From contig JAQUQW010000001.1 of NCBI GenBank assembly GCA_028716245.1, forward strand, positions 168,793 through 232,792: a DNA stretch of 64,000 bases, read 5' to 3'. Origin of the DNA: Candidatus Omnitrophota bacterium (lineage in GTDB: Bacteria; Omnitrophota; Gorgyraeia; Gygaellales; Profunditerraquicolaceae). This document shows, piece by piece, positions 1 through 64,000 of this stretch; within the stretch, counting starts at the first letter, position 1, and the number at the start of each line of letters is the position of its first letter. The position numbers were made by a program, and so were the translations under genes. The notes beneath the pieces were generated by a model. The model saw nothing but the letters and a program-made list of their open reading frames with translations, had not been told where the DNA came from and did no database searches.

Positions 1-540
1 GTGCAGGCGGATTTGGAGAATAAGATCCGGGAGCAAATGCTCATGTATAACATTGTTGAACAGAAGGTGCGCAGTAAAGTGGTGGTTTGGCCGGAAGAAA
101 TTACCAGCTTTTATAATCAGAATAGACGGCAGTTTTTGAAGCCGGAAGAGAGGATTCTGACGGTTATTATCCTGCCCAGTGAAGATTTGGCTAAAACCGT
201 CAGTTATCAATTGAGGGTTGGATCAAAATTAGAGGATCTTGCCGCAAAATACCAGTTTACTACCGATAAGCTTACTGTTGCGCAGGGGCAGCAGCTGCGC
301 AGTGAGATTGAAGAAACAGTATTTAAATTAGGAATAAGAGAAGTGTCTAATCCGGTAAAGATCGATGCGCAATATTATATCTTTAGGTTAGATGATATTA
401 TTGGAAGCCGGCAATTGGGTTTGGATGAGGCGCAGGCTAAAATCCAGGTTTATTTATTCGATAAGAAAATGCAGGATGCCTTGGCCAAATGGTTAGATGA
501 ACTTAAAAAACAATCCTACATTAAAATCCTCGAAAATTAG
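1..540 (+). CDS. surA: SurA-like periplasmic chaperone, C-terminal part (5' partial)
   Basis: ORF runs off the window start. It has a degenerate parvulin-like tail and a C-terminal helix, and sits upstream of pdxA-rsmA as in the classic surA-pdxA-ksgA arrangement. Confidence 0.55.
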   Translation: MQADLENKIREQMLMYNIVEQKVRSKVVVWPEEITSFYNQNRRQFLKPEERILTVIILPSEDLAKTVSYQLRVGSKLEDLAAKYQFTTDKLTVAQGQQLRSEIEETVFKLGIREVSNPVKIDAQYYIFRLDDIIGSRQLGLDEAQAKIQVYLFDKKMQDALAKWLDELKKQSYIKILEN

Positions 541-1489
541 AGTCGGCATTACTATCGGTGATCCCTCAGGAATCGGACCGGCCATCACTTTGAAAGCCCT
601 GGAAATATTAAAAGGCCAGGCCGATTTTACGGTTATCGGCAACAGCTTTGTGCTGGCTAAGGCGTCTAAACTCTTAAAAATACGATCCTTGCCTCTAAAG
701 TTAATCGATTTAAATAATGTTGATCCCAAGAATTTTGCCTTCGGCAGATTAAAGGCGCAAAACGGCCGGGCTTGCTTGGAATACCTCGATGCGGCTTTGG
801 GCCTGCTTAAGGAAAATAAAATTGATTGTTTGGTTACCTGCCCGATTTCAAAAGAAGCGATCAATCTGGCAGGAGCTAAATTTTCCGGCCACACAGAATA
901 CCTTGGCAAAAAGACAGGTTGTAAGGATTTGGTAATGCTGCTGCTTAATGATAAATTAAAATTTAGTTTGGTTACCAGGCATGTGGCGCTTAAGGATGTT
1001 TGCGGGTTACTGGGTCGTAAAAGTTTGGAAAATAATATTCTAAGGACAATCAAGGGCTTGAGATCTTTATTCCTGATAAAAAAACTAAAGTTGGTTGTTT
1101 GCGGAGTTAATCCGCATGCCTCAGATAACGGAGTAATCGGTAAAGAGGAAGAGAAGGTTATGATACCGGTGATAAAAAGCTTAAAGAGAAAGGTTAAAGG
1201 TGTTTCCATAGTCGGACCGCTTTCTGCCGATGCGGCAATATCACAGGCGGCAAAAGGTAATTTTGACTGCGTAATTGCCGCTTATCATGACCAGGCGCTT
1301 ATTCCTTTGAAATTAACGGATTTTGACAGCGGGGTAAACCTTACTTTCGGCCTTCCTTTTGTGCGCACCTCTCCTTTACATGGGACGGCTTTTGATATTG
1401 CCAAAAAGCCTGCTAGAGCTTTCCCCGGGTCACTGGTTACTGCGATAAAACTTGCCATAAAATGTACGTTAAACCAAAAAAAAGCCTAG
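497..1489 (+). CDS. pdxA: 4-hydroxythreonine-4-phosphate dehydrogenase PdxA
   Basis: N-terminal ITIGDPSGIGPAI, AYHDQALIPLK and TSPLHGTAFDIA motifs are typical of PdxA. Start overlaps the surA end by 44 nt. Confidence 0.85.
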   Translation: MNLKNNPTLKSSKIRVGITIGDPSGIGPAITLKALEILKGQADFTVIGNSFVLAKASKLLKIRSLPLKLIDLNNVDPKNFAFGRLKAQNGRACLEYLDAALGLLKENKIDCLVTCPISKEAINLAGAKFSGHTEYLGKKTGCKDLVMLLLNDKLKFSLVTRHVALKDVCGLLGRKSLENNILRTIKGLRSLFLIKKLKLVVCGVNPHASDNGVIGKEEEKVMIPVIKSLKRKVKGVSIVGPLSADAAISQAAKGNFDCVIAAYHDQALIPLKLTDFDSGVNLTFGLPFVRTSPLHGTAFDIAKKPARAFPGSLVTAIKLAIKCTLNQKKA

Positions 1490-2268
1490 GCCAGAATTTT
1501 CTAACTGACAAAAATATCCAGCAAAAAATAATCCGCGCCTGCGGGCTGGCCGATGAAGATATTATTTTAGAGATAGGTGCCGGGCTCGGCGATTTCACTG
1601 CCCAGCTTGCAGCCTGCACAAAGAAAGTTTATGCTCTTGAGATCGATCAACGCCTGTATCCAAGCCTAGAGCAGAATTTAAGCGCACGTAACAATTGCAA
1701 AATCATAAAAAGCGATATATTAAAATTTGAAATAAATAAATTTTTGCAAGAAGAAAAAATAAAACAAAAGATAAAAGTCATCGGCAATATTCCCTACTAC
1801 ATATCCAGCCCGATTATTGAGCATCTGATCAACTATCGTAATAATATCGGTGAAGTTTTTATGACTGTGCAAAAAGAGTTCGGCCGCAGGGTTTGCGCTG
1901 GCCCCGGGTCAAAGGAATACGGATCTTTTAGTTGTTTTGTGCAGTATTACGCCCAGTGCAGGATCCTTTTTGAAATTAACAAGAGATGCTTTAAACCTGT
2001 CCCTAAAGTAGATTCATCTTTTTTGTCCCTGAAGTTTAGAGAGAAACCGCCGGTTAAAGTAGAGGATGAAGCGGCATTTTTTAAGTTAATCCGTACTGCT
2101 TTTAATCAGAGAAGAAAAACTTTACGCAACAGCCTGGAAGGTTTACTGGAGCTGCAGGAGCTAGAAAGGCTTCTGGATAGCGCCGGTATTAATAGAAATG
2201 TACGCCCGGAAGATCTTTCTCTGGGAGAGTTCGCCAAGCTTGCTCAAAAAAGTCAAAAAATATCTTGA
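1462..2268 (+). CDS. rsmA: 16S rRNA (adenine1518/1519-N6)-dimethyltransferase RsmA/KsgA
   Basis: SLGQNFL and IGAGLGDFT SAM-binding motifs; located downstream of pdxA. Confidence 0.85.
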   Translation: MYVKPKKSLGQNFLTDKNIQQKIIRACGLADEDIILEIGAGLGDFTAQLAACTKKVYALEIDQRLYPSLEQNLSARNNCKIIKSDILKFEINKFLQEEKIKQKIKVIGNIPYYISSPIIEHLINYRNNIGEVFMTVQKEFGRRVCAGPGSKEYGSFSCFVQYYAQCRILFEINKRCFKPVPKVDSSFLSLKFREKPPVKVEDEAAFFKLIRTAFNQRRKTLRNSLEGLLELQELERLLDSAGINRNVRPEDLSLGEFAKLAQKSQKIS

Positions 2269-2300
2269 CAAACCCGCAATTATATTATAAACTTCTTTAC
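2266..2300 (+). promoter_or_regulatory. putative sigma70-type promoter for the tRNA-Thr/rpmG/tRNA-Trp/secE-nusG unit
   Basis: TTGACA at 2266-2271 overlaps the rsmA stop codon, followed by an AT-rich -10-like sequence (tataaa/taaact) 15-17 nt downstream. Confidence 0.3.
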
Positions 2301-2431
2301 TTTCACGATTATCTAGTAAAATAGTACTTCCAATCTAATTTCATTATTACCAAAGAAAGAGTTTTGAGTAATTTCTTGGGGTGTAGATTTTTTTTATTTA
2401 TTGGCTCAACCGACATTGCGAATCCATTGCT

Positions 2432-2504
2432 GCTGGAGTAGCTCAGTTGGCAGAGCACGTCCTTGGTAAGGACGGGGTCACGAGTTCAATTCTCGTCTCC
2501 AGCT
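2432..2504 (+). tRNA. tRNA-Thr (anticodon GGU)
   Basis: Manual cloverleaf: acceptor GCTGGAG/CTCCAGC, D-stem GCTC/GAGC, anticodon stem CGTCC/GGACG with loop TTGGTAA, T-stem ACGAG/CTCGT with loop TTCAATT; 73 nt. Confidence 0.85.
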
Positions 2505-2516
2505 TACTAAAAAAAT

Positions 2517-2666
2517 ATGCGTGAAACGATAACCTTGGAATGTACGGTTTGTAAAAATAGAAATTATACGACGTCAAAGAACAAAAAATTGCATCAAGAC
2601 AGGCTGGAGCTTAATAAGTTCTGCAACTCTTGTCATAAGCATACCCCGCATAAAGAGATTAAATAA
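2517..2666 (+). CDS. rpmG: 50S ribosomal protein L33, Zn-ribbon type (49 aa)
   Basis: Translated by hand as [49 protein letters not shown] with CxxC...CxxC. It is missing from the ORF track because it is <60 aa. Sits between tRNA-Thr and tRNA-Trp as in many bacteria. Confidence 0.8.
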
Positions 2667-2670
2667 TATT

Positions 2671-2741
2671 AGGGGCGTCGGTTAATGGCAAACCAACGGT
2701 CTCCAAAACCGTGACTGCAGGTTCAAGTCCTGCCGCTCCTG
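2671..2741 (+). tRNA. tRNA-Trp (anticodon CCA)
   Basis: Acceptor AGGGGCG/CGCTCCT, D-stem GGTT/AACC, anticodon loop CTCCAAA, T-stem GCAGG/CCTGC, discriminator G. The position just upstream of secE is conserved. Confidence 0.85.
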
Positions 2742-2773
2742 TAGTCTATGGTTAAAAGAGAAGCGCAAGATTT

Positions 2774-2965
2774 ATGAATATTTTAGCAAAACCGGTAAAT
2801 TTTTTAAATGAAGTCAGGAGTGAATTAAGCAAAGTTGCCTGGTCGACCAGAAAAGAGCTGCTTGCTTCTACGGTTTTGGTAATTACGGTTACGGTGATTA
2901 TGACGGTTTTTATCGGGATAGTTGATCTGGTTTTGTCCAGATTTCTAAGTGTGGTTTTTAAATGA
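2774..2965 (+). CDS. secE: preprotein translocase subunit SecE
   Basis: 63-aa single-TM protein immediately upstream of nusG. Confidence 0.8.
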   Translation: MNILAKPVNFLNEVRSELSKVAWSTRKELLASTVLVITVTVIMTVFIGIVDLVLSRFLSVVFK

Positions 2966-3489
2966 AGAACTGGTACGTTGTGCATACACAAACCGGGATT
3001 GAGGAAAAAGTAAAAGCATCTTTAGAAAAGAAGGTGGCTTCCGAAGGGCTGCAAGATTTGATCTCCAGCGTTATTATTCCTACCGAGCAGGTTTCCGAGG
3101 TGCGCGCCGGAAAGAAGAAGATCACGCAGAGGAAGTTCTTTCCGGGGTATTTATTAGTGGAAATGGATTTAAGCGAACAAACCTATCTTTTTGTCAAAAA
3201 TTCTCCTGGAGTAACGGGGTTTATCGGGTTAGGCAGGAAACCTGTGCCATTGCCTCAGGAGGAGGTAGACAATATCCTTAAACGCACCAAAGAAACCGCG
3301 GCCAAGCCGTCACCGAAAATAGTTTTTGAGAAAGGCGAACAGGTCAGGGTTAACGAAGGCCCATTCTTGAATTTTAACGGTACAATCGAAGAAGTTTATC
3401 CTGAAAAAGGGAAAGTAAAAGTGAGCGTTTCTATCTTTGGCCGCTCTACGCCGGTGGAATTGGAATACTGGCAGGTGGAGAAAGTTTAA
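2962..3489 (+). CDS. nusG: transcription termination/antitermination factor NusG
   Basis: NGN plus KOW domain layout (WYVVHT start, [18 protein letters not shown]); 4-nt overlap with secE. Confidence 0.9.
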
Positions 3490-3491
3490 CT

Positions 3492-3917
3492 ATGGCAAAG
3501 GCAATTAAGGCACAGATTAAATTACACGTTCCGGCAGCGCAGGCAAATCCGGCGCCTCCGGTAGGCCCGGCACTAGGCCAGCATGGCGTAAACATTATGC
3601 AGTTCTGCAAGCAGTTTAATGACCAAACTAAAGGCAGGGATGGGTTAATCCTTCCAGTAGTGATTAGTGTTTTTGAGGACAGGACCTTTACCTTTATTAT
3701 TAAGAGTCCGCCGTCGTCTATTTTGTTAAAAAGGGCAGCGAATTTAGCCAAGGCATCAGGGACAAGCGGAAAAGAGATTATCGGCAAAGTAACTAAGAAG
3801 CAGATTGAGGAGATTGCCAAACTAAAGCTAGCGGATTTAAATACTAATGATATGAATCAGGCAATCAAGAGTATTGAAGGTACTGCCCGCAGTATGGGTA
3901 TTGCCATTGAAGGATAA
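3492..3917 (+). CDS. rplK: 50S ribosomal protein L11
   Basis: [22 protein letters not shown] motif. Confidence 0.95.
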
Positions 3918-3920
3918 AAT

Positions 3921-4601
3921 ATGAAAACGCTGAGTAAAAGATACAAAGAATCAGTTAAGCAGGTAGAGAAAGATAAATTTTATCAATTAAAAGAGGCGGT
4001 AGCCATATTGAAGAAACTGCCTAAGCCAAAATTTGACGGTTCCGTCGACCTGCATTTTAATCTGGGCGTGGATACTAAAAAGAGCGATCAGATGATTCGC
4101 GGGACGGTTGTGCTTCCGCATGGGACAGGAAAAAAAGTGCGGGTTGCGGTATTCTGTAAAGGTGAACATGAGCGCCAGGCCAGGGAAGCAAAGGCGGATT
4201 ATGTCGGCGGCACGGAATTAATGGATAAAGTTGCCGCAGGGTTCCTTGATTTTGACTGCGCCATCGCCACTCCTGAAATGATGAAAGATTTAAGTAAGCT
4301 TGGCAAAATACTGGGCCCGCGCGGCCTGATGCCCAGCCCTAAGACCGGCACGGTGACCAATGATATTTCAAAAGCCATTGAAGATGTAAGGAAGGGCAAG
4401 GTTGAGTTTCGCGTGGATAAGCAGGGCGGGATGCATTTATCGATAGGCAAGATTTCTTTTGACGAAAACCAGATAAATGATAATGCTTCCAAAGTGATCG
4501 AGGCAGTCAACGAATCAAGGCCGGCATCGGTAAAAGGTAAATTTGTCAAGAGCCTGAGTATAACTGCTTCTATGAACCCGGGATTAAAGATCATCTGCTA
4601 A
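3921..4601 (+). CDS. rplA: 50S ribosomal protein L1
   Basis: Conserved L1 sequence downstream of rplK. Confidence 0.95.
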
Positions 4602-4676
4602 AACAAGAAAATTGCTTATAAAGTTTAATTTATTAAAAGCAATTTTAGAAGTGGTAAACAATTTAAGGTCTATACC

Positions 4677-5204
4677 ATGAAAAAAATCGGCCAATTAATC
4701 AAGGAAACTTCAGGGAATCGCATAAAGGATAGTTTTAAGTCATCCAAAGGATTGATTATTATTAAATACTCCGGAGTATCCAGCCCCGACATGAGTACCC
4801 TAAGGAAGTCCCTTAGAGGCTCAGGATCTGATCTTTTTGTAGTTAAAAACAGCATTGCCAAAAGAGCAATGAAAGAATTGGGCCTGGTTGATCTAGTTAA
4901 GTCGGTAGAGACGCCCTGCGGAATGATTTTCTTTAAGGATGAGCCGGTTGATACCTCTAGAATTTTGTGCGCTTTTCGTAAAGATCATGAAAAGCTTGTA
5001 TTAGAAGGCGGATTATTACAAGATAAATTATTAAGTTTAAAAGATATTGAAGTGATGAGCACCCTGCCTTCCAGAGAGGTTTTGCGGGCTAAGGTAGTGG
5101 TGACCTTGAATGCTCCGATTTCAAAATTGGCAATTGTTTTAAATCAGACGTTAAAGAAGTTCGTTTATTGTTTAGATCAAATTAAACAGAAAAAAACAAG
5201 TTAA
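4677..5204 (+). CDS. rplJ: 50S ribosomal protein L10
   Basis: L10 family sequence, upstream of rplL. Confidence 0.9.
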   Translation: MKKIGQLIKETSGNRIKDSFKSSKGLIIIKYSGVSSPDMSTLRKSLRGSGSDLFVVKNSIAKRAMKELGLVDLVKSVETPCGMIFFKDEPVDTSRILCAFRKDHEKLVLEGGLLQDKLLSLKDIEVMSTLPSREVLRAKVVVTLNAPISKLAIVLNQTLKKFVYCLDQIKQKKTS

Positions 5205-5207
5205 CTA

Positions 5208-5302
5208 GTACCCCGCGCTTAGCGGAATTGCGCGGGGGTACACTATGGGCAACACCCCGCGTTTATAAGGAATTACGCGGGTGTGTCCTACTGACAAGGA
5301 GG
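5208..5302 (+). repeat. tandem pair of GC-hairpin repeat elements (core-only copy 5208-5241; full copy with hairpin 2 and SD 5253-5302) upstream of rplL
   Basis: GTACCCCGCGC-ttagcggaatt-GCGCGGGGGTAC, then CACCCCGCGt-ttataaggaatt-aCGCGGG-tgtGTCctactGACaAGGAGG. The innermost stem pair C:G is replaced by T:A and the hairpin-2 stem is altered (GTC/GAC vs GCCC/GGGC). Confidence 0.85.
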
Positions 5303-5307
5303 AAGAA

Positions 5308-5691
5308 ATGGCAACTGCAAAATTGGAAGATTTAATCAAGTCAATTGAGACGATGAGCGTTCTTGAGCTGGCTGACTTAGTTAAAGCTTTAGAGGAAAAA
5401 TTTGGTGTAAGCGCAAACATGCCGATGGCCGCAGCTCCTGCTGCCGGTGCTGCCGGTGCAGCTCCTGCTGCCGAAGAGAAGAGCGTTTTTACTGTAGTGC
5501 TGACTAGTGCCGGTGCAAATAAAATCGCAGTAATCAAAGAAGTGCGCACGATTACTAACCTTGGTTTGAAAGAAGCCAAAGATTTAGTTGATGCCGCTCC
5601 TAAAGCAATCAAAGAAGGCGCCAATAAAGAGGAAGCTGCGGAAATGAAGAAGAAACTGGAAGCAGCCGGTGCTACCGTAGAGTTAAAGTAA
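5308..5691 (+). CDS. rplL: 50S ribosomal protein L7/L12
   Basis: [21 protein letters not shown]...alanine-rich hinge...ELK. True start is ATG 5308 after AGGAGG; the track ORF's upstream extension at 5281 lies inside the repeat element. Confidence 0.9.
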
Positions 5692-5761
5692 ATTTAAGCA
5701 AGATTTCGTTAAATAAAAACGTAAGTGTTCAATTAAATAGGCCTAAGCTGGCCATAAAATA

Positions 5762-8700
5762 ATGATTAAACGAAAAAATTTTGCCAAGATAAAGGAAGTC
5801 TACGATTTACCTGATCTTTTAGATGTTCAGCTGGACACTTATCGTGAATTTCTGCAGATGGATCTGCCGGCCGGAGAAAAGAAAAATCAGGGCTTGCAGG
5901 AAGTTTTTGGTGAGATCTTTCCTATCGAAAACGCTGACCGTTCAGTGAAGCTGGAATTTATCAGTTATTCTTTAGGGAAACCCAAATACACAATGAGCGA
6001 ATCCAAAAATCGCTCATTAACTTATGCCGCCCCGTTAAAAGTAAAATTCCGCTTAACTACTCCCCGGGAAACAAAAGAGCAGGACGCTTATTTTGGGGAG
6101 ATTCCCTTGATGACCGAAACCGGGACTTTCATTATCAACGGTGATGAACGGGTGGTCGTTAGCCAGCTGCAACGATCTCCCGGAGTATCTTTTGAAGAAG
6201 AGCTGCATCCTACCGGAAAGAAGATTTTTTACGGCAGGGTTATTCCTTACCGCGGCGCTTGGTTAGAATTTAAATATGATCTTACCGAAACCATTACCGC
6301 TTATGTTGACCGCCGCAGGAATTTTCCCGCAACTCAAATTTTAAGGATCTTAGGTTTCTCCGAAGACAGCCAGATATTTGCCGCTTTTGGCAAAGAGCAT
6401 CCTGAAATTGTTAATACCCTGAAGAAAGATTACACTAAAAATAAAGAAGAAGCATACCTTGATTTCTACCGCAAAATGCGGCCGACGGAGCCGGTAACCA
6501 AAGAGGCTGCTGAAGGCTTGTTTTATAGATTATTTTTTGATCCGGCCAGATATGATTTAGAAAGAGCCGGCCGTTTTATTTTGAATCGTAAACTAGGGAT
6601 GGAGATGTCTTTAGATAAAAGGATACTTGATTCCGATACTGTAATTAAGGTGATCGAGTATTTAATTAAACTTAATGCCGGTTCGGGTAAAATTGATGAT
6701 ATTGACCATTTGGGAAACCGCCGCGTAAAGAGCGTCGGCGAGTTGGTTCAAAATCAGGTGCGTATCGGGTTATCCCGCGTTGAGCGTTCAATCAAAGAGA
6801 GGCTGAGTATTTTAGGTGAGTTTGATAATTTAAATGTGCATTACCTGATTAATTCCAAACTTTTAAGCAATCAAATCCGGGATTTCTTCGGGCGCAGCCA
6901 GTTATCCCAGTTTATGGATCAGATTAATCCTTTAGCCGAAATGACGCATAAGCGCCGTTTAAGCGCTTTAGGGCCGGGAGGGCTTTCCCGCGAAAGGGCG
7001 GGGTTTGAGGTCAGGGATATCCACCCTTCACATTATGGAAGGGTTTGTCCTATTGAGACACCGGAAGGCCCGAATATCGGTTTGATTGCCTCTTTGAGTT
7101 GTTTTGCGCGGATTAATTCTTTAGGCCTGATCGAGACTCCTTACCGTAAAGTAGAAGACGGCCGGGTGACTAAAAAATTTGAATATTTGACCGCGGACAT
7201 TGAAGAGGATAAGTTTATCGCCCAAGCTGATGTCCCGTTAGATAGCGAAGGGTATTTTGTGGATAAATTTGTTACCTGCCGCTATAAGGATGATTTCCCG
7301 AAAGTGCCGGCAAAAGATGTGCAGTATATGGATGTTTCGGCAAAACAGCTGGTTTCCGTCGCTGCTTCCCTGATTCCTTTCTTAGAGCACGATGATGCCA
7401 ACCGCGCGTTGATGGGTTCAAACATGCAAAGGCAGGCTGTTCCCTTGATGATTACCGAGGTACCTTTGGTTGGTACCGATATGGAAGCAAAAGTCGCCCA
7501 GGATTCCGGCACCGTAGTTATCGCCGAGGATTCCGGAAAAGTAACCAGCGTCGATGCTTCCGCCATTACCGTGGGTAAGAAAATTTATCATCTGAAGAAA
7601 TTTTTGCGTACTAATGCCGATACCTCGATAAATCAAAGGCCGCTGGTAAAATTAGGCGAGCGTATCGAAGCAGGCCAGGCGATTGCCGATGGTATTGCTA
7701 CCAAAGAAGGTGAATTGGCTTTAGGTAAGAATGTTTTAGTCTCTTTAATGCCCTGGAGAGGTTATAACTTTGAAGACGCTATTCTTATCAGCGAGAGATT
7801 GGTTAAGCAGGATTCTTTTACCTCGATCCATATCGAAGAATTTGAGATTGAAGCTGCCGAAACCCGGCTGGGCAATGAAGAGATTACCCGTGATATTCCT
7901 AATGTCAGTGAAGAAGCTTTAAGAAATCTTGATGAGGATGGGATTATTCGAGTCGGGGCGGAGGTTGGGGCCGGAGATATTCTGGTTGGCAAAATTACTC
8001 CCAAGACCGATTCTGAACCCAGCCCGGAAGAAAGATTGCTGCGCGCAATTTTCGGCGAGAAAGCCGGCGATGTCCGTGACACTTCTCTAATTGTCCCTCC
8101 CGGAGTTGAAGGCATAGTTATTGATGTTCATGTTTTTCAGCGCAAAGACCGCGGCCGTAAAACTAAAGAAGAAAAGACTAAAGAATTAGCAAAAATCCGC
8201 GAACTCAAAGCGTATTATAAGCAAGAGATCGAATTTTTACAGGCCGAGAAAACTTTACGTTTATCTCAGGTGTTGGGAATAGATAAGAAAAAAGTAGAGA
8301 AGTTTGATTTCAGCGATAATGAAGAGGCAAAGATTTTAGCTGCTTCCTTTGATGAGCAGATGCAGGAGTTGTTGGCTGAAGAGGAGCAAGAGATTGAAAA
8401 GGTGCGCCGCGGCGATGAATTACCCACGGGTATCTTAAAGAGGGTTGTAGTCTATGTGGCTACAAAACGCAAACTTTCCGAAGGTGATAAACTTGCCGGC
8501 CGGCACGGTAATAAGGGTGTGGTTGCCAGGATTATCCCTGAAGAAAATATGCCTTATATGCCTGACGGTACTCCGGTAGATGTGGTTTTGAATCCATTAG
8601 GCGTTCCTTCGCGTATGAACGTAGGCCAGATCTTGGAATGCCATTTAGGCTGGGCGGCCAAAGTTTTAGGGATAAATGTCAGTTGCCCTGTGTTTGACGG

Positions 8701-9166
8701 GGCCAAAGAGGCTGAAATCAAGGAGTTGCTTAAGAAGGCGGATTTGCCGGAAGACGGAAAGATTACCCTCTACGATGGTTATACCGGTGAGCCTTTTGAT
8801 CAGAAGGTTACCGTAGGGTACATGTACATTTTAAAACTTATCCATTTAGTTGATGAAAAAATTCATGCCCGCTCTATCGGGCCTTATTCTTTGGTTACGC
8901 AGCAGCCATTAGGCGGTAAAGCGCAATTTGGCGGCCAGAGATTAGGTGAAATGGAAGTTTGGGCTCTAGAAGCGTATGGAGCGGCATTCACTTTACAGGA
9001 GATGCTTACGGTTAAGAGTGATGATGTCAGCGGCAGGACGCGGATTTATGAAGCGATTGTTAAGGGTGAGCAGCGTTTAACTCACGGGACTCCGGAATCA
9101 TTTAATGTTCTAATCAAGGAATTGCAAGGCTTGTGTCTTGATATCAAGACAGAAAAGGCTAAATAA
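5762..9166 (+). CDS. rpoB: DNA-directed RNA polymerase subunit beta
   Basis: 1134 aa with canonical RpoB motifs ([23 protein letters not shown]). Confidence 0.97.
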
Positions 9167-12100
9167 TGGAAGAGATCGTATCGTTTGACAGTATTTCAAT
9201 TAAGATTGCCAGCCCTCAGGTAATTAAAGGATGGTCTAAGGGCGACGTCAAAAAAGCCGAAACGATTAATTACCGCACCCTCAAGCCGGAAAAAGACGGC
9301 CTGTTTTGTGAAAAGATTTTTGGCCCGGTGCGTGACTGGGAATGTAATTGCGGTAAATATAAAGGCATAAAATTCAAAGGTATTACCTGTGACCGTTGCG
9401 GAGTAACGGTTGATCGTTCAAGTGTCCGGCGCGAACGCATGGGGCATATTGATTTAGCTACGCCGGTTACGCATATCTGGTTTTTTAAGGCTGTGCCCAG
9501 CAGGATGAGCGCGCTCTTAGATATCGGCTTAAGGGATTTGGAAAGAATTATCTATTATGAGGAATATGTTGTAGTGGATCCCGGGAGTACGCCATTAAAG
9601 AAAAAAGAGCTGCTTACCGATGAACAATATCAGGAAGCGCTGAGCAAATATGGCGCAAGTTTCAAGGCCAAGATTGGCGCCGAGGCAATCAGCGAACTTT
9701 TGAAGGAATTAGACCTGGATGCGGTCTGCCGTAAATTCAGGAAAGATTTAGAGAAATCCAAAGACGTTTTAAATAACCGCAAAGCGATTAAGAGCTTAAA
9801 GATTGTCGAGGATTTTAAGAAAAGCGGGAATAAGCCGGAATGGATGATTTTAGAAATTGTTCCGGTAATCCCTCCGGATTTGCGCCCCCTGGTTCCTTTG
9901 GAGGGCGGAAGGTTTGCCACAAGCGATCTTAATGATTTATACCGCCGGGTAATTAACCGCAATAATCGTTTAAAGAAATTAATGGAGTTAAGTGCCCCTG
10001 AGATTATTATCCGCAATGAAAAGCGCATGCTTCAGGAAGCAGTGGATGCGCTTTTGGATAATGGCCGCCATGGTAAGCCGGTAAACGGCGCCAATAACCG
10101 TCCGTTGAAATCCCTTTCCGATATGCTTAAAGGAAAGCAGGGAAGGTTCCGCCAGAATCTTCTGGGTAAGCGCGTAGATTATTCGGGGCGTTCGGTAATT
10201 GTTGTGGGCCCGGAGTTAAAACTTCATGAATGCGGGCTTCCTAAACAGATGGCCCTGGAGTTATTTGAGCCGTTTATTATTAAGAAATTAAGAGAAAAAG
10301 GGTTTGTACATACGATCAAAGGCGCCCGCCGAATGGTTGAGCGCGGTAAGATCGAAGTCTGGGATATTTTGGATGAAGTGATTAAAGACCATCCGATCAT
10401 GCTCAACCGTGCCCCGACCCTGCACCGTTTAGGTATTCAGGCATTCCAGCCGTTGTTAATCGAAGGAAAATCAATAAAAATACATCCATTAGTTTGTACT
10501 GCTTTTAACGCCGACTTTGACGGGGATCAGATGGCTGTGCATGTGCCTTTATCCTTGGAATCACAATTAGAGACCAAGGTGCTCATTATGGCCATTAATA
10601 ACATATTTTCTCCTGCTGATGGCCGGCCGGTAATTTCTCCTACTCAGGATATAATTTTGGGCCTGGCATATTTGAGCCGGGAAAAAGCAGGCGCGCAAGG
10701 CGAGGGAAAAATCTTCTCCAGCCCTGATGAAGTTTTAATCGCTTATGATGATAAGGCAGTGGAGTTACACGCTAAAATCAAGATTTACGTTCATAGCTTA
10801 TATAATTTTGACCAGAAAAAGGCCATTGACGCAAAGCAGATGATCACGACTACTGTCGGCCGGGTATTATTCAATCAGGCCTTGCCTCCCGAGTTTGGGT
10901 TTGTCAATTGTGATTTAAATAAAGGTAAGGTCAGCGATGTGGTGGTTAGCTGCTATAAGAGGTTTGGCCACACTACGACCATTAAACTGCTCGATGATAT
11001 TAAAAGATTAGGTTTTGAGATGGGCACCCTGGGCGGTATCTCTATTGGAATTGATGACATGACTGTTCCCGTAGATAAGCCCCAAGTTTTAAAAGAATCT
11101 AAAGAAGAGGTAGCTAAGGTTGAAGATCAATACCGTAAAGGTATCATTACTGACAGCGAGCGTAAATCCAAGGTAATTGATATCTGGACGCACGCGACGG
11201 ATAAAATTTCGGATCTTTTGTTTAAGGGTATGGATTCTTTTAACCCGATCTTTATGATGGCAGACAGCGGGGCGCGCGGTTCGCGCCTGCAGGTCAGGCA
11301 GCTTGCCGGTATGCGCGGCCTGATGGCTAAGCCCAGCGGGGAAATCATTGAGAACCCGATTACGGCAAATTTCCGCGAAGGCTTGAATGTTTTAGAGTAT
11401 TTTATTTCTACCCACGGCGCGCGAAAAGGCTTGGCTGATACTGCGCTTAAAACCGCGGATGCAGGTTATTTAACCCGCAGGCTGGTCGATGTTGCTCAAG
11501 AGGTGATTATTTGCGAGGAGGATTGCGGGACGCTTAATGGTATTACGGTTTCGGCGATTACTGAAGGTGACGAAGAGGTGGTCGGGCTTAAAGACCGGAT
11601 CATCGGAAGAGTTGCTTTGGACAATGTGGTTGATATTATTACCGATGAGGTTATTGTTGAGCAGGGAAGCGAAATAACCGAGGAGAAGACCGAACAGATT
11701 GAAAGATTAGGAATTGAAAAAATCCGTATTCGCAGCGTTTTAACCTGTGAATCCGGAAGGGGAGTTTGCGCTAAATGTTATGGCCGCAATCTTTCTACCG
11801 GCAGGTTAATCGAATTAGGAGAAGCTGTCGGGGTTGTGGCTGCCCAGAGTATCGGTGAGCCCGGTACGCAGTTGACCATGAGGACATTCCATATCGGAGG
11901 TACCGCCTCAAGGACTATTGAGCAGTCATTTATTAAAGCCAAGAATGAAGGTATAATCAAATATCATAATTTAAGGGTTACGCTTAAGAATAAAGAGTAT
12001 GTCGTCTTAAACAGAAATGGGGCAATCAGTATTAACGATGCCCAGGGCCGGGAACTAGAGCGTTATCCGCTTCCGCAAGGCGCGTTCATTCTTATTGCCG

Positions 12101-13200
12101 ACGGAGAAAAGGTTACCAAGGGGGTATCTTTTGTGCATTGGGATCCTTATACCTTACCGGTGCTTACTGAAGTTGGCGGTATAGTGCGTTTTGAAGATTT
12201 ACGCGAAAATGTTACGATGCGTGAAGAGATTAATCCGGTCACAAAATTAGCTGAGCGCGTAGTGGTTGAACATAAGCCGGAGTATCATCCTCAGGTAGTT
12301 ATCCTGGATGATAAAAAAGAAGTTTTAGGGATATATCCTATTCCTATCGGCGCCCACATTATTGTTCGCGATGGCGAACGGGTAGGCGGAGGAGACCTCC
12401 TGGCAAAAATTCCGCGTACCGTTGTTAAAACCCGCGATATTACCGGCGGCCTTCCGCGCGTTGCCGAGCTTTTTGAAGCCAGGCGCCCGAAGGATCCGGC
12501 CATTATCAGTGAAATTGACGGGTTTGTTGAGTTTGGGGAAACCAAGAAAAATCAGCGCGTAATCATTATAAAATCGGCAACCGGCATGGCCAGGGAATAT
12601 ATTATTCCCCATGGTAAACATCCGAATGTTTACAAAGGGGATAAAGTTACCGCCGGCCAGCAGCTTACCGACGGTCCGGTAGTTTTGCAGGATATTTTAA
12701 GTGTCTGCGGCGATAAGGTTTTGCAGGAGTACTTGGTAAATGAAGTGCAGGAGGTTTATCGCTTGCAGGGAGTGCGGATTAATGATAAGCATATCGAAGT
12801 AATTATCCGCCAGATGCTCAAAAAAGTAAGGGTTGAGGATCCGGGTGATACGGAGTTTTTGGCTACCCAGCAGGTAGATAAATGGGTATTCCAAAAAGAG
12901 AATACCCGGGTGATCAAAAAAGGCGGCAAGCCGGCTCAGGCAACGCCCCTGCTTTTGGGCATTACCAAGGCTTCGCTTACTACCGAGAGTTTTATCTCCG
13001 CTGCCAGTTTTCAGGAAACTACCCGCGTTCTAACCGAGGCGGCAACCAGCGGTAAACGGGATGAATTATTTGGTTTAAAAGAAAATGTTATCGTTGGGCA
13101 CTTGATTCCGGCTGGTACCGGATTTAGGGCCCATCGCGATATTGAAGTAGTAAAAGTAGGAGCTGAAAACAGCGAGGAAAAGAAAGAGAAAAAGGAATAA
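9166..13200 (+). CDS. rpoC: DNA-directed RNA polymerase subunit beta'
   Basis: 1344 aa; NADFDGD catalytic motif and Zn-binding CxxC cluster near the N-terminus. Confidence 0.97.
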
Positions 13201-13203
13201 CCT

Positions 13204-13581
13204 ATGCCCACAATTGCCCAGTTAATCAGACACGGTAGAATTTCGAAAAAGAAGCGAAGTAAGTCTCCGGCTTTAAAAGCTTGTCCTCAAAGGAGAGGCG
13301 TATGTATCCAAGTGCGTACGATGACGCCGAAGAAACCTAACTCTGCGCTGCGTAAGATTGCCAGGGTCAGGCTGACAACGGGCTTAGAAGTTACTGCCTA
13401 TATTCCGGGTGAAGGGCATAATCTTCAGGAGCATTCCATTGTTATGGTCAGAGGCGGCAGGGTTAAAGATTTACCCGGTGTGCGTTACCATATTATCAGA
13501 GGCACATTGGATGCTTCAGGGGTTAACGCCCGCAGAAGAGGGCGCTCTAAATACGGAGCCAAGAGGCCAAAAGCGGCTTAA
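13204..13581 (+). CDS. rpsL: 30S ribosomal protein S12
   Basis: [12 protein letters not shown]...[10 protein letters not shown] motif. Confidence 0.97.
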
Positions 13582-13588
13582 TAATTTA

Positions 13589-13640
13589 TACCCCGCGCTT
13601 ATAAGGTATTGCGCGGGTGTGCCCTTGTGGGCAAAGGATA
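13589..13640 (+). repeat. GC-hairpin repeat element (full copy) upstream of rpsG
   Basis: taCCCCGCGC-ttataaggtatt-GCGCGGG-tgtGCCCttgtGGGC-aaagga, then ATG at 13645. Confidence 0.85.
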
Positions 13641-13644
13641 ATCG

Positions 13645-14115
13645 ATGAGAAGAAGAAAAGCGCAGGAAAAAGTTATTCTAGCAGACCCTAAATATAACAG
13701 CAAAATAATCGCCAAGTTTATGAATATGGTTATGGTCGACGGAAAGAAGGCTGTGGCGGAAAAATTAGTTTACAGCGCTTTTGATATTGTGCTCAAGAAT
13801 TTAAATGAGCAGGATATTTTAAAAGTATTTTATAAGGCATTAGATAATGCCCGGCCGCGCCTGGAAGTAAAACCGCGCAGGGTTGGCGGGGCTACTTATC
13901 AGGTGCCGATAGAAGTAAGGCAGGAGCGCGGCACCTCCATTGCCTTGCGTTGGATCAGGGATTTTGCCCAGAATAGAAAAGGCAAGCCTATGCAGGAAAA
14001 ATTAGCCGATGAAATTATCGCCGCGTACAAGGGCGAGGGTTCGGCAATCAAAAAGAGGGATGATACGCATAAGATGGCTGAGTCCAACAAGGCCTATGCG
14101 CATTTTAGATGGTAA
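13645..14115 (+). CDS. rpsG: 30S ribosomal protein S7
   Basis: S7 family sequence; str operon order. Confidence 0.95.
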   Translation: MRRRKAQEKVILADPKYNSKIIAKFMNMVMVDGKKAVAEKLVYSAFDIVLKNLNEQDILKVFYKALDNARPRLEVKPRRVGGATYQVPIEVRQERGTSIALRWIRDFAQNRKGKPMQEKLADEIIAAYKGEGSAIKKRDDTHKMAESNKAYAHFRW

Positions 14116-14202
14116 ATAGTTCCCGCCTCAAATTATTCGGCGGGATTAATTCGCGCATTAACTTACTCACACTGTCGTGTTCGTAAGTTAAGCGCTCATT
14201 AA

Positions 14203-16299
14203 ATGAGAAAGATTCCTTTAGATAAAATTAGAAATATCGGAATAATTGCCCACATCGACGCCGGAAAAACTACGACCAGCGAGCGTGTTTTGTTTTATAC
14301 TGGTAAAAATTATAAGATTGGCGAGGTGCATGACGGGGCAGCGACTATGGACTGGATGGTCCAGGAGCAGGAAAGGGGCATTACGATTACCGCCGCCGCG
14401 ACTACTTGTAAATGGAAGGATATCACGATTAATTTAATTGATACTCCGGGCCACGTGGATTTTACCATTGAAGTGGAAAGGTCATTGAAGGTTTTAGACG
14501 GTGCGGTGGTTGTTTTTTGCGGAGTCGGAGGGGTTGAACCGCAATCAGAAACCGTATGGCGCCAGGCGGACCGTTATGGCGTGCCAAGGATCGCCTTTGT
14601 CAATAAGATGGACCGCACAGGTTCGGATTTTTTTGCGGCAATTGACCAGATGCACCAAAGACTAGGAGCCAATGCCGCGGCAATCCAGCTTCCGGTTGGC
14701 CGGGAAGGCGGTTTTAACGGGCTTGTAGACTTGGTTGAGAAAAAATTGATTCATTATGAAGATGAACTCGGGAAAGAATTTGAGATAAAAGAAATTCCGG
14801 AAGATTTAATTGCCGATTTTGAAAAACACCGTATGATCCTGGTGGAAAAAGTTGCCGAAGCGGATGATAAAATTATGGAAGATTATTTACAGGGTAAGGT
14901 TGTAACTAATGAAGAGTTAAAAGCGGCCATCCGCAGAAGCGTAATTGCAAATAAATTTGTGCCGGTCCTTTGCGGATCGGCTTTTAAAAATAAAGGCGTG
15001 CAAATGGTCTTGGATGCGGTAAAGGATTATCTGCCTTCTCCGGTTGATGTGCCCCCGGTAAAAGGCACAAATCCGGATACGGGGGAATTCGAAGAGGTAA
15101 CCGCAAGCGATGAAGCTCCTTTTACTGCCTTATGTTTTAAGGTAGCCTCAGATCCTTTTGTCGGCAAAATCTATTTTACAAGAATGTATTCGGGAACGCT
15201 TGCTTCGGGAACTTATATTTACAATGCTACTAAAAGAGAAAGAGAGCGTGTGACTAAAATTGTTAAAATGCACGCTAACCACCAGGAGGTTACGGACAGT
15301 ATTTCTACGGGCGATATTGCCGCGCTGGTGGGTTTAAAAGATACCAAGACCGGTGACACTTTATGCACGGAAAAAAACCCGATTCTTATTGAAGCCATGC
15401 GTTTTCCGGAACCGGTTATTCAGCAGGCAATTGAGCCTAAGAGCAAGGATGCCCAGGAGAAACTGGGTATTGCCATGCATAAGTTAGAAGATGAAGATCC
15501 GTCATTTCGGGTTACTTATAATCAAGAGACCGGACAGACCCTGATTGCCGGTATGGGCCAGCTGCATTTGGAAATTATTATTGACCGGATTTTACGCGAG
15601 TTTAATGTTGAGGCTACGGTTGGGGCTCCGCAGGTTGCCTACCGGGAGACAATCAAGAAAAGTGTTCCTAGCGTCGGAAAATTTATTTCCCAATCCGGCG
15701 GCCGCGGGCAATACGGCCATTGTGTCATTGAGATGAGTCCGCAAGAGACTCCGGGCACAGGCATAACCTTTGAAGATAAAATAAAAAGCGGCGCTATCCC
15801 GCGTGAATTTATCCCGGCGGTAAAACAGGGCGTAATGGGCGCGGCTAAGAATGGCGTTTTGGCCGGTTATCCGGTTACCGATGTCAAAGTTGTTTTGGTC
15901 GACGGTTCATTTCATGAAGTCGATTCTTCGGAATTGGCATTTAAAATGGCAGGTTCCCTGGCTTTTCAGGATGGGATGAAAAGGGCCAAGCCAGTTTTAT
16001 TAGAACCGATTATGGATATTGAGGTAGTTGTGCCCGAAGAATTTATGGGACAGATTATCGGTGATTTAAGCAGCCGGCGCGCAAAAATAATTGCCCTTGG
16101 TCAGAGGTTAAATTTACGTACCATCCGTGCCAATGTTCCGTTGTCGGAAGTTTTTAATTACGCAACGGTAATAAGATCCTTGACACAGGGCCGTGCATCA
16201 TATACAATGGAACCTTCCTTTTACAGCGAAGTTCCAACACAGGTAGCGGAAAAAGTTATTCAAGGCTCAACAAACACAAAAGAAAGAAAGACATTTTAA
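14203..16299 (+). CDS. fusA: elongation factor G
   Basis: [11 protein letters not shown]-loop, RGITI switch I, 698 aa. Confidence 0.97.
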
Positions 16300-16306
16300 A
16301 AAAACA

Positions 16307-16357
16307 CACCCCGCGCTTATAAGGTATTGCGCGGGTGTGCCCTTAGGGGCAAGGAGG
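16307..16357 (+). repeat. GC-hairpin repeat element (full copy) upstream of tuf
   Basis: caCCCCGCGC-ttataaggtatt-GCGCGGG-tgtGCCCttagGGGC-AAGGAGG, then ATG at 16365. Confidence 0.85.
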
Positions 16358-16364
16358 ATAAGAA

Positions 16365-17567
16365 ATGGCTAAAGAAAAATTTGTAAGGAGTAAGCCGCAC
16401 GTCAATATCGGGACCATCGGGCACATCGATCACGGTAAAACTACCCTTACTGCTGCTATCTGCAATGTTCTTTCCAAGCTTGGAAAAGCTACTGCCAGAG
16501 ATTACGCGGATATTGCTAAAGGCGGAACAGTGCGCGATGACACAAAGGTTGTTACCATCTCTGTTGCTCACGTCGAATATGAAACAGACAGCCGCCATTA
16601 CGCCCATATCGACTGTCCGGGCCATGCGGATTATATCAAGAATATGATTACCGGTGCCGCCCAGATGGATGGGGCAATTTTGGTTGTTTCAGCAGCTGAC
16701 GGCCCGATGCCTCAGACCAGAGAACATATACTTTTGGCCCGCCAGGTAAATGTGCCGGCGATGGTCGTGTTTATGAATAAGGTTGATTTAGTGGATGACA
16801 AAGAGCTTTTGGATCTGGTTGAGATGGAAATAAGGGATCTTTTAACCAAATACGGATATCCGGGGGACAAAACGCCGATTATCCGCGGTAGCTCAAATAA
16901 AGCTTATGCGGCAACCGATCCTAATAGCCCAGAGGCCAAACCGATTTTGGATTTAATGAAAGCGGTTGATGAGTTTATTCCTCTTCCTCCCAGAGAGTTA
17001 GACAAGCCTTTACTGATGGCAGTCGAAGATGTTTTCAGTATTGAAGGTAGAGGGACTGTGGCAACCGGAAGAATCGAGCGCGGTAAGGTTAAAGTTGGCG
17101 AGGAAGTCGAGATTATCGGTTTAAGGCCGGAACCCAAGAAATCCGTAGTTACCGGAATCGAAATGTTCCGTAAGCTTTTGGATGAAGGCCAGGCTGGTGA
17201 TAATGTTGGTTTGCTTTTAAGAGGCGTAGAAAAGAATGATGTTGAGCGCGGAATGGTTATTGCGGCTCCCAAATCTATTCACCCGCACACGAAATTCAAG
17301 GCTCAGGTTTACATCCTGACCAAAGAAGAAGGCGGAAGGCACACTCCATTTTTTAAGGGGTACAGGCCGCAATTCTATTTCCGTACAACAGATGTAACCG
17401 GTACAGCCGGTCTTCCGGCTAACGTGGAAATGGTTATGCCCGGGGATAATGTGGCTTTGGATGTCGAGTTAATTACTCCGATTGCCATTGAGAAGGAATC
17501 ACGTTTTGCTATCCGTGAAGGCGGCCACACCGTAGGAGCAGGCGTAGTTACCGAGGTTATTGCATAA
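16365..17567 (+). CDS. tuf: elongation factor Tu (divergent switch I)
   Basis: [15 protein letters not shown]-loop, [12 protein letters not shown]. The canonical EEKARGITIN is replaced by DDTKVVTIS. Confidence 0.95.
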
Positions 17568-17570
17568 ACA

Positions 17571-17876
17571 ATGAATACGCAAAAGATTCGCATTAAATTA
17601 AAAGCCTATGATCACCGGCTTTTAGATCAGGCAGTTATCGAGATCGTGGATACCGTTAAGCGCACCGGGGCTAAGATTTCCGGCCCCGTGCCGCTTCCCA
17701 CAAAAAGGGAGATTTATACGGTGCTGCGTTCGGTGCACGTTGATAAAAAATCACGTGAACAGTTTGATTTATCTACCCATAAACGCCTTATTGACATCTT
17801 TGAACCTACAGCTAAGACCATCGATTCATTAAGGAAATTAAACCTGCCTGCAGGAGTGGACGTAGAGATCAAGTAG
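17571..17876 (+). CDS. rpsJ: 30S ribosomal protein S10
   Basis: [16 protein letters not shown] motif. Confidence 0.95.
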
Positions 17877-17899
17877 TAAATCAAAGACGGATAAATTAA

Positions 17900-18535
17900 A
17901 TGATTGGTTTGATTGGTAAAAAAATTGGAATGACTCAGGTGTTTGCCTCGGATAACAGCCAGGTTGGGGTTACGGCTATCCAGGCCGGGCCTTGCCCGAT
18001 CCTGAGGGTTATGGATAAGAATATCCAATTGGGTTTTGATTTGGCAAAAGAAAAAAGTGTAAAGAAGCCGCAATTGGGGCTTTATAAAAAATTAAATATT
18101 GCTCCGCGTAAGGTGATTAAAGATATTTCAAAAGAAGCTAATGTTGAATATAAAGTGGGGGATGAGCTTAAAGTTGATCTTTTTGCCGAAGGCGATTTTG
18201 TGGATGTCCGCGGGACTTCCATTGGAAAAAGTTTCCAGGGTGGTATGAAGCGTTGGCATTGGAAGGGTGGTCCGAGAACCCACGGTTCAACTTCGCACCG
18301 CCGGGTTGGCTCCATTGGTTCCAGCACTACTCCCGGCCGTGTCTTTAGGGGGCATCATATGCCCGGGCACATGGGCGCCAAAAACGCAACGGTACAAAAC
18401 TTAAAAGTGATCAAAGTAGATTTAGAAAATAATCTTTTGTTGGTTGAGGGAGGGGTTCCCGGATTTAAAAATGGGTATCTAGTAGTTACCAAATCTTTTA
18501 AAAAGAAAGCAAAGAAAGCGGCAGTGAAAAAATAA
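17900..18535 (+). CDS. rplC: 50S ribosomal protein L3
   Basis: S10 operon order and sequence. Confidence 0.95.
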
Positions 18536-18536
18536 T

Positions 18537-19181
18537 ATGTTTACCTTACCCGTATATAATAGCCAAGGCGCGGAAGTTGAGACGATAAAACTCGATGCCG
18601 CAATTTTTGACGCAAGCCTGAATACCAATAGCTTGCATCAGGCTATTGAAGGTTACCGGGCTAACCAGAGAAAAGGATTGGCTTCAACTAAGACCCGCGG
18701 CGAAGTTTCCGGAGGCGGTAAGAAACCCTGGAAGCAAAAGGGGACAGGGCGTGCCCGCGTAGGTTCCACGCGTTCTCCTCTTTGGAGGCATGGCGGGGTA
18801 GTTTTTGGCCCGCATCCGCGCGATTTTTCTTATGATGTCCCGCAAAAAATCAAGGCCGCGGCTTTAAAAACAAGTTTAAATCTTAAGCTCAAAGAAAATA
18901 ATTTTGTGGTCTTGGATGATTTTAAAATCGATGCGCCCAAGACTAAGGAGGCGGTAAAGGTATTTACTAATTTAAAATTATTTTCCGCAAAAGATAAAAA
19001 AATAAAAAAGGTTTTATTCTTAACGCATAAACTGGATGGCCAATTAAAAGTGTCCTTAAAGAATATTGGTTTCTTAACGGTAAATTTGGCTTCTGACTGC
19101 CATGCTTACGAAGTAATGAATAATCAAAAGCTGCTGATCACTAAAGCCGGATTAACGGATTTGACTAAGAGGTTAAAGTAA
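18537..19181 (+). CDS. rplD: 50S ribosomal protein L4
   Basis: S10 operon order and sequence. Confidence 0.93.
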   Translation: MFTLPVYNSQGAEVETIKLDAAIFDASLNTNSLHQAIEGYRANQRKGLASTKTRGEVSGGGKKPWKQKGTGRARVGSTRSPLWRHGGVVFGPHPRDFSYDVPQKIKAAALKTSLNLKLKENNFVVLDDFKIDAPKTKEAVKVFTNLKLFSAKDKKIKKVLFLTHKLDGQLKVSLKNIGFLTVNLASDCHAYEVMNNQKLLITKAGLTDLTKRLK

Positions 19182-19459
19182 TGACCGCAATTACCGCGAT
19201 AATTAAAGCACTTTTACAGACTGAAAAATCAAGCACCTATTTGCCTAAAGGCAAGTATCTTTTTTTGGTAGATAATTCTGCGAATAAGATCCAGATTAAA
19301 AGAGCCGTGGAGCAGGCTTATAAAGTTAAGGTTAAGGACGTCAATACCTTTGTTTCTATGGGTAAACTTAAAAGGGTAAGGCATCAATTGGGACGCACAT
19401 CCGACACGAAAAAAGCCGTAGTTACTTTAGTGGCCGGGCAAAAAATAGAGGTAGCATAA
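19181..19459 (+). CDS. rplW: 50S ribosomal protein L23
   Basis: S10 operon order and sequence. Confidence 0.9.
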
Positions 19460-19460
19460 T

Positions 19461-20297
19461 ATGGGGATCATTAAATTTAAACCGACAACACCAAGCCGCA
19501 GGCATATGAGCGGGCCGGATTTTTCCGAGATCACTAAGAATAAACCGGAGCGTTCCTTGCTGGTCGCGCTTAAGAAAACCGGCGGAAGAAATTCTTACGG
19601 CCGGATCACGACCCGCCATATCGGCGGCGGGCACAAGCGCATGCTGCGGATAATTGATTTTAAACGCAACATCTACGATCAGCCGGCAAAGGTTATTGCC
19701 ATTGAATATGACCCTAACCGTTCCGCCAGGATTGCTTTGGTTGAATACCCAGATAAGCGCAAGAGCTATATTATTGCTCCCTTGGGGCTTAATGTGGGAG
19801 ATATGGTTATTGCCAGTGATCAGAAAGATATTGAAATTAAAATCGGGAATTGCCTTCTTCTGCGTAATATTCCTTCCGGTACCTTGATTCATAATATTGA
19901 GTTATTTAAGGGCAAGGGCGGCCAAATTGTGCGCGGGGCAGGAACCAGCGCCCAGATTATGGCTAAAGAGGCGGATATGGCGCATATCCGATTGCCTTCC
20001 GGAGAGGTCAGGTTAGTAAGTTTAGATTGTCATGCTACTATTGGACAGATCGGTAATATCGATCATGACGCGATTGTTTTAGGCAAAGCCGGCAAGAGCC
20101 GCTGGCTGGGGATTAAACCTTCAGTAAGAGGAGTAGTAATGAATCCGTTTGACCATCCTCACGGCGGCGGAGAAGGCAAAAGCGGGCAGGGCAATCCGCA
20201 TCCGGTTACTCCCTGGGGCAAGCCGACTAAAGGTTATCGTACCAGGAATCGTAATAAGTATTCTAATAAATTTATCGTTAAAAGAAGGAAGCCATAA
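19461..20297 (+). CDS. rplB: 50S ribosomal protein L2
   Basis: Conserved L2 motifs ([14 protein letters not shown]). Confidence 0.97.
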
Positions 20298-20299
20298 TT

Positions 20300-20587
20300 A
20301 TGCCGCGCTCACTGAAAAAAGGACCGTACGTGGAGGAAAGTTTATTAAAAAAGATAGAAAAGCAGACCAAAGCCGGATTGCGCCAGGCAATTAAAACCTG
20401 GAGCAGGCGCTCGACGATCCTGCCGGATTTTGTGGGATTGACCTTTGCGGTTTACGACGGCAAAAAGCACGTTCCGGTTTTTATTACCGAAAATATGGTC
20501 GGCCATAAATTAGGGGAATTTTCCCCTTCCAGGATCTTCAGGAAGCACGGTGGTATTAAGGCCAAGAAAGCGCTGGAAAAGACATAA
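20300..20587 (+). CDS. rpsS: 30S ribosomal protein S19
   Basis: [10 protein letters not shown] start. Confidence 0.95.
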
Positions 20588-20588
20588 A

Positions 20589-20927
20589 ATGATTTCAAAA
20601 GCCGAAGGAAAATTTTTAAGGATTTCACCCAGCAAGGTGCGTATCGTTGCCGATCTTATCCGCGGCAAGGATGCCCTCCAGGCGCAAAGCATCCTGCTGC
20701 ATTTGAATAAAAGATCAAAAGAGTTCCTCATAAAAATATTGAAATCCGCGATCGCTAACGCTAAAGTCAAGGGTTTTGCGGCCGAGAAATTGTATATTTC
20801 CAAGATTGTTTGTAATCCCGGGCCGATGTGGAAAAGATTTAAGGCCGCTGCTTTTGGCCGGGCCGCATCAATAGTTAAGCGTACAGTACATATAAAAATT
20901 GAGTTGGATTTAAAGCCGGGGGAATAA
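20589..20927 (+). CDS. rplV: 50S ribosomal protein L22
   Basis: L22 family sequence. Start is more likely the internal ATG at 20589 (MISKAEGKF) just after the rpsS stop than the overlapping ATG at 20550. Confidence 0.9.
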   Translation: MISKAEGKFLRISPSKVRIVADLIRGKDALQAQSILLHLNKRSKEFLIKILKSAIANAKVKGFAAEKLYISKIVCNPGPMWKRFKAAAFGRAASIVKRTVHIKIELDLKPGE

Positions 20928-20930
20928 TTC

Positions 20931-21644
20931 ATGGGACATAAGGTAAGTCCGTTATTGTTAAGGATTGGTTTTATAAGGCAGTGGCATTCGCGTTGGTTTG
21001 CCAAAACCAAAGATTTCCCGCTGTTTATTCAGCAGGATTATAAGATTAGAAAATTTATTAAAAGTAAATTTAAGCAGGCAGCGATATCCAAAATTGTTAT
21101 TGAGAGGCTGGCCGAAAGGATTAAGATCCGCATATTCTCTGCCCGTCCGGGAATTATCATCGGCCGGCACGGTTCAGATATTGAGCGGCTGCGCTCGGAT
21201 TTAAATGGCTTAGTTAAAAATGAGCTGTCCATCGATATCCAGGAAGTAAATAATCCCGCCTGGGATGCGCAATTAGTCGCAGAAAACATTGCCTTACAGC
21301 AAGAGAAGAGGATTGCTTTTCGCCGGGCGGTAAAAAGAGCGATGGAGCAGTCAATTCAGGCCGGAGTAAAAGGTATCCGGGTCAGCTGTTCCGGCCGGCT
21401 TAACGGCGCGGAGATGGGCCGTAAAGAAACATATAAAATCGGCAAAGTTCCTTTGCAAACTTTACGTGCGGATATTGATTACGGTTTTGCCGAAGCCCTT
21501 ACTACCTACGGTTTAATCGGAGTAAAGGTTTGGATTTATAAAGGCGATATATTAGGAAAGCAGTTTGTTCAGGAGGAAGTTAAAAGCGCTCAAGCCGGCG
21601 GACAGCCTAAAGAAGCTTTTAGGCCCGCAGGACAACAGCGTTAG
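20931..21644 (+). CDS. rpsC: 30S ribosomal protein S3
   Basis: MGHKVSPLLLRIG start, KH domain. Confidence 0.95.
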   Translation: MGHKVSPLLLRIGFIRQWHSRWFAKTKDFPLFIQQDYKIRKFIKSKFKQAAISKIVIERLAERIKIRIFSARPGIIIGRHGSDIERLRSDLNGLVKNELSIDIQEVNNPAWDAQLVAENIALQQEKRIAFRRAVKRAMEQSIQAGVKGIRVSCSGRLNGAEMGRKETYKIGKVPLQTLRADIDYGFAEALTTYGLIGVKVWIYKGDILGKQFVQEEVKSAQAGGQPKEAFRPAGQQR

Positions 21645-21712
21645 AGCAAGGAGCTTGCCCTACCTCGTAAACTCGGTAGGACATCGCTAGATAAAGGATT
21701 AAAGGTGCTCGA

Positions 21713-22129
21713 ATGGTTTTAATGCCCAAGAGGGTTAAATATCGTAAATTGCAAAAAGGCCAGAGGCGCGGGATAGCCACTACCGGCTCAACCTTGGCTT
21801 TCGGAGAATTTGGTTTAAAGTCTCTGGATAACGGATGGATTAAAAATACGCAAATTGAAGCTGTGCGCGTGATTTTGGCGCGCCAGCTGCATAAAGGCGG
21901 TAAATTATGGATCAGGATATTTCCGGATAAATCCATAACCAAGAAACCGGCAGAAGTGCGTATGGGCAAAGGTAAAGGCGACCTCGATCATTGGGTTGCC
22001 GTAGTGAAAAGAGGGCGCATACTTTTTGAATTAGGGGGAGTTCCACAGGAGTATGCTAAATCCTGTTTCCGCCTGGCAGCCTATAAGATGCCGCTGCGCA
22101 CAAAATTTGTAACCAGGGTGCATAAATAA
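21713..22129 (+). CDS. rplP: 50S ribosomal protein L16
   Basis: [13 protein letters not shown] motif. The start could instead be ATG 21722. Confidence 0.93.
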
Positions 22130-22130
22130 C

Positions 22131-22322
22131 ATGAAACCGCAGGAATTAAGAGATTTACCGACAGGTGAGTTGTTAGAGAAAGAAAAGGCTCTTTATGCCG
22201 AACTGTCTAAGTTAAATACGCAGCGTTACACGGGCAATGTGGAGAAGCCGCATCGGTTTGCGCTGTTAAAGAAGGATATCGCCCGCATTAGGACAGTCTT
22301 AAAGGGAAAGAAAGATAAATAA
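22131..22322 (+). CDS. rpmC: 50S ribosomal protein L29
   Basis: 63 aa; position between rplP and rpsQ. Confidence 0.9.
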   Translation: MKPQELRDLPTGELLEKEKALYAELSKLNTQRYTGNVEKPHRFALLKKDIARIRTVLKGKKDK

Positions 22323-22323
22323 T

Positions 22324-22605
22324 ATGGGTAAACAAAAAGAATTCATCGGGATAGTAACCAGCGACAAGATGCAGAAAACCGTGGTGGTCAAGACCATGCA
22401 TTTAACCAGGCATGCCAAATATTCTAAAACAGTCAAGCTGCGCAGTAAGTTTAAGGCCCACGATGAAAAGGGTATCGCCAAGCTTGGGGATATGGTGAGC
22501 ATAGCCGAAACCCGCCCCCTGTCAAAAGATAAGCGTTTTATAGTCAAGGCAGTGCTTAAGAAAGCCGCAAGTATGCATTTGGTAAATCCTGAGGAGATTG
22601 CATAA
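22324..22605 (+). CDS. rpsQ: 30S ribosomal protein S17
   Basis: Order and sequence. Confidence 0.93.
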   Translation: MGKQKEFIGIVTSDKMQKTVVVKTMHLTRHAKYSKTVKLRSKFKAHDEKGIAKLGDMVSIAETRPLSKDKRFIVKAVLKKAASMHLVNPEEIA

Positions 22606-22974
22606 ATGCTTCAATTACGCAGTATTTTGGATGTGGCCGACAATACCGGAGCCCGCAAGGCTTCGCTAATCTGTGTATTGGGAAAAATGGGCAGTTTTAA
22701 TGCAGATATCGGAGATGTGGTAAGGGTTAACATCAAGGAATCTATACCCGGGGCCACGGTGAAAAAAGGAGAGATGGCCAGGGCGGTAATCGTACGTACC
22801 AGGCGGGATATCCGAAGGCCGGATGGCTCCATATTGCGTTTTGACCGTAATGCCATCGTAATCCTTGACGATAAAGATAACCCCAGGGGCACGCGCGTCT
22901 TTGGCCCGGTTGCCCGCGAGTTAAGGGATAAGAATTTTAATAAAATAATTTCTTTAGCGCCAGAGGTAATTTAA
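22606..22974 (+). CDS. rplN: 50S ribosomal protein L14
   Basis: [16 protein letters not shown] start. Confidence 0.95.
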
Positions 22975-23285
22975 TGCAAAAAATCAAGAAGAATGATATT
23001 GTCCAGATAATTAAAGGCAAGGATAAAGGTAAGCAGGGAAAAGTAATCAGTGTTATTGAGGGTAACCGGCGCGCCATAGTTGAAGGCTTAAACCTTGCCA
23101 AGAAACACAAGCGCCAGAGCCGTCAGGACCAGAAGGGCGGGATAATTTCAATAGAGATGCCCGTCAGCGTAGCTAACCTTATGGTTTTCTGCAAGCATTG
23201 TTCAAAGGCTTCCCGTACCGGTTCAATAATTTTAAAAGACGGAACAAAATCAAGATTTTGTAAAGCTTGTAAAGAGGCGCTATAA
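22974..23285 (+). CDS. rplX: 50S ribosomal protein L24
   Basis: KOW motif IKKNDIVQIIKGKDKGKQGKV. Confidence 0.93.
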   Translation: MQKIKKNDIVQIIKGKDKGKQGKVISVIEGNRRAIVEGLNLAKKHKRQSRQDQKGGIISIEMPVSVANLMVFCKHCSKASRTGSIILKDGTKSRFCKACKEAL

Positions 23286-23286
23286 T

Positions 23287-23844
23287 ATGATACCTAGGCT
23301 ATTAGAAAAATACCGTAATGAAATTGTTCCCAAGTTAATGGAAGATTTTAAGCTTAAGAATAAGATGGCCGTGCCCGTAGTCGATAAGATCGTCGTCAAC
23401 ATGGGTATTGGCGAAGGCACTCAGGATGTTAAAATGTTGGAGAAATCCGTGGATGAGCTGGGCAATATTACCGGCCAGAAACCGATTATCCGCCGGGCAA
23501 AAAAGGCCATTGCTAATTTCAAAGTCAGGCAAGGCCAGGCGGTCGGCGCCAAGGTTACCTTAAGAAGGGCGATGATGTATGAGTTTATGGACCGTTTGCT
23601 GAATATCGCTCTCCCCCGTATCCGTGATTTCCGCGGTGTTTCCCCGGATTCATTTGATCAAGGTTATAATTATACCCTGGGTTTAAGCGAGCAGATTATC
23701 TTTCCGGAGATTGAGTACGATAAAATTACCCGCACTCAGGGGATGGATATTACTTTTGTGATCAAGAATGCCAAGAATACCGAGCAGGCAAGAAGTTTAC
23801 TCCGTTATTTTGGCATGCCCTTTAAGGCTAAGGAAGAAAAATAA
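23287..23844 (+). CDS. rplE: 50S ribosomal protein L5
   Basis: Order and sequence. Confidence 0.95.
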   Translation: MIPRLLEKYRNEIVPKLMEDFKLKNKMAVPVVDKIVVNMGIGEGTQDVKMLEKSVDELGNITGQKPIIRRAKKAIANFKVRQGQAVGAKVTLRRAMMYEFMDRLLNIALPRIRDFRGVSPDSFDQGYNYTLGLSEQIIFPEIEYDKITRTQGMDITFVIKNAKNTEQARSLLRYFGMPFKAKEEK

Positions 23845-23847
23845 AAA

Positions 23848-24033
23848 ATGGCAAAGAATTCACAAATCGCAAGATGGAAAAGAAAACCTAAGTTTTCAAC
23901 TCGTAAATACAATCGTTGTTCAATTTGCGGCAGAAGCGGCGGTTACTTAAGAAGGTTCCAGCTTTGCCGTATTTGTTTTAGAGAGCTGGTTTGGCAGGGG
24001 CTTATCCCCGGCGTTAAAAAAGCCAGCTGGTAG
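23848..24033 (+). CDS. rpsN: 30S ribosomal protein S14, type Z (Zn-binding, 61 aa)
   Basis: CSICGRSGG...CRIC zinc ribbon. Confidence 0.93.
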
Positions 24034-24037
24034 ATTA

Positions 24038-24087
24038 CACCCCGCGCTTATAATGAATTGCGCGGGTGTGCCCGTGTGGGCTAGGAG
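24038..24087 (+). repeat. GC-hairpin repeat element (full copy) upstream of rpsH
   Basis: caCCCCGCGC-ttataatgaatt-GCGCGGG-tgtGCCCgtgtGGGC-tAGGAG, then ATG at 24093. Confidence 0.85.
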
Positions 24088-24092
24088 AATAA

Positions 24093-24488
24093 ATGTCCAG
24101 GACAGATTTAATTGCAGATGTTTTTACAATCATCCGTAACGCCATATTGATTAAACAGGATACCGTGGATCTTCCGGCTTCCAGCAACATCAAATCGATT
24201 ATGGCTATTCTAAAAAAGAATGAGTATATCGATAATTTTAAACTGATCGAAGATAAAAAGCAGGGATTGGTGAGGGTTTATTTAAAATATACCGCCGGAA
24301 AATCAGCTATCCGTAATATTAAACGGGTCTCCAGGCCCGGTTTAAGGGTTTATGCCCGGGGAAAAAAGATTCCCACCGTTTTACGCGGCAGGGGGCTGGC
24401 GATTGTTTCAACTTCCAAGGGTGTAATTACCGATAAGGAAGCCAGAGAGTTGGGCGTGGGTGGCGAAGTTATTGGTTATATTTGGTAA
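24093..24488 (+). CDS. rpsH: 30S ribosomal protein S8
   Basis: MSRTDLIADVFTIIRNA start. Confidence 0.95.
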   Translation: MSRTDLIADVFTIIRNAILIKQDTVDLPASSNIKSIMAILKKNEYIDNFKLIEDKKQGLVRVYLKYTAGKSAIRNIKRVSRPGLRVYARGKKIPTVLRGRGLAIVSTSKGVITDKEARELGVGGEVIGYIW

Positions 24489-24495
24489 GGAATGG

Positions 24496-24540
24496 CACCC
24501 CGCGCTTATAAGGTATTGCGCGGGTGTCCTCTAATTGAGG
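24496..24540 (+). repeat. GC-hairpin repeat element (variant hairpin 2) upstream of rplF
   Basis: caCCCCGCGC-ttataaggtatt-GCGCGGG-tgtCCTCtaattGAGG. Hairpin 2 is replaced by CCTC/GAGG, whose 3' arm doubles as the SD; ATG at 24550. Confidence 0.8.
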
Positions 24541-24549
24541 AAAAAATAA

Positions 24550-25095
24550 ATGTCTAGGATTGGAAAAAAACCGGTAACAATACCAAAGGATGTCAAGATT
24601 GAAGTTAAGGATAGGGAGGTTTTTGTCCAGGGCCCTAAAGGTAAGCTTAGCCGTAAGTTAACTGACCGGATTAATGTCGAGATTAAAGATACCCAGCTTT
24701 TGGTTACCAGGGTAGCCGATACTAAGGTGGATAAATCCATGCATGGATTATACCGGGCCCTGATCGTGAATATGATTAAGGGTGTAACCGAAGGTTACCT
24801 TAAGGAGTTGGAGATCATCGGCGTGGGATTTAAAGCCGCGGTAGCCGGGGATAAATTAAACCTGGCTTTAGGTTTTTCCCATCCGGTAAATTTTGCCATT
24901 CCCGCCGGAATTAAGATTGAAACTCCTAAGCCTACGCAGCTGGTCATCAGAGGCATTGATAAGGAGTTAATCGGAGAAGTGGCAACTGAAATCCGCGCAA
25001 TTTTTCCTCCTGAACCTTATAAGGGCAAAGGGATTCGTTTTGTAGGGGAGCATGTAAAGAAAAAGATCGGAAAAGCGCAGGCAACCGGTAAATAA
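24550..25095 (+). CDS. rplF: 50S ribosomal protein L6
   Basis: MSRIGKKPVTIP start. Confidence 0.95.
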   Translation: MSRIGKKPVTIPKDVKIEVKDREVFVQGPKGKLSRKLTDRINVEIKDTQLLVTRVADTKVDKSMHGLYRALIVNMIKGVTEGYLKELEIIGVGFKAAVAGDKLNLALGFSHPVNFAIPAGIKIETPKPTQLVIRGIDKELIGEVATEIRAIFPPEPYKGKGIRFVGEHVKKKIGKAQATGK

Positions 25096-25096
25096 A

Positions 25097-25456
25097 ATGA
25101 GAAAAAAAGAAGAGTTAAGGCTTAAGCGGCATAAAAGAATCAAGATGAAAATGTTGGGTACCGCCGAGAAACCCCGGCTGGTGGTGCACCGTTCTTTAAA
25201 GAATATTTCCGCCCAAGTTTTAGATGATACCATAGGAAAGGTTTTGTTTTCTCTTTCCACTAAAGACAAATCTTTGAAACAGAAATTTTCCAGCGCCGGA
25301 AACGTACAATCAGCGGAGCTTTTTGGCCAATTATTTGCCCAAACGGCAAAGGAGAAAGGGTATAGCAAGGTAATTTTTGACCGGGCAGGATATCTTTATC
25401 ACGGCAGGATTAAATCTTTTGCCGATGCATTAAGAAAAGGCGGAATGGAGTTTTAA
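25097..25456 (+). CDS. rplR: 50S ribosomal protein L18
   Basis: Order and sequence. Confidence 0.93.
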   Translation: MRKKEELRLKRHKRIKMKMLGTAEKPRLVVHRSLKNISAQVLDDTIGKVLFSLSTKDKSLKQKFSSAGNVQSAELFGQLFAQTAKEKGYSKVIFDRAGYLYHGRIKSFADALRKGGMEF

Positions 25457-25459
25457 ATT

Positions 25460-25912
25460 ATGCGTGAATTAACTATCGGACAGCAATCGGATTTGGTGGA
25501 AAAGGTTATTAGTATTAACCGGGTTACCAAAGTAACTAAGGGCGGGAAAAAGCTGCATTTCAGCGCTTTAGTCGTTGTGGGGGATACTAAAGGCAGGGTT
25601 GGTTTTGCTTTGGATAAAGCCAATGAAGTGGCTGAAGCTATCCGCAAATCTTTAACCAAGGCCAAGAAGAGCCTGTTTAAGATTCCTCTTGAAGGAGCGA
25701 CTATTCCGCATGAGATAATCGGTAAATTTGGGGCCGCCAGTGTTTTGCTTAAGCCGGCATCAGAAGGTACGGGTGTTATTGCCGCCGGCCCGGTGCGGGC
25801 AATCTGTGAGGCCGCCGGGATCAAAGATATACTCACTAAGTGTTTAAAGTCGAATAATCCGATTAATGTTATTAAGGCTACGATGCAAGGGTTAAGGAGC
25901 CTAAAGGCCTAA
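25460..25912 (+). CDS. rpsE: 30S ribosomal protein S5
   Basis: Order and sequence ([18 protein letters not shown]). Confidence 0.95.
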
Positions 25913-25920
25913 AAATAAAA

Positions 25921-26475
25921 ATGAAAGAAAAAAAATCCGAAAGTAAATCCGTAATTAAAAAACCGGCGGTAAAAAAGATTGTAAAGAAAATTGCTCTTCC
26001 AGAGGCCAAGAAGGAGGCCGCGGTAAGTTTGGTTTCTTTGCATAATCTAAAAAGCCCCTTTGGTTCGCATAAAAAAAGAAAACTCTTAGGCCGCGGTTCC
26101 AGTTCCGGCCATGGCAAAACCTCAACCCGCGGAAGTAAAGGCCAGACCTCCCGCGCCGGCAGGCATTTTTATTTAGGTTTTGAAGGAGGCCAGTCTCCGC
26201 TTATCCGCAGAATGCCCAAACGCGGGTTTGTGAGTAATTTTAAAAAAGTTTATCAGATTGTCAATTTGGCGGACCTGAATTCGATTAAAGAGGCTCTGAT
26301 CACCCCGCTTATTTTAAAAGAAAAAGGTTTAATCAAAAATGAATCTGCGTTGATTAAGATACTGGGAAACGGCAGCATTAAGAATGCGGTGACTATCCAG
26401 GCGCATGCATTTTCAAAACGTGCATCTTCGGAGATCGCCAGCGCCGGTGGCAAAGCAGAAATCATAAATGTTTAA
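25921..26475 (+). CDS. rplO: 50S ribosomal protein L15 (with ~37-aa Lys-rich N-terminal extension, or an alternative TTG start near 26033)
   Basis: The L15 core starts at LHNLKSPFGSHKKRKLLGRGSSSGHGKTSTRG. No rpmD (L30) lies between rpsE and rplO. Confidence 0.85.
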   Translation: MKEKKSESKSVIKKPAVKKIVKKIALPEAKKEAAVSLVSLHNLKSPFGSHKKRKLLGRGSSSGHGKTSTRGSKGQTSRAGRHFYLGFEGGQSPLIRRMPKRGFVSNFKKVYQIVNLADLNSIKEALITPLILKEKGLIKNESALIKILGNGSIKNAVTIQAHAFSKRASSEIASAGGKAEIINV

Positions 26476-27814
26476 CGCGCTAGTTAATGCGTTTAAGATC
26501 CCGGATTTAAAGAGGCGCTTAATTATCACCGGCGCCCTGATTGCGGTTTACCGCGTAGGCTGTTATATTCCTACTCCCGGCATTGACGGGGCGGCCTTGG
26601 CGGATTTTTTTAACCGTATTGCTAAGACCCAAGGCGGTACGCTCTTTGGCATAATTAATATGTTTTCCGGCGGCGCGATGGAACGTTTAACTATTTTTGC
26701 CCTGGGGATAATGCCGTATATTTCATCCTCCATTATTATGCAGCTGCTCACTGCGGTAGTGCCGGCTTTTGAAAAATTGGCCAAAGAAGGCAAGTCCGGA
26801 TACGAAAAAATAAATCAGTTTACCCGTTACGGAACGGTCCTCTTGTCGGTCATTCAATCCTATTTCATCGCTCTTTGGCTTGAGAATCCGGCTCGTTTTG
26901 AAGGCTTGCAAATTGTGATGCACCCGGGTTGGGGATTCCGGATTTTAACGGTTTTAACCCTTACCACTGGAACAATTTTTATTATGTGGCTGGGTGAACA
27001 GATCCAGGAGCGGGGTATCGGCAACGGTATTTCCCTGGTGATTACCGCCGGTATTATTTCGCGTATTCCTACGGCGCTCAACCAACTCTTTGTTTTAATT
27101 TCTCCGTTTGCGCCCAGCCGCAGGCAGATTCAACCGGTTACTTTATTGATTATGGCTTTTTTATTAGTGGTCGTGGTATTTTCGGTAATCATGATTACGC
27201 AGGGTGTGCGCAAGATTCCTGTGCAATATGCCCGCAGGATCGTCGGGCGCAAGATTTACGGAGGGCAGAGCACCTATATACCGCTTAAGGTGGATACTTC
27301 CGGAGTTATCGCGATTATTTTCGCGCAGTCAATTATATTGTTTCCGGCCACCCTGGCTTCTTTTATTCCGAATCCCGGTTTTCAACGCTTGGCCCAAAGT
27401 TTAATCCGCGGACAGGTGCTTTATTCGGTGGTTTATGCTCTTTTGATAATTTTCTTCTGTTATTTTTATACGGCCATTGTTTTTAATCCCAATGACCTGT
27501 CTGAAAATATGAAAAAGTACGGCGGTTTTATTCCCGGAATCCGGCCCGGCGCGCCTACCGCTGAATTTCTTGATTACGTGATGACCAGGATTACTTTGGC
27601 CGGCGCCTCCTTTATTGCGGTTATCGCGATTTTTCCGGATTTTATTATGGCCTGGTTAAAGGTGCCGTATCTGGTGGCTTCATTTTTCGGCGGCACGGGT
27701 GTTTTGATTATTGTCGGAGTAATGCTGGATACTTTAAAACAAATTGAGTCGCATCTATTGACGCATCATTACGAAGGTTTTATCAAAAGCGGGCAAATCA
27801 GAGGAAGAAGATAA
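26468..27814 (+). CDS. secY: preprotein translocase subunit SecY
   Basis: 448 aa, 10 TM, conserved SecY motifs. Confidence 0.95.
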   Translation: MFNALVNAFKIPDLKRRLIITGALIAVYRVGCYIPTPGIDGAALADFFNRIAKTQGGTLFGIINMFSGGAMERLTIFALGIMPYISSSIIMQLLTAVVPAFEKLAKEGKSGYEKINQFTRYGTVLLSVIQSYFIALWLENPARFEGLQIVMHPGWGFRILTVLTLTTGTIFIMWLGEQIQERGIGNGISLVITAGIISRIPTALNQLFVLISPFAPSRRQIQPVTLLIMAFLLVVVVFSVIMITQGVRKIPVQYARRIVGRKIYGGQSTYIPLKVDTSGVIAIIFAQSIILFPATLASFIPNPGFQRLAQSLIRGQVLYSVVYALLIIFFCYFYTAIVFNPNDLSENMKKYGGFIPGIRPGAPTAEFLDYVMTRITLAGASFIAVIAIFPDFIMAWLKVPYLVASFFGGTGVLIIVGVMLDTLKQIESHLLTHHYEGFIKSGQIRGRR

Positions 27815-27816
27815 TA

Positions 27817-28464
27817 ATGTATCTAGTACTTTTAGGTCCTCCCGGGGCAGGTAAAGGCACTCAGGCAAAAAGACTGGCCGAAAGATTGGCCCTGCCGCAT
27901 ATATCTACCGGAGATATCTTGAGGCAGAATGTTAAGGATGGTACGGATTTAGGTAAGCAAGCCAAGGGTATTATGGATAAGGGCTTGCTTGTGCCGGATG
28001 AGCTGGTCGCTAAAATGCTGGATGAACGTTTCAATAATCCGGATACAAAAAAAGGTTTTATCCTCGATGGATACCCCAGAACATTGGCTCAAGCCAAGAC
28101 CCTGGATGAGATTTTGAGCCGCAAGAGATTGGCGGTGGATTTGGTAGTTTATTTAAATACCAGCGATGAGATAATCATCAAGCGGCTTACCGGAAGGCTG
28201 GTTTGTTCTAAGTGCGGAGCAAACTTTCACGTGGTGAATATGCCTCCTAAAGTTAAGGGAGTATGCGATAGCTGCCAAGGATCTTTATACCAGCGTTCCG
28301 ATGATAATGAAATAACGGTACGTAAGCGCCTGGAAGTTTATAAGAATGAAGTTGCTTCTTTGATAGAGTATTACACCCGAACCAAAAAACTGCACAGTTT
28401 GAATGCGGATTTGGATCCGGCGGTAGTTTTAGAACAGATCATTGCGTTAAGCGCCAAGGCCTAA
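27817..28464 (+). CDS. adk: adenylate kinase (Zn-binding lid)
   Basis: GPPGAGKGTQA P-loop; CSKC...CDSC lid. Confidence 0.95.
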   Translation: MYLVLLGPPGAGKGTQAKRLAERLALPHISTGDILRQNVKDGTDLGKQAKGIMDKGLLVPDELVAKMLDERFNNPDTKKGFILDGYPRTLAQAKTLDEILSRKRLAVDLVVYLNTSDEIIIKRLTGRLVCSKCGANFHVVNMPPKVKGVCDSCQGSLYQRSDDNEITVRKRLEVYKNEVASLIEYYTRTKKLHSLNADLDPAVVLEQIIALSAKA

Positions 28465-29208
28465 ATGATTTCCCTGAAGTCGCCAAAAGATTTAGAGATG
28501 CTCAAGCGCTCAGGGCAGATTTTGGCTGCGGTTATGCGCAAGGTTGAAAAAATCGTGCAGCCGGGGATCACGACTTTAGATATTGACCGCTTAAGCGAAG
28601 AATTGATTGTTAAAGAAAATGCTCTTGCGGCTTTTAAGGGGTATAAAGGTTTTCCGGCAGCTTCTTGTGTTTCCGTAAATGAAGAGATTGTCCACGGGAT
28701 TCCCGGGCCAAGGGTGCTCCTGGAAGGGGATATCGTCAGCATAGATTTAGGAGTAAACTACCAGGGTTATTTTTCGGATATGGCGGTAACTTTGGTAGTC
28801 GGTAAAATAGATGAAGGCAAGAAAAAGTTAATCGCGGTAACAAAGCAGTCGCTTGATATAGGCATCAAACAAGCGCGGGTAGGAAACAATTTAACTGATA
28901 TTTCTCATAGTATTCAAAGTTTTGTTGAGGCGCAGGGATTCTCGGTGGTCAGGCAATTTGTCGGCCATGGCATCGGAACTGCTTTGCATGAGGATCCTGA
29001 AATTCCTAATTTTGGACAGCCGCACTCAGGCCCGCTTTTAAAAAGCGGGATGGTCTTGGCTATTGAGCCGATGATTAATATGGGCGGCTGGGAGTGCCTT
29101 ATTCTTGATAATGGTTGGACAGCAGTAACTAAAGATGGCGCTGCATCCGCGCATTTCGAACACACTGTAGCCGTTACCGATAAAGGGCCGTTAATACTGA
29201 CAGAATAG
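28465..29208 (+). CDS. map: type I methionine aminopeptidase
   Basis: Pita-bread fold metal ligands (D, D, H, E, E) in context. Confidence 0.93.
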
Positions 29209-29209
29209 T

Positions 29210-29428
29210 ATGCCAAAAGAAGAACTGATTGAGACAGAAGGAAAAATTATCGAAGCGCTGCCCAATGCCATGTTTAAAGTTGAACTTGAGAATGGGCATG
29301 TGGTTTTAGCGCATGTCTCAGGAAAAATGCGGATGAATTTTATCAGGATCCTTCCGGGTGATAAAGTCAAGTTAGAGCTTTCTCCTTATGATTTAAGCCG
29401 GGGGAGAATTACTTTTAGGGTGAGGTAG
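29210..29428 (+). CDS. infA: translation initiation factor IF-1
   Basis: 72 aa; S1-like OB fold. Confidence 0.93.
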
Positions 29429-29542
29429 ATGAAAGTTAAAGCGTCGATCCGTAAAATTTGCGATAAGTGTAAAATAATAAAAAGAAGAGGGGTAGTGCGG
29501 GTTATTTGCGTAACTACTAAACATAAACAGAGGCAAGGATAA
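29429..29542 (+). CDS. rpmJ: 50S ribosomal protein L36 (37 aa, Zn-ribbon C-x2-C-x12-C-x4-H)
   Basis: Hand-translated as [37 protein letters not shown]; it is not in the ORF track because it is <60 aa. Confidence 0.85.
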
Positions 29543-29585
29543 CACCCCGCGCTAGGCAGCGCAGTGTGCACTTGTGATCAAGGAG
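29543..29585 (+). repeat. degenerate GC-hairpin repeat element upstream of rpsM
   Basis: caCCCCGCGC-taggca-GCGCag-tgtGCaCttgtGatC-AAGGAG. The right arm of stem 1 and both hairpin-2 arms are mutated. Confidence 0.65.
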
Positions 29586-29590
29586 TAGAT

Positions 29591-30001
29591 ATGCCAAGAA
29601 TTATCGGTGTGGATATACCTAAAGAAAAAAGAATTGAGATTGCCCTTACTTATTTATATGGTATAGGCCGGGCGCTTTCAAATGTTGTGCTTAAAGAAGC
29701 CGGGATCAATCCGGATAAGCGGGCCAAGGATTTGAGCGAAGAGGAGGTCTCCCGGATTACCAATATCCTGCAAAAGGGGTCATTAAGAGTCGAAGGGGAT
29801 TTACGGCGCGATATATCGCAGAATATTAAGCGTCTTATGGATATCGGTTCTTGGAGGGGCATGCGCCATAAGAAAGGCCTTCCGGTTAGAGGGCAGCGCA
29901 CGCGTACTAACGCGCGCACCAGAAAAGGCAAGAAGAGAGTAAATCTTGCTCCGATAAGAAAAGCCGAACCGGCAAAAGCTGCTAAACCTGCCGCTAAATA
30001 A
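29591..30001 (+). CDS. rpsM: 30S ribosomal protein S13
   Basis: [10 protein letters not shown] start after AAGGAG; the track ORF start at 29564 lies inside the repeat. Confidence 0.93.
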
Positions 30002-30015
30002 GGAGTATAAATAAA

Positions 30016-30405
30016 ATGGCGACAAAAGATAACGCAAAGAAGAAAAAAATCGCACGGGGCATAACCAGCGGTATTGCCCATATTCAGGCAAGTTTTAACA
30101 ATACGATTATTTCAATAACCGACAAGCAGGGAAATGTTTTGGCTTGGAGCGCTCCCGGAACCGTTGGTTACAGCGGTTCTAAGAAGTCTACTCCGTTTGC
30201 CGCCCAGGTTGCGGCAACGGATGTTGCCCGCAAGGCCAAAGAAGTCGGTGTCAAGGAATTGGAAGTTTATGTGAAGGGTCCGGGGTTCGGCAGAGAGTCG
30301 GCAATCCGGGCGCTTCAGGCAGCAGGTTTGGTGGTAACTTTGATTAAGGATGTAACTCCTATTCCTCATAATGGTTGCCGTCCCAAGAAGAAAAGGAGAG
30401 TCTAA
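30016..30405 (+). CDS. rpsK: 30S ribosomal protein S11
   Basis: Order and sequence. Confidence 0.95.
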
Positions 30406-30408
30406 CTT

Positions 30409-31038
30409 ATGGGCCGTTATACTGGTGCAGTTTGCAGGTTATGTCGCAGGCAGGGAGAAAAACTGTTTTTAAAGGGGACCCGGTGTCAGACTGAAAAGTG
30501 TGCCGCCAGCAAAAGAGCGTATCCGCCGGGCCAGCATGGGCAGGGCAGAAGGCAGAAGCTTTCTAACTACGGAGTGCAGCTGAAAGAGAAACAGAAGGTT
30601 AAAAGGATTTACGGGGTTTTGGAAAGGCAGTTTCGTAAATATTTCAAGATTGCCTCAAAGACTAAAGGGGTAACCGGTAAGGTGCTTTTGCAATTGTTAG
30701 AGCGCAGGCTGGATAACGTGATCTTCCGTATGGGCCTGGGTATTTCCCGTTCACAGGCGCGCCAGATTGTCAGGCACAATTTAGTGGCGGTTAATTCCCG
30801 CAGGGTAAATATTCCGTCATATTTAGTGGATAAGGATGATCTGGTTGAAATTAAAGCTAAGGATAAAGCTAAAATTAAGATTAAAGATAATCTGGAGCTT
30901 TCTAAAGACAGGACTGTTCCCGGCTGGCTTGAATTCAACGCAGCGCAGATGAGAGCAAAAGTTGTCAAGCTTCCTGAGAAAACCGATATTCAACAGCCGA
31001 TACAAGAGCAGTTGATCGTTGAGTTGTATTCCAAGTAA
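30409..31038 (+). CDS. rpsD: 30S ribosomal protein S4
   Basis: N-terminal Zn-finger-like CRLCRR...C...C, S4 domain. Confidence 0.95.
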   Translation: MGRYTGAVCRLCRRQGEKLFLKGTRCQTEKCAASKRAYPPGQHGQGRRQKLSNYGVQLKEKQKVKRIYGVLERQFRKYFKIASKTKGVTGKVLLQLLERRLDNVIFRMGLGISRSQARQIVRHNLVAVNSRRVNIPSYLVDKDDLVEIKAKDKAKIKIKDNLELSKDRTVPGWLEFNAAQMRAKVVKLPEKTDIQQPIQEQLIVELYSK

Positions 31039-31085
31039 AAATAGAATCAATCTGTAGTTTTATTAAATACAATTGGGGGGATAAT

Positions 31086-32078
31086 ATGGGAATAAAATGG
31101 AGAGATTTTCAGTTTCCTAAGAAACTTGAATGTGATGAGTCGACATATACTGAGACATATGGAAAATTTCAGGCGGCTCCTTTTGAAAGAGGATACGGGG
31201 TAACCCTGGGTAACTCTTTAAGAAGGGTCTTGCTTTCATCCATCGAAGGCAGCGCGGTTACGGCAATTAAAATTGCCGGAGTCTCCCATGAGTTTTCCAC
31301 TATACCCGGGGTACTTGAGGATGTGCCGGAGATTATCTTAAATATCAAAAGCCTGGTTTTGAATTCCCACTCCAAGATCCCCAAAACAATTTATTTGAAA
31401 GCGGATAAAAAGGGGGAGGTTAAGGCCAAGGATATCCAGGCGGATGAGACAATCGAGATCATTAATCCCGAGCTGCATATCGCCACCCTTACCAAGGATA
31501 CCAAGCTTTATATCGAAATGGAAGTCTCCCGCGGCAGAGGTTATGTTGCGGCTGAATTGAATAAAAAAGAAGATAAAGTCGCCGGTTTCATTGCCGTGGA
31601 TTCAATATTCACGCCGATTAAGAAGATCAACTATTATGTCGAAAATACCCGCGTAGGCCAGCGCACGGATTACGATAAGCTGATCCTTGAGATCTGGACC
31701 AATGGCAGCATTAGCCCTAAAGATGCCCTGCTCTATGCTTCCAATATTTTACAAAGGCATTTGGATATTTTTGTAAGTTTTGGCCAGCTTCCCGAGGATG
31801 TCGCTGAAGAGGAACCGGAGATGACCAAGGAAGATACGGCTTTGTATGAAAAATTAAGGCTGCCGATTTCTGAGCTTGAGCTTTCCGTGAGAAGCTCCAA
31901 TTGCTTAAGAGAAGCCGGAATAAAAACTATCGCTGATCTGGTTAAGAGAACTGAAGATGAGATGCTCAACTTTAAGAATTTCGGCAAGAAGTCGCTTACC
32001 GAGATTCAGGAGCTGCTTATGGGTATGGGGGTTAGTTTAGGGATGCAGGTCGATCCCAAGAAAATGAAGAAGGGCTAA
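31086..32078 (+). CDS. rpoA: DNA-directed RNA polymerase subunit alpha
   Basis: 330 aa; NTD plus CTD (NCLKRAGI-like SSNCLREAGIKTI). Confidence 0.95.
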   Translation: MGIKWRDFQFPKKLECDESTYTETYGKFQAAPFERGYGVTLGNSLRRVLLSSIEGSAVTAIKIAGVSHEFSTIPGVLEDVPEIILNIKSLVLNSHSKIPKTIYLKADKKGEVKAKDIQADETIEIINPELHIATLTKDTKLYIEMEVSRGRGYVAAELNKKEDKVAGFIAVDSIFTPIKKINYYVENTRVGQRTDYDKLILEIWTNGSISPKDALLYASNILQRHLDIFVSFGQLPEDVAEEEPEMTKEDTALYEKLRLPISELELSVRSSNCLREAGIKTIADLVKRTEDEMLNFKNFGKKSLTEIQELLMGMGVSLGMQVDPKKMKKG

Positions 32079-32083
32079 ATAAA

Positions 32084-32656
32084 ATGAGACACGCAAAGAA
32101 AAGGCTGCAGCTCGGACGTTTTACCAGCTGGCATGATGCGACAATAAGAAGCTTAGCCAGGAATATGATCATTTGTCAGAGTATTAAAACTACTTTGACC
32201 AGGGCCAAAGCCAGCAAACAAATGGTCGATAAGCTGATAACCTTGGCTAGGAGAAACACGCTTTTTGCCCGCAGGCAGGCGCAAAGAGTGCTCGGTGAAC
32301 ATAAATTAGTCAACCTGCTTTTTAATGAAATTGGGCCGCGTTTCGCTAACCGTAACAGTGGTTTTACCAGGATCATCAGCATCGGCAAACGCCGCGGCGA
32401 TAATGCGGAGATGGTTATTTTTGAACTTACGGAATTAAAGAAAAAAGAACCTAAAAAAACTAAATTGGCCAAAGAAGCCAAACCGCAGGCAACCCAAGAA
32501 GTGGAAGAGGTTAGCGAAGAGAAAATCGCCCAGGAAGAGAAAAAGCAGGCGCCCAAGGCGGTAACTAAAGAAGCTCCGGTTGACCAGAAAAAGCCGCAGA
32601 AGAAGTTTATGGGAGGCTTGCGGACCATATTTAGAAAGAAAAGTGATTCTTTGTAA
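32084..32656 (+). CDS. rplQ: 50S ribosomal protein L17 (with ~65-aa Lys/Glu-rich C-terminal extension)
   Basis: L17 core at the N-terminus followed by a low-complexity tail. Confidence 0.9.
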   Translation: MRHAKKRLQLGRFTSWHDATIRSLARNMIICQSIKTTLTRAKASKQMVDKLITLARRNTLFARRQAQRVLGEHKLVNLLFNEIGPRFANRNSGFTRIISIGKRRGDNAEMVIFELTELKKKEPKKTKLAKEAKPQATQEVEEVSEEKIAQEEKKQAPKAVTKEAPVDQKKPQKKFMGGLRTIFRKKSDSL

Positions 32657-32673
32657 ATTGAAGAAAAACTTTT

Positions 32674-33849
32674 ATGAAAATAGATACTCGGCTTGCTGAG
32701 CGCCTAAAAAAAATACATCCTTCCTCGACATTAGCGATAACCTCTAAAGCTAAAAAGCTTAAAAGCGAAGGCAAGGATATTGTTAATTTTGCCGCCGGTG
32801 AGCCGGATTTTGACACGCCGGATTTTATAAAGGACGCGGCAATTGCGGCAATTACTTCCGGATTCACCAAATATACCCCCACCACCGGTATCCCCGAACT
32901 AAAAAAGCTCATTTGCCAGAAATTCAAAAAAGATAATTCATTAGAATATTCTCCGGACCAGATTATAGTTTCTAACGGGGCAAAGCATAGTATTTATAAC
33001 GCCCTGATGGTGCTTTTAAATCGCGCTGACGAAGTGCTTATCCCTTTGCCCTATTGGGTTAGTTATCCTGAAATGACCAGCCTTTGTGAGGCAAGCGCCC
33101 GTTTCATCAAGATATCCGCGGCAAGCAATTTTAAAATTTCCGCAAAGGAACTCCTTAAGCATATTAGCCCTAAAACCAAAGTACTTATTCTTAACAACCC
33201 GTCAAATCCTACCGGTTCAGTTTATGATAGGCAGGAGCTTGAGGAGATAGCTAAAATCTGCGTGGATAAGAATATTTTTGTAATTAGCGATGAGATTTAT
33301 GAAAAGATTACTTTTGACGGCCTAAAACATAATTCAATTGCCAGCTTCAATAAAGATATTTATAACCTGACCATTACGGTTAACGGCCTGTCCAAAAGCC
33401 ATTCCATGACCGGCTGGCGTATCGGTTATCTGGGCGCGCCAGGCGATATTGCCAATGCCATTTCAAACTTACAGGATCACTCAACCTCTAATCCTAATTC
33501 CATCGCCCAGAAAGCAGCGGTAGCCGCCTTAAGCGCCCCGGAAGATTTTACGCATAAATTGTGCCAGGAGTTTTCTAAAAGAAGGGATTACCTGGCTTTA
33601 AGGTTAAAGGGAATTAAGAATTTAAGTTTTTCTCTGCCGCAAGGCGCGTTTTATGTGTTTTGCGATATTTCTAAAACCGGCCTTGATTCTTTGACTTTTT
33701 CCAAGCGCCTGCTTGATGAAGAATATGTCAGCCTTATTCCCGGAATCAGTTTTGGCATGGATGACCATATCAGGATAAGTTTTGCCACAAGTATGGAAGA
33801 ATTGCAGAAAGGCATGGATAGGTTGGAAAAGTGGGTAACAAAATTATGA
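32674..33849 (+). CDS. class I PLP-dependent aminotransferase (aspartate aminotransferase-like)
   Basis: SKSHSMTGWRIGY PLP-lysine motif; 391 aa. It starts only 17 nt after rplQ. Confidence 0.8.
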   Translation: MKIDTRLAERLKKIHPSSTLAITSKAKKLKSEGKDIVNFAAGEPDFDTPDFIKDAAIAAITSGFTKYTPTTGIPELKKLICQKFKKDNSLEYSPDQIIVSNGAKHSIYNALMVLLNRADEVLIPLPYWVSYPEMTSLCEASARFIKISAASNFKISAKELLKHISPKTKVLILNNPSNPTGSVYDRQELEEIAKICVDKNIFVISDEIYEKITFDGLKHNSIASFNKDIYNLTITVNGLSKSHSMTGWRIGYLGAPGDIANAISNLQDHSTSNPNSIAQKAAVAALSAPEDFTHKLCQEFSKRRDYLALRLKGIKNLSFSLPQGAFYVFCDISKTGLDSLTFSKRLLDEEYVSLIPGISFGMDDHIRISFATSMEELQKGMDRLEKWVTKL

Positions 33850-35102
33850 ACCAAGCGACTATAGCTGAAAAAATATTAAGCCGGCATGCGGGCAAAACTT
33901 TGCGCGCGGGAGATTTTGCGGTCTGCAAAATTGATTTTGCTTTTGGCCAGGATGGAACATCCTCGATAATCATCGACCGGATTAAAGATTTGGGGGTAAA
34001 AAAATTAAGAACTAAGTTTTGTATGGTAATTGACCATAGCGCCCCCAGCCCCAGCGAAGGGGTATCCCGGGTGCATCAGAAGATGCGCGATTTTTCGCAG
34101 GATTTTAACACGGAAATTTTCGATATCGGCTGCGGGGTTTGCCATCAGGTCATCCCTGAATCGGGAAATGTTTTGCCCGGAGATTTAGTTTTAGGGGCAG
34201 ATTCCCATACTTGTACTTACGGGGCCCTGGGAGCATTCTCCACGGGTGTGGGGTCTACGGACTTGGCGATAGCTTTAGCTACGGGAAAAAATTGGTTTAA
34301 AGTCCCGGCAACCGTAAAAATTATCGTTACGGGAAAACTTCCCAAAGGAGTTTTTGCTAAGGATATAATTTTGTATATAATCGGCAAATTAAAAAGTGAC
34401 GGGGCTACGTATAAAGCAGTTGAATTTTACGGCCCGGTGATTAATAATATGGGTATGGATGGCCGGTTCACTATTGCCAACATGCTGGTTGAGATGGGGG
34501 CAAAAACAGGTTTTTTGCCGGTCGATGCTAAAACTATTAGCTGGTTAAAATCGCGGGTTTCCGGCAAGAGGCGCATTGAAAATATTACCGCAGATAATGG
34601 CGCTCTTTATGAGAGTGTTTATGAGTTTGATATCTCTAAACTCAAGCCGATGGTTTCGATGCCGCATAGCGTAGATAATACTACGGAGGCAGAAACTTTG
34701 AAGAAGGTAAAAATAAACGAAGCTTTTTTGGGCACCTGTACTAACGGCCGGATTGATGACCTTAAGGTAGCGGCAAAAATTTTAAATAAACGCAAGGTTT
34801 CTCCGGAAGTTAAGTTGATCATTGCTCCGAGTTCCCGCAGTGTCTATCTGGAGGCTTTAAAACTTGGTTTGGTTGAGGTATTTATCAAATCCGGCGCAGT
34901 CATTGTCGCTCCGGGCTGCGGCCCTTGCGTGGGTACGCATAACGGTATTCCCAGCGATGGAGAAGTAGTGATTTCAACCGCAAACCGTAATTTTAAAGGC
35001 AGGATGGGCAACCCTTCGGCTTTTATTTATTTGGCTTCTCCGGCTACGGTGGCAGCTTCTGCGCTTAAGGGCCATATCAGTGATCCCAGAGATTATTTCT
35101 AG
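33846..35102 (+). CDS. small-type 3-isopropylmalate/homoaconitate dehydratase large subunit (LeuC/HacA family)
   Basis: Aconitase-family Fe-S cysteines (CGPCVG, CTNGR); ~420 aa archaeal-type length. ATGA overlap with the aminotransferase. Confidence 0.8.
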   Translation: MNQATIAEKILSRHAGKTLRAGDFAVCKIDFAFGQDGTSSIIIDRIKDLGVKKLRTKFCMVIDHSAPSPSEGVSRVHQKMRDFSQDFNTEIFDIGCGVCHQVIPESGNVLPGDLVLGADSHTCTYGALGAFSTGVGSTDLAIALATGKNWFKVPATVKIIVTGKLPKGVFAKDIILYIIGKLKSDGATYKAVEFYGPVINNMGMDGRFTIANMLVEMGAKTGFLPVDAKTISWLKSRVSGKRRIENITADNGALYESVYEFDISKLKPMVSMPHSVDNTTEAETLKKVKINEAFLGTCTNGRIDDLKVAAKILNKRKVSPEVKLIIAPSSRSVYLEALKLGLVEVFIKSGAVIVAPGCGPCVGTHNGIPSDGEVVISTANRNFKGRMGNPSAFIYLASPATVAASALKGHISDPRDYF

Positions 35103-35103
35103 C

Positions 35104-35202
35104 TACCCCGCGCTTAGCGAGGCACCCGACGCTAATAGGTATTGCGTCGGTGTGCGCTAGGTAGCGCAAATTGCGCGGGTGTTGTCTATGTAGACAAGGA
35201 GG
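35104..35202 (+). repeat. compound/nested GC-hairpin repeat element upstream of pilT
   Basis: The outer CCCCGCGC...GCGCGGG stem encloses an inner variant copy (CCGACGC-taataggtatt-GCGTCGG) plus a GCGCTA/TAGCGC hairpin. Hairpin 2 is TGTCTA-tg-TAGACA, followed by AGGAGG. Confidence 0.75.
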
Positions 35203-35207
35203 TATTA

Positions 35208-36254
35208 ATGGAAATTCGCGATTTGCTTTTAATGTGTATTGAAAAGGGCGCTTCGGATTTACATATTACGGAAAATGAACCGCCGATCTTACGCATTGAC
35301 GGCAGGTTATTGCGCACAGATCTGGAGAAATTAGATAAGCCGAATTTAAAGAAAATGATCCATAGTGTTCTTTCTAATTCCCAGAAAGAGGTTTTTGAGC
35401 GTGAGTTAGAACTTGATTTTTCGCTTGCCCTGCCGGGTATGGATCGTTTTCGCGTAAATGTCCATTTGCAGAAAGGCGCGGTAGAAGCGGCTTTTCGCCG
35501 TATCCCGATAGAGATACCCACCGTGGCAAAATTAGGCCTGCCGAAGATTATAAGCGATTTAGCGCGTAAGCCAAACGGTTTAGTTTTGGTAACCGGGCCT
35601 ACAGGCATGGGCAAGACCACTACCTTAGCGGCAATGATTGACCTTATCAATACCGAACGGGAATGTTTGATTACCTGTATCGAAGACCCGATCGAATTCA
35701 TCTATAACAATAAAAAGAGCGTCGTTAAACAGCGCGAGGTTTATTCGGATACGCATTCTTTTGCCGAAGCCTTGCGCCACGCCCTGCGCCAGGATCCCAA
35801 TGTTATTGTAGTCGGGGAAATGCGCGACTTAGAAACTATATCCACTGCTTTAACTGCGGCGGAAACCGGGCACCTTGTTTTAGCCACCTTGCACACGCCG
35901 GATGCCCCGCAAACCATTTCCAGGATTATCGATGTTTTCCCGCCGCATCAGCAGACCCAGGTTAAATTGCAGCTTTCGGATTGTTTGCAGGGAGTAATCT
36001 CGCAGCTTTTGCTTCCGCACGCATCAGGCAAAGGAAGGGTGCTGGCTACGGAGATTATGGTGGCAACATCCAGTATCCGCAATCTTATCCGCGAGCAGCA
36101 GATAGAGCAGATCCCGACAATGATGCAAACAGGTTTACAGTATGGCATGAATACTATGGACAGCTGCCTGAAAGATTTGACGCAAAGAGGATTGATCACT
36201 TTGGATGTGGCCATGTCTAAAGTAAAGAATAGGGAAGAGTTTAAACAACTATGA
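35208..36254 (+). CDS. pilT: PilT-like type IV pilus retraction ATPase (orphan)
   Basis: GPTGMGKTTT Walker A, DPIEF, PilT N-terminus MEIRDLL..GASDLHIT. True start is 35208 after AGGAGG. Confidence 0.8.
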   Translation: MEIRDLLLMCIEKGASDLHITENEPPILRIDGRLLRTDLEKLDKPNLKKMIHSVLSNSQKEVFERELELDFSLALPGMDRFRVNVHLQKGAVEAAFRRIPIEIPTVAKLGLPKIISDLARKPNGLVLVTGPTGMGKTTTLAAMIDLINTERECLITCIEDPIEFIYNNKKSVVKQREVYSDTHSFAEALRHALRQDPNVIVVGEMRDLETISTALTAAETGHLVLATLHTPDAPQTISRIIDVFPPHQQTQVKLQLSDCLQGVISQLLLPHASGKGRVLATEIMVATSSIRNLIREQQIEQIPTMMQTGLQYGMNTMDSCLKDLTQRGLITLDVAMSKVKNREEFKQL

Positions 36255-36751
36255 GTATTGAAGGCAAAAGCGTAAAACTCGGGGATAATATAAATACGGA
36301 TTTTATTATTTCCGGAAGGTATAAGTTTGCCATTACCGATATAAAGGAACTGGCCAAACACATCATGGAGGATATTGATCCGAATTTTCCGCAAAAGATT
36401 GTTCCGGGTAAAACCATTATTGTCGCCGGCAATAACTTTGGCATGGGCTCAAGCCGCGAACAGGCCCCGCTGGTAATCAAAGAGGCCGGGATTGTGGCGG
36501 TCCTATCCCCCCAATTCGCGCGCATATTTTTCCGCAATAGTTTTAATATCGGTCTGCCTTTAATTGAAACTGATACCAGCAAAATCGAGGAGGCCGACCA
36601 GCTGCAAATCGATTTAGATAAAGGCTTGGTAAAAAATCTAACCAAAGGCATTGATTTAGAAATTAAACCCCTGCCTAAATTCATGCAGGACCTTTTAAGC
36701 GAAGGCGGCATAATTAATTATTATAAAAAACACGGAGAACTTAAACTTTAA
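36251..36751 (+). CDS. 3-isopropylmalate/homoaconitate dehydratase small subunit (LeuD/HacB family)
   Basis: GDNINTDFIISGRYKF motif; 166 aa small type. Confidence 0.8.
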   Translation: MSIEGKSVKLGDNINTDFIISGRYKFAITDIKELAKHIMEDIDPNFPQKIVPGKTIIVAGNNFGMGSSREQAPLVIKEAGIVAVLSPQFARIFFRNSFNIGLPLIETDTSKIEEADQLQIDLDKGLVKNLTKGIDLEIKPLPKFMQDLLSEGGIINYYKKHGELKL

Positions 36752-37834
36752 ATGCAGCATAAGATAACCCTGATTCCCGGCGATGGTATTGGATATGAAG
36801 TTTCTCTTGCGGCGACTCGCTGCATCGAGGCGACAGGGGTTAATATCAAGTGGGATAATGTGCTTGCTGGTTCCGATGCCCTTGACAAAACCGGGGAGCT
36901 TCTGCCGCAGAGCGCGCTGGATTCAATTAAGAAAAATAAGGTTGCCCTTAAAGGGCCGATTACCACGCCCATTGGCACCGGATTTCGTTCGGTCAATGTG
37001 GCGATCAGGCAGGCCCTGGATCTTTATGCCTGCTTGCGCCCGGCCAAAAGTTATTTGGGGGTAAATAGCCGTTTTAAAGATATTGACCTGGTTATTGTCC
37101 GGGAAAACAGCGAAGATCTTTACGCCGGAATAGAGTTTGAAGAGGGCAAACCTGAAACTAAAAACCTGATCGCCCAGATACAAAAAGACACCAAAAGGCT
37201 GATCCGCCCGGATTCCGGGATAAGCATCAAACCAATATCTAAATTTGCCTCAGAGAGGATTGTAAGATTTGCCTTTGAGTATGCTTTAAAAAATAAACGC
37301 AAAAAAGTTACTTGCGTGCATAAGGCAAATATTATGAAATTTACCGACGGCCTGTTTTTAAAGGTTGCCCGGGAAGTTGCCCAAAAGTATACCGGAAAAA
37401 TAATTTTTGAGGAAGCAATTGTAGATAATATGTGTATGCAGCTAGTCCAGAAGCCGCATAATTATGATGTTTTGGTGTTGCCTAATCTTTACGGGGATAT
37501 TATTTCTGATCTTTGCGCCGGGCTTATCGGCGGCCTAGGAATTGCGCCCGGGGCAAATATCGGTACGGATCTGGCGGTTTTTGAGGCTGTGCATGGTTCT
37601 GCTCCAAAATATAAAGGGAAGAATAAAGTCAATCCCACTGCGATGATCTTATCAGGAGTTTTAATGCTGCGCTATATTAATGAAGAAGAAGCGGCAGACA
37701 GATTAGAAGAAGCGGTAAAACAGGTGATTGTCGAAGGAAAATTTGTAACCTATGATTTAAAAGCTGACCCGCTTGATCCGGGCGCTGTTGGTACCGCGCA
37801 GATGGCCGAGGCTATCATTGGCAAGTTAAAATAA
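36752..37834 (+). CDS. isocitrate/isopropylmalate dehydrogenase family, IDH-like
   Basis: SVNVAIRQALDLYACLRP closely resembles the IDH signature (NVALRQELDLYICLRP). GDGIG and Mg ligands present. Confidence 0.75.
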   Translation: MQHKITLIPGDGIGYEVSLAATRCIEATGVNIKWDNVLAGSDALDKTGELLPQSALDSIKKNKVALKGPITTPIGTGFRSVNVAIRQALDLYACLRPAKSYLGVNSRFKDIDLVIVRENSEDLYAGIEFEEGKPETKNLIAQIQKDTKRLIRPDSGISIKPISKFASERIVRFAFEYALKNKRKKVTCVHKANIMKFTDGLFLKVAREVAQKYTGKIIFEEAIVDNMCMQLVQKPHNYDVLVLPNLYGDIISDLCAGLIGGLGIAPGANIGTDLAVFEAVHGSAPKYKGKNKVNPTAMILSGVLMLRYINEEEAADRLEEAVKQVIVEGKFVTYDLKADPLDPGAVGTAQMAEAIIGKLK

Positions 37835-37844
37835 ACATAAACTT

Positions 37845-38765
37845 ATGAAAATTACGATAATTGGCGCAGGAAACGTGGGGAGCCTGACGGCAATGCGCAT
37901 CGCCCAGGATGGATTGGGCGATGTTTTGCTTATTGATATCGTAAAGGGGCTGGCGCATGGGAAGGCTCTGGATTTAGAGGATGCCCGGCCGCTTCTAAAA
38001 TATAATTATAATATTAAAGGCAGCGATGATATCGCTCAACTTAAGGATTCGGATATCGTGGTGGTTACCGCGGGCCTGGCGCGTAAACCCGGGATGAGCC
38101 GTGAAGAATTATTGGCAAAGAATGCCCAGATTTTAAAAGGGGTATGCTTGAATATAAAAGAGCTGGCCAAGAAGGCGATTGTTGTAATCGTCACCAATCC
38201 TTTGGATATTATGACTTTTTATGCCCTAAAAATTACCGGTTTTAAGCCCGGTAAGCTTTTTGGCATGGGGATTAGTTTAGATACTGCTCGATTTGTCAAT
38301 TTGATCGCTGGCGAATTAAATTTACCGGCTACGGACATCGAGGCGTTAGTGATTGGCGCCCACGGTGAAGGCATGCTTCCTTTGCCGGGATTGGCCAAAG
38401 TCAAGGGTGTGGGGTTAGATGAATTTATCAGCGACGATAAAATTGAATCGTTAGTCAGCCGCACAATCGGCAGGGGCGCGGAGATTGTTGCCAATCTTGG
38501 TACAGGGAGCGCGTTTTTTGCTCCGTCAGCGGCAATCGCGGCAATCGTTAAAACAATAGTCAAGGATGAAAAACGCACCATTGGATTGTGCAGCTATCTA
38601 AACGGAGAATACGGTATCAAGGACAGCTGTATAGGAGTACCTTGCCGCCTAGGCAAGGATGGTATCGAACAGGTTATTCAACTGGATCTTTCGCCGGAAG
38701 AAAAAAGCAGGCTGGGTAAATCCGCGCAGCTTGTAGCCGCGGCCGCAGCGCAATTATTGGCTTAA
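37845..38765 (+). CDS. mdh: malate (lactate-like) dehydrogenase
   Basis: IIGAGNVG Rossmann motif; LDH-like MDH family; 306 aa. Confidence 0.8.
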   Translation: MKITIIGAGNVGSLTAMRIAQDGLGDVLLIDIVKGLAHGKALDLEDARPLLKYNYNIKGSDDIAQLKDSDIVVVTAGLARKPGMSREELLAKNAQILKGVCLNIKELAKKAIVVIVTNPLDIMTFYALKITGFKPGKLFGMGISLDTARFVNLIAGELNLPATDIEALVIGAHGEGMLPLPGLAKVKGVGLDEFISDDKIESLVSRTIGRGAEIVANLGTGSAFFAPSAAIAAIVKTIVKDEKRTIGLCSYLNGEYGIKDSCIGVPCRLGKDGIEQVIQLDLSPEEKSRLGKSAQLVAAAAAQLLA

Positions 38766-38774
38766 ACCATACCT

Positions 38775-40058
38775 ATGTATGATCTGGCTGTCATTGGAGC
38801 AGGCTGGGCAGGTTTTAACGCTGCCCTAAGAGCAAAAGAGCTGGGCCTAAAAGTTTGCCTTATTGAATCCGGCCAGATTGGCGGAACCTGCCTTAATTAC
38901 GGATGTATTCCTACCAAAGCATTAATCGCTTGCGCGAAAATATTCCAGCTGGCTAAAAAAGCACCGGGTTTTGGGGTAGAGCTGGATAATCCGCGGTTTA
39001 ATTTCATAAAAATCCAGGAAAGAAAAAATAAAATCGTCTGGGACCTTGCCCAGGGGATGCGCAGCAGGCTTGCCGGGATTGATTTTATCGAATCATCCGC
39101 CCGGATTAATTCTCCCGATGAAATAAAAACCGATGGCCGCCTGATTAACAGTAAGTTTATACTTATTTCAACCGGCAGCCGCTGTACCCAGTTGCCCGGG
39201 TTAAAATTTGATCAAGAGAAAATAATTTCCAGCGACCAAGCCTTGGTTTTATCGGAAGTTCCGCAGTCTTTATTAATTGTTGGAGGAGGAGTGATTGGCT
39301 GTGAATTCGCCAATCTTTTCTCTATTTTAGGCAGTAAGGTGGCCATTGTTGAAAAGATGCCGCTTCTTTTACCGGGAGAGGACCGGGATATAGCCAGGAA
39401 GATAGAGGTTATTTTTAAGAAAAGAGGAATTGAGGTAACTACCGGCGCGGATATCGCTAATTTCAATTTAGAAGATTATTCCCGGGTTTTGGTTTGCGTA
39501 GGCAGGGCTGCTAACACCGGTGGCTTAGGTTTGGGGGAGTTAGGCGTAAAATTAGAGAATAACCGGATAATGGTTGATGATTATCTAAGGAGCAGTGTTT
39601 CCAATATCTACGCGGCAGGAGATTGCGCCTCCAAGATAATGCTTGCTCATTACGCGGCTTATCAGGGGAGAATAGCGGTTGAAAATATGGTTTCAAATAA
39701 CAAACATAAGGCGGACAATAAGGTTGTGCCGGCCTGCATATTTAGCGAACCCCAGATTGCCAGCGTCGGCTTAAATGAAGAGAAGGCCCTGGCCGCGGGC
39801 TTGTTGGTTAAGGTCCATAAGTTTGATTTTCGCGCCAGCGCCATGGCCCGTATCATCGATGAGGCCGAAGGATTTATTAAGGTCATTAGCAATCAAGAAA
39901 CCCAAGAGGTGCTCGGCGCCAGCATAATTGGGCCGCTTGCCAGCGAGTTAATTGCCATTCTCTCTATGGCAATTTCGGCACATTTAACTGTTGCCCAGAT
40001 CCGCGCGATGATCTTCGCGCACCCGACTCTCTCTGAATCAATACATGAAACTGTTTAA
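38775..40058 (+). CDS. dihydrolipoamide dehydrogenase-like FAD/NAD(P) disulfide oxidoreductase
   Basis: GGTCLNYGCIPTK redox-active disulfide; C-terminal dimerization domain (HPTLSE). Confidence 0.8.
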   Translation: MYDLAVIGAGWAGFNAALRAKELGLKVCLIESGQIGGTCLNYGCIPTKALIACAKIFQLAKKAPGFGVELDNPRFNFIKIQERKNKIVWDLAQGMRSRLAGIDFIESSARINSPDEIKTDGRLINSKFILISTGSRCTQLPGLKFDQEKIISSDQALVLSEVPQSLLIVGGGVIGCEFANLFSILGSKVAIVEKMPLLLPGEDRDIARKIEVIFKKRGIEVTTGADIANFNLEDYSRVLVCVGRAANTGGLGLGELGVKLENNRIMVDDYLRSSVSNIYAAGDCASKIMLAHYAAYQGRIAVENMVSNNKHKADNKVVPACIFSEPQIASVGLNEEKALAAGLLVKVHKFDFRASAMARIIDEAEGFIKVISNQETQEVLGASIIGPLASELIAILSMAISAHLTVAQIRAMIFAHPTLSESIHETV

Positions 40059-40073
40059 ACCCTGGAGGTTACC

Positions 40074-40310
40074 ATGATGAAAGTGGTGCTGCCTGAATTA
40101 GGGGAAGGTATTACTAAAGCTACCGTCTCGTATTGGTTTTTTAAGGACGGGGAAAGAGTCAGCCAGAACGATGATCTGGTGGAATTAACTACCGATAAAA
40201 CTACCTTTAATCTGCCCAGCCCCTGTACCGGAGTAATCTGTGAAATAATGTATAGCGAAGGCGAAAGCGTCAATGTGGGCCAGACATTGGCAGTAATTAA
40301 CGAAGCCTAA
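40074..40310 (+). CDS. stand-alone lipoyl-attachment domain protein (78 aa)
   Basis: PELGEG...ELTTDKTT...PSPCTGVICEI matches an E2-type lipoyl domain with the lipoyl-lysine in TDKTT. No catalytic domain. Confidence 0.7.
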   Translation: MMKVVLPELGEGITKATVSYWFFKDGERVSQNDDLVELTTDKTTFNLPSPCTGVICEIMYSEGESVNVGQTLAVINEA

Positions 40311-40319
40311 CCATTCTTA

Positions 40320-40354
40320 TTGACAAGGCAGTACTTCTTTAGTATATATAATTA
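40320..40354 (+). promoter_or_regulatory. putative sigma70 promoter for the GAF-HD-GYP gene
   Basis: TTGACA, 17-nt spacer, TATATA upstream of the ATG at 40385. Confidence 0.4.
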
Positions 40355-40384
40355 TTATGGATAAGCTAAGGTATGGATAAATAA

Positions 40385-41551
40385 ATGGCAATCGATTATA
40401 AGAAAGAATTAGAAAATACGGCCAGAAACATGATTTTTGTGCATGATCCGGATTCTTTGATTAAATTGATCGTGCGCATGATTGCTAGTAAAGCCAAGAT
40501 TACCCACGCCAGTTTTTTCTTGTATAACCGCGACAAGCAGGGTTATCTGCTTACTGTTTCTAAGGGGTCGCTGGGTAAAAAGATACCCTTGGATTTGATC
40601 TGCATTGATAAAGATGACGTATTGATCCGTTTTTTTAAAGAGCGCAAGAGCACCCTTGTTTTCGGCAGGGAGGCCTTGGTTTACAGCCAAGCAGAAAATG
40701 CCCTAAAAAACGCAAGGTTAAAACCGGAAATCAAGCGCCAGCTGGCGCAAGTCCTTTATCAAATGGAGCTTTTAGATGCCGCGGTTTGCATCCCGGGTTA
40801 TTTCAGGGATGAACTGCTGGGCTTCCTGCTATTAGGCAAGAAGCAGGCGGGTAAGGGATTTATCGACGAGGAATTGGATTTTTTCGCCGCTCTTAATTCT
40901 AATGTGGCAATGGCGATCAAAAACGCCCAGCTTTTTAAAGAGTTGGAATATGAGTTAGAGCGTAAACATCATTTGTTTGTGCGCACGACCATCGCCTTTG
41001 CCGCGGCTATTGAAGCCAAGGATCATTACACCCACAGCCATACCAGCCGGGTAACTAATATGAGTATTGAAATCGCCCATAGAATCAGCCAAAAATCAAA
41101 GAGAAACCTTGATGGAAAATTTTTCGAAAATCTCCATATCGCCAGCCTCTTGCATGATATCGGCAAGATCGGCGTGCCGGAGTATATTTTAAACAAAAGA
41201 AGCGGGTTGACTATCGGGGAGCGTAACCGCATTAAAGAGCATCCGATGATCGGAGTAGGTATTTTAAAACCGATTAAAGAGCTGGAAGGATCTTTGCTGG
41301 GGGTCAGGTACCACCACGAGCGATTTGACGGCAAGGGTTATCCTGAAGGCTTAAAAGGAGAACAGATTCCTTTGGTTGCTTCAATAATCTCCGTAGCCGA
41401 TTCTTTTGATGCCATGACTACTGATCGGCCATACCGCGCGGCCCTTAATAAGGCTGACGCGATTAATGAGATCAGGCAGTTAGGCGGCCAACAGTTCTGC
41501 CCCCGCGTTACCGATACTTTCCTGGAGCTCTGCAAGGAAGGAAAAATCTAA
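40385..41551 (+). CDS. GAF domain-HD-GYP phosphodiesterase (c-di-GMP signalling)
   Basis: HDIGKIGVP and HHERFDGKGYP motifs. Confidence 0.8.
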   Translation: MAIDYKKELENTARNMIFVHDPDSLIKLIVRMIASKAKITHASFFLYNRDKQGYLLTVSKGSLGKKIPLDLICIDKDDVLIRFFKERKSTLVFGREALVYSQAENALKNARLKPEIKRQLAQVLYQMELLDAAVCIPGYFRDELLGFLLLGKKQAGKGFIDEELDFFAALNSNVAMAIKNAQLFKELEYELERKHHLFVRTTIAFAAAIEAKDHYTHSHTSRVTNMSIEIAHRISQKSKRNLDGKFFENLHIASLLHDIGKIGVPEYILNKRSGLTIGERNRIKEHPMIGVGILKPIKELEGSLLGVRYHHERFDGKGYPEGLKGEQIPLVASIISVADSFDAMTTDRPYRAALNKADAINEIRQLGGQQFCPRVTDTFLELCKEGKI

Positions 41552-41558
41552 CTTTTCT

Positions 41559-42674
41559 ATGCGGCCTAAACGTATAATTTTAATGTATATTTCGGAAGTT
41601 TCCGGCCACCGCAGCGCCACACTGGCTATTGAAAAAGCGATTAAAGAGCTGCGCCCGGATACGGAGATCTTAAGCATTAATGCCTTTAATTATACTAACC
41701 CCATATCGGAAAAGGTAATTAACCGGATTTATATGGAGGTAATTAAGCGCACCCCCAAGCTCTGGGATTACCTTTATGATAATCCCAGCGTGGTCAAGGG
41801 GCTGGAAAATATTAAACGCCGTATCCATAAATCAAATTCGCCGAAACTTAAAAAACTTTTTGATCGTTTTAATCCCGATTTAGTGGTCTGCACTCAGGCA
41901 TTTCCCTGCGGCATGGTTGCCGATTATAAAAAAGCTTATGGGCTAAATTTACCGCTTGTAGCGGTACTTACGGATTATATTCCGCATTCTTATTGGGTTT
42001 ATGAGAAGGTGGATTACTATATAACCCCTTCGGAAGATGTCTCCGCGCGCTTGGAAAAAAAAGGAGTTCCTTCTTCTAAAATTAAGGCCCTGGGGATTCC
42101 CTTTGATCATAAGTTCAACCAGAAAATAGATAAGGAAAGCGTCTTCCACAAATTAAAATTAAATCCACAGAAGCCGGTAATCTTAATTATGGGCGGCGGC
42201 CAGGGGCTGGGGCCGATTAAAACCATCGTTAAATCATTAGAGAAAAGCCAAAATAATATCCAGGAATTGATCGTTGCCGGGACCAATAAGAAGCTATTTA
42301 ATTCGCTGAAACGAAAAATTAAGCATTATAAAAAAGATATCCATCTGTTTGGTTTTATCCAGAATATCCATGAGTTAATGCGTATCTCCAACCTGATTAT
42401 ATCTAAGCCGGGGGGAGTTACTACCGCCGAAGTCCTGAGTATGGGCCTGCCGATGATCATTGTCAAACCTATCCCCGGGCAGGAAATCAATAATACCAAT
42501 TTTTTAACGCATAAGGGAGCGGCAATCAAAGTAGACAAACCTGAAGAGGTGCATCAGATTATTGATGACTTATTAAATAACCGAACAAGGTTAGAGCAGC
42601 TTAAGCTGGCGGCTTTAAGGATCGCCAAGCCCGGGGCAAGTATGGATATCGCCAAACTTCTTTTGAGTTTATAA
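41559..42674 (+). CDS. GT28-family diacylglycerol glycosyltransferase (MGDG synthase/UgtP-like)
   Basis: N-terminal GHRSA region and C-terminal GGxTxxE motif of the MurG/MGDG synthase fold. Confidence 0.65.
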   Translation: MRPKRIILMYISEVSGHRSATLAIEKAIKELRPDTEILSINAFNYTNPISEKVINRIYMEVIKRTPKLWDYLYDNPSVVKGLENIKRRIHKSNSPKLKKLFDRFNPDLVVCTQAFPCGMVADYKKAYGLNLPLVAVLTDYIPHSYWVYEKVDYYITPSEDVSARLEKKGVPSSKIKALGIPFDHKFNQKIDKESVFHKLKLNPQKPVILIMGGGQGLGPIKTIVKSLEKSQNNIQELIVAGTNKKLFNSLKRKIKHYKKDIHLFGFIQNIHELMRISNLIISKPGGVTTAEVLSMGLPMIIVKPIPGQEINNTNFLTHKGAAIKVDKPEEVHQIIDDLLNNRTRLEQLKLAALRIAKPGASMDIAKLLLSL

Positions 42675-42676
42675 TC

Positions 42677-43534
42677 GTGCTAAATTATTATATTTATCGT
42701 TTCGGACAATTTATCGCGCTAATCTTGCCAATAAGGGTGGTTTACGCGATCGCGGTTTTTTTAGCCGACCTGCATTATTTTTTTGCCTTCCGCGACCGCA
42801 GGTTTGTAAAAGCTAATTTACGGGCTATTTTTCCGGAGAAACCGGATAGAGAGCTGCGCAAGATAAACAAGCAGGTTTTTCGGAATTTCGCCAAATACCT
42901 TGTGGATTTTTTCCGTTTTGAAAAGTTAGACCTTGGCTACCTGGAAAAAAACATAAAATTAGAAAATATGCATTATTTTGATGAAGCTTTAGCCAGGGGT
43001 AAAGGCGTGGTTGTTTTGACCGCCCACCTTGGTAATTGGGAGTTGGGGGGAGTGGCTATCGCGCTTTTAGGCTATCCCTTCTGGGTGGTGGCCCTGCCGC
43101 ATAAAAACAAAAAAGTTGATGCTTTCTTTAATACCCAGAGGAATAGAAAAGGGGTTAAGGTTGTGAGTATGGGCAAGGCGGTGAGAAGCTGCCTTGCTGA
43201 AATCAGGAATAATCATATGGTCGCTTTAGTCGGTGACCGGGATTTTACCGAAAAAGGGATTGTCATTGATTTTTTTGGGTTACCAACGCATTTCCCTGAA
43301 GGCCCGGCGGCTTTAAGCCTGATGACCGGCTCAAGCATTGTCCCGGGTTTTATGCTCAGGAATCCGGATGATAGTTTTACATTAAGGATCGAGAAACCGG
43401 TGGAGTTTTCTCCCACCGGGGATAAAGCCAAAGATTTAGCCGGTTTGGTTACGGTTTATAAAAATATTTTTGAGGATTACATCCGTAGGTATCCTGAACA
43501 ATGGTATGTCTTTCGCAGGTTTTGGATTAAATAA
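42677..43534 (+). CDS. lipid A biosynthesis lauroyl/myristoyl acyltransferase family (LpxL/HtrB-like) lysophospholipid acyltransferase
   Basis: HLGNWE motif; N-terminal membrane anchor. Confidence 0.65.
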   Translation: MLNYYIYRFGQFIALILPIRVVYAIAVFLADLHYFFAFRDRRFVKANLRAIFPEKPDRELRKINKQVFRNFAKYLVDFFRFEKLDLGYLEKNIKLENMHYFDEALARGKGVVVLTAHLGNWELGGVAIALLGYPFWVVALPHKNKKVDAFFNTQRNRKGVKVVSMGKAVRSCLAEIRNNHMVALVGDRDFTEKGIVIDFFGLPTHFPEGPAALSLMTGSSIVPGFMLRNPDDSFTLRIEKPVEFSPTGDKAKDLAGLVTVYKNIFEDYIRRYPEQWYVFRRFWIK

Positions 43535-43536
43535 AT

Positions 43537-44193
43537 ATGCGCACTTGTGTAATTATTCCGACTTATAATGAAACAAAAGCGATCGCCGGGCTAATTGGGC
43601 AAATACGCCGATTAGGGCTGGAGGTAATTATCATCGATGATGGCTCAAGCGATGATACGGCAAAAATTGCCCAAGCCTGCGGGGCCACAGTCTTACGCAA
43701 TGAGTCCAATCTTGGCAAAGGGGCTTCTTTAATCAAAGGATATAATTATGCCATTGCTCAAGGATTTGAAGCGGTGATCAGCATGGATGGGGATGGGCAG
43801 CATTCCTGCGATGATATCAAAGCGTTTATTCAGAAAGCGCAAACTTCCCAAAGCGCGGTTATCGTCGGTAATCGGATGGAGACGACTAAAAATATGCCGG
43901 TTGTGCGTATTCTGACCAACCGTTTAGTTTCAAAATTAATTTCAATTATGATCAAACAAAATGTTCCTGATACGCAATGCGGTTTTCGCCTGCTGAAAAA
44001 AGAGGCGCTGGCCAAATTGGATTTATCGGCATCTAAATACGAGATAGACTCTGAAATTTTGATAAAAGCAGCGCGTTTAGGCTTTAAGATCGAATCCATC
44101 CCGATCCAGACTATTTATTCGGGGCAAAAAAGCCAGATCAATCCTTTTATAGATACCTTAAGGTTTTTTCGTTTCATAATCCGGAATTTATGA
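43537..44193 (+). CDS. family 2 glycosyltransferase (dolichyl-phosphate sugar transferase-like)
   Basis: IIPTYNE...DDGSSD...DGDGQH motifs. Confidence 0.75.
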   Translation: MRTCVIIPTYNETKAIAGLIGQIRRLGLEVIIIDDGSSDDTAKIAQACGATVLRNESNLGKGASLIKGYNYAIAQGFEAVISMDGDGQHSCDDIKAFIQKAQTSQSAVIVGNRMETTKNMPVVRILTNRLVSKLISIMIKQNVPDTQCGFRLLKKEALAKLDLSASKYEIDSEILIKAARLGFKIESIPIQTIYSGQKSQINPFIDTLRFFRFIIRNL

Positions 44194-44203
44194 GTGGTCC
44201 CAG

Positions 44204-44707
44204 ATGATTCAGGTTTATACGGGTAATGGTAAGGGAAAAACTACCGCGGCAATGGGGTTGGCTTTACGAGCTGCCGGAGCGGGTTTCAATGTTTATATCT
44301 GCCAGTTTGCCAAAGGCCGCTGTTATAATGAAATTAAGGCGCTCAAGAAAATCGATAATATTAAGGTAGAGCAGTTTGGCCGTCGCTGTTTTATAAAAAA
44401 ATCACCTGAAAAAATTGATAAGCAAATGGCGCTTGCCGGACTTAAGAGATTAAATGAAATTATCGGTAAGAGGATATATCAGATGGTTATCTTGGATGAA
44501 ATTAATATTGCTGTAAAATTAGGGTTAATACCTTTGGGCGATTTACTTAAACTAATAAATGATACTCCTAAGAACGTAGAGTTGGTGTTTACCGGCCGTT
44601 ATGCCCATCCTGAAATTATTAAGTTAGCGGATTTAGTCAGCCAGGTCAAAGAGAGAAAGCATTATTACACTAAAGGTATCAAAGCCAGAAGAGGCATTGA
44701 ATTTTGA
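44204..44707 (+). CDS. cobO: cob(I)yrinic acid a,c-diamide adenosyltransferase (CobO/BtuR family)
   Basis: MIQVYTGNGKGKTTAAMG P-loop typical of CobA/CobO. Confidence 0.8.
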   Translation: MIQVYTGNGKGKTTAAMGLALRAAGAGFNVYICQFAKGRCYNEIKALKKIDNIKVEQFGRRCFIKKSPEKIDKQMALAGLKRLNEIIGKRIYQMVILDEINIAVKLGLIPLGDLLKLINDTPKNVELVFTGRYAHPEIIKLADLVSQVKERKHYYTKGIKARRGIEF

Positions 44708-45375
44708 CAATGAAAAAAATACTTTTTACCTGGAGCGGAGGCAAGGATAGCGCCATGGCTCTTTATGAATTACAAAAAGTTTATAATTATAAGATTTGGG
44801 CTTTATTAACAACCATCACAGATGGCTACGATAGGATTAGTATGCATGGTGTCCGTAACGCACTGCTTGAACAACAAATTGAATCTTTAGGTTTTCCGCT
44901 TGAGAAGATTCATATCAGCAAGGATGCATCTAACGAGGAATACGAACTAAAAATGAAAAATGCACTTTTGCGCTACCGGACTCAAGGTGTTTGCTTGGTA
45001 GCTTTCGGAGATATTTTTTTAGAAGATCTGCGTACATATAGAGAGGAAAATCTATCAAGAATAGGATTGAAGGGGATCTTTCCTTTATGGAAGAGGGATA
45101 CTACTGCGCTTGCGCATACATTTATCGATTTGGGTTTTAAAGCAGTTATCAGTTGTATTGATTCAAAATGTCTGGATAAATCGTTTGCCGGCAGGGTGTT
45201 TGATAAACAATTTTTATCCGAACTTCCTTTAAATGTTGACCCCTGCGGTGAAAATGGAGAGTTTCATTCTTTTGTTTATGGGGGGCCAATATTTAAAAGT
45301 GAGATAGCTTACGAAAAAGGAGAAGTTGTTTTGAGAGATAACCGTTTTTATTATTGTGATTTAATGCCCATTTGA
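44704..45375 (+). CDS. PP-loop ATP pyrophosphatase of the Dph6/MJ0570 (DUF71) family
   Basis: SGGKDS PP-loop and PCGENGEFHSFV motif; 4-nt overlap with cobO. Confidence 0.7.
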   Translation: MTMKKILFTWSGGKDSAMALYELQKVYNYKIWALLTTITDGYDRISMHGVRNALLEQQIESLGFPLEKIHISKDASNEEYELKMKNALLRYRTQGVCLVAFGDIFLEDLRTYREENLSRIGLKGIFPLWKRDTTALAHTFIDLGFKAVISCIDSKCLDKSFAGRVFDKQFLSELPLNVDPCGENGEFHSFVYGGPIFKSEIAYEKGEVVLRDNRFYYCDLMPI

Positions 45376-45457
45376 TAAAACTCGGATTAATCCTAAATTT
45401 TAGCTTGACATAAAAAGTAATTTACATTAACATTACAGATAATAAAAGGAGGCTTAA

Positions 45458-45958
45458 ATGTTGGCAATCAGTCTAATTATTATCGGAATATTATTAAGGT
45501 TTATCCCGCATACCGCTAACTTTACTCCGGTGGCAGCTATCGCTATATTTGCCGGAGTATATTTAAATAAAAAACAGGCTTTGATTGTGCCGCTTTTACT
45601 TATGGCCTTAAGCGATATATTTTTAGGTATGCATAATGTGATCCTCTTTACCTGGGGAAGTTTTGTTTTGGTTACTTTCTTGGGGATTTGGGCCAAAAAT
45701 CATAAGACATTTAGGGGCATCGCCTCCACTGCCGTAGTTTCTTCAGTTTTGTTTTACGTCATTACTAATTTCGGTGTTTGGGCTATGGGTTGGTATCCGC
45801 ACACCGCCAAAGGCCTGCTGGATTGCTATATTTTAGGCCTGCCATTTTTACGTAATTTTGGAGTAGCTACGCTTGTATATACGGCAGTATTTTTTGGCGC
45901 TTATGAGCTTATCGCGCGCAGAGTGGCTGATACAAAGTTAGCAAAAGTTCTTTTATAA
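45458..45958 (+). CDS. small integral membrane protein (~5 TM), possible ECF-type substrate-capture component
   Basis: Hydrophobicity pattern only. Sits between the cobO operon and the B12 riboswitch. Confidence 0.4.
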   Translation: MLAISLIIIGILLRFIPHTANFTPVAAIAIFAGVYLNKKQALIVPLLLMALSDIFLGMHNVILFTWGSFVLVTFLGIWAKNHKTFRGIASTAVVSSVLFYVITNFGVWAMGWYPHTAKGLLDCYILGLPFLRNFGVATLVYTAVFFGAYELIARRVADTKLAKVLL

Positions 45959-45964
45959 GGTTAC

Positions 45965-46190
45965 AAGGTTAACGTTACTGGTCCAGGGAAGGCCGTGTGA
46001 ATCGGTCGCAGTTCCCGCTGCTGTAAAAGAGGTCGAAATTCTCTTGAATATTTGCCACTGGTTTAACCAAAGCCGGGAAGGCAGGAGAAGAGTAGGATAA
46101 ACTCTTAAGTCAGAAGACCTGACCAGGAACAGATGTCCAACAATTACTTTTAAACCCGCGGACAGGTTTAAAAGGGTTAGAAAACAGGGA
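45965..46190 (+). promoter_or_regulatory. cobalamin (B12) riboswitch aptamer
   Basis: AGGGAAGGCCGTGTGAATCGGTCGCAGTTCCCGCTGCTGTAA core and downstream GCCACTGG B12-box-like segment; upstream of a TonB-dependent receptor. Confidence 0.75.
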
Positions 46191-46191
46191 T

Positions 46192-46235
46192 AACCCTTAA
46201 TGCTTTTAGTTAAAGCGTTAAGGGTTTTTTGTTTT
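46192..46235 (+). terminator. riboswitch expression platform: intrinsic terminator with competing antiterminator
   Basis: AACCCTTAATGC-loop-GCGTTAAGGGTT plus TTTTTTGTTTT. An upstream AAGGGTTA (46172-46179) can alternatively pair with TAACCCTT. Confidence 0.7.
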
Positions 46236-46260
46236 AGGCAGGTCCGGGAATGGAGAAAAA

Positions 46261-48318
46261 ATGTTTTGCAATAGGTCGGCAGCAAGATTTTTAGTTGCGC
46301 TATCAGTTGTTTTGGGAACTTTTGTTTTTTCTTATGCAGATGATGTGGATTTGGAAAAAATTGTGGTAACTCCGTATCGTTATGGCGAAAGTTTAGCTAA
46401 AACAGCGGCGGATGTTACTGTAGTGACAAAAGGAGATATAGAAGGATCAAATTCTCACAATGTGGTTGATGTATTTAGGTCAATACCCGGGGTTACAGTG
46501 CGGGATTATTTTGGCAACGGAACTCAAGCAACAGTAGATATAGGAGGCTTTGGAGAGCAGGGGCCACTTAACGTATTAGTATTAGTTGACGGCCGGCGCG
46601 CAAACAATGTTGACTTAAGCGGCGTTAACTGGAATCAAATTCCGCTTGATGAAGTAGAGCGTATCGAAGTTGTTCGCGGAGGTTCTGGCGCAGTGCTATA
46701 CGGTGATAATGCATCTAGTGGCGTAGTCAATATTATTACCAAAAAGGGTTCAGGAAAACCAAAAGTAGAACTAGAAACTGAATACGGCAGCTATGATATG
46801 AACAAAGAAAAATTATCTCTAGGTGGTAAAGTTAACAATAAGCTTTCTTATTGGTTTAGCCTTGGACGCGATTCTACTAATGGCTATCGCAATAACAGCT
46901 TTAACAAAGATAGTGATTTTGCTTCTAAAATCGCTTATGATTTTAATGATATGCTGTCTGCACATTTTGACTCGGGATTTCATGCTTCAACTTATGGTCT
47001 GCCTGGGGCATTGTTTCAAAGTGATATAGATCAGCATAGCAGGAGGTATGCCAGATTCGGCAATGATCATGCTAATGGTAAAGACTACTATTTTGTTCTT
47101 GGGCCAAAACTCCAATTTCTAGGATTGGGAAATCTTAATTTGGATTTTAGTTACCGTCAGAATGATGTTGATTCATATTATCTGACCTCAAACCATCTTG
47201 CTTACAGGAATAGTATTGAAACTTTTGGGATGACGCCGAAGTATACGTTAGACAATAGCATTTTTAATCACGATAATAAATTCATCGCCGGGCTCGATTT
47301 TTACCGTTCTCTATATAGTTCAAGATCCTGCCCTATGTCTGATGATAGTACAGTAAATCAATATACGGATATTCATAAGAATTCATTAGGAAGCTACCTG
47401 CAGGATGAGTTTTCTATTCTTAAACAGTTAACTCTAGTAGGTGGCTACCGCCATGAATTTGCTGATTACACATTTGCTTATCATGATAATACCGGATTTA
47501 ACCCCGACCAAGATACTAAAGTAAAATTTAATATGGATTCTTTTAACAGCGGCCTTACCTATACTTATAAAGATGATTCAAATGTTTTTTTAAATGTGAA
47601 CAGAAGCTTCCGTTTTCCCGAAGTAGATGAGTTTACCTATATGGATGCAACGTCTTTTCAAACGCTGCTTAATACTGATCTTAAGCCGCAATCTTCGATA
47701 GATTACCAAATTGGTTTGCGGCATAAATTTTCTGACCGTTTTAAGGGTAACTTATCATTATTTAGAATGAATGTTAAAAATGAGTTGTATCTTAATGCCA
47801 CGGATACTTGGGATGGCTTCGAGTGGAATAGTAAGAATGAAAATTATGATAGAACTGTTCATGAAGGCCTGGAATCATCATTGGATGCCAAGCTTAATGA
47901 TTGGGTAACATTATTCGGAAATTATACTTTTACCAATGCCTATTTTGATGGTGGACAATATAGCGGGAGCCAGATACCTTTGGTATCTAAGCATAAAGGA
48001 AGCGTTGGATTAAAATTCGCATTACCAATGGATATATCCTTAAATATTATTGGTACTTATCTAGGTCCTAGATATTATTTAAACGATCAGGCAAACGCTT
48101 ATTCTAAGTTAAATGGGTATATGGTTGCCGACACCAATTTGTCTTGGCATTGTAAGGATTTTAAAGTCACATTTGGAATTAATAATCTTTTTGATAAGCA
48201 ATATTCGGAATATGCCGGAGTGTTGCAAGGATTTTCTGTGGGGCATGCCGTAGGTGATAAATTCTATTATCCTAATCCGGGAAGAAATTTTAGTTTAAAA
48301 GTTAACTATACTTTTTAA
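46261..48318 (+). CDS. TonB-dependent outer membrane receptor (BtuB-like)
   Basis: Signal peptide, TonB-box-like DLEKIVVT, plug plus barrel length, C-terminal aromatic residue; under the B12 riboswitch. Confidence 0.85.
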   Translation: MFCNRSAARFLVALSVVLGTFVFSYADDVDLEKIVVTPYRYGESLAKTAADVTVVTKGDIEGSNSHNVVDVFRSIPGVTVRDYFGNGTQATVDIGGFGEQGPLNVLVLVDGRRANNVDLSGVNWNQIPLDEVERIEVVRGGSGAVLYGDNASSGVVNIITKKGSGKPKVELETEYGSYDMNKEKLSLGGKVNNKLSYWFSLGRDSTNGYRNNSFNKDSDFASKIAYDFNDMLSAHFDSGFHASTYGLPGALFQSDIDQHSRRYARFGNDHANGKDYYFVLGPKLQFLGLGNLNLDFSYRQNDVDSYYLTSNHLAYRNSIETFGMTPKYTLDNSIFNHDNKFIAGLDFYRSLYSSRSCPMSDDSTVNQYTDIHKNSLGSYLQDEFSILKQLTLVGGYRHEFADYTFAYHDNTGFNPDQDTKVKFNMDSFNSGLTYTYKDDSNVFLNVNRSFRFPEVDEFTYMDATSFQTLLNTDLKPQSSIDYQIGLRHKFSDRFKGNLSLFRMNVKNELYLNATDTWDGFEWNSKNENYDRTVHEGLESSLDAKLNDWVTLFGNYTFTNAYFDGGQYSGSQIPLVSKHKGSVGLKFALPMDISLNIIGTYLGPRYYLNDQANAYSKLNGYMVADTNLSWHCKDFKVTFGINNLFDKQYSEYAGVLQGFSVGHAVGDKFYYPNPGRNFSLKVNYTF

Positions 48319-48354
48319 TCTGAAGAAATAAGGGGTGTTTCCCTAGCTTTCCTA

Positions 48355-48416
48355 TTGACAAATAACGCAGTTGTGCTATAGTTTTTCCTAATTTTCCAAA
48401 ACTACAAAGTTGTAGT
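48355..48416 (+). promoter_or_regulatory. putative sigma70 promoter plus palindromic operator-like site upstream of hppA
   Basis: TTGACA (48355-48360), 16-nt spacer, TATAGT (48377-48382). Perfect inverted repeat ACTACAA-ag-TTGTAGT at 48401-48416. Confidence 0.45.
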
Positions 48417-48451
48417 GAATTCCATGTATTTTTGAAAGGAGCGGAGTAAAG

Positions 48452-50551
48452 ATGGGTTTTGATCTGTTGTTATTGGCGCCGGTTGGTTCGATATTAGCGT
48501 TAAGTTTTGCTTTTTATCTGGCCTTGAGTATTTTAAAAATGGATGAGGGTACGGATAAAATGAAGGAGATCGCCCACGCGGTGCGCGTTGGCGCCCAGGC
48601 CTATTTAAAAAGGCAGTATCTGGGTATTTCGATGTTTTTTATTGTGGTATTTTTTATCCTTCTGGCCATGGCCCTGAAGAATTATTTGGTAATTTTTGTG
48701 CCGTTTGCTTTTTTAACCGGAGGTTTCTTTTCAGGTTTGTCCGGTTTTATCGGGATGACTATTGCCACCCAGTCCTCTAACCGCACTGCCCAAGCCGCGT
48801 CTAAGAGTTTGAATTCCGGCCTGCGGGTTGCTTTTTCAAGCGGAGCAGTCATGGGTCTTACCGTTGTCGGTTTAGGGCTATTGGATTTAAGTATCTGGTA
48901 TTATTTCCTAAATTGGTATTATTCTTGCCATCCCATCCCGTTGGGAACGGATAAAATCGCGGCAATTACTTCCACGATGCTTTGTTTTGGCATGGGGGCC
49001 AGTTCGATGGCGCTTTTTGCCAGGGTGGGTGGAGGTATTTTTACTAAAGCCTCGGATGTCGGAGCGGATTTAGTCGGTAAGGTTGAAGCAGGAATTCCTG
49101 AGGATGATCCGCGTAACCCGGCAGTTATCGCTGATAATGTCGGTGATAATGTCGGCGATGTCGCGGGTATGGGCGCTGACCTTTATGAATCTTATGTTGG
49201 TTCAATTGTTGCCACTTCAGCTTTAGGTGTTGCTGCCGGCCTTGGTGTTGCCGGGGTAACCGTGCCGATGGTTATGGCCGCGGTAGGAGTTGTTTCATCG
49301 GTTATCGGGACTTTCTTTGTAAAAAGCGGAGAGCAGGCCAGCCAAAAAGTTCTCTTAGCCGCTTTACGTAAAGGGGTCTTTACCAGTTCATTTCTGGTTG
49401 CGATAATCTCATTTTTTCTGGTTAAGGCAACATTAGGCGCGCAGCATTTAGGCGTTTATTGGTCAGTCTTGGCAGGTTTAGTTGCCGGAGTATTGATCGG
49501 CCTGTGCACGGAATATTATACTTCCAGCGGCTTTAAGCCGACCAAATCTATTGCTGATGCCTCTTTAACCGGCCCGGCAACTGTAATTATCGGGGGTATT
49601 GCGGTAGGGATGATGTCTACCGCCATTCCGGTAATTATCGTATGCATTGCTATTTTAATAAGTTTTTATTTATCCGGCGGGGCCGCGAATTTTAACGCCG
49701 GCCTTTACGGTATCGCCATTTCAGCCGTGGGCATGCTTTCGACTTTAGGTATAACTTTGGCTACTGATGCTTATGGGCCGGTTGCGGATAATGCCGGAGG
49801 AAACGCGGAGATGTCAAAACTGCCTCCTGAGGTAAGAAAAAGAACCGATGCCTTGGATGCTTTAGGTAATACGACTGCGGCAACCGGTAAAGGTTTTGCC
49901 ATTGGTTCGGCAGCCTTAACCGCATTAGCCTTGATTGCCGCGTATAAAGATCAGGTTTTGCTTTTTGGTAAAGATATTAATGCCAGTATGATGAATCCTA
50001 CGGTATTAGTAGGTTTGTTTTTAGGAGGAATGCTGCCATTTTTATTCTGTTCTATGACCATGCGCGCAGTGGGAAGAGCAGCGGGTAAGATTGTCGTGGA
50101 AGTACGCCGGCAGTTTAAGGAGATTATTGGCCTGATGGAAGGCACAGCTAAACCTGATTACGCGCGCTGTGTAAATATTGCCACTGCGGCAGCACAAAAA
50201 GAAATGATCGCTCCTTCACTTTTGGCAATCGTGGCCCCCATAGGCGTAGGACTGTTTATAGGTATTGATGCGGTTGCCGGGCTTCTGGTAGGGGCAACTG
50301 TTACCGGCTTTGTTTTAGCGGTGATGATGGCTAATTCCGGTGGCGCCTGGGATAATGCCAAGAAGTTTGTGGAAGAAGGGCATCATGGCGGTAAAGGGTC
50401 GCTAGCGCATAAAGCCACAGTGGTTGGCGATACAGTGGGTGATCCGTTTAAAGATACTTCCGGGCCGAGCTTAAATATTTTAATCAAGCTGATGTCCATG
50501 GTTTCTATTGTTTTTGCCTCATTTATTATTAAAAATACCTTATTTAAGTAA
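48452..50551 (+). CDS. hppA: membrane-bound proton/sodium-translocating pyrophosphatase
   Basis: [27 protein letters not shown] and [10 protein letters not shown] motifs; 699 aa, multi-TM. Confidence 0.93.
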
Positions 50552-50554
50552 TCA

Positions 50555-50598
50555 AAAGACCCTGTTTCCAGGCTAATCGGGAAACAGGGTCTTTTTTA
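50555..50598 (+). terminator. rho-independent terminator after hppA
   Basis: GACCCTGTTTCC-aggctaatcg-GGAAACAGGGTC followed by TTTTTTAT. Confidence 0.85.
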
Positions 50599-50611
50599 TG
50601 TTAATTTTTTG

Positions 50612-50638
50612 TTGCCAAGGTGTTTTTAGTGCTATAAT
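50612..50638 (+). promoter_or_regulatory. promoter with extended -10 (TGcTATAAT) for the ECF sigma gene
   Basis: TTGCCA, 15-nt spacer, TGCTATAAT (50630-50638). Places the TSS ~50645, so the sigma mRNA may be near-leaderless. Confidence 0.5.
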
Positions 50639-50645
50639 TATAGCC

Positions 50646-51245
50646 ATGGATGATTTGGAGTTTGTCCAAGGCTGCCTCAAAGGGAACAAGCAATCCTGGT
50701 CTGAATTCATCTCGCGTTATTCCCGCCTAATCTATAACTATATCTATAGTGTTTTAGCTGTCAGAGGACATACTGCTCCTTTGGAACAGGTCGAGGATAT
50801 TTTCCAAGAAATATTTCATGCCTTAATCAAGGATAACTATAAAAAATTATCCACTTATCAAGCTAAAAATGGCTGTTCTTTAGCCAGTTGGCTCAGGCAG
50901 GTCACCATTAACTTTACCATTGATTATTTACGCAAACTTAAGCCTGCTGTATCTCTTGATGCGGAGAATGAGGATGGTTTTGCTTTAGGGGATACCCTCA
51001 AAGATCTAACGGCCGGGGCAATTGAATTCCTTAATGATCAGGATCGCCGTAAGACCCTCCAGGAGTGTATCAGCTTGCTTGAGTCCGATGAACAGTTTTT
51101 TCTCGAACTATTTTTGAATCAGGGGCTAAGCCTGGAGGAGATCAAGGGTTATTATAAAATTAACCGTGGAGCAGTGGATATGCGCAAGAGCAGGATATTC
51201 CAGAAACTGCAGGATTGTTTTAAAAAGAAAGGTTTTTTAGGTTAG
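50646..51245 (+). CDS. ECF (sigma-70 family group 4) RNA polymerase sigma factor
   Basis: Region 2 (YNYIYSVL...DIFQEIFHAL) and region 4 HTH (LSLEEIKGYYKINRGAVDMRKSR). Start 50646 is preferred over the track's 50598, which lies upstream of the promoter and overlaps the terminator. Confidence 0.75.
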   Translation: MDDLEFVQGCLKGNKQSWSEFISRYSRLIYNYIYSVLAVRGHTAPLEQVEDIFQEIFHALIKDNYKKLSTYQAKNGCSLASWLRQVTINFTIDYLRKLKPAVSLDAENEDGFALGDTLKDLTAGAIEFLNDQDRRKTLQECISLLESDEQFFLELFLNQGLSLEEIKGYYKINRGAVDMRKSRIFQKLQDCFKKKGFLG

Positions 51246-51286
51246 ATTTCTTAAGATTCTACGTCTATTGAGTCAGGAGAGGAGCA

Positions 51287-51994
51287 ATGCTTAACTATTT
51301 AGAGAAAATAACAAAAATTATTTACCGGCAGTGGAAAAAAGGTAGGAGTTTTAAGGCAAAGGGGCATCCCAGCGAAGAGGATCTGGCTTGTTTTCTTGAG
51401 GGTAAGTTTTCCGTTCAAGATAAAGAAGCTGTCCAGAAACACCTGCTTAGTTGTGATATTTGCGCCGAATATTTAAGTGTCCCGCTTAAGATACAGCCGC
51501 ATTTAGGCGTGGATGTCCCGGCGCAACTGCTAGAGAAGGTTAAAAAACTGCTTGGGCTGGAAACCAGTGAAAATTTATTAGAGATATTTCTTAAGCTTAA
51601 AGATAAAGCTATGGAGATTATTCAGACTACCGGAGACGTGTTGGTTGGCCAGGAGTTGATTCCGGCTCCGGTTTTACGCAGCCGGAAAATCGATGAATTT
51701 AAGGAAGAGGTAAGTATTTTAAAGGATTTGCAGCAGATTAGAATATTGGCTAAGATTCAGAATAGGGACACTAAGAGTTTTAATCTTACAATTACCGTTA
51801 AGGATAAAAAAAGCCAGAAGGTGAGTAAAAATTTACGGATTACTCTTATAAGAGACGGAGTTGAGTTAGAATCATATATTACTGATTCAGCCGGAAGCAG
51901 TTTTTTTGAAAATATCCTGCCGGGTAACTATTCGGTAGAAGTCAGCCGGGAAGACCAAAAGGAAGCGGTAATTGATTTAAAAGTTCAAGCCTAA
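51287..51994 (+). CDS. zinc-finger (HxxxCxxC, zf-HC2) anti-sigma factor with C-terminal carboxypeptidase-regulatory-like beta-sandwich domain
   Basis: HLLSCDIC motif; no obvious TM; C-terminus resembles a CarboxypepD_reg domain. Confidence 0.6.
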   Translation: MLNYLEKITKIIYRQWKKGRSFKAKGHPSEEDLACFLEGKFSVQDKEAVQKHLLSCDICAEYLSVPLKIQPHLGVDVPAQLLEKVKKLLGLETSENLLEIFLKLKDKAMEIIQTTGDVLVGQELIPAPVLRSRKIDEFKEEVSILKDLQQIRILAKIQNRDTKSFNLTITVKDKKSQKVSKNLRITLIRDGVELESYITDSAGSSFFENILPGNYSVEVSREDQKEAVIDLKVQA

Positions 51995-51998
51995 GCTT

Positions 51999-54194
51999 AT
52001 GCCTTATGCGCAAGCCCTAATCTTAGAAGTTTTTAAGCAGGATAACGCGCTTAAGATGGGCTTATTTGACCAGAGCCAAACCACCCCCACTTTACGCCAT
52101 TACAGCCAAGTGGGGGTTTCTTTTTCAGAATTAAGGCAATTAAGCACGGAGATGGTGGGTATTTTAAACTGCCTGCCTAAAGATCAATCATCTAAACATG
52201 ATCAGCTAAGAAGCCTGCAAAAGATCGGCCGCCTGCTTTGGGACCATCTGCTTAGCCGTTCGATTAAGGAGAAACTAAAAAATACCGGTTCTTGCATATT
52301 AACCCTTTCTTTGGATGAAGAACTGATTTATATACCATGGGAATTGGTTTTTGACGGGGTGGATTTTTTCTGCTTGAAATTCAGCTTAGGCAGGTTAGTG
52401 CGCAGTAAAGGAGATTCCACATTGCTACAGTATCGTAATTTATCGGATAGTTTAAGGATGTTGATTTTGGCCAATCCGAACAACGATTTAAAATCCGCTT
52501 ATACCGAAGGTTTAAATATCAAAAACCAATTTAGCCATAAAACCAAAAAGGTGCAGGTTGATTTTAAATCCACCAATATTGACAAAAACTATGTGCGGAA
52601 GAATCTCTGTGATTATGATATTGTGCATTTTGCCGGCCACTGCGAGTTTGACCGCAAAGAGGATCAAGAGAACGGCTGGGTTTTAAGCGACGGAATTTTT
52701 AAGGTTGAGGATATTCTTCGGATGGGCCAGAGTTGCAGTTTACCGGCCCTGATATTCTCAAACACCTGCCATTCCGCCCAGGTAAGGCCTACTTTGATCG
52801 ACTCGGAGTATCAAAGAGACAATTATGGGATGGCCAGCGCCTTTTTATTTGCCGGAGTAAGGCATTATATCGGATCCATCCGTAAAATTGAAGATAATGC
52901 CAGCCTGGTATTTGCCCGGGAATTTTACGCAAAACTTATTTCAGGGGTAAGCGTGGGAGAGTCTTTACGTTTATCTAAATTAAAGCTGGTAAAGGAATAT
53001 AGTTTAAGCAGTTTACATTGGGTAAACTATTTACTTTATGGCGATCCTGGATTTAATTTTTTTAAAATCCCACGGCACAGAGAAACCAGGCGTAAAACAG
53101 GCGCTTTTTATAAAAAGCTTATAATTGGAATTGGTTTGCCTGTTTTTTTAATTTGCGCCAGTATCCTTCTGGCATTTTGGCTGCCTAAGATCAATCCGCA
53201 AAAGCTATACTTGTTTCTTAATTCCGAAGCCCAGTTCCGTAAAGGCAATAATCAGGCGGCCATTGTTTTAGGGGAGCAGGTAATTAAGAAGGACCAGGAT
53301 TTTCTCGCGGTTTATCCGGTGATTGCCAATGCCTACCAGCGCCTTGGCAATAAAGATCAGGCGTTGAAATATTATTTTGATTATGTGCTTAAGAGTGAAA
53401 AGCTGAATGATAAAGCCCACCTTGCGCAGGCCTATATAAAATTGGGGTGGTTTTATCAGCTGGACGGACAGTATGTCCGCGCCCAAGAGTTATATGAGAA
53501 GGCGATCAATCTAAGCCGCCAACTAAAGGATAAGAAAAATGAAGCAGTGGCTTTAAGGAAATTAGCCGTCTGGCATATTGATAAGAAAAATTACGGGCAG
53601 GCCCTGGATCTGTTAACCAAGAGCGCTTCCATTAACCTGGAGAGCCCTGATAATTCGGGAAGCGCTAAGAACCTGGCAAGCGATTATTTTGATATCGGGC
53701 TGGTTTTTGCCAATAAAAATGATTATGCGGCAGCCAAGGATTTTTACGAGAAAAGCCTTAAGATATTTCAACGGCTAAAGCTAAATAATGAATTAAGCGA
53801 TTGTTATTTTAATTTGGGGGAGATCTATTTTTACGAGAAACAGTATCAGAAGGCGCTGGATTATTACTTTAAAGGCTTGAAATTAGACCAGGAGCAAAAT
53901 AATAGAGTTAATTTAGCCAGCGGCTATAATATGATCGGAGAACTTTATTTGGAAATTGATGATTCGACAAGAGCCCAGAGTTATTTTAAGCAAGCGGTTG
54001 AGTCATCCGAAGAAATCAACAGCCGGATGGATTTAGCCAATGCCAGTTATAATCTTGGGTTGTTATATAAGAAACAGGGAAGAAAGAATCTGGCCAGGGA
54101 ATATTGGCGTAAGGCGCAGGAAATCTATCGCTTAGTCGACCCGGATAGATACCAGGAAACCAAAACCCAATTGTTGGAGTTGAATAGTTTATAA
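51999..54194 (+). CDS. CHAT-domain (caspase-like) protein with one TM segment and C-terminal TPR repeats
   Basis: CHAT His/Cys dyad context (DIVHFAGHCEF ... LIFSNTCHSAQ), TM LIIGIGLPVFLICASILLAFWL, then multiple TPR-like repeats. Confidence 0.7.
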   Translation: MPYAQALILEVFKQDNALKMGLFDQSQTTPTLRHYSQVGVSFSELRQLSTEMVGILNCLPKDQSSKHDQLRSLQKIGRLLWDHLLSRSIKEKLKNTGSCILTLSLDEELIYIPWELVFDGVDFFCLKFSLGRLVRSKGDSTLLQYRNLSDSLRMLILANPNNDLKSAYTEGLNIKNQFSHKTKKVQVDFKSTNIDKNYVRKNLCDYDIVHFAGHCEFDRKEDQENGWVLSDGIFKVEDILRMGQSCSLPALIFSNTCHSAQVRPTLIDSEYQRDNYGMASAFLFAGVRHYIGSIRKIEDNASLVFAREFYAKLISGVSVGESLRLSKLKLVKEYSLSSLHWVNYLLYGDPGFNFFKIPRHRETRRKTGAFYKKLIIGIGLPVFLICASILLAFWLPKINPQKLYLFLNSEAQFRKGNNQAAIVLGEQVIKKDQDFLAVYPVIANAYQRLGNKDQALKYYFDYVLKSEKLNDKAHLAQAYIKLGWFYQLDGQYVRAQELYEKAINLSRQLKDKKNEAVALRKLAVWHIDKKNYGQALDLLTKSASINLESPDNSGSAKNLASDYFDIGLVFANKNDYAAAKDFYEKSLKIFQRLKLNNELSDCYFNLGEIYFYEKQYQKALDYYFKGLKLDQEQNNRVNLASGYNMIGELYLEIDDSTRAQSYFKQAVESSEEINSRMDLANASYNLGLLYKKQGRKNLAREYWRKAQEIYRLVDPDRYQETKTQLLELNSL

Positions 54195-54204
54195 TAGAAA
54201 ATAA

Positions 54205-54268
54205 AGGGAACGTTTCTATTTTTTTTATAGCTTCAGCTCTTAAAAAATAGAAACGTTCCCTGGTTTTT
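54205..54268 (+). terminator. 20-bp perfect inverted repeat (bidirectional terminator-like)
   Basis: AGGGAACGTTTCTATTTTTT - 17-nt loop - AAAAAATAGAAACGTTCCCT followed by GGTTTTT. Confidence 0.7.
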
Positions 54269-54282
54269 ATTCAAAAAAATAC

Positions 54283-54334
54283 TTGACAATTATTATTTTT
54301 TAGTTATACTCTACTAAGTTGATAGAGTTAGTAG
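54283..54334 (+). promoter_or_regulatory. sigma70 promoter plus inverted-repeat operator upstream of the rrf2-family gene
   Basis: TTGACA (54283-54288), 16-nt spacer, TATACT (54305-54310). Inverted repeat CTACTAA-n10-TTAGTAG (54311-54334) lies between the -10 and the RBS. Confidence 0.55.
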
Positions 54335-54346
54335 GGAAGGGGAAGT

Positions 54347-54787
54347 ATGAATATAACTTATAAAGGTGATTACGCGTTAAAAGCGCTTTTGGATTTAGCG
54401 GTGCATTATGACTTAGGATTATCAACGATACACGATATTGCCAAGCGTATCAATGCCCCGGTTAAGTTTCTTGAACAGGTCCTTCTGGATTTAAAAAAGG
54501 GCGGTTTTGTGGAAAGCCGGCGCGGTAATGTCGGTGGTTATTTGCTCTCCCGGCCTCCGGCTAAAATAGTGTTGGGAGATGTGGTTAGATTTATTGACGG
54601 CCCGACAGAGCCGATTGCCTGTGTTGGAAGTGATTATTCAGGTTGTACCGATATATATAGGTGTAGTTTTCGCAGGATCTGGCAGGATGTAGCCAAAGCT
54701 ACTTCGGGGATAATCGATAATATAACCTTTGAAGACTTGGTAAATAAGCTAGAAGTGAACAAAGAAGCGCTGGTTTATCAGATTTAA
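54347..54787 (+). CDS. Rrf2-family transcriptional regulator (IscR/CymR-like; 3 Cys, possible Fe-S ligands)
   Basis: N-terminal wHTH (YALKALLDLA...STIHDIAKRINAP) and CVGSDYSGCTDIYRC cysteine cluster. Confidence 0.8.
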   Translation: MNITYKGDYALKALLDLAVHYDLGLSTIHDIAKRINAPVKFLEQVLLDLKKGGFVESRRGNVGGYLLSRPPAKIVLGDVVRFIDGPTEPIACVGSDYSGCTDIYRCSFRRIWQDVAKATSGIIDNITFEDLVNKLEVNKEALVYQI

Positions 54788-54794
54788 ATAAGCG

Positions 54795-54983
54795 TTGATG
54801 AAAATGGAAAATATAAAAATAGGCAGTGATACGGTTATTAAAAACATTAAAGAGGCGGTTTTGGGCCTTGATTATGGTGACGTCCTGATCAAAGTGCATA
54901 ATTCCAGGATTGTGCAGATTGAGGTGACTCAAAGGAAGCGTTTTGACGATGCCCATAAAATTGAAGGAGGTGGCGGAATATAG
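54795..54983 (+). CDS. DUF2292 (YezD-like) small protein
   Basis: 62 aa; the GDVLIKVHNSRIVQIE motif resembles YezD. This family is commonly co-located with sulfur assimilation genes. Confidence 0.6.
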   Translation: MMKMENIKIGSDTVIKNIKEAVLGLDYGDVLIKVHNSRIVQIEVTQRKRFDDAHKIEGGGGI

Positions 54984-55041
54984 CTTTAGGTATTATTAGT
55001 AAGCTTAATAAGAGATGGTGAAATTATTATTAATTCAGTAG

Positions 55042-55092
55042 CACCCCGCGCTTATAAGGAATTGCGCGGGTGTGCCCTTGTGGGCAAGGAGG
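55042..55092 (+). repeat. GC-hairpin repeat element (full copy) upstream of cysH
   Basis: caCCCCGCGC-ttataaggaatt-GCGCGGG-tgtGCCCttgtGGGC-AAGGAGG, then ATG at 55099. Confidence 0.85.
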
Positions 55093-55098
55093 AATAAA

Positions 55099-55803
55099 AT
55101 GAGTATTTTGGATAACAAGGATGATTTAAAGGAATTGGTGGAAACGCTGAATTTTAAGGAGAAGGTAGAAAGGTCAAAACAATTGATCAAGGAGGCATAT
55201 AAGCGTTACGGAGATTCTTTGGTAGTCGCGAATAGTTTAGGCAAGGATTCAGTGGCAGTATGGGATTTGGCAAAAAAGGTAAACCCGAAGATCCGCGGAT
55301 TTATCGTTACCACCAGGTTTAAGCCTGCGGAAACAATTAAATTTATGAAAGAAGAGGTAGCGCGGTATCCTGAATTAAAAGTGTATCAAAATGATTCAGA
55401 GATTCCCGAGAGGCTATATGAAACTGAGCCGGATAAATGTTGCGATATTTTAAAAGTTGAACCGGTGAAAAGATCCATTGAAGAGATGCATGTGAAATGC
55501 TGGGTTACGGGATTGCGCTGCACAGAGGGCCGTACGCGAACTGATTTTAAAGAAGTGGAAGAAAGGGATAAGGGCCTAATTAAGCTTAATCCGATTCTGA
55601 TCTGGAAGGAGCGCGAAGTCTGGCAGTATTTAGCGCTTTATCGGGTTCCGGTGAATCCGCTCTATGGAGAAGGATACCGTTCACTGGGATGCGCGCCTTG
55701 CACCAAGATTACCAATGACGATAATGAACGCGCCGGACGTTGGATCGGCACCAGCAAATGCGGCGGAGAATGCGGGATACATACCCGGCCGCTTAAAAAG
55801 TAA
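55099..55803 (+). CDS. cysH: adenylyl-sulfate/phosphoadenylyl-sulfate reductase (CysH family; CC...CxxC Fe-S type)
   Basis: SLGKDS PP-loop-like motif, CC pair, SLGCAPCT, C-terminal ECGIH. True start is 55099 after AGGAGG. Confidence 0.8.
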   Translation: MSILDNKDDLKELVETLNFKEKVERSKQLIKEAYKRYGDSLVVANSLGKDSVAVWDLAKKVNPKIRGFIVTTRFKPAETIKFMKEEVARYPELKVYQNDSEIPERLYETEPDKCCDILKVEPVKRSIEEMHVKCWVTGLRCTEGRTRTDFKEVEERDKGLIKLNPILIWKEREVWQYLALYRVPVNPLYGEGYRSLGCAPCTKITNDDNERAGRWIGTSKCGGECGIHTRPLKK

Positions 55804-55925
55804 AGGAGGTGAGAGGGAGCCAGTTGTAATTAAAAAGCTAAGCGGATAACCGTAAAGGCAATATATAAAAATAATTTTTGACCGACCAGTCAACTGGAAG
55901 AAGAAAGAAATAAAAGGAGCAAGAA

Positions 55926-57206
55926 ATGAGAGTTCTTCTAGTTGTAGGTTGGTTGTTAGCAGCGCAGCTGGCTTCAGCAACCTTAGCATTTGCTGTTGAA
56001 ACCGATGTTGATAAGTTGCTTGAATTTCTGATTAAGGAAAAAGTCCTGACTCAAGAAAAGGCAACGGAATTCAGGGCGGATTTAGCGATAAAGAAGCAGG
56101 AAGAAAAACAACCCGCAGCGGTTCCTGATTGGGTCCAGAACATTAAACTTAAAGGGGATGTCAGGACAAGATATGAATGGGATAAGAATAAAAACCAGCA
56201 GGATAATTCAAGAGCAAGGATTAGAGTTAGGATAGGAGTAGAAGCTAAGGTTAACAATAAACTAAAGGCGGGTATTGGTATTTCAACCGGAAACACTAAT
56301 GATCCGCGTTCCAGGGATATTACGCTGGGTAATTCTTCTACGGCTAACACGCCAGGCTCGCCCAAAGGTATTATCCTGGATTATGCATATGGGCAATATA
56401 CGCCATTCAACTGGTTAACCTTAACTGCCGGTAAGTTCCAGAACGTTTTGTGGCAGCCCTTTGATGCGTTATGGGATAATGATATTACTCCGGAAGGATT
56501 CGGTGTTAACTTAAGCCATAAGTTTAACTCAAAGCTGGATTTCTTCTTGAATAATTTATTTTACATTTTAAAGAATGATTCCAGGCTCGATAAACAGGCT
56601 TTTCTGGAAGCTTTACAATCCGGGATAAATTGGGCTGTAAATGGTAAAGTCAAACTGAAGAGCGCTCTTACTTACTATCTTTTTCAAGGCGTAAAGGGCG
56701 CGCAGAAGTTTAGCGATAGTAAAAGCGGCACAGCTCCTTACGCATCAAGCGGCAATACCTTGGTTGGCGGAACATATAGGTATAATTATAACTCCATTCA
56801 ACCGACCGTTGAACTCTCATTTAAAGATCCATTCCAAGGATTTTTGCCTTACGCGGCTATTTTCGGAGACTACATTTATAATGTCTCTAGCGTAGGAAAC
56901 GGAGCAGGTGGTTTTGATCTGGGTTTGAAATTCGGAGCGGAAAAAGTCAGTGACTGGAAACAATGGCAGGGCAAACTGGTATATTCAAAATTAGGCAGAG
57001 ATAGCCGGCTGGATATATTAACCGATAATAATCGGTATGGTGGAAACACCAATTCCCAGGCTATTGAGGGTATTTTGGAGTTTGGATTAGGTAAGAATAC
57101 GACTCTAGTACTGGATTATTATTCTTCACAGAGTCTCACTAAGGCCAGCTCAACCGGTTATGCTCCAGAGCAGCTTTTTCAGGCTGACTGGAATTTGAAA
57201 TTTTAA
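55926..57206 (+). CDS. outer-membrane beta-barrel porin, possibly phosphate-selective (OprO/P-like)
   Basis: Signal peptide; alternating amphipathic pattern; C-terminal WNLKF; immediately upstream of pstSCAB. Confidence 0.55.
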   Translation: MRVLLVVGWLLAAQLASATLAFAVETDVDKLLEFLIKEKVLTQEKATEFRADLAIKKQEEKQPAAVPDWVQNIKLKGDVRTRYEWDKNKNQQDNSRARIRVRIGVEAKVNNKLKAGIGISTGNTNDPRSRDITLGNSSTANTPGSPKGIILDYAYGQYTPFNWLTLTAGKFQNVLWQPFDALWDNDITPEGFGVNLSHKFNSKLDFFLNNLFYILKNDSRLDKQAFLEALQSGINWAVNGKVKLKSALTYYLFQGVKGAQKFSDSKSGTAPYASSGNTLVGGTYRYNYNSIQPTVELSFKDPFQGFLPYAAIFGDYIYNVSSVGNGAGGFDLGLKFGAEKVSDWKQWQGKLVYSKLGRDSRLDILTDNNRYGGNTNSQAIEGILEFGLGKNTTLVLDYYSSQSLTKASSTGYAPEQLFQADWNLKF

Positions 57207-57216
57207 GGGAGGAAAA

Positions 57217-58155
57217 ATGAAAAAATTAATTATTATCGCGTTAGCATTAAGTCTTTTGAAGATTTCAAGTAATAATGTTTTTGCTCAAGGAAGTGAACTC
57301 CAGGGTACCCTGACACTGTCAGGCGCCTGGGCAATTTATCCTACGGCAGTGGCTTGGGCAGAGGGTTTTCAGAAGAAATACCCTAAAGTAAAAATCGATG
57401 TTTCAGCCGGAGGCGCAGGGAAAGGCGCTACTGATGCCATTACCGGTTTAGTTGATATCGGAATGGTTTCACGCGAGCCGGATCCCGCAGAGATTAAAAA
57501 AGGAATAACGCCGGTTTATATTCTTCATGACGCGGTTTTTGCTGTAATTAATGAAAAAAATCCCGCACTTGAGAGTATCCTTAAAAAGGGGGTTAATAAA
57601 GAAAACTTTATTGATTCCTGGGTTAATGGATCAATCGCTACCTGGGATAAGGTAGCAGCTAGCAAAGTGAATAAACCGATTCATCTTTTTACGCGCTCTG
57701 ATTCCTGCGGAGCTGCCCAAAGTTGGGCGGGATACTTGGGTAAAAAGCAGGAGGATTTAAAAGGGATCGGAGTTTATGGCGATCCGGGGATTTTGGAAGC
57801 GGTAAAAAAAGATCCAATCGGCATAGGCTACAATAATTTCAGTTATGTATTCTCCCGTGATGGCGCATTAGCTAACGGTATAAGATTAGTTCCGATAGAT
57901 TCAAATGAGAATGGTAAAGCCGATGCCGATGAAATATATACAAACCGTGATGAGGCAGTAAAGGCGATAAGAGCGGGTAGGTATCCGGCGACACGAAGGA
58001 ATTATTTTTTTGTAAAAGGCAAACCTGCCGGTTTAGTCAGGGAATTTATTCTATTTGCTCTTTCTGAAGAAGGGGTTAAAATAGTAGATGAAGTTGGGGC
58101 AAGCCTCTCTTTAGCTACGCAGGAGCGGGAAAAGGTCTTAAAAAGCTTAGAGTAA
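57217..58155 (+). CDS. pstS: phosphate ABC transporter substrate-binding protein
   Basis: Signal peptide; PBP-like PstS family motifs (SGAWAIYP, SAGGAGKG). Confidence 0.8.
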   Translation: MKKLIIIALALSLLKISSNNVFAQGSELQGTLTLSGAWAIYPTAVAWAEGFQKKYPKVKIDVSAGGAGKGATDAITGLVDIGMVSREPDPAEIKKGITPVYILHDAVFAVINEKNPALESILKKGVNKENFIDSWVNGSIATWDKVAASKVNKPIHLFTRSDSCGAAQSWAGYLGKKQEDLKGIGVYGDPGILEAVKKDPIGIGYNNFSYVFSRDGALANGIRLVPIDSNENGKADADEIYTNRDEAVKAIRAGRYPATRRNYFFVKGKPAGLVREFILFALSEEGVKIVDEVGASLSLATQEREKVLKSLE

Positions 58156-58167
58156 AAGGGATAGGGG

Positions 58168-59094
58168 ATGTATCAAAAAAGGACAATTAAAGATATAACC
58201 GCCAAGCACATTATGTTTACCCTGACTCTTCTGGTAAGCTTGCTGGTTGTAGTTATTGCTTGGGGATTATTTACAAGATCCCGGCCTATTCTTAGTGAAA
58301 ATAGCCTTACGGCGCTTTTGTTTTCAGTAAAATGGCACCCCACCCAGGGACAATTTGGGTTCGCGCCATTTATTCTGGGAACAATTTATGTGACGCTGGT
58401 GGCCATTGTTTTAGCCGTCCCATTAGCCATATTTAGCGCTGTATTTCTCGCGGAGTATGCGCCGAAGGCCTTAAGAAATAGTTTTAAACCTGTGCTTGAC
58501 CTATTGGCGGGGATTTCTCCGGTAATCTTCGGGGCCTTCGGCGTTTTAGTAATCGTTCCTCTTGTGCAAAAATATTTATTACCTGTCGTTGCGCATCTGG
58601 CAAAGTTTGTTCCGTTTTTAGCGACTAACAATTTTACCGGTTTTGGCGTATTTTCCGCCGGAATTATCCTGGCGATGATGATATTCCCGATTATGACCCA
58701 AGTTGCCGAGGAAGTAATCCACAGCATCCCTAAAGAAGTCAGGGATTCTTCGCTGGCTCTTGGGGCAACGCATTGGGAAACAATTAAATATGTGGTTTTA
58801 AAAAAGTCCCGGCCGGGTATCATTGCCGCGGTTATTCTTGGTTTAGCCAGGGCCTTTGGAGAGACAATAGCAGTGCTGATGGTGGTCGGTAATGTGGTGC
58901 AGATCCCCAAATCTTTATTTGATGCCGCCTATACGCTGCCGGCCCTGATTGCCAATAATTACGGCGAAATGATGTCTATCCCGTTATATGATTCCGCGTT
59001 ATTATTGGCCGCTTTAATTTTACTGGTAGTTACTGTATTTTTTAATATATTAGCCTGGTTAATTCTTGCCAGAGTTGAAAAAGCATATGTCTAA
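58168..59094 (+). CDS. pstC: phosphate ABC transporter permease PstC
   Basis: 6 TM with EAA-like loop; operon context. Confidence 0.85.
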   Translation: MYQKRTIKDITAKHIMFTLTLLVSLLVVVIAWGLFTRSRPILSENSLTALLFSVKWHPTQGQFGFAPFILGTIYVTLVAIVLAVPLAIFSAVFLAEYAPKALRNSFKPVLDLLAGISPVIFGAFGVLVIVPLVQKYLLPVVAHLAKFVPFLATNNFTGFGVFSAGIILAMMIFPIMTQVAEEVIHSIPKEVRDSSLALGATHWETIKYVVLKKSRPGIIAAVILGLARAFGETIAVLMVVGNVVQIPKSLFDAAYTLPALIANNYGEMMSIPLYDSALLLAALILLVVTVFFNILAWLILARVEKAYV

Positions 59095-59947
59095 TATCCA
59101 AAATAGAATCTTAGAAGAAAAAATTTTTAAAACTATTATGTTGGTTTCGTTTATTTTTGTAATTTTTATTTTTTTAAGCATGATCGCGGTTATTGTTATC
59201 AAGGGGCTGCCGGGGCTAAACTGGAAAATGCTAACTCAGACTCCTAAAAGCGGTTATTACATTGGCGGGGAGGGTGGTATTCTTAATGCGATCCTAGGTT
59301 CACTTTACCTTGCTGTAGGAGCTACTTTACTGGCAGCGTTGATCAGTGTTCCGGTTGTTCTCTTTATTAATGTGTACCTTAAAAAAGATTCCTGGTTTGC
59401 CATGTTGGTCAGATTTTCCTTTGATGTATTATGGGGAATTCCTTCAATTGTCTACGGCGCGTTTGGTTTCGCGGTAATGATATTTTTTCATGTGCGCGCT
59501 TCATTATTGGGGGCAATTATAACTGTCGCTATCTTAGAATTCCCGATAATCTCGCGCGTAGCCGACGGAATCCTTAAATTGGTTCCTGTGGAATTAAAAG
59601 AGGTATCTTTAAGTTTGGGCGCGACACGCTTTGAAACCTCTTTTAAAGTTATTTTAAAACAAGCCGCTCCCGGAATCCTTACGGCGCTACTAATCGGTTT
59701 TGGCAGGGGCGTCAGCGATGCCGCATCGGTTTTATTTACCGCAGGATATACCGATTCTCTTCCGACTTCATTATTAAGGCCGGTGGCAACCCTGCCCTTA
59801 GCCATATTTTTTCAGCTGGGGACGCCTTTTGCCGAAGTGCAACAGAGAGGATATACGGCTGCTTTGATCCTTATTTTAATTATTTTTGCGATCAGCGGAT
59901 TAAGCCGGATTTTAAGTAAACGGTTCCACGAACATATATTGAGGTAA
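59066..59947 (+). CDS. pstA: phosphate ABC transporter permease PstA
   Basis: 6 TM permease. The start could instead be ATG 59087. Confidence 0.85.
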   Translation: MPELKKHMSNIQNRILEEKIFKTIMLVSFIFVIFIFLSMIAVIVIKGLPGLNWKMLTQTPKSGYYIGGEGGILNAILGSLYLAVGATLLAALISVPVVLFINVYLKKDSWFAMLVRFSFDVLWGIPSIVYGAFGFAVMIFFHVRASLLGAIITVAILEFPIISRVADGILKLVPVELKEVSLSLGATRFETSFKVILKQAAPGILTALLIGFGRGVSDAASVLFTAGYTDSLPTSLLRPVATLPLAIFFQLGTPFAEVQQRGYTAALILILIIFAISGLSRILSKRFHEHILR

Positions 59948-59949
59948 AC

Positions 59950-60771
59950 ATGAATAAGGGAAATATTCGTACCGATTCTTTGAATGTTTTTTACGCCAGC
60001 CACCAGGCGCTAAATGAAGTTACTCTGGATATCCCGACCAGGAAGATAACGGCAATTATCGGGCCTTCCGGCTGCGGTAAATCCACCCTGTTAAAAAGCT
60101 TTAACCGCCTCATTGAGTTAAGCGATGAAGTCAGGATATCGGGAAAAGTTTTTTTCGATGGTGAAAATATTTATGATAAGTCGGTAGATGTTTATTCGTT
60201 ACGTAAAAAAATGGGGTTATTGGCTCAGCGGCCATATCCGCTGCCTATGTCTATCTATGAGAATGTGGCCTACGGGCTTAAGATCCATAATTCCATTGAT
60301 AAGAATAAGCTAGGGGCGATAGTGGAGCATTATTTAAAGGTGGCTAATCTCTGGGATGAAGTCAAGACGCGCCTGCACGCTTCGGCAACAAAGCTTTCTA
60401 TTGGCCAGCAACAGCGTTTATGCCTTGCCCGCGGCCTGGCGATCGAGCCGGAAATAATTCTCTGCGATGAACCAACCTCAGCGCTGGATCCTTTTTCTTC
60501 GGAGCGCATCGAAAAAAAACTTATCGAACTTAAAGAAAAATACACGATTGTTATCGTAACGCACAATATTCAGCAGGCAATGAAGCTTGCCGATTATGTT
60601 GTTTTTCTTTATAACGGAGTTGTTGTTGAGGCAGAGGCAGCCGATAAGATTTTTAAAAAGCCCCGGGAGCTCCTTACCCAGGCATATCTTAAGGGAGAAT
60701 TTTTAGATGAGATCTGGGTGCAGAAAGAAGCGCATTCCAGCAGAAAAATTGGAGAAGGTGAAGGGATATAG
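59950..60771 (+). CDS. pstB: phosphate ABC transporter ATP-binding protein PstB
   Basis: GPSGCGKST Walker A, PstB-specific LLAQRPYPLPMSIYENVAYG, LSIGQQQR signature. Confidence 0.9.
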   Translation: MNKGNIRTDSLNVFYASHQALNEVTLDIPTRKITAIIGPSGCGKSTLLKSFNRLIELSDEVRISGKVFFDGENIYDKSVDVYSLRKKMGLLAQRPYPLPMSIYENVAYGLKIHNSIDKNKLGAIVEHYLKVANLWDEVKTRLHASATKLSIGQQQRLCLARGLAIEPEIILCDEPTSALDPFSSERIEKKLIELKEKYTIVIVTHNIQQAMKLADYVVFLYNGVVVEAEAADKIFKKPRELLTQAYLKGEFLDEIWVQKEAHSSRKIGEGEGI

Positions 60772-60773
60772 GG

Positions 60774-61745
60774 GTGGGCGTGAATTTTTATCTTATCGGG
60801 ACAGATTATCAAAGTGTTGATTTAATCGGGCGCGAGGAGATCAACGCAAGGCGCCGCCAGATTGGCGCCTATTGGGCGGAGTTTTTTTCTCAAACGGCGG
60901 TGCTGTCTACATGCAATCGTTTTGAGCTTTATGGAATTGCCGCTGAATCAGTAAAATTTCCCCGGATTGAAGAAGGCTGGTATTTTATGGAGGGCAGGGT
61001 AAATGTTTTTGCCCACGCTTTGAGGGTAGCGGTTGGCCTTGAGTCGCAGCTAAAAGGGGAATTACAAATTTTAGAGCAGATAAATTCCTGGTCTAATAAA
61101 ATTCCCGCCGGTTTAACCGGCCTTTGGAGTAGGGTTTACTCCGATGCCCTTCTTATACGCAGGGAATCCGGGCTCAATGGCCAGGATAATATTGCTACTC
61201 TTGTATTTGATGATATGAAAAAAAATTTAGTTTGGCCGAATGAATTAAAAATTGTGGTAATCGGGACAGGTAAGATCGCCGGGCTTTTGGCAAGACACCG
61301 GCCTATTAATGCGCGTTTGATTTTTGCGGCTCATAAAAATAAATTGGCTGCCCAGAGTCTGGCGGAATCAGCTTGCGGTAAGACAGTTTTTTTAAGCAAC
61401 CTGCCGGATGTTTTAGCTGAAGCGGATTTTTTAGTGAGTGCCACCGCAAGCCCCCATCTTATTCTTAAGGCAGAAGAATTAGAAAGGATAGCTTTACGGC
61501 GGAAGAAGCCGTTGTATATCTATGATTTAGCCATGCCTAGGGATATCGAGCCGGTGGCAGGCCAAATAAGGGGTGTAATTTTAAAGAACCTCGATGATCT
61601 ATTCTTTGTTTTTAAAGAGCATAATGATAGAATAAAAAACAATTTGTCTTTGGCAGAATACTTTGTTGAGGAAAAGGTTAAAGAATATGAAAGAAACTCT
61701 AAGGCTGGGTGCCCGGTCAAGCCCGCTTTCCTTAAAACAGGCTGA
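60774..61745 (+). CDS. hemA: glutamyl-tRNA reductase, short form lacking most of the C-terminal dimerization domain
   Basis: LSTCNRFELY catalytic Cys, HALRVAVGLESQLKGELQIL, IVVIGTGK NADPH fold, LYIYDLAMPRDIE. 323 aa versus ~420 typical. Confidence 0.75.
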   Translation: MGVNFYLIGTDYQSVDLIGREEINARRRQIGAYWAEFFSQTAVLSTCNRFELYGIAAESVKFPRIEEGWYFMEGRVNVFAHALRVAVGLESQLKGELQILEQINSWSNKIPAGLTGLWSRVYSDALLIRRESGLNGQDNIATLVFDDMKKNLVWPNELKIVVIGTGKIAGLLARHRPINARLIFAAHKNKLAAQSLAESACGKTVFLSNLPDVLAEADFLVSATASPHLILKAEELERIALRRKKPLYIYDLAMPRDIEPVAGQIRGVILKNLDDLFFVFKEHNDRIKNNLSLAEYFVEEKVKEYERNSKAGCPVKPAFLKTG

Positions 61746-62361
61746 TGAAATAAAAGGTATTTTTCCTTCTATTGATTTTGAGGTTATTACTTATCAAACG
61801 CAAGGGGATAGGGATAAACATACGCCTTTTGCGCGGTTTGAAGGCAGTGATTTTTTTACCCGTCAACTTGAAGAGGCGTTATTGAAGAGGGAGATAGATG
61901 TTGCGGTGCATAGCGCTAAAGATCTGGAAGAAAATCCGCCCCGTGGATTGACAATTGCCGCAATCACCGCTTCAATAAGCCCTTATGAATGCTTGGTTTC
62001 CCGCGGGAACAAACTTTTGGGAGGGCTTAAGCCTGGCAGCCGGATTGCTACCAGCAGTTCCAAACGCAAAAACGCGCTTTTACGCTATCGCCGCGACCTT
62101 GAAATTTACGATGTGCGCGGGAATATTGAAGAACGCCTGTATCAATTGGATAAGGGGAAGTTTGACGCCCTTATTGTGGCGCATGCCGCTCTAATCAGGC
62201 TTGGGCTTGAAAATAGGATCACAGAAATTATCCCTAAGTGGGTTATTCCTGCGCATCCTTTGCAAGGATCTTTGGCCCTGCAGGTACGCAGCGATAATCA
62301 GCGCTTGATAGATTTATTCAGTGTAGTAGATACATATAAGGAGAAAAACAATGAAGATTAA
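61687..62361 (+). CDS. hemC: hydroxymethylbilane synthase homolog lacking domain 3 (cofactor-binding Cys region)
   Basis: LRLGARSSPLSLKQA, VAVHSAKDL and IRLGLENRI align to HemC domains 1-2, but the protein ends after ~232 aa. Start 61687 (MKETLRLG) is preferred over 61663. Confidence 0.65.
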   Translation: MKETLRLGARSSPLSLKQADEIKGIFPSIDFEVITYQTQGDRDKHTPFARFEGSDFFTRQLEEALLKREIDVAVHSAKDLEENPPRGLTIAAITASISPYECLVSRGNKLLGGLKPGSRIATSSSKRKNALLRYRRDLEIYDVRGNIEERLYQLDKGKFDALIVAHAALIRLGLENRITEIIPKWVIPAHPLQGSLALQVRSDNQRLIDLFSVVDTYKEKNNED

Positions 62362-63790
62362 GGTAAACGGCAAAGAACAATTGATTGATGATCGGGATTC
62401 ATCGATTACCGGATTGCTAAAGATAGCTAATGTGGAAAATCCCCAGATGGTTTCTGTCCAGCTTAACGGGGAATTTGTTGACCGGTCAAAATTTGATAAG
62501 CTACGCTTAAACGAGGGTGACCAGCTGGATTTTCTCTATTTTATGGGCGGAGGAAGCGGATTAAGGTTTATCACTAAAATTTTGCATACTAAATTTTCAA
62601 AAGAAGATCCGCATGGGTCTTTGCATATGCCGGTATATGACAATGTGGCCTTTGAGTTCAAGACCGCTGAGGATTTGGAGCTTGCATTCCAGGGTAAGAA
62701 ACCTTCGCATATGTACAGCCGCATAAGTAATCCCACGGTGGAACATTTTGAGCAAAAAATAAAGGCCATCACCGATGCCGCCGGAGTAATCGCGCTTTCT
62801 TCCGGAATGGCAGCTATCTCAAATACCATTTTAACCATTGCCAGGTCTAAAGATAATATTATCACTTCTAAACACCTTTTCGGTAATACCTATTCTTTAT
62901 TTGAAAATACGCTTAAAGATTGGGGTTTGGAAACCCGCTATGCTGATTTGATCAGGCCGGAAAAAGTAAACCAGCTTATTGATGGGAAAACCAAAGCGAT
63001 ATTTCTTGAGACAATCACTAATCCTCAACTTGAGGTTGTAGATATAAAGGCCATCTCTGAAATAGCCAGAAGAAAAAATATCCTGCTTATTGCCGATACT
63101 ACCATGACCCCGCCGTATATTTTTTCAGCCAAGGAATTCGGGGTAGATATCGAAGTCATTTCAAGCACTAAGTGGATTTCCGGAGGCGCAACCAGTGTCG
63201 GAGGCATAATTATCGACCACGGGCTCTATGACTGGAAGAAGAATGATAAATTGCATAGTGACGCGGTCAAATTCGGCCCCTTTGCTTTTATCGGCCGGCT
63301 CAGGCATGAGGTATACAGGAATATAGGAGCATGTATTTCCGCGCATAACGCTTATCTTCAAGGTTTAGGGCTAGAAACATTGCCGCTTAGGCTTGATATT
63401 GCCTGTGCCAATACGCTTAAGATCGCGGAGTTTTTAAAACAGTCAGCCCGGGTGAAATCCGTGAATTACCCGGGGCTTAAAGATTCTGCTTACTATGAAA
63501 CTGCCCGTAAACAATTCGGGGATAAGCCGGGGGCGGTTTTAACTTTTGACCTGGTGTCAAAAAAAGAGTGTTTTTGTTTCCTGAATAATTTAAAACTTAT
63601 CCGCAGGGCTACGAATTTGCATGATAACCGCTCCTTGATTTTGCATCCGGGATCAACGATTTTTTGCGAATATGACGCTGCGCTTAAAAATGAGATGGGG
63701 GTAAGGGATACTTTAATCAGGCTTGCCGTAGGTATTGAGGATTACCGGGATTTAATTTCCGATATACAACAGGCCCTGGAGGGCTTATGA
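62351..63790 (+). CDS. fusion of a ThiS/MoaD-like sulfur-carrier domain (ending GGG) to O-acetylhomoserine sulfhydrylase (MetY)
   Basis: The N-terminal 70 aa resemble ThiS and end in FMGGGSG. The remainder is a PLP-dependent Cys/Met-metabolism enzyme with [18 protein letters not shown] lysine. Confidence 0.75.
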
Positions 63791-64000
63791 TAAATTTTAG
63801 CGAACAACAGATAGAGCGTTATAGCCGCCATATCATTCTTGGCGATGTCGGGGTTGAGGGGCAGGAGAAGATTTCAAACGGAAAGGTGCTGATTATTGGG
63901 ACCGGGGGCCTTGGCGCGCCGGCTGCTTTATATTTAGCAGCCGCAGGGGTCGGCACGATTGGTTTGGTTGATGGGGATAATGTTGAGTTATCAAACCTGC
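63787..64000 (+). CDS. ThiF/MoeB/HesA-family E1-like adenylyltransferase (3' partial)
   Basis: [18 protein letters not shown]...[22 protein letters not shown] Rossmann motif; ATGA overlap with the preceding gene. Confidence 0.8.

Follow-up and report, generated by a model that had tools for sequence, protein, structure and literature searches.

A two-hairpin repeat directly upstream of start codons in Candidatus Omnitrophota and its possible action in messenger RNA

Small repeats lying directly 5' of open reading frames in one orientation include the Neisseria REP2 sequences (contact-regulated element) and the Borrelia plasmid IR sequences, both covered in the review of Delihas (PMC3184786). 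In these, two predicted internal stem-loops are followed by a ribosome-binding site and a co-regulated gene set is marked; REP2 is a comparatively long repeat with its own promoter, RBS and ATG, confined to one genus in about 25 copies. The REP/BIME sequences of enterobacteria and pseudomonads are short GC-rich extragenic palindromes known as mRNA stabilisers, which also affect translation when close to a stop codon. The head of a REP sequence is GTAG or CGTC; copies are found in either orientation, usually as inverted pairs and chiefly 3' of genes, and they are normally species-specific and linked to RAYT transposases. MIRUs are repeats of 40-100 bp that are transcribed in polycistronic mRNA from the intercistronic spacers of operons. 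Short ORFs within them overlap the stop and start codons on either side, and filled sites show tetranucleotide direct repeats. Two further families of mutually similar structured elements occur in sense orientation between cistrons: the RNase III processing hairpins of phage T7 and the intercistronic protein-binding sites of chloroplasts. Cleavage or protein binding there shields the 3' end of the RNA on the upstream side and the 5' end of that on the downstream side, and downstream translation can be enhanced. Here, an element of about 50 bases from Candidatus Omnitrophota is described, in which one hairpin (H1) is followed directly by another (H2) and then by the Shine-Dalgarno sequence (SD) of the gene.

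Copies of the element in the window

The analyzed stretch of 64,000 nt (the window; GCA_028716245.1, JAQUQW010000001.1:168793-232792) holds eight loci with 10 hairpin units, every one on the plus strand. All eight had been listed in an earlier note made from the sequence, and each was found where that note had placed it. A covariance model of H1, run over the whole window with filters off, yielded nine plus-strand units starting at 5204, 5248, 13584, 16302, 24033, 24491, 35118 (the inner unit of a nested copy), 55037 and, weakly, 29538. No independent minus-strand copies or additional copies were found by this model in the whole window; the scan recovered the listed loci and added none. According to a repeat search, the two-hairpin element is the sole real repeat family present in the window. 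The pattern CCCGCGC-N12-GCGCGGG, with at most two mismatches allowed, matched six times against 0.23 expected, and six or more matches were seen in 0 of 100 shuffles. In MFE folds of the canonical window copies H1 and H2 were formed, with SD and AUG unpaired.

The rplL locus holds a tandem pair. The upstream unit (H1a, 5208..5241, 44.6 bits) begins 3 nt beyond the rplJ stop codon (5202-5204) and has a variant loop of 11 nt, TTAGCGGAATT. The second unit (5252..5302, 59.2 bits) comprises H1b (5252-5284, closing pair T:A), H2 with arms GTC/GAC (5285-5295) and the SD AAGGAGG (5296-5302), followed by the rplL ATG at 5308. Three copies share the H2 arms GCCC/GGGC with that of the cysH-like gene described below: those of rpsG (13588..13638, 63 bits; H1 13588-13620, H2 13621-13632, SD AAGGA 13634-13638, ATG 13645), of tuf (16306..16357, 65.6 bits; H1 16306-16338, beginning 6 nt beyond the fusA stop codon, H2 16339-16350, SD AAGGAGG 16351-16357, ATG 16365) and of rpsH (24037..24087, 60.3 bits; H1 24037-24069, H2 24070-24081, SD TAGGAG 24082-24087, ATG 24093). 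The rplF copy (24495..24541, 62.1 bits) has H1 at 24495-24527, H2 with arms CCTC/GAGG at 24528-24540 and the ATG at 24550; its SD, GAGGA (24537-24541), is the 3' arm of its own H2.

The rpsM copy (29542..29585, 14.7 bits, E 0.027) is degenerate, consisting of CACCCC, a short GCGCT/AGCGC hairpin, GTGTG, a decayed H2 and the SD AAGGAG (29580-29585) before the rpsM ATG at 29591, and the MFE fold of this unit was not better than shuffles. The copy before the PilT-like gene (35104..35202) is a nested composite, in which an inner unit (35.1 bits; H1 35123-35152, H2 35154-35167) splits the loop of an outer H1 with arms at 35104-35113 and 35173-35182; the outer H2 (TGTCTA/TAGACA, 35183-35196), the SD AAGGAGG (35196-35202) and the ATG at 35208 follow. 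The copy of the PAPS-reductase (cysH-like) gene (55041..55092, 66.5 bits) has H1 at 55041-55073, H2 at 55074-55085, SD AAGGAGG at 55086-55092 and ATG at 55099. The gene identities given in the note were confirmed by Pfam (L7/L12, S7, EF-Tu, S8, L6, S13, PilT-like ATPase and PAPS reductase), and both the compensatory C:G to T:A change in the unit at 5253 and the H2 arm variants among window copies were as it had described them.

At gathering thresholds, Rfam 15 matched only a cobalamin riboswitch and two tRNAs in the window, leaving the element unmatched, and permissive Rfam scans of three copies gave chance-level matches only. The two-hairpin element also had no match in the literature, in keeping with the initial view that it is not a described element.

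Pairing, placement and orientation

H1 spans about 33 nt, with a 10-bp GC-rich stem, one bulged C and a loop of 11-12 nt whose 3' part, GG(A/U)AUU, is conserved. The stem is conserved at both ends (base CAC(C)C...GGGUG, top GC/GC) and covaries in the middle, with a 5' end of (A/G)(C/T)AC pairing with G(U/C)(G/A)U; because the seed copies were collected by a pattern with stem and loop ends fixed, the apparent sequence conservation is partly a collection effect. Compared with CsrA-type GGA loops, the loops carry GG(A/U), and GGU, UGA and other non-GGA loops are common. Pairing was kept in 96.7% of H1 cells with double changes at 6 of 10 pairs (37 cells), a result equalled in 0 of 500 shuffles. 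Pairs of G:U type numbered 33 and those of A:C type 14, an excess that favours folding of the sense strand. H2 is a hairpin of 4-6 bp with variable sequence and an NNGU loop that ends 0-2 nt 5' of the SD; it folds in 87 of 93 copies, with 26 different complementary arm pairs and a mean dG of -5.7 kcal/mol (-0.7 for shuffles). Compensatory changes are present in both H1 and H2, supporting the selection on pairing claimed earlier. Exposure of the SD as a mechanism is not supported: in this one computable mechanistic prediction, which failed, the unpaired probability of the SD was not raised by the natural H2 or the natural element relative to shuffled sequence (0.523 vs 0.526 and 0.492, n.s.).

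Among the matches listed, the element is present in more than 120 stretches, drawn from about 56 assemblies that are nearly all Candidatus Omnitrophota. Of 162 H1 units, 106 are followed by an SD with start codon and ORF, the start being 22-28 nt past H1 in 80; the corresponding figures were 9 of 162 with the element flipped and 14% at random positions. For arrays, built from same-strand matches as tandem or nested direct units, a start codon at fixed distance downstream was present in 104 of 141, compared to 15 of 141 (11%) when flipped and 18% at random positions, so that 74% of arrays adjoin a start codon in sense orientation. Co-oriented genes were present on both flanks of 104 of the 141 arrays, based upon crude, ORF-based gene calls. 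These orientation and distance counts agree with the proposal of a real, structured and oriented family directly 5' of start codons.

Within the window, 71 of 74 genes called from ORFs are on the plus strand (the three minus-strand calls are probably spurious), and orientation was therefore tested in other genomes. In one of these (L014), a minus-strand copy precedes rpsT between plus-strand holA and murJ, while a plus-strand copy 5 kb away precedes a PilT-like gene; here the orientation of the element tracks the adjacent gene and not the replication fork. The absence of reverse copies claimed in the note is true of the window, but the family as a whole does include them: antisense and 3'-end copies were verified in other Omnitrophota lineages. 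In a minority of cases the element is antisense inside an operon (L048, at rplL|rpoB; L015), between convergent genes (L013) or beside tRNA genes. Inverted pairs of units were not noted on non-systematic inspection.

Among downstream genes, those for ribosomal proteins, EF-Tu, chaperones and SSB are over-represented; the genes include those for L7/L12 (5), L20, S8, L6, S6, L35, EF-Tu, SSB, GSIII, P-II and OmpH. The same orthologues carry the element in different species.

Interpretation of the element

The element most likely acts on messenger RNA. With confidence evenly balanced for and against, it is read here as a group of Omnitrophota-specific small structured repeats that form a cis-acting module of the sense-strand mRNA, within a 5'UTR or an intercistronic spacer; processing, factor binding and any expression effect at the element are what we infer. 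The element occupies the gap from the upstream stop codon or sigma-70 promoter to the SD. H1 would be the hairpin that a conserved trans-acting factor (an endoribonuclease or RNA-binding protein) recognises and may also be a barrier against exonucleases and ribosomes, and H2 would be the short stem-loop that remains close to or at the 5' terminus of the downstream cistron. The two hairpins could free both the stability and the translation of that cistron from its upstream context, presumably marking high-demand genes (ribosomal proteins, EF-Tu, GroES/DnaK, SSB, P-II, glutamine synthetase). By lying within the terminating ribosome's footprint, a stable hairpin could also reduce the output of the upstream cistron, and the family would turn over by duplication or insertion of the discrete H1+H2 unit, like REP-like repeats. 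A more far-reaching proposal, which we think unlikely, makes H1 the operator for a post-transcriptional regulon spanning the phylum, where one conserved RNA-binding protein or dedicated endoribonuclease recognises the bulged-C hairpin and GG(A/U)AUU loop. If true, mRNAs for ribosomal proteins, EF-Tu, chaperones, SSB and nitrogen assimilation would be co-ordinately controlled in their stability or translation, a bacterial counterpart of the IRE/IRP or 5'TOP systems whose cis-element spreads like a mobile repeat.

REP-like behaviour of the element (tandem, nested, presence/absence) is real and counts against the mRNA-module reading. In nested copies (L087, L006), the exact canonical loop is split, as TTATAAGG^AATT, by a complete CAC...H2 unit, a 48-nt unit forms head-to-tail arrays (L100), and close relatives differ in whether an orthologous junction is filled or empty between flanks whose proteins are 80-99% identical, e.g. 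the rpsG site (13588..13638), which is empty in a close relative (L057). These findings, together with the antisense, convergent and tRNA-adjacent copies of other lineages, would fit a purely selfish REP/MITE-like mobile repeat without host function, copied by some enzyme as an H1+H2 unit into single-stranded or A-rich targets, with the pre-SD position and orientation produced by insertion bias (e.g. toward the exposed non-template strand of highly transcribed genes) and the purging of harmful insertions. This is considered unlikely. Unlike the species-bound REPs, the same H1 sequence is shared across about 56 species-level assemblies among the matches listed, compensatory changes maintain H2 where loci are single-copy, orthologues of the same genes bear the element in different species, and the rarity of reverse orientation before start codons is unexplained by selection alone. 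In three filled/empty comparisons, short native spacers had been replaced, with no target-site duplication and no clean insertion, in contrast to MITEs, whose terminal inverted repeats are bordered by such duplications. The REP/MITE-like idea of the earlier note is partly supported, by the tandem and nested units and by presence/absence in close relatives. The element does not, however, carry its own SD, as had been thought possible: the SD and the bases 3' of it are common to filled and empty orthologous sites, indicating that the SD is native, and inner and tandem units are without one. A tblastn search for a Y1-transposase-like (RAYT) ORF in about 960 kb around copies gave only matches of E > 1, a weak test with IS200 and IS608 TnpA as queries. 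The pattern of the element was absent from viral contigs, and its flank profile lacked the GTAG or CGTC head that is the hallmark of REPs.

The upstream cistron would instead be the target if the element were an expression-ratio device within operons, with H1 in the terminating-ribosome footprint stalling or slowing termination, or coupling or uncoupling re-initiation, and the upstream product lowered relative to the downstream one (L10 vs L7/L12, EF-G vs EF-Tu). According to PMC12306157, which cites Liang et al. 2015, stable hairpins near a stop codon stall terminating ribosomes, and E. coli REPs stall or slow termination when the stop codon is no more than about 15 nt away, a precedent that also serves the mRNA-module reading. 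Consistent with this precedent, seven of the eight window copies start 0-8 nt past the upstream stop codon. Where a co-oriented ORF lies upstream, 42 of 93 arrays begin no more than 10 nt from its stop (55 of 93 up to 20 nt), and the pairing of CCUC with the SD sequence GAGG in H2 of the rplF copy, conserved in L024, is compatible with coupling. However, about half of the arrays have no upstream stop codon nearby, many copies are behind promoters in monocistronic 5'UTRs (rpsT, groES, HU) with no upstream cistron, and the conserved loop, bulged C and H2 are left unexplained, making such a device quite improbable. Very improbable is a role in DNA, either as an internal promoter with the TATAAG of the loop as -10, as suggested in the note, or as an operator in which a dimeric transcription factor binds the GC palindrome. 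The commonest loop variant does contain TATAAG, and the element precedes genes with a higher expression need than their upstream neighbours. Nevertheless, no sigma-70-like site (-35/-10 with 16-18 nt spacing) was detected on the copies in 5001-25000, no conserved -35 was found in the flank profile, and the loop variants TTAGCGGAATT, TTATCGGAATT and TAATTGGAATT lack TATAA, the conserved part being GG(A/U)AUU. Covariation and the G:U excess likewise point to a folded single strand and not a duplex operator. Separate promoters lie upstream: the rpsT copy has an 11/12 sigma-70 match whose end is 17 nt from H1, the groES copies have a 12/12 match 45 nt upstream, and a near-consensus promoter is present within 150 nt upstream of 28% of arrays (12% of random windows). 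In sigma-70 promoter cases the predicted transcription start is a few nt 5' of H1, which places the element in the 5'UTR and not in the promoter. The promoter or operator reading is largely refuted by the promoter scans, loop variants and covariation. Terminator-like sites were also not found on the copies in 5001-25000; H1 is followed by UGUG and then H2, so it lacks the U tract of an intrinsic terminator.

Comparison with known systems

For the mRNA module proposed here, the T7 and chloroplast elements provide a functional analogy only, with no sequence or structural homology to the Omnitrophota element, and the 10-bp H1 is shorter than a classical RNase III substrate. Likeness to REP/BIME sequences lies in the short GC-rich extragenic palindromes with many copies, often within operons, in clustered arrangements and in presence/absence polymorphism. 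The Omnitrophota element differs in its (A/G)CAC head, in its direct, tandem or nested copies and in adjoining start codons in sense orientation. MIRUs are similar in size and in their transcribed intercistronic location, in tandem copies and in filled versus empty sites between relatives; the element is likewise intercistronic and operon-oriented, with tandem arrays, whereas the two-hairpin architecture with a conserved loop is its own and not that of MIRUs, and the tetranucleotide direct repeats of MIRU sites were not seen. REP2 and the Borrelia IR sequences resemble it in position, single orientation and two stem-loops before a ribosome-binding site, and in the marking of a gene set. In contrast to the longer REP2, the Omnitrophota element has its promoter outside and a native SD, most of its copies are intercistronic, and it is distributed phylum-wide.

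Two-hairpin architecture and covariation

Individual reading of each locus bore out the two-hairpin architecture that the earlier note had described at eight loci. In the window copies (A/G)(C/T)AC-CCCGCGC and GCGCGGG-UGU enclose a loop of 11-12 nt; a short second hairpin (H2) and a Shine-Dalgarno sequence (SD) follow, with the ATG 5-8 nt further on. The stem pattern of the first hairpin (H1) matched six times in the window versus 0.23 matches expected by chance. A covariance model restricted to H1 (R1, derived from alignment A1 and run with filters off; E-values rough) returned exactly the plus-strand copies recognized by eye, among them the nested locus's inner unit (35118) and, as a weak match, 29538. 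It gave no independent minus-strand match, in agreement with the earlier observation that the window holds no reverse-strand copy, and a repeat search of the whole window yielded no other real repeat family. MFE folds of the window copies formed H1 and H2 and left the SD and AUG unpaired; the copy at 29538 is degenerate, with a fold no better than shuffles. A cobalamin riboswitch (RF00174, 45962-46141, plus strand, 83.7 bits), directly upstream of a 685-aa ORF (46261-48318), is unrelated to the repeat family.

The compensatory changes that had been read from the window copies were recovered in both hairpins. In alignment A2, which takes in divergent H1 copies, 96.7% of cells were paired, a figure biased in favour of structure since the alignment was fitted to the model, and two-sided changes occurred in 6 of 10 pairs (37 cells), which 0 of 500 shuffles reached. 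Pairing fell to 25-67% in slid controls. Variation is centred in the middle of the stem (CCCGCGC, CCCGGCGC, CCCGACGC, CCCAACGC, CCTGGCGC, CCCGGCCC, each with a matching 3' arm). Among copies whose seeds were collected by a pattern fixing the stem and loop ends, conservation appears at both ends of the stem, in the CAC(C)C / GGGUG base with its single bulged C and in the GC pairs at the top, and in GG(A/U)AUU, the 3' half of the loop. G:U-type pairs exceeded A:C-type pairs (33 versus 14), weakly favouring folding of the sense strand. H2 was formed in 87 of the 93 copies having an SD after them, with 26 distinct complementary arm pairs, a loop that is mostly NNGU and a mean dG of -5.7 kcal/mol versus -0.7 kcal/mol for shuffles. 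Many of the rare arm pairs are two coordinated changes away from the common ones, which points to selection on pairing at individual loci. The repeat is a structured element of the sense strand with both hairpins under selection.

H2 of the rplF copy (window 24528-24541) is CCUC/GAGG, in which an anti-SD-like arm pairs with the SD, an arrangement kept in the rplF junction of L024, a stretch from another genome. Two further stretches (L043 and L085) have CCUCC/GGAGG. These copies may represent a coupling or occlusion variant of the module.

Distribution and placement before gene starts

An exact-pattern scan of one genome per species, with a seed pattern that fixed the stem and loop ends, yielded more than 120 stretches with the element as a lower bound, and R1 found 153 H1 units in 120 loci. 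About 56 assemblies, counted from contig prefixes, are represented among the matches listed. Almost all of them are MAGs assigned to Candidatus Omnitrophota; they include Ca. Velamenicoccus archaeovorus with its complete genome, and a few records carry the labels Planctomycetales or Bacillota. The only match in a Binataceae MAG among those listed (L080, 4462-4486) covers just model positions 9-34, the core palindrome; its surroundings are GC-rich and lack the CAC/GTGT flanks, H2 and SD, and it is probably due to chance. Viral contigs scanned for the pattern gave 0 matches.

Orientation and distance to starts were counted from ORF-based gene calls, accepting downstream ORFs of 50 codons or more that began within 90 nt. 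An SD, start codon and ORF followed 106 of 162 H1 units (9 of 162 with flipped orientation; 14% at random positions), and in 80 of those 106 the start lay 22-28 nt past H1. When same-strand units were grouped into arrays, 104 of 141 stood in the sense orientation before a gene start versus 15 of 141 flipped and 18% at random, in accordance with the placement noted earlier. Among the remaining arrays, several precede very short ORFs or adjoin contig ends. The window alone cannot tie orientation to genes, since 71 of its 74 genes are on the plus strand by ORF-based call (the other three, called on the minus strand, are probably spurious) and its GC skew stays positive from end to end (0.09-0.19). 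Arrays across all stretches are divided between the contig strands (91 plus, 50 minus) and co-oriented with local genes. In L014, a minus-strand copy precedes rpsT between plus-strand holA and murJ, and a plus-strand copy 5 kb from it precedes a PilT-like gene; gene orientation is thereby separable from replication direction. Of the 93 arrays that follow a co-oriented ORF, 42 have H1 starting no more than 10 nt from its stop codon, as do 7 of 8 window copies. The 5' flank profile, A-A-W-R-R only, is confounded by these stop codons, and no insertion target motif can be claimed from it.

The window copies precede genes for L7/L12, S7, EF-Tu, S8, L6, S13, a PilT-like ATPase and PAPS reductase. 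Pfam analysis of 101 downstream products (126 families in total) was led by L7/L12 (5), GSIII (3) and PilT-like ATPases (3), with two each of L20, S8, L6, S6, L35, EF-Tu, SSB, P-II, OmpH, CysK-type PALP enzymes, chorismate synthase, PhoU and CdhD; GroES, DnaK, HU, ATP synthase subunit c, S16, S20 and L31 were recognized by eye. By rough estimate, ribosomal proteins make up about one fifth of the downstream set, several times their genome share, and the element recurs before the same orthologues in different species.

Promoters, native SD and repeat-like behaviour

The earlier note had offered an internal promoter as a candidate role. Consensus scans of 5001-25000 placed no sigma-70-like or terminator-like site over a copy, and both a promoter and a terminator reading were rejected on these grounds; where the element heads a transcription unit, near-consensus promoters lie upstream of it instead. 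At the rpsT copy, TTGACA-18-AATAAT ends 17 nt before H1, and a 12/12 consensus promoter lies 45 nt upstream of the groES copies. Promoter-like sites occur within 150 nt upstream of 28% of arrays versus 12% of random windows, with their -10 ends clustering 10-20 nt before H1. The element is therefore transcribed, either as the bulk of a 5'UTR or as an intercistronic spacer. An 11/12 promoter-like TTGACA-17-TACAAT at 16180-16208 (plus strand), located within the last part of fusA some 100 nt ahead of the tuf copy in the window and likewise present in L057, suggests an internal tuf promoter with the element in its predicted 5'UTR.

The main rival reading is that of a selfish repeat, which the earlier note had raised as a REP/MITE-like element carrying its own SD. 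REP-like behaviour shows in tandem and nested copies and in orthologous junctions that are filled in one genome and empty in a close relative. At rpsL-rpsG the window has a copy and L057 has none (99% identical flanking proteins); at rpsH-rplF the window and L024 have one and L003 has none; at rpsN-rpsH the window and L003 have one and L024 has a different spacer; and at rpmJ-rpsM the window copy is degenerate and the L003 site empty. In nested copies (L087, L006 and window 35104) a whole unit, beginning with CAC and reaching to the last base of H2, exactly interrupts the canonical loop TTATAAGG^AATT. L100 (7530-7835) carries at least four units, among them 48-nt head-to-tail repeats and triple nesting, running to the contig end, which suggests that the element breaks short-read assemblies. 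Filled and empty sites have the SD and the bases after it in common; the SD is therefore native, and the unit stops 0-2 nt short of it without bringing one of its own. No target-site duplication was visible at filled versus empty junctions, and a search for Y1 transposase with approximate query sequences gave no match in about 960 kb around the copies. The selfish-repeat reading is compatible with a functional one, the two not being exclusive. The rpsN-rpsH spacer of L024 (about 110 nt) has inverted repeats of its own, AATACTTTGCC...GGCAAAGTATT and GACTTGC..., in place of the element and may be another structured element.

A minority of copies, mostly in other lineages (Velamenicoccus and several groundwater MAGs) and with an H2 loop of TTTCTG type, lack an SD. 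They lie antisense within operons (L048, at rplL/rpoB, and L015), between convergent genes (L013), directed away from the adjacent start codon (L022, L084) or adjoining tRNA genes (L001, L081, L115, L019). The L048 copy (2880-2935) directly follows the rplL stop in the rplL-rpoB spacer and is succeeded by the AT-rich TATAAGTATATATAGG and the rpoB SD; rplL itself is not preceded by a copy in this species. Three species have a copy that converges on a tRNA 3' end ahead of the secE-nusG-rplK cluster (L001 2747-2788, L081 1487-1528, L115 694-735), and the site seems to be the same in all three. Two copies flank a tRNA gene in L019 (904-944 and 1048-1089), one of them directly upstream in the sense orientation. 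Copies adjoining tRNA genes cannot act through translation. In the window, tRNA-Thr (2432-2504) and tRNA-Trp (2670-2742) lie upstream of the secE-nusG-rplKAJL cluster.

Possible function and relation to known elements

The element is transcribed; a stop codon or promoter precedes it, a native SD follows it, and the genes downstream are preferentially ones in high demand. H1 could be recognized by a conserved factor and serve as a barrier, with H2 as a 5'-proximal stem-loop for the downstream cistron; such a module would decouple and support downstream expression. By analogy with REP, output of the upstream cistron would perhaps be lowered when H1 lies within the footprint of the terminating ribosome. 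RNase E prefers RN|WUU, and compatibility of the loop motif with this preference offers a lead. Exposure of the SD by H2 was dropped as an explanation: in 79 copies with 190-nt contexts, the unpaired probability of the SD 7-mer in silico was 0.523 for natural sequences, 0.526 with H2 shuffled and 0.492 with the element shuffled, differences that are not significant. A search of the loci for a 16S rRNA 3' end with which the loop's pairing to the anti-SD could be examined found no rRNA. A CsrA site is not favoured, the loop having GG(A/U) rather than a strict GGA. Autoregulatory operators of S7, S4, S8 or L20 were rejected, since one identical element cannot serve several repressors and many non-ribosomal genes follow it.

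Ribosomal-protein genes of studied bacteria are under many different operon-specific operators. One common element before many ribosomal-protein, elongation-factor and chaperone genes, kept throughout a whole, largely uncultured phylum, would represent a different organizing principle for growth-related expression. The family shows how a proliferating repeat can turn into, or stay compatible with, a precisely placed expression signal. It also provides a sequence marker of Omnitrophota contigs, and short-read assemblies will be interrupted by it at highly expressed genes. The 176 complete genomes reported recently (preprint 10.64898/2026.06.07.730766) make genome-wide counts of copy number and orientation possible, as well as phylogenetic profiling for the partner protein.

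The element had not been recognized as a described one in the earlier note, and the searches agree. Neither the window scanned at Rfam gathering thresholds nor three copies scanned permissively gave it a family match, those to freshwater-2 (15.6 bits, E 9.4) and mir-557 being at chance level, and it is not mentioned in the literature searched on Omnitrophota and Velamenicoccus repeats, including the above preprint. The closest described kinds are the Neisseria REP2 and Borrelia IR repeats, which place two stem-loops and an RBS ahead of genes, the oriented repeats between cistrons known as MIRU, and REP/BIME. The element lacks part of the features that define these kinds: it has no GTAG head, no target-site duplication and no promoter or SD of its own, and no inverted pairs were noted among its copies. 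It is unusual in that its sequence is conserved phylum-wide, that it is placed strictly before the SD and that it nests inside its own loop.

Follow-up and report, generated by a model that had tools for sequence, protein, structure and literature searches.

A Small Two-Hairpin Repeat Docked at Ribosome-Binding Sites in Candidatus Omnitrophota and Its Nested Copy Upstream of pilT

The spacer in front of pilT in the genome of a Candidatus Omnitrophota bacterium contains what looks like one hairpin repeat enclosed within another. An earlier note, made from the letters of the DNA, had read this arrangement as an element inserted into another copy of itself, which would suggest mobility of the element or recombination between its copies. 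The questions addressed here are how the compound copy is built, whether it belongs to a wider family, how it came to lie upstream of pilT, and what such a repeat may do. The whole stretch of 64,000 nucleotides that was analyzed is referred to as the window.

By inspection of the sequence, the spacer between the leuC-like gene and pilT is 105 nt long and lies between the TAG stop codon (35100-35102) and the ATG, which is at 35208 and not at 35209. From 5' to 3' the spacer reads CTA, CCCCGCGC, TTAGCGAGG, CA-C-CCGACGC, TAATAGGTATT, GCGTCGG, TGT, GCGCTAGGTAGCGC, AAATT, GCGCGGG, TGT, TGTCTA-TG-TAGACA, AGGAGG, TATTA, and ATG. Its parts and immediate neighbors are listed below. The simple copy mentioned there is the unit at the orthologous site of contig JAQURC010000002.1 (MAG STD1_64), which shares synteny and 88-92% DNA identity with the window.

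33831-35102, + strand: upstream aconitase-family (leuC-like) gene; Pfam Aconitase is found on the orthologous upstream genes
35100-35102, + strand: stop codon TAG of the leuC-like gene; the compound element begins 1-3 nt downstream
35104-35113, + strand: 5' arm of outer hairpin 1, TA-CCCCGCGC, with CCCCGCGC at 35106-35113; aligned with 25 other compound copies
35114-35122, + strand: 5' junction strand TTAGCGAGG, the counterpart of the first 8 nt of the canonical loop (TTATAAGG) in the alignment with the simple copy of STD1_64
35123-35153, + strand: inner hairpin 1, composed of CA-C-CCGACGC, the loop TAATAGGTATT, and GCGTCGG-TGT; a covariance-model match with a pair probability of 0.99 and a stem that covaries
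35126-35132, 35133-35143, and 35144-35150, + strand: CCGACGC, the loop TAATAGGTATT, and GCGTCGG of inner hairpin 1, respectively
35154-35167, + strand: inner hairpin 2, GCGCT-AGGT-AGCGC (GCGCTAGGTAGCGC), like the hairpins in the inner units of L006, L054, L115, L123, and L147
35168-35172, + strand: 3' junction strand AAATT, the counterpart of the last 4 nt of the canonical loop (AATT)
35173-35182, + strand: 3' arm of outer hairpin 1, GCGCGGG (35173-35179), and TGT
35183-35196, + strand: outer hairpin 2, proximal to the ribosome-binding site, TGTCTA-TG-TAGACA; pair probability of 0.997
35196-35202, + strand: Shine-Dalgarno sequence AAGGAGG, followed by a 5-nt spacer and the pilT ATG at 35208-35210

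The component parts described in the earlier note were found where it had placed them. The outer arms CCCCGCGC (35106-35113) and GCGCGGG (35173-35179), described as about 60 nt apart, are separated by 59 nt. The inner covarying core CCGACGC/GCGTCGG with the loop TAATAGGTATT was located at 35126-35150 and the GCGCTA/TAGCGC hairpin at 35154-35167, and the TGTCTA/TAGACA hairpin at 35183-35196 directly precedes AGGAGG at 35197-35202. Chance falls far short of explaining the match between the outer arms; CCCGCGC-N34-64-GCGCGGG has a single occurrence in the window, versus an expectation of 0.02. The pilT copy is a complete second unit located between G8 and A9 of the loop of a first unit, an arrangement that would yield a three-way junction. 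The PilT protein encoded downstream is 97% identical to the Omnitrophota PilT P0001, and an exact-sequence look-up of the window protein returned no record.

The basic unit of the repeat is approximately 47 nt in length and consists of hairpin 1 and a directly stacked hairpin 2, after which the ribosome-binding site follows. The consensus of the simple unit is (A)CAC-CCCGCGC / TTATAAGGWATT / GCGCGGG-TGT, then a short second hairpin, AAGGAGG, and the start codon. Hairpin 1 has a G+C-rich, covarying stem of 7-10 bp and a conserved 12-nt loop, TTATAAGGWATT, that is nearly invariant except at positions 7 (G/T) and 9 (A/T). Variants of the stem include CCCGGCGC/GCGCCGG, CCTGGCGC/GCGCCAG, CCCTGCGC/GCGCAGG, CCCGAGC/GCTCGG, and CCGACGC/GCGTCGG, the last of which is the inner copy of the window. 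A covariance model of hairpin 1 was constructed here and identified 122 copies at E<=0.01 in 772 kb. Standard pairs occupy 95.9% of the cells in the alignment of these copies, compensatory changes are found at 7 of the 10 pairs, and none of 500 shuffles was equal to this result. Compensatory changes across many sequences are the mark of a conserved structured RNA, although pairing in single-stranded DNA would give an equal signal. The 40 G-U pairs in hairpin 1 exceed the 17 A-C mismatches, and therefore pairing on the sense strand is favored; sense-strand DNA would act similarly.

Of 132 copies, 130 contain a hairpin 2, which covaries; its stems are many and unrelated to one another, and its loops are mostly TTNT. 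The most common form is GCCC-TTGT-GGGC, and others include CCTC-TAATT-GAGG and GTC-CTACT-GAC. A pseudoknot between AAGG of the hairpin-1 loop and CCUU of hairpin 2 was considered and dropped because the hairpin-2 sequences vary freely with no corresponding changes in the loop.

The window holds eight to nine copies of the family, all on the + strand, which were located by direct-repeat and pattern searches together with the hairpin-1 covariance model. The pattern CCCGCGC-N3-33-GCGCGGG has six matches in the window, all on the + strand, versus 0.01 expected. The covariance model recovers six canonical copies at 57-62 bits and the variant at 5207-5240, and it matches the inner pilT copy at 35121-35154 with 26 bits (E=5e-6). 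The copies other than that at pilT are as follows.

5207-5296, + strand: tandem pair upstream of rplL; Pfam Ribosomal_L12 is found on the downstream gene
5207-5240, + strand: first unit of the rplL pair, with the variant loop TTAGCGGAATT
5251-5296, + strand: second unit of the rplL pair, canonical, with the stem CCCCGCGT/ACGCGGG and hairpin 2 GTC-CTACT-GAC
13587-13633, + strand: simple unit in the rpsL–rpsG gap, missing at the orthologous site of STD1_64
16305-16351, + strand: simple unit in the fusA–tuf gap, kept at tuf in at least five other genomes
24036-24082, + strand: simple unit upstream of rpsH with the loop TTATAATGAATT, also found before rpsH in five other loci
24494-24541, + strand: simple unit in the rpsH–rplF gap, with hairpin 2 CCTC-TAATT-GAGG
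29541-29585, + strand: putative degenerate remnant before rpsM, consisting of ACACCCCGCGCTAGGCAGCGCAGTGTG, a short hairpin, and the ribosome-binding site; a weak assignment (covariance-model match at 29541-29568, 14.6 bits, E=0.036)
55040-55086, + strand: simple unit before the gene that starts at 55099, with no counterpart at the orthologous STD1_64 site

A strong promoter-like site lies approximately 97 nt upstream of the tuf copy.

Related copies were found in 104 stretches from about 45 assemblies in a scan that used one genome per species. Nearly all of these assemblies are labeled Candidatus Omnitrophota, and a few are labeled Planctomycetales by their depositors; thus, the motif belongs to a clade and not to a single genome. 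Rfam 15 contains no relevant family, either at the gathering score for the whole window or at E<=10 for the compound copy and a simple copy, where the hits were at chance level only. The matches at gathering score in the window are a cobalamin riboswitch and two tRNAs only. The canonical motif has no match in a viral contig collection, and no sign of carriage by phage was seen there. Literature searches on RNA motifs of Omnitrophota and on the motif sequence returned nothing, and those oriented toward repeats were mostly off-target. The family of small structured repeats in this clade of Candidatus Omnitrophota is apparently undescribed.

The position of the unit relative to genes is highly regular. 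The start codon lies 18-30 nt past hairpin 1 in 90 of 132 hits, the stop codon of a co-directional upstream frame is inside the motif or at most 10 nt away in 67 of the 132, and hairpin 2 adjoins the Shine-Dalgarno sequence with a gap of 0-2 nt. Approximately 95% of the copies are in the sense orientation, and the unit often occupies the entire gap from the previous stop codon to the next gene. The downstream genes are diverse, with 105 Pfam families among 100 downstream proteins. They encode EF-Tu, the ribosomal proteins S8, L6, L7/L12, L20, S3, S20, and L35, PEPCK, and OmpH, and further families identified by Pfam are solute-binding proteins, PilT-type ATPases, SMC, glutamine synthetase III, CdhD, and P-II. 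DnaK, MetK, AtpE, and others are also recognized from the downstream N-termini. Many of these genes would be expected to be highly expressed. There are exceptions to this placement: copies are found directly 5' of tRNA genes in L089 and L091, four genomes (L001, L051, L068, and L074) have antisense copies with a tRNA gene on either side, an antisense divergent copy occupies the rpsL-rpsG spacer of L075, and the copies in L053, L073, and L099 are followed by terminator-like hairpins only.

Several known types of element were considered for the unit and set aside. An intrinsic terminator, a G+C-rich hairpin with a run of T after it, was rejected; TGTG follows hairpin 1, AAGGAGG follows hairpin 2, and no terminator-like site was found on six scanned copies. 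An integron attC site, a DNA uptake sequence, and a sigma-54 promoter were set aside by inspection of the sequence, orientation, and housekeeping context. The family is a type of small structured intergenic repeat, and its unusual features are docking at the ribosome-binding site and recursive nesting at a single position of the loop.

Compound copies built on the plan of the pilT copy were found in L006, L054, L025, L066, L069, L002/L064, and L089. The plan consists of the outer 5' arm, T(T)A..AGG, an inner unit (hairpin 1, TGT, hairpin 2, and A), (A)AATT, the outer 3' arm, TGT, hairpin 2, and the ribosome-binding site. The halves of the outer loop in L054 are exactly TTATAAGG and AATT, which places the insert between G8 and A9 of the canonical loop, and the split point in nested copies is always TTATAAGG|AATT. 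When metagenomes were scanned for the 3' junction, 56 stretches emerged, and approximately 45 are true compound copies located before many different genes. The earlier note had asked whether elements lie within elements elsewhere and had named beforehand the lack of further nested copies as evidence against its reading. Such copies recur in many genomes and metagenomes, at the same loop position.

The alignment of 26 two-level copies supports a nested structure of three helices, with 97.1% of the cells paired, compensatory changes at 16 of 25 pairs, and none of 500 shuffles as good; these covariation statistics carry a selection because the copies had been preselected by a parser that demanded at least 6 of 7 complementary positions per arm pair. 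RNAalifold independently yields a three-way junction from the same 26 copies. Nests with three levels were found in L153, L155, and L143, L132 contains three levels plus two tandem units, and L133 contains more. The nests of three and more levels are predicted to fold perfectly, and the arm variants in L153 match level by level; the two inner levels have CCCCGCGT/ACGCGGG, and the outer level has CCCCGCGC/GCGCGGG. With X standing for the 5' arm plus TTATAAGG, and Y for AATT followed by the 3' arm, TGT, and hairpin 2, a simple unit can be written as XY, two units in tandem as XYXY, and a nest as XXYY. Where a single segment is inserted, its boundaries (GG|CACC...GCA|AATT) are unambiguous and show neither duplication nor microhomology. 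An array in L160 contains three X and four Y. This count hints that half-units can duplicate alone, and little weight is placed on it because short-read assembly may miscount identical tandem repeats of 35 nt. Duplication of half-units would be an alternative path to nesting.

Folding provides backing for the nested structure at the level of the family, but not clearly for the pilT copy itself. For the compound copies in L006, L054, L066, and L153, the predicted nested structure is the minimum-free-energy state, with z-scores of -2.8 to -4.5. The predicted nested fold of the pilT copy has a free energy of -36.2 kcal/mol versus -47.3 kcal/mol for the minimum-free-energy fold, and is therefore worse by 11 kcal/mol. 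Inner hairpin 1 and outer hairpin 2 of this copy are each predicted with a probability of >0.99, and the predicted pair probabilities of the outer stem are 0.1-0.2. In the competing helix, GCUUAGC, formed by the end of the outer arm and the start of the unusual TTAGCG loop, pairs with GCUAGGU from the 5' half of inner hairpin 2. When a longer context is folded, AAAUUGCGCG is predicted to pair with early codons of pilT as well, and the ribosome-binding site of pilT is partly paired in the predicted ensemble.

The history of the pilT copy was addressed by comparison with related genomes. The pilT site of STD1_64 contains a simple unit, and the window has 47 additional nucleotides precisely at the split point of the loop. 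The two sites also differ in the outer loop (TTATAAGG versus TTAGCGAGG) and in hairpin 2. Upstream of pilT, the window carries the compound form, L102 and L163 carry a simple unit, and L161 and L164 carry none, their spacers being only 14 and 12 nt long, respectively. L161, L163, and L164 are among the other close PilT relatives, at 93-95% protein identity. Five other sites differ in the presence of a unit between the window and STD1_64. The units at rpsL-rpsG and at gene 55099 are present in the window and absent from STD1_64, and those at rplV-rpsC, at the gene of window position 57217, and at the lipoyl-domain gene near 40070 are absent from the window and present in STD1_64. All five of these differences are clean single units directly 5' of GGAGG. 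The copies before rplL, tuf, rpsH, and rplF are common to both genomes. From the shared and differing sites together, about one-half of the sites differ between two genomes of roughly genus-level relatedness. Since close relatives lack the unit at pilT and at other genes, individual loci can do without it.

The inner unit of the window, with the stem CCGACGC/GCGTCGG, the loop YAATAGGTATT, and hairpin 2 GCGCTAGGTAGCGC, recurs in L069, L113, L114, L115, L123, L140, and L147, and it is always nested. Positions 11550-11632 of L147 are 98.8% identical over 83 nt to positions 35120-35202 of the window, which extend from the inner unit through the ribosome-binding site. The block in L147 lies between genes resembling those for 2-oxoacid:ferredoxin oxidoreductase and ferritin, and L147 shares nothing else with the window. 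The occurrence of a near-identical block at a nonorthologous locus indicates that the composite itself is a dispersed repeat. Taken together with the differences from STD1_64 outside of the insert, the simplest history would be one in which an already assembled composite took the place of the pilT spacer or was copied into it. From these sequence comparisons, the pilT composite most likely came as a pre-formed block by cassette replacement or recombination and not by a fresh insertion at that site. The suggestion of an element within a copy is thus sustained to the extent that one full unit sits inside the loop of another, and an insertion event at pilT itself is less likely than the arrival of the composite. 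The rapid turnover in presence and absence is as expected of mobile or recombining repeats. Transposition as such is a possible mechanism; target-site duplications, which had been proposed as a check, were found neither at the boundaries of nests nor in pairs of filled and empty sites.

The explanation that best accounts for the whole, which is given about an even chance of being correct, is a family of sense-oriented, structured mRNA-leader repeats with nesting and fast turnover, whose composite at pilT was imported as a block. The unit would be transcribed as part of the mRNA of the downstream gene and would serve in cis as a standard leader, with the ribosome-binding site held apart from upstream coding RNA. 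The stable helices may protect or mark the 5' side of the cistron, as well as the 3' side of the preceding cistron. The A/U-rich loop, which resembles a ribosome-binding site (UAAGGA), may bind the 30S subunit or a clade-specific factor; the variability of positions 7 and 9 weakens the idea of the loop as a mimic of the ribosome-binding site. The units would multiply through copy-and-paste or recombination among copies, and the pre-formed composite probably replaced a simple unit at pilT. The antisense copies in tRNA spacers and at rpsL-rpsG and the copies followed only by terminator-like hairpins are ill-suited as mRNA leaders. That single loci can do without the unit, that some copies are antisense, and that units come and go quickly would suit a largely selfish repeat equally well, and these two readings are not exclusive of one another, as the case of REP elements illustrates. 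A more elaborate proposal, regarded here as doubtful, is a self-propagating module that docks at ribosome-binding sites, installs a translation leader, and re-enters its own UAAGGA loop to give Russian-doll nests. Such a module would be driven by a clade-specific enzyme or an RNA-guided process and would have been co-opted by these ultra-small bacteria to raise the expression of the most needed genes.

A purely selfish, miniature mobile DNA of the REP, REPIN, or MITE type is possible but rather unlikely. The hairpins would be recognized as single-stranded DNA by an enzyme acting in trans, a nest would result from insertion into an exposed loop, and position and orientation would reflect insertion preference together with the purging of harmful insertions, with no role for the RNA. 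The clean presence and absence of units with fixed ends between genomes of about 90% identity, the near-identical copies at unrelated loci, the frequent nests and tandem arrays, and the copies that are antisense or in noncoding contexts are consistent with this proposal. A second family of small palindromes (CCTGCCTGCCGGCAGGCAGG) is also dispersed in the same genomes and is inserted inside units as well. However, there is no target-site duplication, no flanking target is common to the gene sites and the loop sites, no transposase lies next to any copy, and the GTAG/CGTC end tags that define REP are missing. A tblastn search of 1.12 Mb of loci with an approximate IS200 TnpA query produced no match and constitutes a weak test. 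The sense orientation of about 95% of the copies, at 0-2 nt from the ribosome-binding site, and the retention of copies at the same ribosomal-protein and tuf junctions across many species also argue against a unit with no function in RNA.

Regulation by a protein such as CsrA or RsmA appears improbable. The GGA in the loop of hairpin 1 and the GGA in the Shine-Dalgarno sequence approximately 30 nt downstream would be bridged by a protein dimer, and nested or tandem copies would add sites as in the sponge RNAs CsrB and RsmZ. The selection consensus of CsrA is ACARGGAUG, which the loop AUAAGGAAU resembles, and the distance of about 30 nt from GGA to GGA and the stand-alone units with terminator-like hairpins after them (L053, L073, and L099) would fit. 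Against this, the distinct copies read GGA in 47 of 83, GGU in 34 of 83, and UGA or UGU in 14 of 83, and sequences other than GGA would disrupt the core; to our knowledge, there is also no precedent for the repression of EF-Tu and ribosomal proteins by CsrA. A signal acting in double-stranded DNA is very improbable, whether a promoter or a palindromic operator bound by a transcription factor that governs tRNAs and highly expressed genes. The loop does contain TATAAG or TATAAT, and the unit precedes tRNA genes (L089 and L091) and many highly expressed genes. However, six copies were scanned and none is overlapped by any of the 31 sigma-70-like promoter sites at 5100-25000, for which -35 and -10 hexamers 16-18 nt apart would be expected. 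A conserved -35 element is lacking, and the sequence just upstream is often the end of the preceding coding region. The compensatory changes in the arms and the tolerated G-U pairs are unexpected for a double-stranded operator, the unit lies within the 50-60 nt spacers of conserved ribosomal-protein operons, and nesting splits the putative -10 element.

Omnitrophota are uncultured bacteria, mostly ultra-small, and next to nothing is known of the signals that govern their gene expression. A 47-nt module that precedes the genes for EF-Tu, many ribosomal proteins, chaperones, and central metabolism across dozens of species makes a candidate lineage-specific signal of this type. A repeat that is oriented, docks at one kind of site, turns over rapidly, and nests recursively also provides a natural system for the study of spread without an obvious transposase. 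In practical terms, the repeat breaks assemblies and shifts the calls of start codons and gene boundaries in metagenome-assembled genomes of Omnitrophota.

The REP, BIME, and REPIN elements of Proteobacteria are short (20-50 nt), G+C-rich, intergenic, transcribed hairpin repeats that occur in many copies, are clustered, are inserted in or beside each other, and vary in presence (PMC3733652, PMC3116915). An influence on mRNA stability, exerted as RNA hairpins, is attributed to them (PMC3733652, PMC3116915), and the palindrome of a REP ends on one side in an unpaired tag, GTAG or CGTC (PMC3733652). The Omnitrophota unit resembles them as a short, G+C-rich, multicopy hairpin element that clusters and nests, whose presence differs among relatives, and whose hairpins may likewise act as RNA on mRNA stability. 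Its consensus, ACACCCCGCGCTTATAAGGWATTGCGCGGGTGTG, contains neither GTAG nor CGTC nor their complements, and CGTC/GACG appears only as a stem variant of the inner copy. REPs are mostly found downstream of genes, in both orientations, and often as inverted pairs, whereas the Omnitrophota unit lies in the sense orientation before start codons, with multiples that are tandem or nested direct copies. REPs are linked to RAYT (IS200-like, Y1) transposase genes, which the repeats flank, while the unit described here is a two-hairpin module with a 12-nt loop and one fixed position of nesting. A transposon-derived MITE was rejected; no flank is duplicated, and the ends of the unit, CACC... and ...hairpin 2-A, are not inverted repeats of one another.

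The small dispersed repeats (SDR) of Nostoc and other cyanobacteria, reportedly described by Elhai et al. in 2008, are said to be hairpins of 21-27 nt whose insertion was inferred from orthologous loci and whose copies lie inside other repeats or structured regions. They share with the Omnitrophota unit the very small hairpin, the inference of insertion by comparison of loci, and the nested copies, and this likeness is offered as a lead. They differ in phylum and sequence and are not tied to ribosome-binding sites.

The intercistronic RNase III hairpins of phage T7 and the 5' stabilizers of ompA and of Bacillus subtilis aprE/STAB-SD affect mRNA stability and downstream translation. These are also standardized hairpins just upstream of the next ribosome-binding site, and the analogy is positional only. 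There is no relation in sequence, none of these hairpins is known to nest in itself or to turn over between related genomes, and hairpin 1, at 10 bp, is short for a classical substrate of RNase III. The ribosomal-protein leaders in Rfam are likewise structured and located in the leaders of ribosomal-protein genes, but these are gene-specific mimics of rRNA sites, whereas here one sequence serves more than 100 gene families. Although the REP definitions by end tag, by placement downstream of genes in both orientations, and by inverted doublets do not apply, the Omnitrophota family is most like the REP/BIME/REPIN elements and the cyanobacterial SDR in its behavior.

The pilT gene, which is preceded by the compound copy of the main repeat (window 35104-35196, +), lies in an isopropylmalate-isomerase-type operon (window 33831-37834). 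It is flanked there by a leuC-like gene (Aconitase, large subunit) and a leuD-like gene (Aconitase_C, small subunit), and the Iso_dh gene comes next. The gene order leuC-pilT-leuD is kept in every close relative examined (L161, L163, and L164). The Logan contig L162, whose pilT is 95% identical, starts with TAGGAATTGCCAAGGAGG (positions 1-23). Judged by sequence, this start looks like a loop fragment fused directly to the ribosome-binding site; it represents either a partial deletion of the unit or an assembly break within the repeat.

The loop of the first unit before rplL (window 5207-5240) is TTAGCGGAATT. It opens with an unusual TTAGCG, as does the outer loop in the compound copy before pilT (TTAGCGAGG...AAATT; window 35106-35122). 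Three architectures are found at the rplL site among relatives: tandem (the window and L014), single (L051), and compound (L114). A remnant of the repeat is present upstream of rpsM. It is listed here together with other elements of the window.

Window 29541-29585: repeat remnant ACACCCCGCGCTAGGCAGCGCAGTGTG, upstream of rpsM
Window 45962-46141, +: cobalamin riboswitch (Rfam RF00174, 83.7 bits)
Window 16180-16208: sigma-70-type promoter-like site, near consensus (TTGACA-17-TACAAT, 11/12 matches)

In the rpsM remnant, the start of the 5' arm is fused directly to a hairpin 2 of the kind seen in nested inner units (GCGCTAGGCAGCGC), and the remnant resembles, by its sequence, a compound copy that collapsed. 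The riboswitch is located upstream of a 685-aa ORF (46261-48318). The promoter-like site falls within the 3' end of fusA; the main-repeat copy before tuf follows approximately 97 nt downstream.

Identical 35-nt 3' half-units (AAATT-GCGCGGG-TRT-TCGCCAGGTGGCGA) are arranged in arrays of 3-5 repeats each at two loci.

L160 1375-1662: array of 3' half-units
L133 103-532: array of 3' half-units

The 3' units of the L160 array outnumber the 5' arms by one. Copy numbers taken from short-read assemblies may be unreliable for such arrays.

Some copies of the main repeat do not suit a role as mRNA leader. In four genomes, high-scoring antisense copies are positioned between two tRNA genes.

L001 2750-2784: antisense inter-tRNA copy
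L051 1491-1525: antisense inter-tRNA copy
L068 697-731: antisense inter-tRNA copy
L074 7142-7176: antisense inter-tRNA copy

Sense-oriented copies are found immediately 5' of a tRNA in L089 and L091. A role in translation does not fit either setting. Stand-alone units at L053 7608, L073 1563, L099 83, and L008 523 have terminator-like hairpins downstream and no downstream ribosome-binding site or reading frame. These units could be motif-only small RNAs or stranded copies.

A second small perfect palindrome of approximately 20 nt, (R)CCTGCCTGCCGGCAGGCAGG, is scattered through the genomes carrying the main repeat. Where it is inserted within the main repeat, it interrupts either hairpin 1, in its 3' arm (GCGCG^GG), or hairpin 2.

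Inside the main repeat: L017 4737, L079 6111, L080 2388, L082 1053, L013 7131, L150 4040
Free-standing: L008 823, L034 4693, L094 3865, L121 31

This palindrome may be another miniature insertion element.

Follow-up and report, generated by a model that had tools for sequence, protein, structure and literature searches.

A putative sigma/anti-sigma/CHAT–TPR operon in Omnitrophota, with a membrane protein proposed to control an ECF sigma factor by proteolysis

The window, a 64,000-nucleotide stretch of DNA from a Candidatus Omnitrophota bacterium, contains three same-strand ORFs (50646–54194, +) encoding a stress-type ECF sigma factor, a soluble anti-sigma-like protein with a zinc-binding (ZAS) domain, and a CHAT–TM–TPR protein. 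We propose, with a probability of about 50%, that the membrane protein is a receptor-protease, which frees the sigma factor by cutting the anti-sigma upon a signal from outside. In that case, an extracellular signal would turn on genes through cleavage of a sigma inhibitor. This proposal is built on gene content, domains, conserved catalytic and zinc-ligand residues, predicted topology and conservation of the trio, obtained by sequence analysis and prediction. No paper describing such a trio was found in the literature.

The trio appears to form a self-contained, co-transcribed signalling operon, bounded on both sides by hairpin terminators that are strong in folding energy relative to shuffled sequences (Table 1). 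The upstream hairpin (−25.6 kcal/mol, z=−6.8; 0/200 shuffles fold equally well) insulates the module against transcription from upstream, and the downstream hairpin is more stable (−32.7 kcal/mol, z=−9.2; 0/200 shuffles). This layout agrees with the sequence-only reading, which placed three consecutive genes behind a terminator and a dedicated extended −10 promoter, and a 20-bp palindrome terminator at their end. The upstream ORF encodes an H+-pyrophosphatase (H_PPase, E=7e-271), while the downstream gene, Rrf2, possesses its own TTGACA-16-TATACT promoter at 54283–54310. Further neighbours are likewise housekeeping genes, including PAPS reductase, a porin, a phosphate-binding protein and ribosomal/RNA polymerase operons.

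Table 1 Features of the module (window coordinates)
Feature	Position	Strand	Remarks
Upstream intrinsic terminator (of H+-pyrophosphatase gene)	50554–50598	+	16-bp stem (50554–50595), then U-run
Extended −10 promoter, housekeeping-type	50612–50638	+	TG 50630–50631, TATAAT 50633–50638 (TGnTATAAT), read from sequence
ORF 1	50598/50646–51245	+	Sigma
ECF (group 4) sigma, 199 aa	50646–51245	+	From ATG 50646; TIGR02937, Sigma70_r2 profiles
ORF 2, soluble ZAS-type anti-sigma-like protein, 235 aa	51287–51994	+	Zinc motif, without TM
Zinc-ligand candidates H27, H52, C56, C59	51365–51463	+	H52-x3-C56-x2-C59 motif positions verified
Conserved segment 116–135, GDVLVGQELIPAPVLRSRKI	51632–51691	+	Contains invariant Arg131 (51677–51679)
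Ig-like beta-sandwich, residues 141–235	51707–51991	+	AF2 pLDDT 77–89
ORF 3, CHAT–TM–TPR protein, 731 aa	51999–54194	+	
CHAT (clan CD, caspase-like) protease module, residues 1–350	51999–53048	+	PF12770
Predicted catalytic His214	52638–52640	+	Invariant in homologues
Predicted catalytic Cys257	52767–52769	+	Invariant in homologues
Single TM helix, residues ~374–392	53118–53174	+	Hydropathy 2.71; follows basic stretch RHRETRRKTGAFYKK
TPR array, residues 400–731, ~16 helices	53196–54191	+	TPR_12 E=1e-32, plus TPR_1, TPR_2, TPR_8
Operon-end intrinsic terminator	54205–54268	+	Perfect 20-bp stem 54205–54224/54242–54261, then U-run

With its −10 hexamer ending 7 nt ahead of the sigma ATG, the promoter probably yields a leaderless mRNA. 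A −35 element is doubtful, because the weak −35-like TTGCCA (50612–50617) is located just 15 nt from the hexamer. A −10 hexamer with at least 5/6 matches ends 4–10 nt before the sigma start in 72/79 non-redundant loci, compared with 4.5% of random positions; the TG of the extended −10 is present in 63 of those 72, and an SD-like sequence precedes the sigma start in 1/79. No conserved ECF-like −35/−10 pair was seen by eye upstream of sigma in the compared loci. Judged from these elements, the operon is probably transcribed constitutively from a housekeeping-type promoter. It is common for ECF sigma factors to be encoded together with genes that they control, in an operon under their own regulation. 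The CHAT–TPR protein might be a mere regulon member, such as an envelope-associated processing enzyme without any role in sigma release, and the apparent co-transcription of all three genes fits this alternative. We nevertheless regard it as improbable: the promoter abutting the sigma ATG is of conserved housekeeping type, and the anti-sigma and CHAT genes lie so close together (−4 to +12 nt in most loci, a spacing that suggests translational coupling) that an internal promoter would not fit between them.

The first protein matches the TIGR02937 sigma70-ECF (68.9 bits, cut-off 42.9) and Sigma70_r2 (33.2 bits, cut-off 24) profiles, reaches 18.9 bits for Sigma70_r4, under the Pfam cut-off, and has RpoE, SigW and SigH as PDB sequence matches. 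The initial assignment to group 4 is retained, whereas the starts first suggested, 50598 or 50612, give way to ATG 50646, taken from gene-caller starts in relatives.

The second protein had been described as a ZAS-type HxxxCxxC anti-sigma without TM that carries a CarboxypepD_reg-like beta-sandwich, and both parts of this description are recovered. The TM segment is absent (best 19-aa hydropathy 0.85). In 127–128 of 128 family representatives (median identity 35%), H52, C56, C59 and R131 are invariant; position 27, located 25 residues before H52, is H or C in 127/128, and His27 is most likely the fourth zinc ligand. The zf-HC2 profile matches 36/54 family members (best E=8e-5) and stays under the Pfam cut-off for the window protein (E=0.075, 13.6 bits); some relatives bear the NCBI names ‘anti-sigma factor’ or ‘zf-HC2’. 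When the PDB was searched by profile with this protein, no anti-sigma chain came up at E ≤ 10. The AF2 model contains helices at 30–68, a low-confidence region at 65–139 and the C-terminal beta-sandwich, which matches CarboxypepD_reg at E=4.5e-5 (24.2 bits, under the Pfam cut-off). The segment around Arg131 falls within the low-confidence region and is thus possibly flexible, while residues 96–140 are the slowest-evolving part of the protein. In an exploratory analysis, the beta-sandwich co-varies more with CHAT than with sigma (partial r 0.56 vs 0.20), whereas segment 96–140 co-varies with sigma (0.51) rather than with CHAT (0.22). Segment 96–140 may be a sigma-binding element instead of, or besides, a cleavage site.

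In the redox-sensing ZAS anti-sigmas RsrA and ChrR, sigma is bound by a small helical domain, and the ligands follow the pattern H/C…H-x3-C-x2-C, spaced by ~25 residues. The module anti-sigma has the ligand pattern, spacing and small helical domain in common with them, but differs in its conserved linker with the invariant Arg, its Ig-like beta-sandwich and its constant pairing with CHAT. In an alternative that we consider rather unlikely, the module would be a redox switch to which a protease is tethered: the ZAS domain would free sigma on zinc-thiolate oxidation, as in RsrA and ChrR, the linker and beta-sandwich would inhibit or localise CHAT in the manner of a securin-like pseudosubstrate or an adaptor, and the CHAT substrates would lie elsewhere. 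The invariant canonical ligand pattern (H/C27, 24 residues, H52-x3-C56-x2-C59) and the co-variation of the linker region with sigma agree with this arrangement. However, redox sensing is not a property of all ZAS proteins, and one distant variant, L089, lacks the ZAS cysteines and still retains the trio. Moreover, although separase offers a precedent for a protease kept inactive by its bound inhibitor, securin (PMC11506125), the arrangement leaves unexplained why sigma and anti-sigma are constantly paired with a membrane receptor-like protease whose outer domains are swappable.

The third protein contains the N-terminal CHAT module, single TM and long TPR array originally read from the sequence. 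PF12770 is matched over its whole length by residues 74–349 (E=3.2e-27), the CHAT module is modelled by AF2 with a mean pLDDT of 91, and its best non-TPR PDB fold match is Csx29 (8eex_B, E=1.1e-8). The predicted catalytic residues, whose proper alignment had been singled out as decisive, are invariant among 11 and among 60 diverse homologues, and in alignments with Csx29 chains they fall in the catalytic His/Cys region. The AF2 helix spanning the TM comprises residues 365–397, and the juxtamembrane segment 360–371 is of low model confidence. The 15 residues flanking the TM contain on average 5.8 K+R at the N-side and 1.6 at the C-side (83 triads), and the CHAT protein has no N-terminal signal-like segment. 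This charge distribution predicts that CHAT is located in the cytoplasm together with the anti-sigma, and the TPR array outside. In addition, CHAT is preceded by a fused guanylate-cyclase domain in one variant, which fits a cytoplasmic CHAT because guanylate-cyclase domains of this type are cytoplasmic. The TPR array (AF2 pLDDT >90; top fold matches, LGN/Pins TPR domains) is presumed to be an extracytoplasmic sensor or ligand-binding domain.

The predicted cytoplasmic position of CHAT further argues against a mere regulon member, as does the constant presence of the sigma/anti-sigma pair beside CHAT subfamily members in the loci examined. The sequence-only reading had suggested a regulated-proteolysis switch with two options, CHAT cleaving the anti-sigma or sigma controlling a CHAT effector. 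We favour the former, given the housekeeping-type promoter, the predicted cytoplasmic location of both proteins and the short gene gap.

The order sigma → anti-sigma → CHAT is found in 76 of the 77 species-level Omnitrophota loci with enough upstream DNA to evaluate; the anti-sigma of the 77th is interrupted by an assembly gap. A family-specific HMM identifies a homologous sigma beside every CHAT relative with upstream DNA. All eight distant CHAT relatives (34–40% identity), from Desulfonema magnum and MAGs of Nitrospirota, Thermodesulfobacteriota, Myxococcales and further lineages, retain the homologous sigma and a ZAS protein of ~230 aa, with an unchanged gene order. In these relatives the non-CHAT accessory domains are swapped, with DUF4384 or 2x F5_F8_type_C at the TPR position. 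The flanking genes vary between lineages and are unrelated in relatives outside the phylum, and the trio occurs in at least five phylum-level groups. The co-occurrence on which the earlier reading had been made to depend is thus borne out.

All characterised pairings of a sigma with a CHAT or SAVED-Lon protease are linked to defence (PMC10028731, PMC11506125, 10.1101/2023.06.23.546230), and the sigma matches NCBIfam CAS_III-E_sigma weakly (28.4 bits against a cut-off of 100). These points would suit an anti-phage module that is related to craspase, CalpL/T/S or DdvA/S but works independently of CRISPR, and in which immune genes are turned on by sigma in response to a phage-derived signal. Such a role seems improbable at this locus: the window contains no CRISPR array, no CRISPR or defence genes were found near the module, PADLOC returns generic TPR matches only, and the neighbours are housekeeping genes. 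Moreover, the H+-PPase gene lies upstream in 46/79 loci, so that the module occupies a syntenic chromosomal site in many Omnitrophota, which looks like vertical inheritance and not a mobile island.

From these features we infer a receptor-protease pathway. The N-terminal ZAS domain would keep the ECF sigma inactive in the cytoplasm, and the C-terminal beta-sandwich would dock onto the CHAT module, on the cytoplasmic side of the membrane protein. A ligand or envelope state would be sensed by the extracytoplasmic TPR array, or by a different domain in other lineages, and transmitted through the single TM helix, activating the His214/Cys257 dyad. CHAT would then cut the conserved 116–135 segment, most likely beside Arg131, and sigma would be released, perhaps once the fragment is degraded further, switching on its putative regulon. 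There are precedents for individual steps: Csx29 cuts Csx30, releasing CASP-sigma (PMC10028731), CalpL cuts CalpT (10.1101/2023.06.23.546230), and in DdvA a ZAS domain is fused to TPR-CHAT (PMC11506125). Cutting at Arg131 is a guess, since known CHAT specificities vary, with craspases cutting at Met or Leu and separase at Arg (PMC11506125). CHAT might instead act on sigma directly, by degradation or processing, or on itself, releasing a soluble domain, with the ZAS protein as an ordinary partner. For ECF54, in whose gene context CHAT- and carboxypeptidase-domain proteins are encoded, direct proteolytic sigma control has been proposed (PMC8999054), and DdvA is proposed to cleave itself in trans (PMC11506125). 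We consider this route very improbable, as the trio always includes a well-conserved anti-sigma, unlike ECF54, and the invariant Arg and conserved segment are in the anti-sigma.

The module had been left unmatched to any described pathway. Close systems do exist: the mechanism proposed for the module is similar to those of craspase (Csx29–Csx30–CASP-sigma), CalpL/T/S and DdvA/DdvS, although the module is not a member of any of them. The type III-E craspase arm is likewise built from an ECF-type sigma, a CHAT protease and an inhibitor with two domains. In that inhibitor, the N-terminal part binds sigma, and CHAT recognises the C-terminal domain and makes its cut in a loop, which relieves inhibition (PMC10028731). 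Its Csx29 is the best non-TPR PDB fold match of the module CHAT, but Cas7-11, crRNA and a CRISPR array are absent from the module, whose domain order is CHAT–TM–TPR instead of TPR–CHAT. Given its membrane anchor, the module would respond to a signal from outside the cytoplasm, whereas the craspase input is target RNA. Furthermore, the inhibitors differ in size (235-aa ZAS/beta-sandwich protein vs 565-aa Csx30), and sequence similarity is weak (CHAT, E=0.018; sigma, 28 bits).

DdvS/DdvA of Myxococcus xanthus also link an ECF sigma and a CHCC-type zinc-binding anti-sigma domain to TPR and CHAT across the membrane, and CHAT proteolysis is proposed as the trigger (PMC11506125, PMC6061681). DdvA is one polypeptide, ZAS–TM–periplasmic TPR-CHAT, whereas in the module ZAS and CHAT are separate proteins and only the TPR array is predicted outside. 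The soluble module anti-sigma would make unnecessary the RseP intramembrane cleavage that DdvA is proposed to require. The reported range of DdvA-like proteins, Myxococcota and one Comamonas, is narrower than that of the trio, and the sequence match with DdvA (8rot) has E=0.15.

In CalpL–CalpT–CalpS of type III CRISPR, an ECF-like sigma is likewise set free when a signal-activated protease cuts the soluble anti-sigma (10.1101/2024.05.08.593097; 10.1101/2023.06.23.546230). As far as these accounts describe it, CalpL is a cytosolic, CRISPR-associated Lon-type protease with a SAVED sensor for cyclic oligoadenylates, and is unlike the module in having no CHAT, TM or TPR. Canonical regulated intramembrane proteolysis of anti-sigmas (RseA/DegS/RseP, RsiW) also leads from an extracytoplasmic signal through anti-sigma proteolysis to ECF sigma release (PMC10028731, PMC11506125). 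There, a membrane-spanning anti-sigma undergoes successive site-1 and site-2 cuts, whereas in the module a membrane-spanning protease would cut a soluble anti-sigma once in the cytoplasm. ECF54 of Actinobacteria, as summarised in PMC8999054 (section 3.3) and PMC7826278, resembles the module in that its ECF sigma has a CHAT-domain protein as a conserved neighbour and is proposed to be under proteolytic control, and its gene context encodes proteins with carboxypeptidase, subtilase and CHAT domains. In these summaries ECF54 is actinobacterial and without an anti-sigma, whereas the module always includes a ZAS anti-sigma and is hosted by Omnitrophota, Desulfobacterota, Nitrospirota and Myxococcota.

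The module is formed by three consecutive open reading frames on the plus strand. They encode an ECF sigma factor, a putative soluble anti-sigma factor and a membrane protein carrying a CHAT domain and a TPR array. This organization confirms the sequence-only reading, which had described a group-4 sigma, an HxxxCxxC anti-sigma without a transmembrane (TM) helix and a CHAT-TPR protein in series. The profile searches that it proposed recovered CHAT, TPR and Sigma70_r2; zf-HC2 and Sigma70_r4 stayed under their cut-offs, as did CarboxypepD_reg. The Pfam check in the window covered the ORFs from 43.5 to 58 kb.

Features of the sigma/anti-sigma/CHAT module and its surroundings in the window
Feature	Position	Strand	Details
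Two large ORFs	5762-13200	+	1134 and 1344 aa; sizes suggest rpoB/rpoC
H+-translocating pyrophosphatase gene	48452-50551
Upstream hairpin terminator	end of H+-pyrophosphatase gene	+	-25.6 kcal/mol, z=-6.8
Extended -10, TGcTATAAT	50630-50638	+	7 nt between its end and sigma ATG
ECF sigma	ATG 50646	+	199 aa; start as called for close relatives
Anti-sigma	51287-51994	+	235 aa; H52-x3-C56-x2-C59 motif
CHAT–TM–TPR protein	51999-54194	+	731 aa; CHAT 74-349, TM ~374-392, TPR 400-end
Downstream terminator	after CHAT gene	+	perfect 20-bp stem, then U-run; -32.7 kcal/mol, z=-9.2
Rrf2 promoter, TTGACA/TATACT	54283-54310		own strong sigma-70-type
Genes downstream of module	54347-58155		Rrf2 regulator, PAPS-reductase-domain protein, Porin_5 protein, phosphate-binding-type PBP

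The sigma factor scores 68.9 bits against TIGR02937 (cut-off 42.9) and 33.2 bits against Sigma70_r2 (cut-off 24), and Sigma70_r4 reaches 18.9 bits, under its cut-off of 24.1. RpoE, SigW and SigH are its closest solved structures in a PDB search. By these profile matches, the protein is assigned to the ECF (group 4) sigma-70 family.

The CHAT protein matches PF12770 with 96.2 bits (cut-off 24, E=3e-27) over profile positions 1-289 of 289, which places it in this family of clan CD cysteine peptidases on profile grounds. Its AF2 model is confident (mean pLDDT 91), and past TPR proteins the top fold match in the PDB is Csx29, the TPR-CHAT protease of craspase (8eex_B, E=1e-8). Full-length profile match and model together agree with the N-terminal CHAT domain bearing a His/Cys dyad, single TM helix and TPR array proposed earlier. 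Neither His214 nor Cys257 varies when 11 or 60 diverse homologues are aligned, and the profile puts GH…aC against the cHG…AC of Csx29 chains 8d9f_A and 7x8a_D (residues 584-670 in the latter), which we take to be the catalytic pair H585/C627. The dyad is thus aligned in register with those of characterised CHAT proteases, and the protein is a putative endopeptidase. Sequence similarity to all solved CHAT proteins is weak (E=0.0015-0.15, the latter value for the Myxococcus xanthus DdvA structure 8rot), and on this comparison the window protein represents a distinct CHAT subfamily.

In a set of 83 triads, Lys+Arg number on average 5.8 in the 15 residues preceding the TM helix and 1.6 in the 15 residues following it. 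In addition, no signal-peptide-like stretch is found at the N-terminus of the CHAT protein. Because of this charge distribution and the missing signal peptide, the CHAT domain is predicted to be cytoplasmic, with the TPR array outside.

The anti-sigma factor shows the features of ZAS proteins, which combine H-x3-C-x2-C with an additional His or Cys ligand about 23-26 residues N-terminal to it. H52, C56 and C59 do not vary among 128 representatives with a median identity of 35%, and position 27 holds His or Cys, so that the putative ligands H27…H52-x3-C56-x2-C59 have the canonical ZAS spacing. The window protein scores 13.6 bits against zf-HC2 (PF13490), under the gathering cut-off of 22.2; 36 of 54 close homologues match this profile at E <= 0.1 (best 8e-5), and some relatives carry a precomputed PF13490 match or the NCBI name 'anti-sigma factor'. 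An identical protein has been deposited from a Candidatus Omnitrophica MAG. No hydrophobic segment is present in its 235 residues. The family is large: 1.84 billion representative proteins, searched exhaustively with its profile, yielded 141 clusters (50% identity) at E <= 1e-30 and 644 at E <= 1e-10, and nearly all of the best matches listed are 221-248 aa long and aligned end to end. Judging from the modelled helical N-domain and from the gene position directly 3' of the sigma gene in all loci, we infer that the protein binds and inhibits its cognate sigma.

In the AF2 model of the anti-sigma (mean pLDDT 61.7), residues 30-68 are helical and residues 141-233 form a beta-sandwich (pLDDT 77-89), joined by a low-confidence region (65-139). 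The CarboxypepD_reg match of the protein is sub-threshold; a fold search with the model returned generic Ig-like beta-sandwich matches only (E >= 1e-3), and a PDB profile search with the family gave nothing meaningful and no anti-sigma chain. The low-confidence region includes the conserved stretch GDVLVGQELIPAPVLRSRKI, within which Arg131 is invariant in the 128 representatives, and no other part of the protein evolves as slowly as the 96-140 region. A segment that is conserved and not confidently folded in the model is as expected for a partner-bound motif. In an exploratory mirror-tree analysis, whose partial correlations are only a hint because phylogeny was uncorrected and N-domain distances were near saturation, the beta-sandwich co-varies with CHAT (partial r 0.56 vs 0.20 for sigma) and the 96-140 region with sigma (0.51 vs 0.22 for CHAT). 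Since the conserved segment co-varies with sigma, it may be chiefly a sigma-binding element, and a cut inside such an element would still free sigma effectively.

A species-level scan with the CHAT-module profile (one genome each) detected at least 553 relatives, of which the best 80 are all Omnitrophota-like (51-90% identity). Family-specific HMMs located the sigma and anti-sigma genes directly 5' of CHAT, with order and strand kept, in 76 of the 77 loci that have enough upstream DNA; in the remaining locus, L087, an assembly gap interrupts the anti-sigma gene. Many records with modules 55-80% identical to the Omnitrophota one (L009, L013, L015, L027 and others) are MAGs titled 'uncultured Planctomycetales bacterium', and that of L063 is titled Margulisiibacteriota; these titles probably reflect labelling or binning problems of the source records.

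The association extends beyond this group. Eight distant CHAT homologues (34-40% identity, flanks unrelated), from the Desulfonema magnum chromosome CP061800, from Nitrospirota, Thermodesulfobacteriota and Myxococcales MAGs and from four metagenome or MAG contigs, all retain a homologous sigma and a ZAS-type protein of about 230 aa. Both partner genes lie immediately upstream of CHAT in six of them. In L088, the sigma gene is found ~3.7 kb upstream, beyond several small ORFs and a gene for a NosD/beta-helix protein; in L093, a 908-aa VIT/VWA gene (L093:1302-4028) sits between the ZAS and CHAT genes, and its product may be an additional pathway component. The distant relatives have no TPR past the TM helix. 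Two of them carry DUF4384 or two F5/8-type-C domains at this position, and the C-terminal regions of the Desulfonema magnum and Nitrospirota proteins have no confident Pfam match. In L091, an adenylate/guanylate-cyclase domain is N-terminal to CHAT (L091:5001-6861), in a gene that runs off the contig end. The retained trio combined with these differing domains points to a conserved core of sigma, ZAS/beta-sandwich protein and CHAT, to which interchangeable accessory domains are added. Both of the checks proposed with the original claim, alignment of the catalytic dyad and co-occurrence of the three genes, thus leave the idea of regulated proteolysis standing as a plausible one.

Some of the distant loci show further peculiarities. 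The CHAT–DUF4384 gene of L088 is directly followed by a gene for a second CHAT protein of 832 aa with the classical TPR-then-CHAT order (L088:6812-9310), and a CsgG/LpoB-like protein is encoded just 5' of sigma in L091. The anti-sigma homologue of the distant locus L089 (L089:4279-5004) has NHMLARDEEES in place of H-x3-C-x2-C, with both ZAS cysteines gone; its linker motif (LLPAGVFRN) and beta-sandwich are still there, and the trio is complete. The family can therefore dispense with zinc binding. In an alternative scheme, the ZAS protein would be a redox sensor, and CHAT would be held by a securin-like pseudosubstrate.

The terminator and extended -10 element upstream of the module and the 20-bp palindromic terminator downstream were all found as claimed. 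Among 79 non-redundant loci, 72 have a -10 hexamer (at least 5/6 matches) ending 4-10 nt ahead of the sigma start, compared with 4.5% of random positions, and 63 of these 72 also have the TG of the extended -10. A Shine-Dalgarno (SD)-like sequence precedes the sigma gene in one of 79 loci and the anti-sigma gene in 73. We read the sigma-gene promoter as a housekeeping-type extended -10, predicted to give a leaderless mRNA. Rrf2 is preceded by an ordinary leader that includes a purine-rich SD; the apparent lack of a leader at the sigma gene is therefore not just a habit of the whole genome. Inspection by eye upstream of ~80 loci revealed no ECF-type autoregulatory promoter, only the extended -10 and upstream terminators. 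In most loci, the anti-sigma and CHAT genes are -4 to +12 nt apart. CHAT could be a mere regulon member of the sigma; three points argue against this reading, namely a promoter of constitutive type, closely coupled genes and the predicted cytoplasmic location of CHAT.

The H+-pyrophosphatase gene adjoins the sigma gene upstream in 46 of 79 loci (median gap ~120 nt), including Omnitrophota loci that are merely ~55% identical; in the window, the terminator lies between the two. In other lineages, the flanking genes are unrelated. Rrf2 lies downstream of CHAT in 18 of 79 loci. After Rrf2, close relatives have genes for Cys/Met-metabolism PLP enzymes and a PALP (CysK-like) enzyme where the window has those for the PAPS-reductase-domain, Porin_5 and PBP proteins; these surroundings point to a sulfur/cysteine regulon adjoining the module. 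A secreted BNR/Sortilin-Vps10-like protein of ~520 aa is encoded ~0.9 kb 3' of CHAT in about 37-40 loci (37/79) and is a candidate regulon member. Examples are L005:9532-11115 and L006:9280-10851, and small ORFs of 84 and 136 aa sometimes precede the gene. It is missing from the window, where Rrf2 occupies that place. The window from 1 to 45000 is core-genome-like, with large ORFs all on the plus strand and positive GC skew throughout; the rpoB/rpoC-sized ORFs are followed by ORFs sized like translation factors and ribosomal proteins.

This genomic setting bears on the possibility that the module is an anti-phage system. PADLOC-DB 2.0 returned no specific defence model for the three proteins, with matches confined to the TPR region and to the generic PDLC01169 and PDC-S39. 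Because, in addition, the window contains no CRISPR-like array, the adjacent genes are housekeeping genes and the site is conserved in synteny between many genomes, the anti-phage reading is disfavoured.

Sequence analysis and prediction support the composition of the module, the conservation of its catalytic and ligand residues, the predicted co-localisation of its products, the coupling of its genes and its retention across phyla. The module is presumably a sigma/anti-sigma switch gated by a protease: a CHAT protein that is anchored in the membrane, faces the cytoplasm and has a swappable outer domain would serve as receptor. The ZAS N-domain of the anti-sigma would sequester sigma, and the beta-sandwich would dock the sigma/anti-sigma complex onto the cytoplasmic CHAT module. 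The outer TPR domain would sense a signal that activates the His214/Cys257 dyad, and CHAT would then cut the anti-sigma within or close to the conserved segment that holds Arg131, releasing sigma. Alternatively, CHAT might act on sigma itself or on itself. Our full reading, a tentative one to which we give a probability of roughly 0.4, is that of a CHAT–TM–sensor 'receptor-caspase' with a swappable outer domain (TPR here, DUF4384 or the discoidin F5/8 type C in other lineages) and, in one variant, a cyclase domain on the cytoplasmic side, N-terminal to CHAT; engagement of the outer domain would make the CHAT dyad cut the dedicated soluble ZAS anti-sigma at or near Arg131 and so activate an ECF sigma across the membrane in one step, without regulated intramembrane proteolysis. 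Such a system would be vertically inherited and non-defence and present in several phyla, and CRISPR-linked CHAT/sigma arms could have been recruited from it as their free-living counterpart. With a compact three-gene cassette and a single invariant Arg as candidate cut site, this hypothesis can be put to a direct test in E. coli or in vitro.

Two forms of proteolysis that free ECF sigmas are known: membrane-spanning anti-sigmas are cut by site-1/site-2 proteases, and, as recognized recently, CRISPR-linked cytosolic proteases (craspase, CalpL) can act. If our reading is true, a third form would exist in which the protease itself is the membrane receptor and the anti-sigma is soluble, and bacterial caspase-like (CHAT) proteases would gain a plausible routine signalling role outside immunity. 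The family is large, widespread and not tied to defence. The module is present in every evaluable Omnitrophota locus retrieved, in a phylum almost without experimental genetics, and the cassette could give a modular, engineerable membrane-to-transcription switch.

A literature search of papers readable without subscription found none on a trio of sigma, ZAS anti-sigma and CHAT. ECF54 sigmas are actinobacterial, with CHAT-domain neighbours and no anti-sigma (PMC8999054, PMC7826278); this identity was set aside on the published description, as the taxon differs and ECF54 lacks an anti-sigma. Type III-E craspase loci carry Cas7-11/gRAMP, a CRISPR array and Csx30/Csx31 beside TPR-CHAT and sigma. 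No cas family occurs among the called neighbours or the 14 most frequent flank-gene clusters of the related loci, and the window sigma scores only 28.4 bits against the CAS_III-E_sigma model (cut-off 100). The putative inhibitor of the module differs from Csx30, the craspase substrate, in size and domain make-up.

The proposed regulatory logic of the module matches that of craspase, in which CASP-sigma is freed when Csx29 cleaves Csx30 (PMC10028731), of CalpL/CalpT/CalpS, a SAVED-Lon protease, anti-sigma and sigma with comparable logic (10.1101/2023.06.23.546230; 10.1101/2024.05.08.593097), and of DdvA/DdvS, in which a ZAS anti-sigma is fused with a periplasmic TPR-CHAT (PMC11506125). DdvA is a single polypeptide with cytoplasmic ZAS, TM helix and periplasmic TPR-CHAT, whereas ZAS and CHAT are separate gene products here. 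Moreover, the CHAT–TM–TPR order and the predicted topology, with CHAT on the cytoplasmic side, are unlike those of both Csx29 and DdvA. The module falls within none of these three systems, with which it would share its regulatory logic.

Follow-up and report, generated by a model that had tools for sequence, protein, structure and literature searches.

The window, the whole stretch of 64,000 nucleotides analysed here, contains near its 3' end a gene in which a ThiS-like sulfur carrier and an O-acetylhomoserine sulfhydrylase (MetY) are encoded in a single reading frame, followed by the first part of a ThiF-type E1 gene. The features considered below are as follows:

54347-54787, + strand: Rrf2 regulator (Pfam)
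54795-54983, + strand: DUF2292 (Pfam)
55072, or more likely 55099, to 55803, + strand: PAPS/APS reductase, cysH (Pfam)
60774-61745, + strand: glutamyl-tRNA reductase, hemA (Pfam)
61663-62361, + strand: porphobilinogen deaminase, hemC (Pfam), directly upstream of the fusion gene and overlapping it
62351..63790, + strand: ThiS-MetY fusion ORF, 479 aa, ATG start, Shine-Dalgarno sequence AAGGAG 8 nt upstream
62351..62554, + strand: HcyS/ThiS-like beta-grasp sulfur-carrier domain, aa 1-68, C-terminal end DFLYFMGGG
62555..62569, + strand: junction or linker, S69-G-L-R-F73, between GGG and the conserved MetY N-terminus ITKILH, with the predicted JAMM site at its 5' edge
62555..63790, + strand: MetY domain, PLP-dependent O-acetylhomoserine sulfhydrylase, aa 69-479 (411 aa, about 45.9 kDa)
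63170-63172, + strand: PLP lysine K274, in an SSTK274 motif unchanged throughout the family
63787..64000, + strand: ThiF/MoeB-type E1 (HcyF-like), first 71 residues, with an ATGA overlap with the MetY stop, ending at the window edge

Domains and junction of the fusion protein

The N-terminal part of the 53.6-kDa fusion product (computed mass) had been read in the initial annotation as a ThiS/MoaD beta-grasp domain with a Gly-Gly-Gly end, for which profile searches and structure prediction were proposed as checks, and both the fold and the GGG terminus are borne out by these methods. Residues 3-68 match the NCBIfam ThiS model TIGR01683 over the full profile (positions 1-64) with 54.8 bits (cut-off 37.45); PF02597 (Pfam) is matched by the same domain at 30-35 bits, above its cut-off of 22.5. 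A profile match to PDB 2K5P/3CWI, which likewise ends FLYFMGGG, gives 80.7 bits. The AF2 model of residues 1-68 has a pLDDT of 86 and, in Foldseek, a TM score of 0.86 to 3CWI and of 0.83 to E. coli ThiS in 1ZUD. In an alignment of the fused proteins, F61 and Y63-G68 are unchanged in 43/43. The NCBI name of the 479-aa protein, 'sulfur carrier protein ThiS', is nevertheless misleading, since the thiamin-type gene context (thiG/thiH/thiF) is absent at the fusion, where the neighbours are MetY, sulfite reductase (SiR) and cysH, and since related loci carry separate thiS-thiG-thiH clusters (L002, 17507-19339; L006, 1-2583).

The carrier is joined to a complete MetY, as had been recognized from the outset: residues 75-477 span the whole PF01053 (Cys_Met_Meta_PP) profile (E 5e-105). 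The best NCBIfam family for the domain, the OAH/OAS sulfhydrylase model TIGR01326, scores 369.4 bits, below its cut-off of 495.1; in fact, every MetY/MetZ/MGL equivalog falls below its own cut-off and the superfamily model PF01053 alone passes. The closest solved sequence is 3RI6, the MetY of Wolinella succinogenes (436.6 bits, versus 290.9 for the next), which is also the top Foldseek match, MetY structures being matched at TMt 0.79-0.90. The title of the 3RI6 entry agrees with the paper on the W. succinogenes MetY that PMC8191291 cites, and according to PMC8191291 this enzyme uses the thiocarboxylate of a carrier protein in place of bisulfide. Furthermore, identity of the domain is 58% (median) to carrier-adjacent MetYs across phyla and about 35% to the relatives' second MetY paralogue, and judged by these similarities it belongs to the carrier-thiocarboxylate-dependent subfamily.

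Between the two domains, the spacing from GGG to TKILH ranges from 3 to 20 residues across the 43 fused proteins and is hypervariable in sequence, while its flanks are invariant; the first residue past GGG is not conserved among these proteins (S/G/Q/D/N/E/F). The junction segment has low AF2 confidence, and the model of the full-length protein (pLDDT 71) falls below 50 at residues 62-126, which is too uncertain for a reading of junction accessibility or carrier-MetY docking. The linker coincides with the region where, in unfused relatives, the stop of thiS and the start of metY overlap. A survey of other genomes, suggested in the initial annotation, returned 42 further fused proteins (90%-identity clusters, 62-97% identical) from JGI, ENA, NCBI and Logan; some lie on contigs of 69-287 kb, and all 42 come from independent metagenomes, apparently from Omnitrophota.

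Gene neighbourhood and distribution of the fused form

The gene that overlaps the MetY stop had been assigned to the ThiF/MoeB type, and the 71 visible residues indeed match positions 1-60 of PF00899 (ThiF; E 4e-22) as well as MoeB/ThiF NCBIfam models. As no contig was retrieved with the exact sequence of the fusion protein, the neighbourhood was read in close homologues. The locus most similar to the window, L001, is syntenic with it (93% protein identity; about 90% nucleotide identity, range 85-92%) and encodes a full-length E1 orthologue of 268 aa, which consists of a ThiF domain only, with two CxxC motifs; domain matching over these 268 aa returned no rhodanese domain. In L001 the ThiF gene is followed by a JAMM/Prok-JAB protease gene and then by a sulfite reductase-TusA fusion. 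The same order, ThiS(-)MetY, ThiF, Prok-JAB, SiR-TusA, is found both in loci with the fused gene (L001, L002/L003, L007, L088) and in loci without it (L004/5, L006, L089), with SiR-TusA lying downstream in L001, L002 and L006. Prok-JAB follows ThiF in every readable fused locus (L001, L002/L003, L007, L088), and the Prok-JAB proteins have an intact HSH-x7-S-x2-D motif. From the 90%-identical syntenic contig, we infer that the genome of the window itself carries the JAMM gene two genes downstream of the fusion, just past the end of the window. The initial annotation had expected a JAMM protease beyond the window and proposed looking downstream for a JAMM or rhodanese domain; viewed through the relatives, the former expectation is upheld, and the E1 of L001 has no rhodanese domain.

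The suggested link to the upstream cysH/Rrf2 sulfur genes is likewise supported by conserved synteny, the Rrf2, DUF2292 and cysH set also being found upstream of ThiS/MetY in L001, L002, L004, L006 and L007. The products of hemA and hemC probably supply the siroheme precursor to the sulfite reductase; cobA/hemD, hemB and hemL follow the sulfite reductase gene in L001 and L007. Taken as a whole, and judged by its gene content, the cluster is of the W. succinogenes HcyS/MetY/HcyF/HcyD/Sir type. A neighbourhood of the ThiS-MetY-ThiF-JAB type, including a rhodanese-less E1 with SirA/TusA, was catalogued previously (Iyer et al., 2006; PMC1779556, Table 1 row 4e). In a genome scan, 80 species-representative loci (of at least 591 loci) with a [DE]FLYFMGG carrier span more than 12 phyla, and most are arranged as ThiS-MetY-ThiF-JAB-(SiR/TusA). 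The fused form occurs in 0/80 of these loci outside the fused group; as these are 80 of at least 591 loci, the scan shows the breadth of the system and not the true frequency of the fusion.

In unfused relatives the carrier is separately encoded and is itself a precursor, with GGG followed by 0-15 extra residues and a stop that overlaps the metY start; examples of carrier ends with their tails are MAGG-IEELPVSEWRK (L004) and MGGG-SLNGSV (L006). Alignment of the junction DNA reveals that fused and unfused genes differ by indels, of a length not divisible by three, that delete the overlapping stop and start. In a neighbour-joining tree of the MetY domain, the two forms are interleaved many times, a pattern that shows repeated interchange of the fused and unfused states. 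The fusion, which the initial annotation had set against a normally separate carrier, is less exceptional than implied there, since the separate carriers are also tailed precursors and the two states interchange.

A search for fusions in other phyla with residues 1-120, against 1.84 billion representatives, returned mostly free carriers and fragments, evidently because unfused representatives stand in for the fused proteins in the clustering. P0122 and P0130 are each a fragment of a more distant fused form, and a follow-up search added one more fragment, P0271, on contigs of less than 1 kb; this is too little sequence to claim a second fused lineage. Two other candidates were set aside: P0125 (1915 aa, 11 stretches), which had the appearance of a poly-ThiS protein, is a cadherin-like repeat protein matched by composition, and P0123, which is fused-like without GG, looks like a read-through or miscall.

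Proposed processing of the fusion product

Most likely, the fusion is a polyprotein that contains two components of a W. succinogenes-type, thiocarboxylate-dependent homocysteine synthesis and is cut by a JAMM protease. The 53.6-kDa product would be cut past Gly68 by the HcyD-like JAMM enzyme encoded two genes downstream, yielding a carrier of 68 residues with a Gly-Gly-Gly-COOH end and a MetY of 411 residues whose N-terminus would be close to the native one. The C-terminal glycine of the carrier would then be adenylated by the ThiF-type E1, and sulfur from the sulfite reductase, probably passed on by the fused TusA domain, would turn the acyl-adenylate into a thiocarboxylate. This thiocarboxylate would act as the nucleophile on the PLP-bound O-acetylhomoserine intermediate in MetY, and the resulting carrier-homocysteine adduct would be hydrolysed by the same JAMM enzyme. 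The fusion itself would have arisen from the usual arrangement, an overlapping thiS stop and metY start, by a junction indel not divisible by three. It would be tolerated since every carrier is synthesized with a C-terminal tail, which the protease takes off irrespective of its length or sequence.

The cleavage and its position are proposed from the features of the junction and the cluster, and the chemistry follows the published W. succinogenes work. There, HcyD is reported to cut off a single C-terminal alanine and to hydrolyse the carrier-homocysteine amide; endoproteolysis next to a folded partner of 411 residues by an HcyD-like JAMM enzyme would be an extrapolation from this activity. For linear fusions of MoaD-MoaE and of SAMP, cutting by JAMM proteases is on record (PMC8832034), and secondary statements on the W. 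succinogenes mechanism are given in PMC8191291, PMC6225789 and PMC5764234. A cut after G68 rather than G67 is favoured by the A-G-G ending in L004 and by the points at which the ThiS profile and 3CWI end. It would give a mature carrier of about 7.7 kDa, cut at G68|S69, and a MetY of 411 aa, compared with 411-413 aa for unfused MetYs. An internal start at M65 was considered as a source of free MetY and rejected, as it has no Shine-Dalgarno sequence upstream and the carrier would stay unfreed. The initial annotation had offered proteolytic release and in-cis sulfur delivery as a pair; the former is the one supported, while in-cis delivery by an uncut protein cannot work chemically, since both adenylation and thiocarboxylate formation require the C-terminal carboxylate to be free.

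It is also possible, although rather unlikely, that the fusion is adaptive and zymogen-like, with MetY inactive or non-tetrameric until JAMM removes the carrier. This refines the polyprotein reading rather than opposing it, adding that one cut would free the carrier and switch on MetY, at 1:1 stoichiometry and with the carrier near the enzyme. Such a role is consistent with the maintenance of the fused state across whole clades at 75-97% identity, and with the placement of the carrier only 5 residues upstream of the N-terminal active-site segment, which in this family feeds residues to the active site of the neighbouring subunit (for example Arg60' in TmMetY; PMC8191291); MoaD-MoaE fusions, furthermore, are inactive before cutting (PMC8832034). 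The interleaving of fused and unfused forms through the tree, with close relatives differing, argues instead for near-neutral toggling and not for a selected innovation. The lack of the fused form among the 80 species-representative loci that lie outside its own group also speaks against an adaptive role. Moreover, the overlapping genes of the unfused relatives already couple translation and would give near-equimolar synthesis. A fuller version, in which a JAMM-gated zymogen is matured and activated in one step, the released carrier stays docked on its own MetY and a private SiR-TusA channel delivers sulfur without free sulfide, is decidedly doubtful.

That the fusion is never cleaved, the beta-grasp domain serving as a permanent docking or regulatory module while MetY uses free sulfide or another carrier, is highly improbable. 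A precedent is offered by ThiF proteins with a fused Ub-like domain that occur together with a separate ThiS, which suggests that such domains do not act as carriers (Iyer et al., 2006; PMC1779556), and the separate thiS near thiG/thiH in L002 could in principle share the E1. However, a plain linker has no cause to fix GGG while its neighbours vary freely, and the fused domain is not a family of its own: it is orthologous to the free carrier found in unfused relatives and shares its DFLYFMGGG end. In addition, inspection of the fused loci turned up no second HcyS-type carrier, E1 and JAMM genes are retained beside every fused gene examined, and the MetY domain falls in the carrier-dependent subfamily. 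Finally, an assembly, sequencing or gene-calling artefact joining two separate genes, a danger raised in the initial annotation, is barely conceivable and effectively already refuted: a sequencing error could mimic the junction indel not divisible by three that is the sole fused/unfused difference, and the distant examples P0122 and P0271 are known from contigs of less than 1 kb only, but the 42 other fused clusters, drawn from four independent data sources and carrying linkers of differing length and sequence, exclude such an error in the window, which is identical in form to L001 at the junction and has an open, conserved frame on either side of it.

Significance and comparison with known systems

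The ThiS-MetY fusion, of which the literature search returned no description, is a new architectural packaging of a known methionine pathway and not a new mechanism, and its value is in this sense incremental. As a natural substrate, it bears on how bacterial JAMM/HcyD-type enzymes recognize a ubiquitin-like domain and cut a linear fusion, and its processing would be a simple prokaryotic counterpart to that of polyubiquitin and ubiquitin fusions. Repeated changes between the fused and the split state amount to a natural experiment, which suggests that the protease accepts whatever extension follows the carrier and would explain why the carriers are almost always tailed. The analysis also corrects the annotation of the 479-aa protein, which public records name 'sulfur carrier protein ThiS' or simply 'O-acetylhomoserine (thiol)-lyase'; with such naming, pathway tools could overlook the carrier or assign thiamin synthesis wrongly in Omnitrophota. 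The gene content points to the carrier-protein route as the way in which these Omnitrophota bring sulfate into methionine.

The closest known system is the W. succinogenes pathway of HcyS, HcyF, HcyD, MetY and Sir, reportedly described by Krishnamoorthy and Begley in 2011, with the MetY structure 3RI6 from Tran et al. in the same year; its carrier is a separate small protein, reported to have a single extra alanine. Both systems, the present one as seen through its relatives, have a ThiS-like carrier, a carrier-dependent MetY, a rhodanese-less E1, a JAMM enzyme, a sulfite reductase and sulfate-assimilation genes, and in both the GG terminus of the carrier is masked so that a protease is required, which in the present case is a prediction. 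They differ in that the extension here is a whole MetY of 411 residues and not a single alanine, and in that the cluster of the relatives has a sulfite reductase with a C-terminal TusA domain in an operon with siroheme-precursor genes.

The MoaD-MoaE fusions, such as Deinococcus radiodurans DR2607 with DRJAMM and Mycobacterium tuberculosis MoaX, need JAMM cleavage to become active (PMC8832034). They resemble the present protein in that an N-terminal beta-grasp carrier is fused via Gly-Gly to a thiocarboxylate-using enzyme and that there is a cognate JAMM gene (here seen in orthologous loci only), but they belong to the molybdopterin pathway and have a partner of another fold, and their cleavage is experimental whereas that of ThiS-MetY is predicted. 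The catalogue of Iyer, Burroughs and Aravind (2006; PMC1779556) lists ThiS-ThiG, MoaD-MoaE and actinobacterial sulfite reductase-ThiS fusions but not the ThiS-MetY architecture; these, too, place a ThiS/MoaD domain on a functional partner, in sulfur operons with JAB and E1. In sulfite reductase-ThiS the carrier is C-terminal with its GG free or nearly so, compared with an N-terminal carrier and an internal GG here. The CysO/CysM/MoeZ/Mec+ pathway of M. tuberculosis (cysteine) and the MetO/MetM/MoeZ/Mec pathway of Streptomyces (homocysteine) likewise pass a carrier thiocarboxylate to a PLP enzyme, and their JAMM hydrolase both frees the amino acid and matures the carrier, but they employ CysM, or the threonine-synthase-like MetM acting on O-phosphohomoserine, together with a rhodanese-containing E1 and an unfused carrier.

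The fused gene and its recurrence

The ThiS-like sulfur carrier and MetY are encoded by a single reading frame with an ATG start, AAGGAG lying 8 nt upstream, and the stop codon of the fusion overlaps the start of the next gene (ATGA):

62351-63790, + strand: ThiS-MetY fusion, 479 residues
Residues 3-68: ThiS domain (TIGR01683, 54.8 bits, cut-off 37.45, whole profile covered; PF02597, 30-35 bits)
Residues 75-477: MetY domain (PF01053 profile positions 2-381, E 5e-105)
From 63787, + strand: N-terminus of a ThiF/MoeB adenylyltransferase, 71 residues visible

The carrier domain ends in DFLYFMGGG68 and is joined by a linker of five residues (SGLRF) to the PLP enzyme, which contains the PLP-lysine motif SSTK274 and for which the top-ranking NCBIfam models are OAH/OAS sulfhydrylases. 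An AF2 model of the carrier (residues 1-68; 34 homologues used; pLDDT 86) shows the strand and helix order of a beta-grasp fold, and its superposition gives TM scores of 0.86 with 3CWI and 0.83 with E. coli ThiS as solved in complex with ThiF. The full-length model (pLDDT 71, with residues 62-126 below 50) is too uncertain to place the carrier relative to MetY or to judge tetramer assembly by the uncut protein. The initial annotation had described a ThiS beta-grasp with a GGG end, a complete MetY and an adjacent ThiF-type E1, and the profile matches, modeling and superposition bear out every element. In public databases, two 479-aa orthologues at NCBI (P0002 and P0007) are labelled in their entirety as 'sulfur carrier protein ThiS', and the JGI label is 'O-acetylhomoserine (thiol)-lyase'; neither covers both domains or the non-thiamin role.

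A survey for ThiS-MetY fusions elsewhere, as the initial annotation had proposed, returned 42 further fused proteins from 5.8 billion protein clusters (475-493 aa, 62-97% identical, each with PF02597 and PF01053). These derive from JGI, ENA, NCBI and Logan assemblies, including contigs of 69-287 kb, and the named ones are Candidatus Omnitrophica/Omnitrophota. An artefactual fusion is ruled out by these 42 proteins from four data sources. A separate metagenome fragment (P0123, 255 aa) resembles the fusion, with the Gly-Gly end replaced (FLFFMGEEN...) and about 40 unrelated residues preceding the MetY N-terminus; it may represent a decayed carrier, intergenic read-through or a miscall.

Gene neighbourhood and RNA elements

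The window is syntenic (85-92% nucleotide identity) with the fused locus L001 (JAQURC010000002.1, GCA_028715785.1), and upstream both contain Rrf2, DUF2292, cysH, porin, ABC transporter, hemA and hemC genes. In L001 the fusion is followed by:

First gene: ThiF, 268 aa, two CxxC motifs, no rhodanese domain
Second gene: Prok-JAB, 135 aa, intact JAMM motif (HSH-x7-S-x2-D)
Third gene: sulfite reductase, 787 aa, C-terminal TusA domain

Beyond the sulfite reductase lie cobA/hemD, hemB and hemL. The initial annotation had predicted a JAMM protease nearby, beyond the window end, and its interpretation proves essentially right in this respect too: a JAMM gene, whose predicted position in this genome falls outside the window, follows ThiF in L001 and in the other readable fused loci (L002/L003, L007 and L088). 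No second HcyS-type carrier was found in the fused loci examined.

Also within the sulfate-assimilation operon, at 55926-60771 of the window, are genes for a Porin_5 porin and for a Pst-like ABC transporter made up of PBP_like_2, two permeases and an ATPase; in L002, L006, L007 and L089 this position holds a PHO4/PiT-family permease. Since B. subtilis CysP, which transports sulfate, belongs to the PiT family, the phosphate-type transporter of the window may import sulfate or another sulfur oxyanion. Downstream of the cluster in two loci (L002 13089-17116 and L006 10859-13242) are a second, more canonical MetY and CysK, MetX (Abhydrolase_1) and MetW; both carrier-dependent and sulfide-dependent homocysteine routes therefore seem to be present there.

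RNA features are as follows:

13593-13632, 16311-16350, 24042-24081 and 55046-55085, + strand: two-hairpin element, ~45 nt, four copies
L001 4457-4499: two-hairpin element, upstream of an ABC-transporter binding protein
45962-46141, + strand: cobalamin riboswitch (Rfam, 83.7 bits)
2432-2504 and 2671-2741, + strand: two tRNA genes (Rfam)

At gathering score, Rfam matches only the riboswitch and the two tRNAs in the window, and no family fits the hairpin element. Its layout, ACACCCCGCGC-UUAUAAGGUAUU-GCGCGGGUGU followed by GCCC-UUGU-GGGC, is conserved, with folding z-scores of -2.6 to -3.5 and four copies observed in the window where none would be expected by chance. The copies sit 2-6 nt 5' of an AGGAG Shine-Dalgarno sequence and ATG (genes rpsG, tuf, rpsH and cysH), and the element may serve as a leader between cistrons, as a stabiliser or in processing. 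The longest cysH frame (55072-55803) begins within it, at a GTG at 55072; the ATG at ~55099, which follows the hairpins and AAGGAGG, is the likelier start because the resulting protein would match the 234-aa L001 orthologue.

Distribution and origin of the fusion

A scan for [DE]FLYFMGG carriers, with each species represented by a single genome, gave at least 591 loci, of which 80 were kept. These span Bacteroidota, Planctomycetota, Desulfobacterota, SAR324, Ignavibacteriota, Omnitrophota, Spirochaetota, Fibrobacterota, Calditrichota, Acidobacteriota, Verrucomicrobiota, Clostridia and others, with the order carrier, MetY, ThiF, JAB, sulfite reductase and/or TusA in most. None of the 80 contains a carrier-MetY fusion. 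Nearly all of their carriers have a tail of 1-15 residues past GGG, and in L017 and L075 a stop codon follows GGG directly. The carrier-adjacent MetYs, which across phyla are a median 58% identical to the window MetY, form their own subfamily; the second MetY paralogue encoded by the same Omnitrophota genomes shares ~35% identity with the fused form.

In unfused Omnitrophota relatives, the tail of the carrier gene overlaps the metY start in a different frame:

L004: carrier ends MAGG-IEELPVSEWRK, stop overlapping the metY ATG
L006: carrier ends MGGG-SLNGSV, metY starting 14 nt ahead of the stop
L089: carrier ends GGG-I, ATATGA overlap

Alignment of fused and unfused junction DNA reveals indels that delete the stop and start, thereby joining the frames. 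On a neighbour-joining tree of 120 MetY domains, the fused proteins are scattered among unfused ones at many depths, including adjacent pairs (P0021/P0033, P0028/P0031 and P0027/P0036, fused member first), an arrangement indicating that the state has changed many times. This pattern suggests that the fusion is a near-neutral, easily reversible packaging change with no new mechanism. Other fusions occur in the same cluster type: an HcyS-type ThiS ending in GGG with a DsrE2-family domain (L025 6001-6675, Bacteroidota), Prok-JAB with a small ferredoxin-containing sulfite reductase in two Omnitrophota-like genomes (L024 8638-10035 and L072 8262-9536), and the sulfite reductase-TusA protein itself.

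Probable cleavage of the fusion, and related systems

Cleavage of the fusion is the best reading. As established for ThiS, MoaD and CysO, adenylation and thiocarboxylation require a free C-terminal carboxylate, and a fusion left uncleaved would for this reason be unable to act as a carrier. The 43 fused proteins share an invariant F61 and Y63-F-M-G-G-G68, a variable 3 to 20 residues separate GGG from the conserved TKILH, and the position directly after GGG is occupied by S, G, Q, D, N, E or F; this pattern fits a protease site set by the carrier side alone, not a passive linker. Sites defined in this way are reported for JAMM enzymes that process SAMP and MoaD fusions (PMC8832034). G68 is the probable new C-terminus, judging by the A-G-G ending of the unfused L004 carrier, by the ThiS profile, which stops at residue 68, and by the 3CWI C-terminus; a cut there leaves a MetY of 411 residues, and the free-standing MetYs of relatives have 411-413. 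E1 and JAMM genes lie next to every fused gene examined. A zymogen-like role of the fusion is possible but unsupported. From homology and gene context, we infer cleavage and its exact site, sulfur transfer by the sulfite reductase-TusA protein and thiocarboxylate use by MetY.

Among solved structures, the carrier domain is closest to the Geobacter metallireducens 'ThiS' (2K5P/3CWI), whose sequence also ends in FLYFMGGG; the MetY domain is closest to 3RI6 (436.6 bits, versus 290.9 for the next), an entry bearing the title of the W. succinogenes MetY paper. Krishnamoorthy and Begley reportedly characterised the Wolinella-type system in W. succinogenes, after its neighbourhood had been listed in 2006. 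Secondary sources, among them PMC8191291, state that the sulfur source of the W. succinogenes MetY is a carrier-protein thiocarboxylate and not bisulfide. For Wolinella, Geobacter and other organisms, the 2006 listing by Iyer, Burroughs and Aravind groups a ThiS/MoaD-like protein with JAB, a rhodanese-less E1, SirA/TusA, PAPS reductase, sulfite reductase and O-acetylhomoserine sulfhydrylase (PMC1779556). The fused Omnitrophota loci represent this same neighbourhood. As far as the literature shows, ThiS-MetY is a previously undescribed architecture of a known pathway, no description of the fusion having been found in the literature searched, including Iyer et al., 2006 (PMC1779556). In the MoaD-MoaE fusions of Deinococcus and mycobacteria, activation is JAMM-dependent (PMC8832034), and these provide a precedent for the proposed cleavage of the Omnitrophota ThiS-MetY protein.
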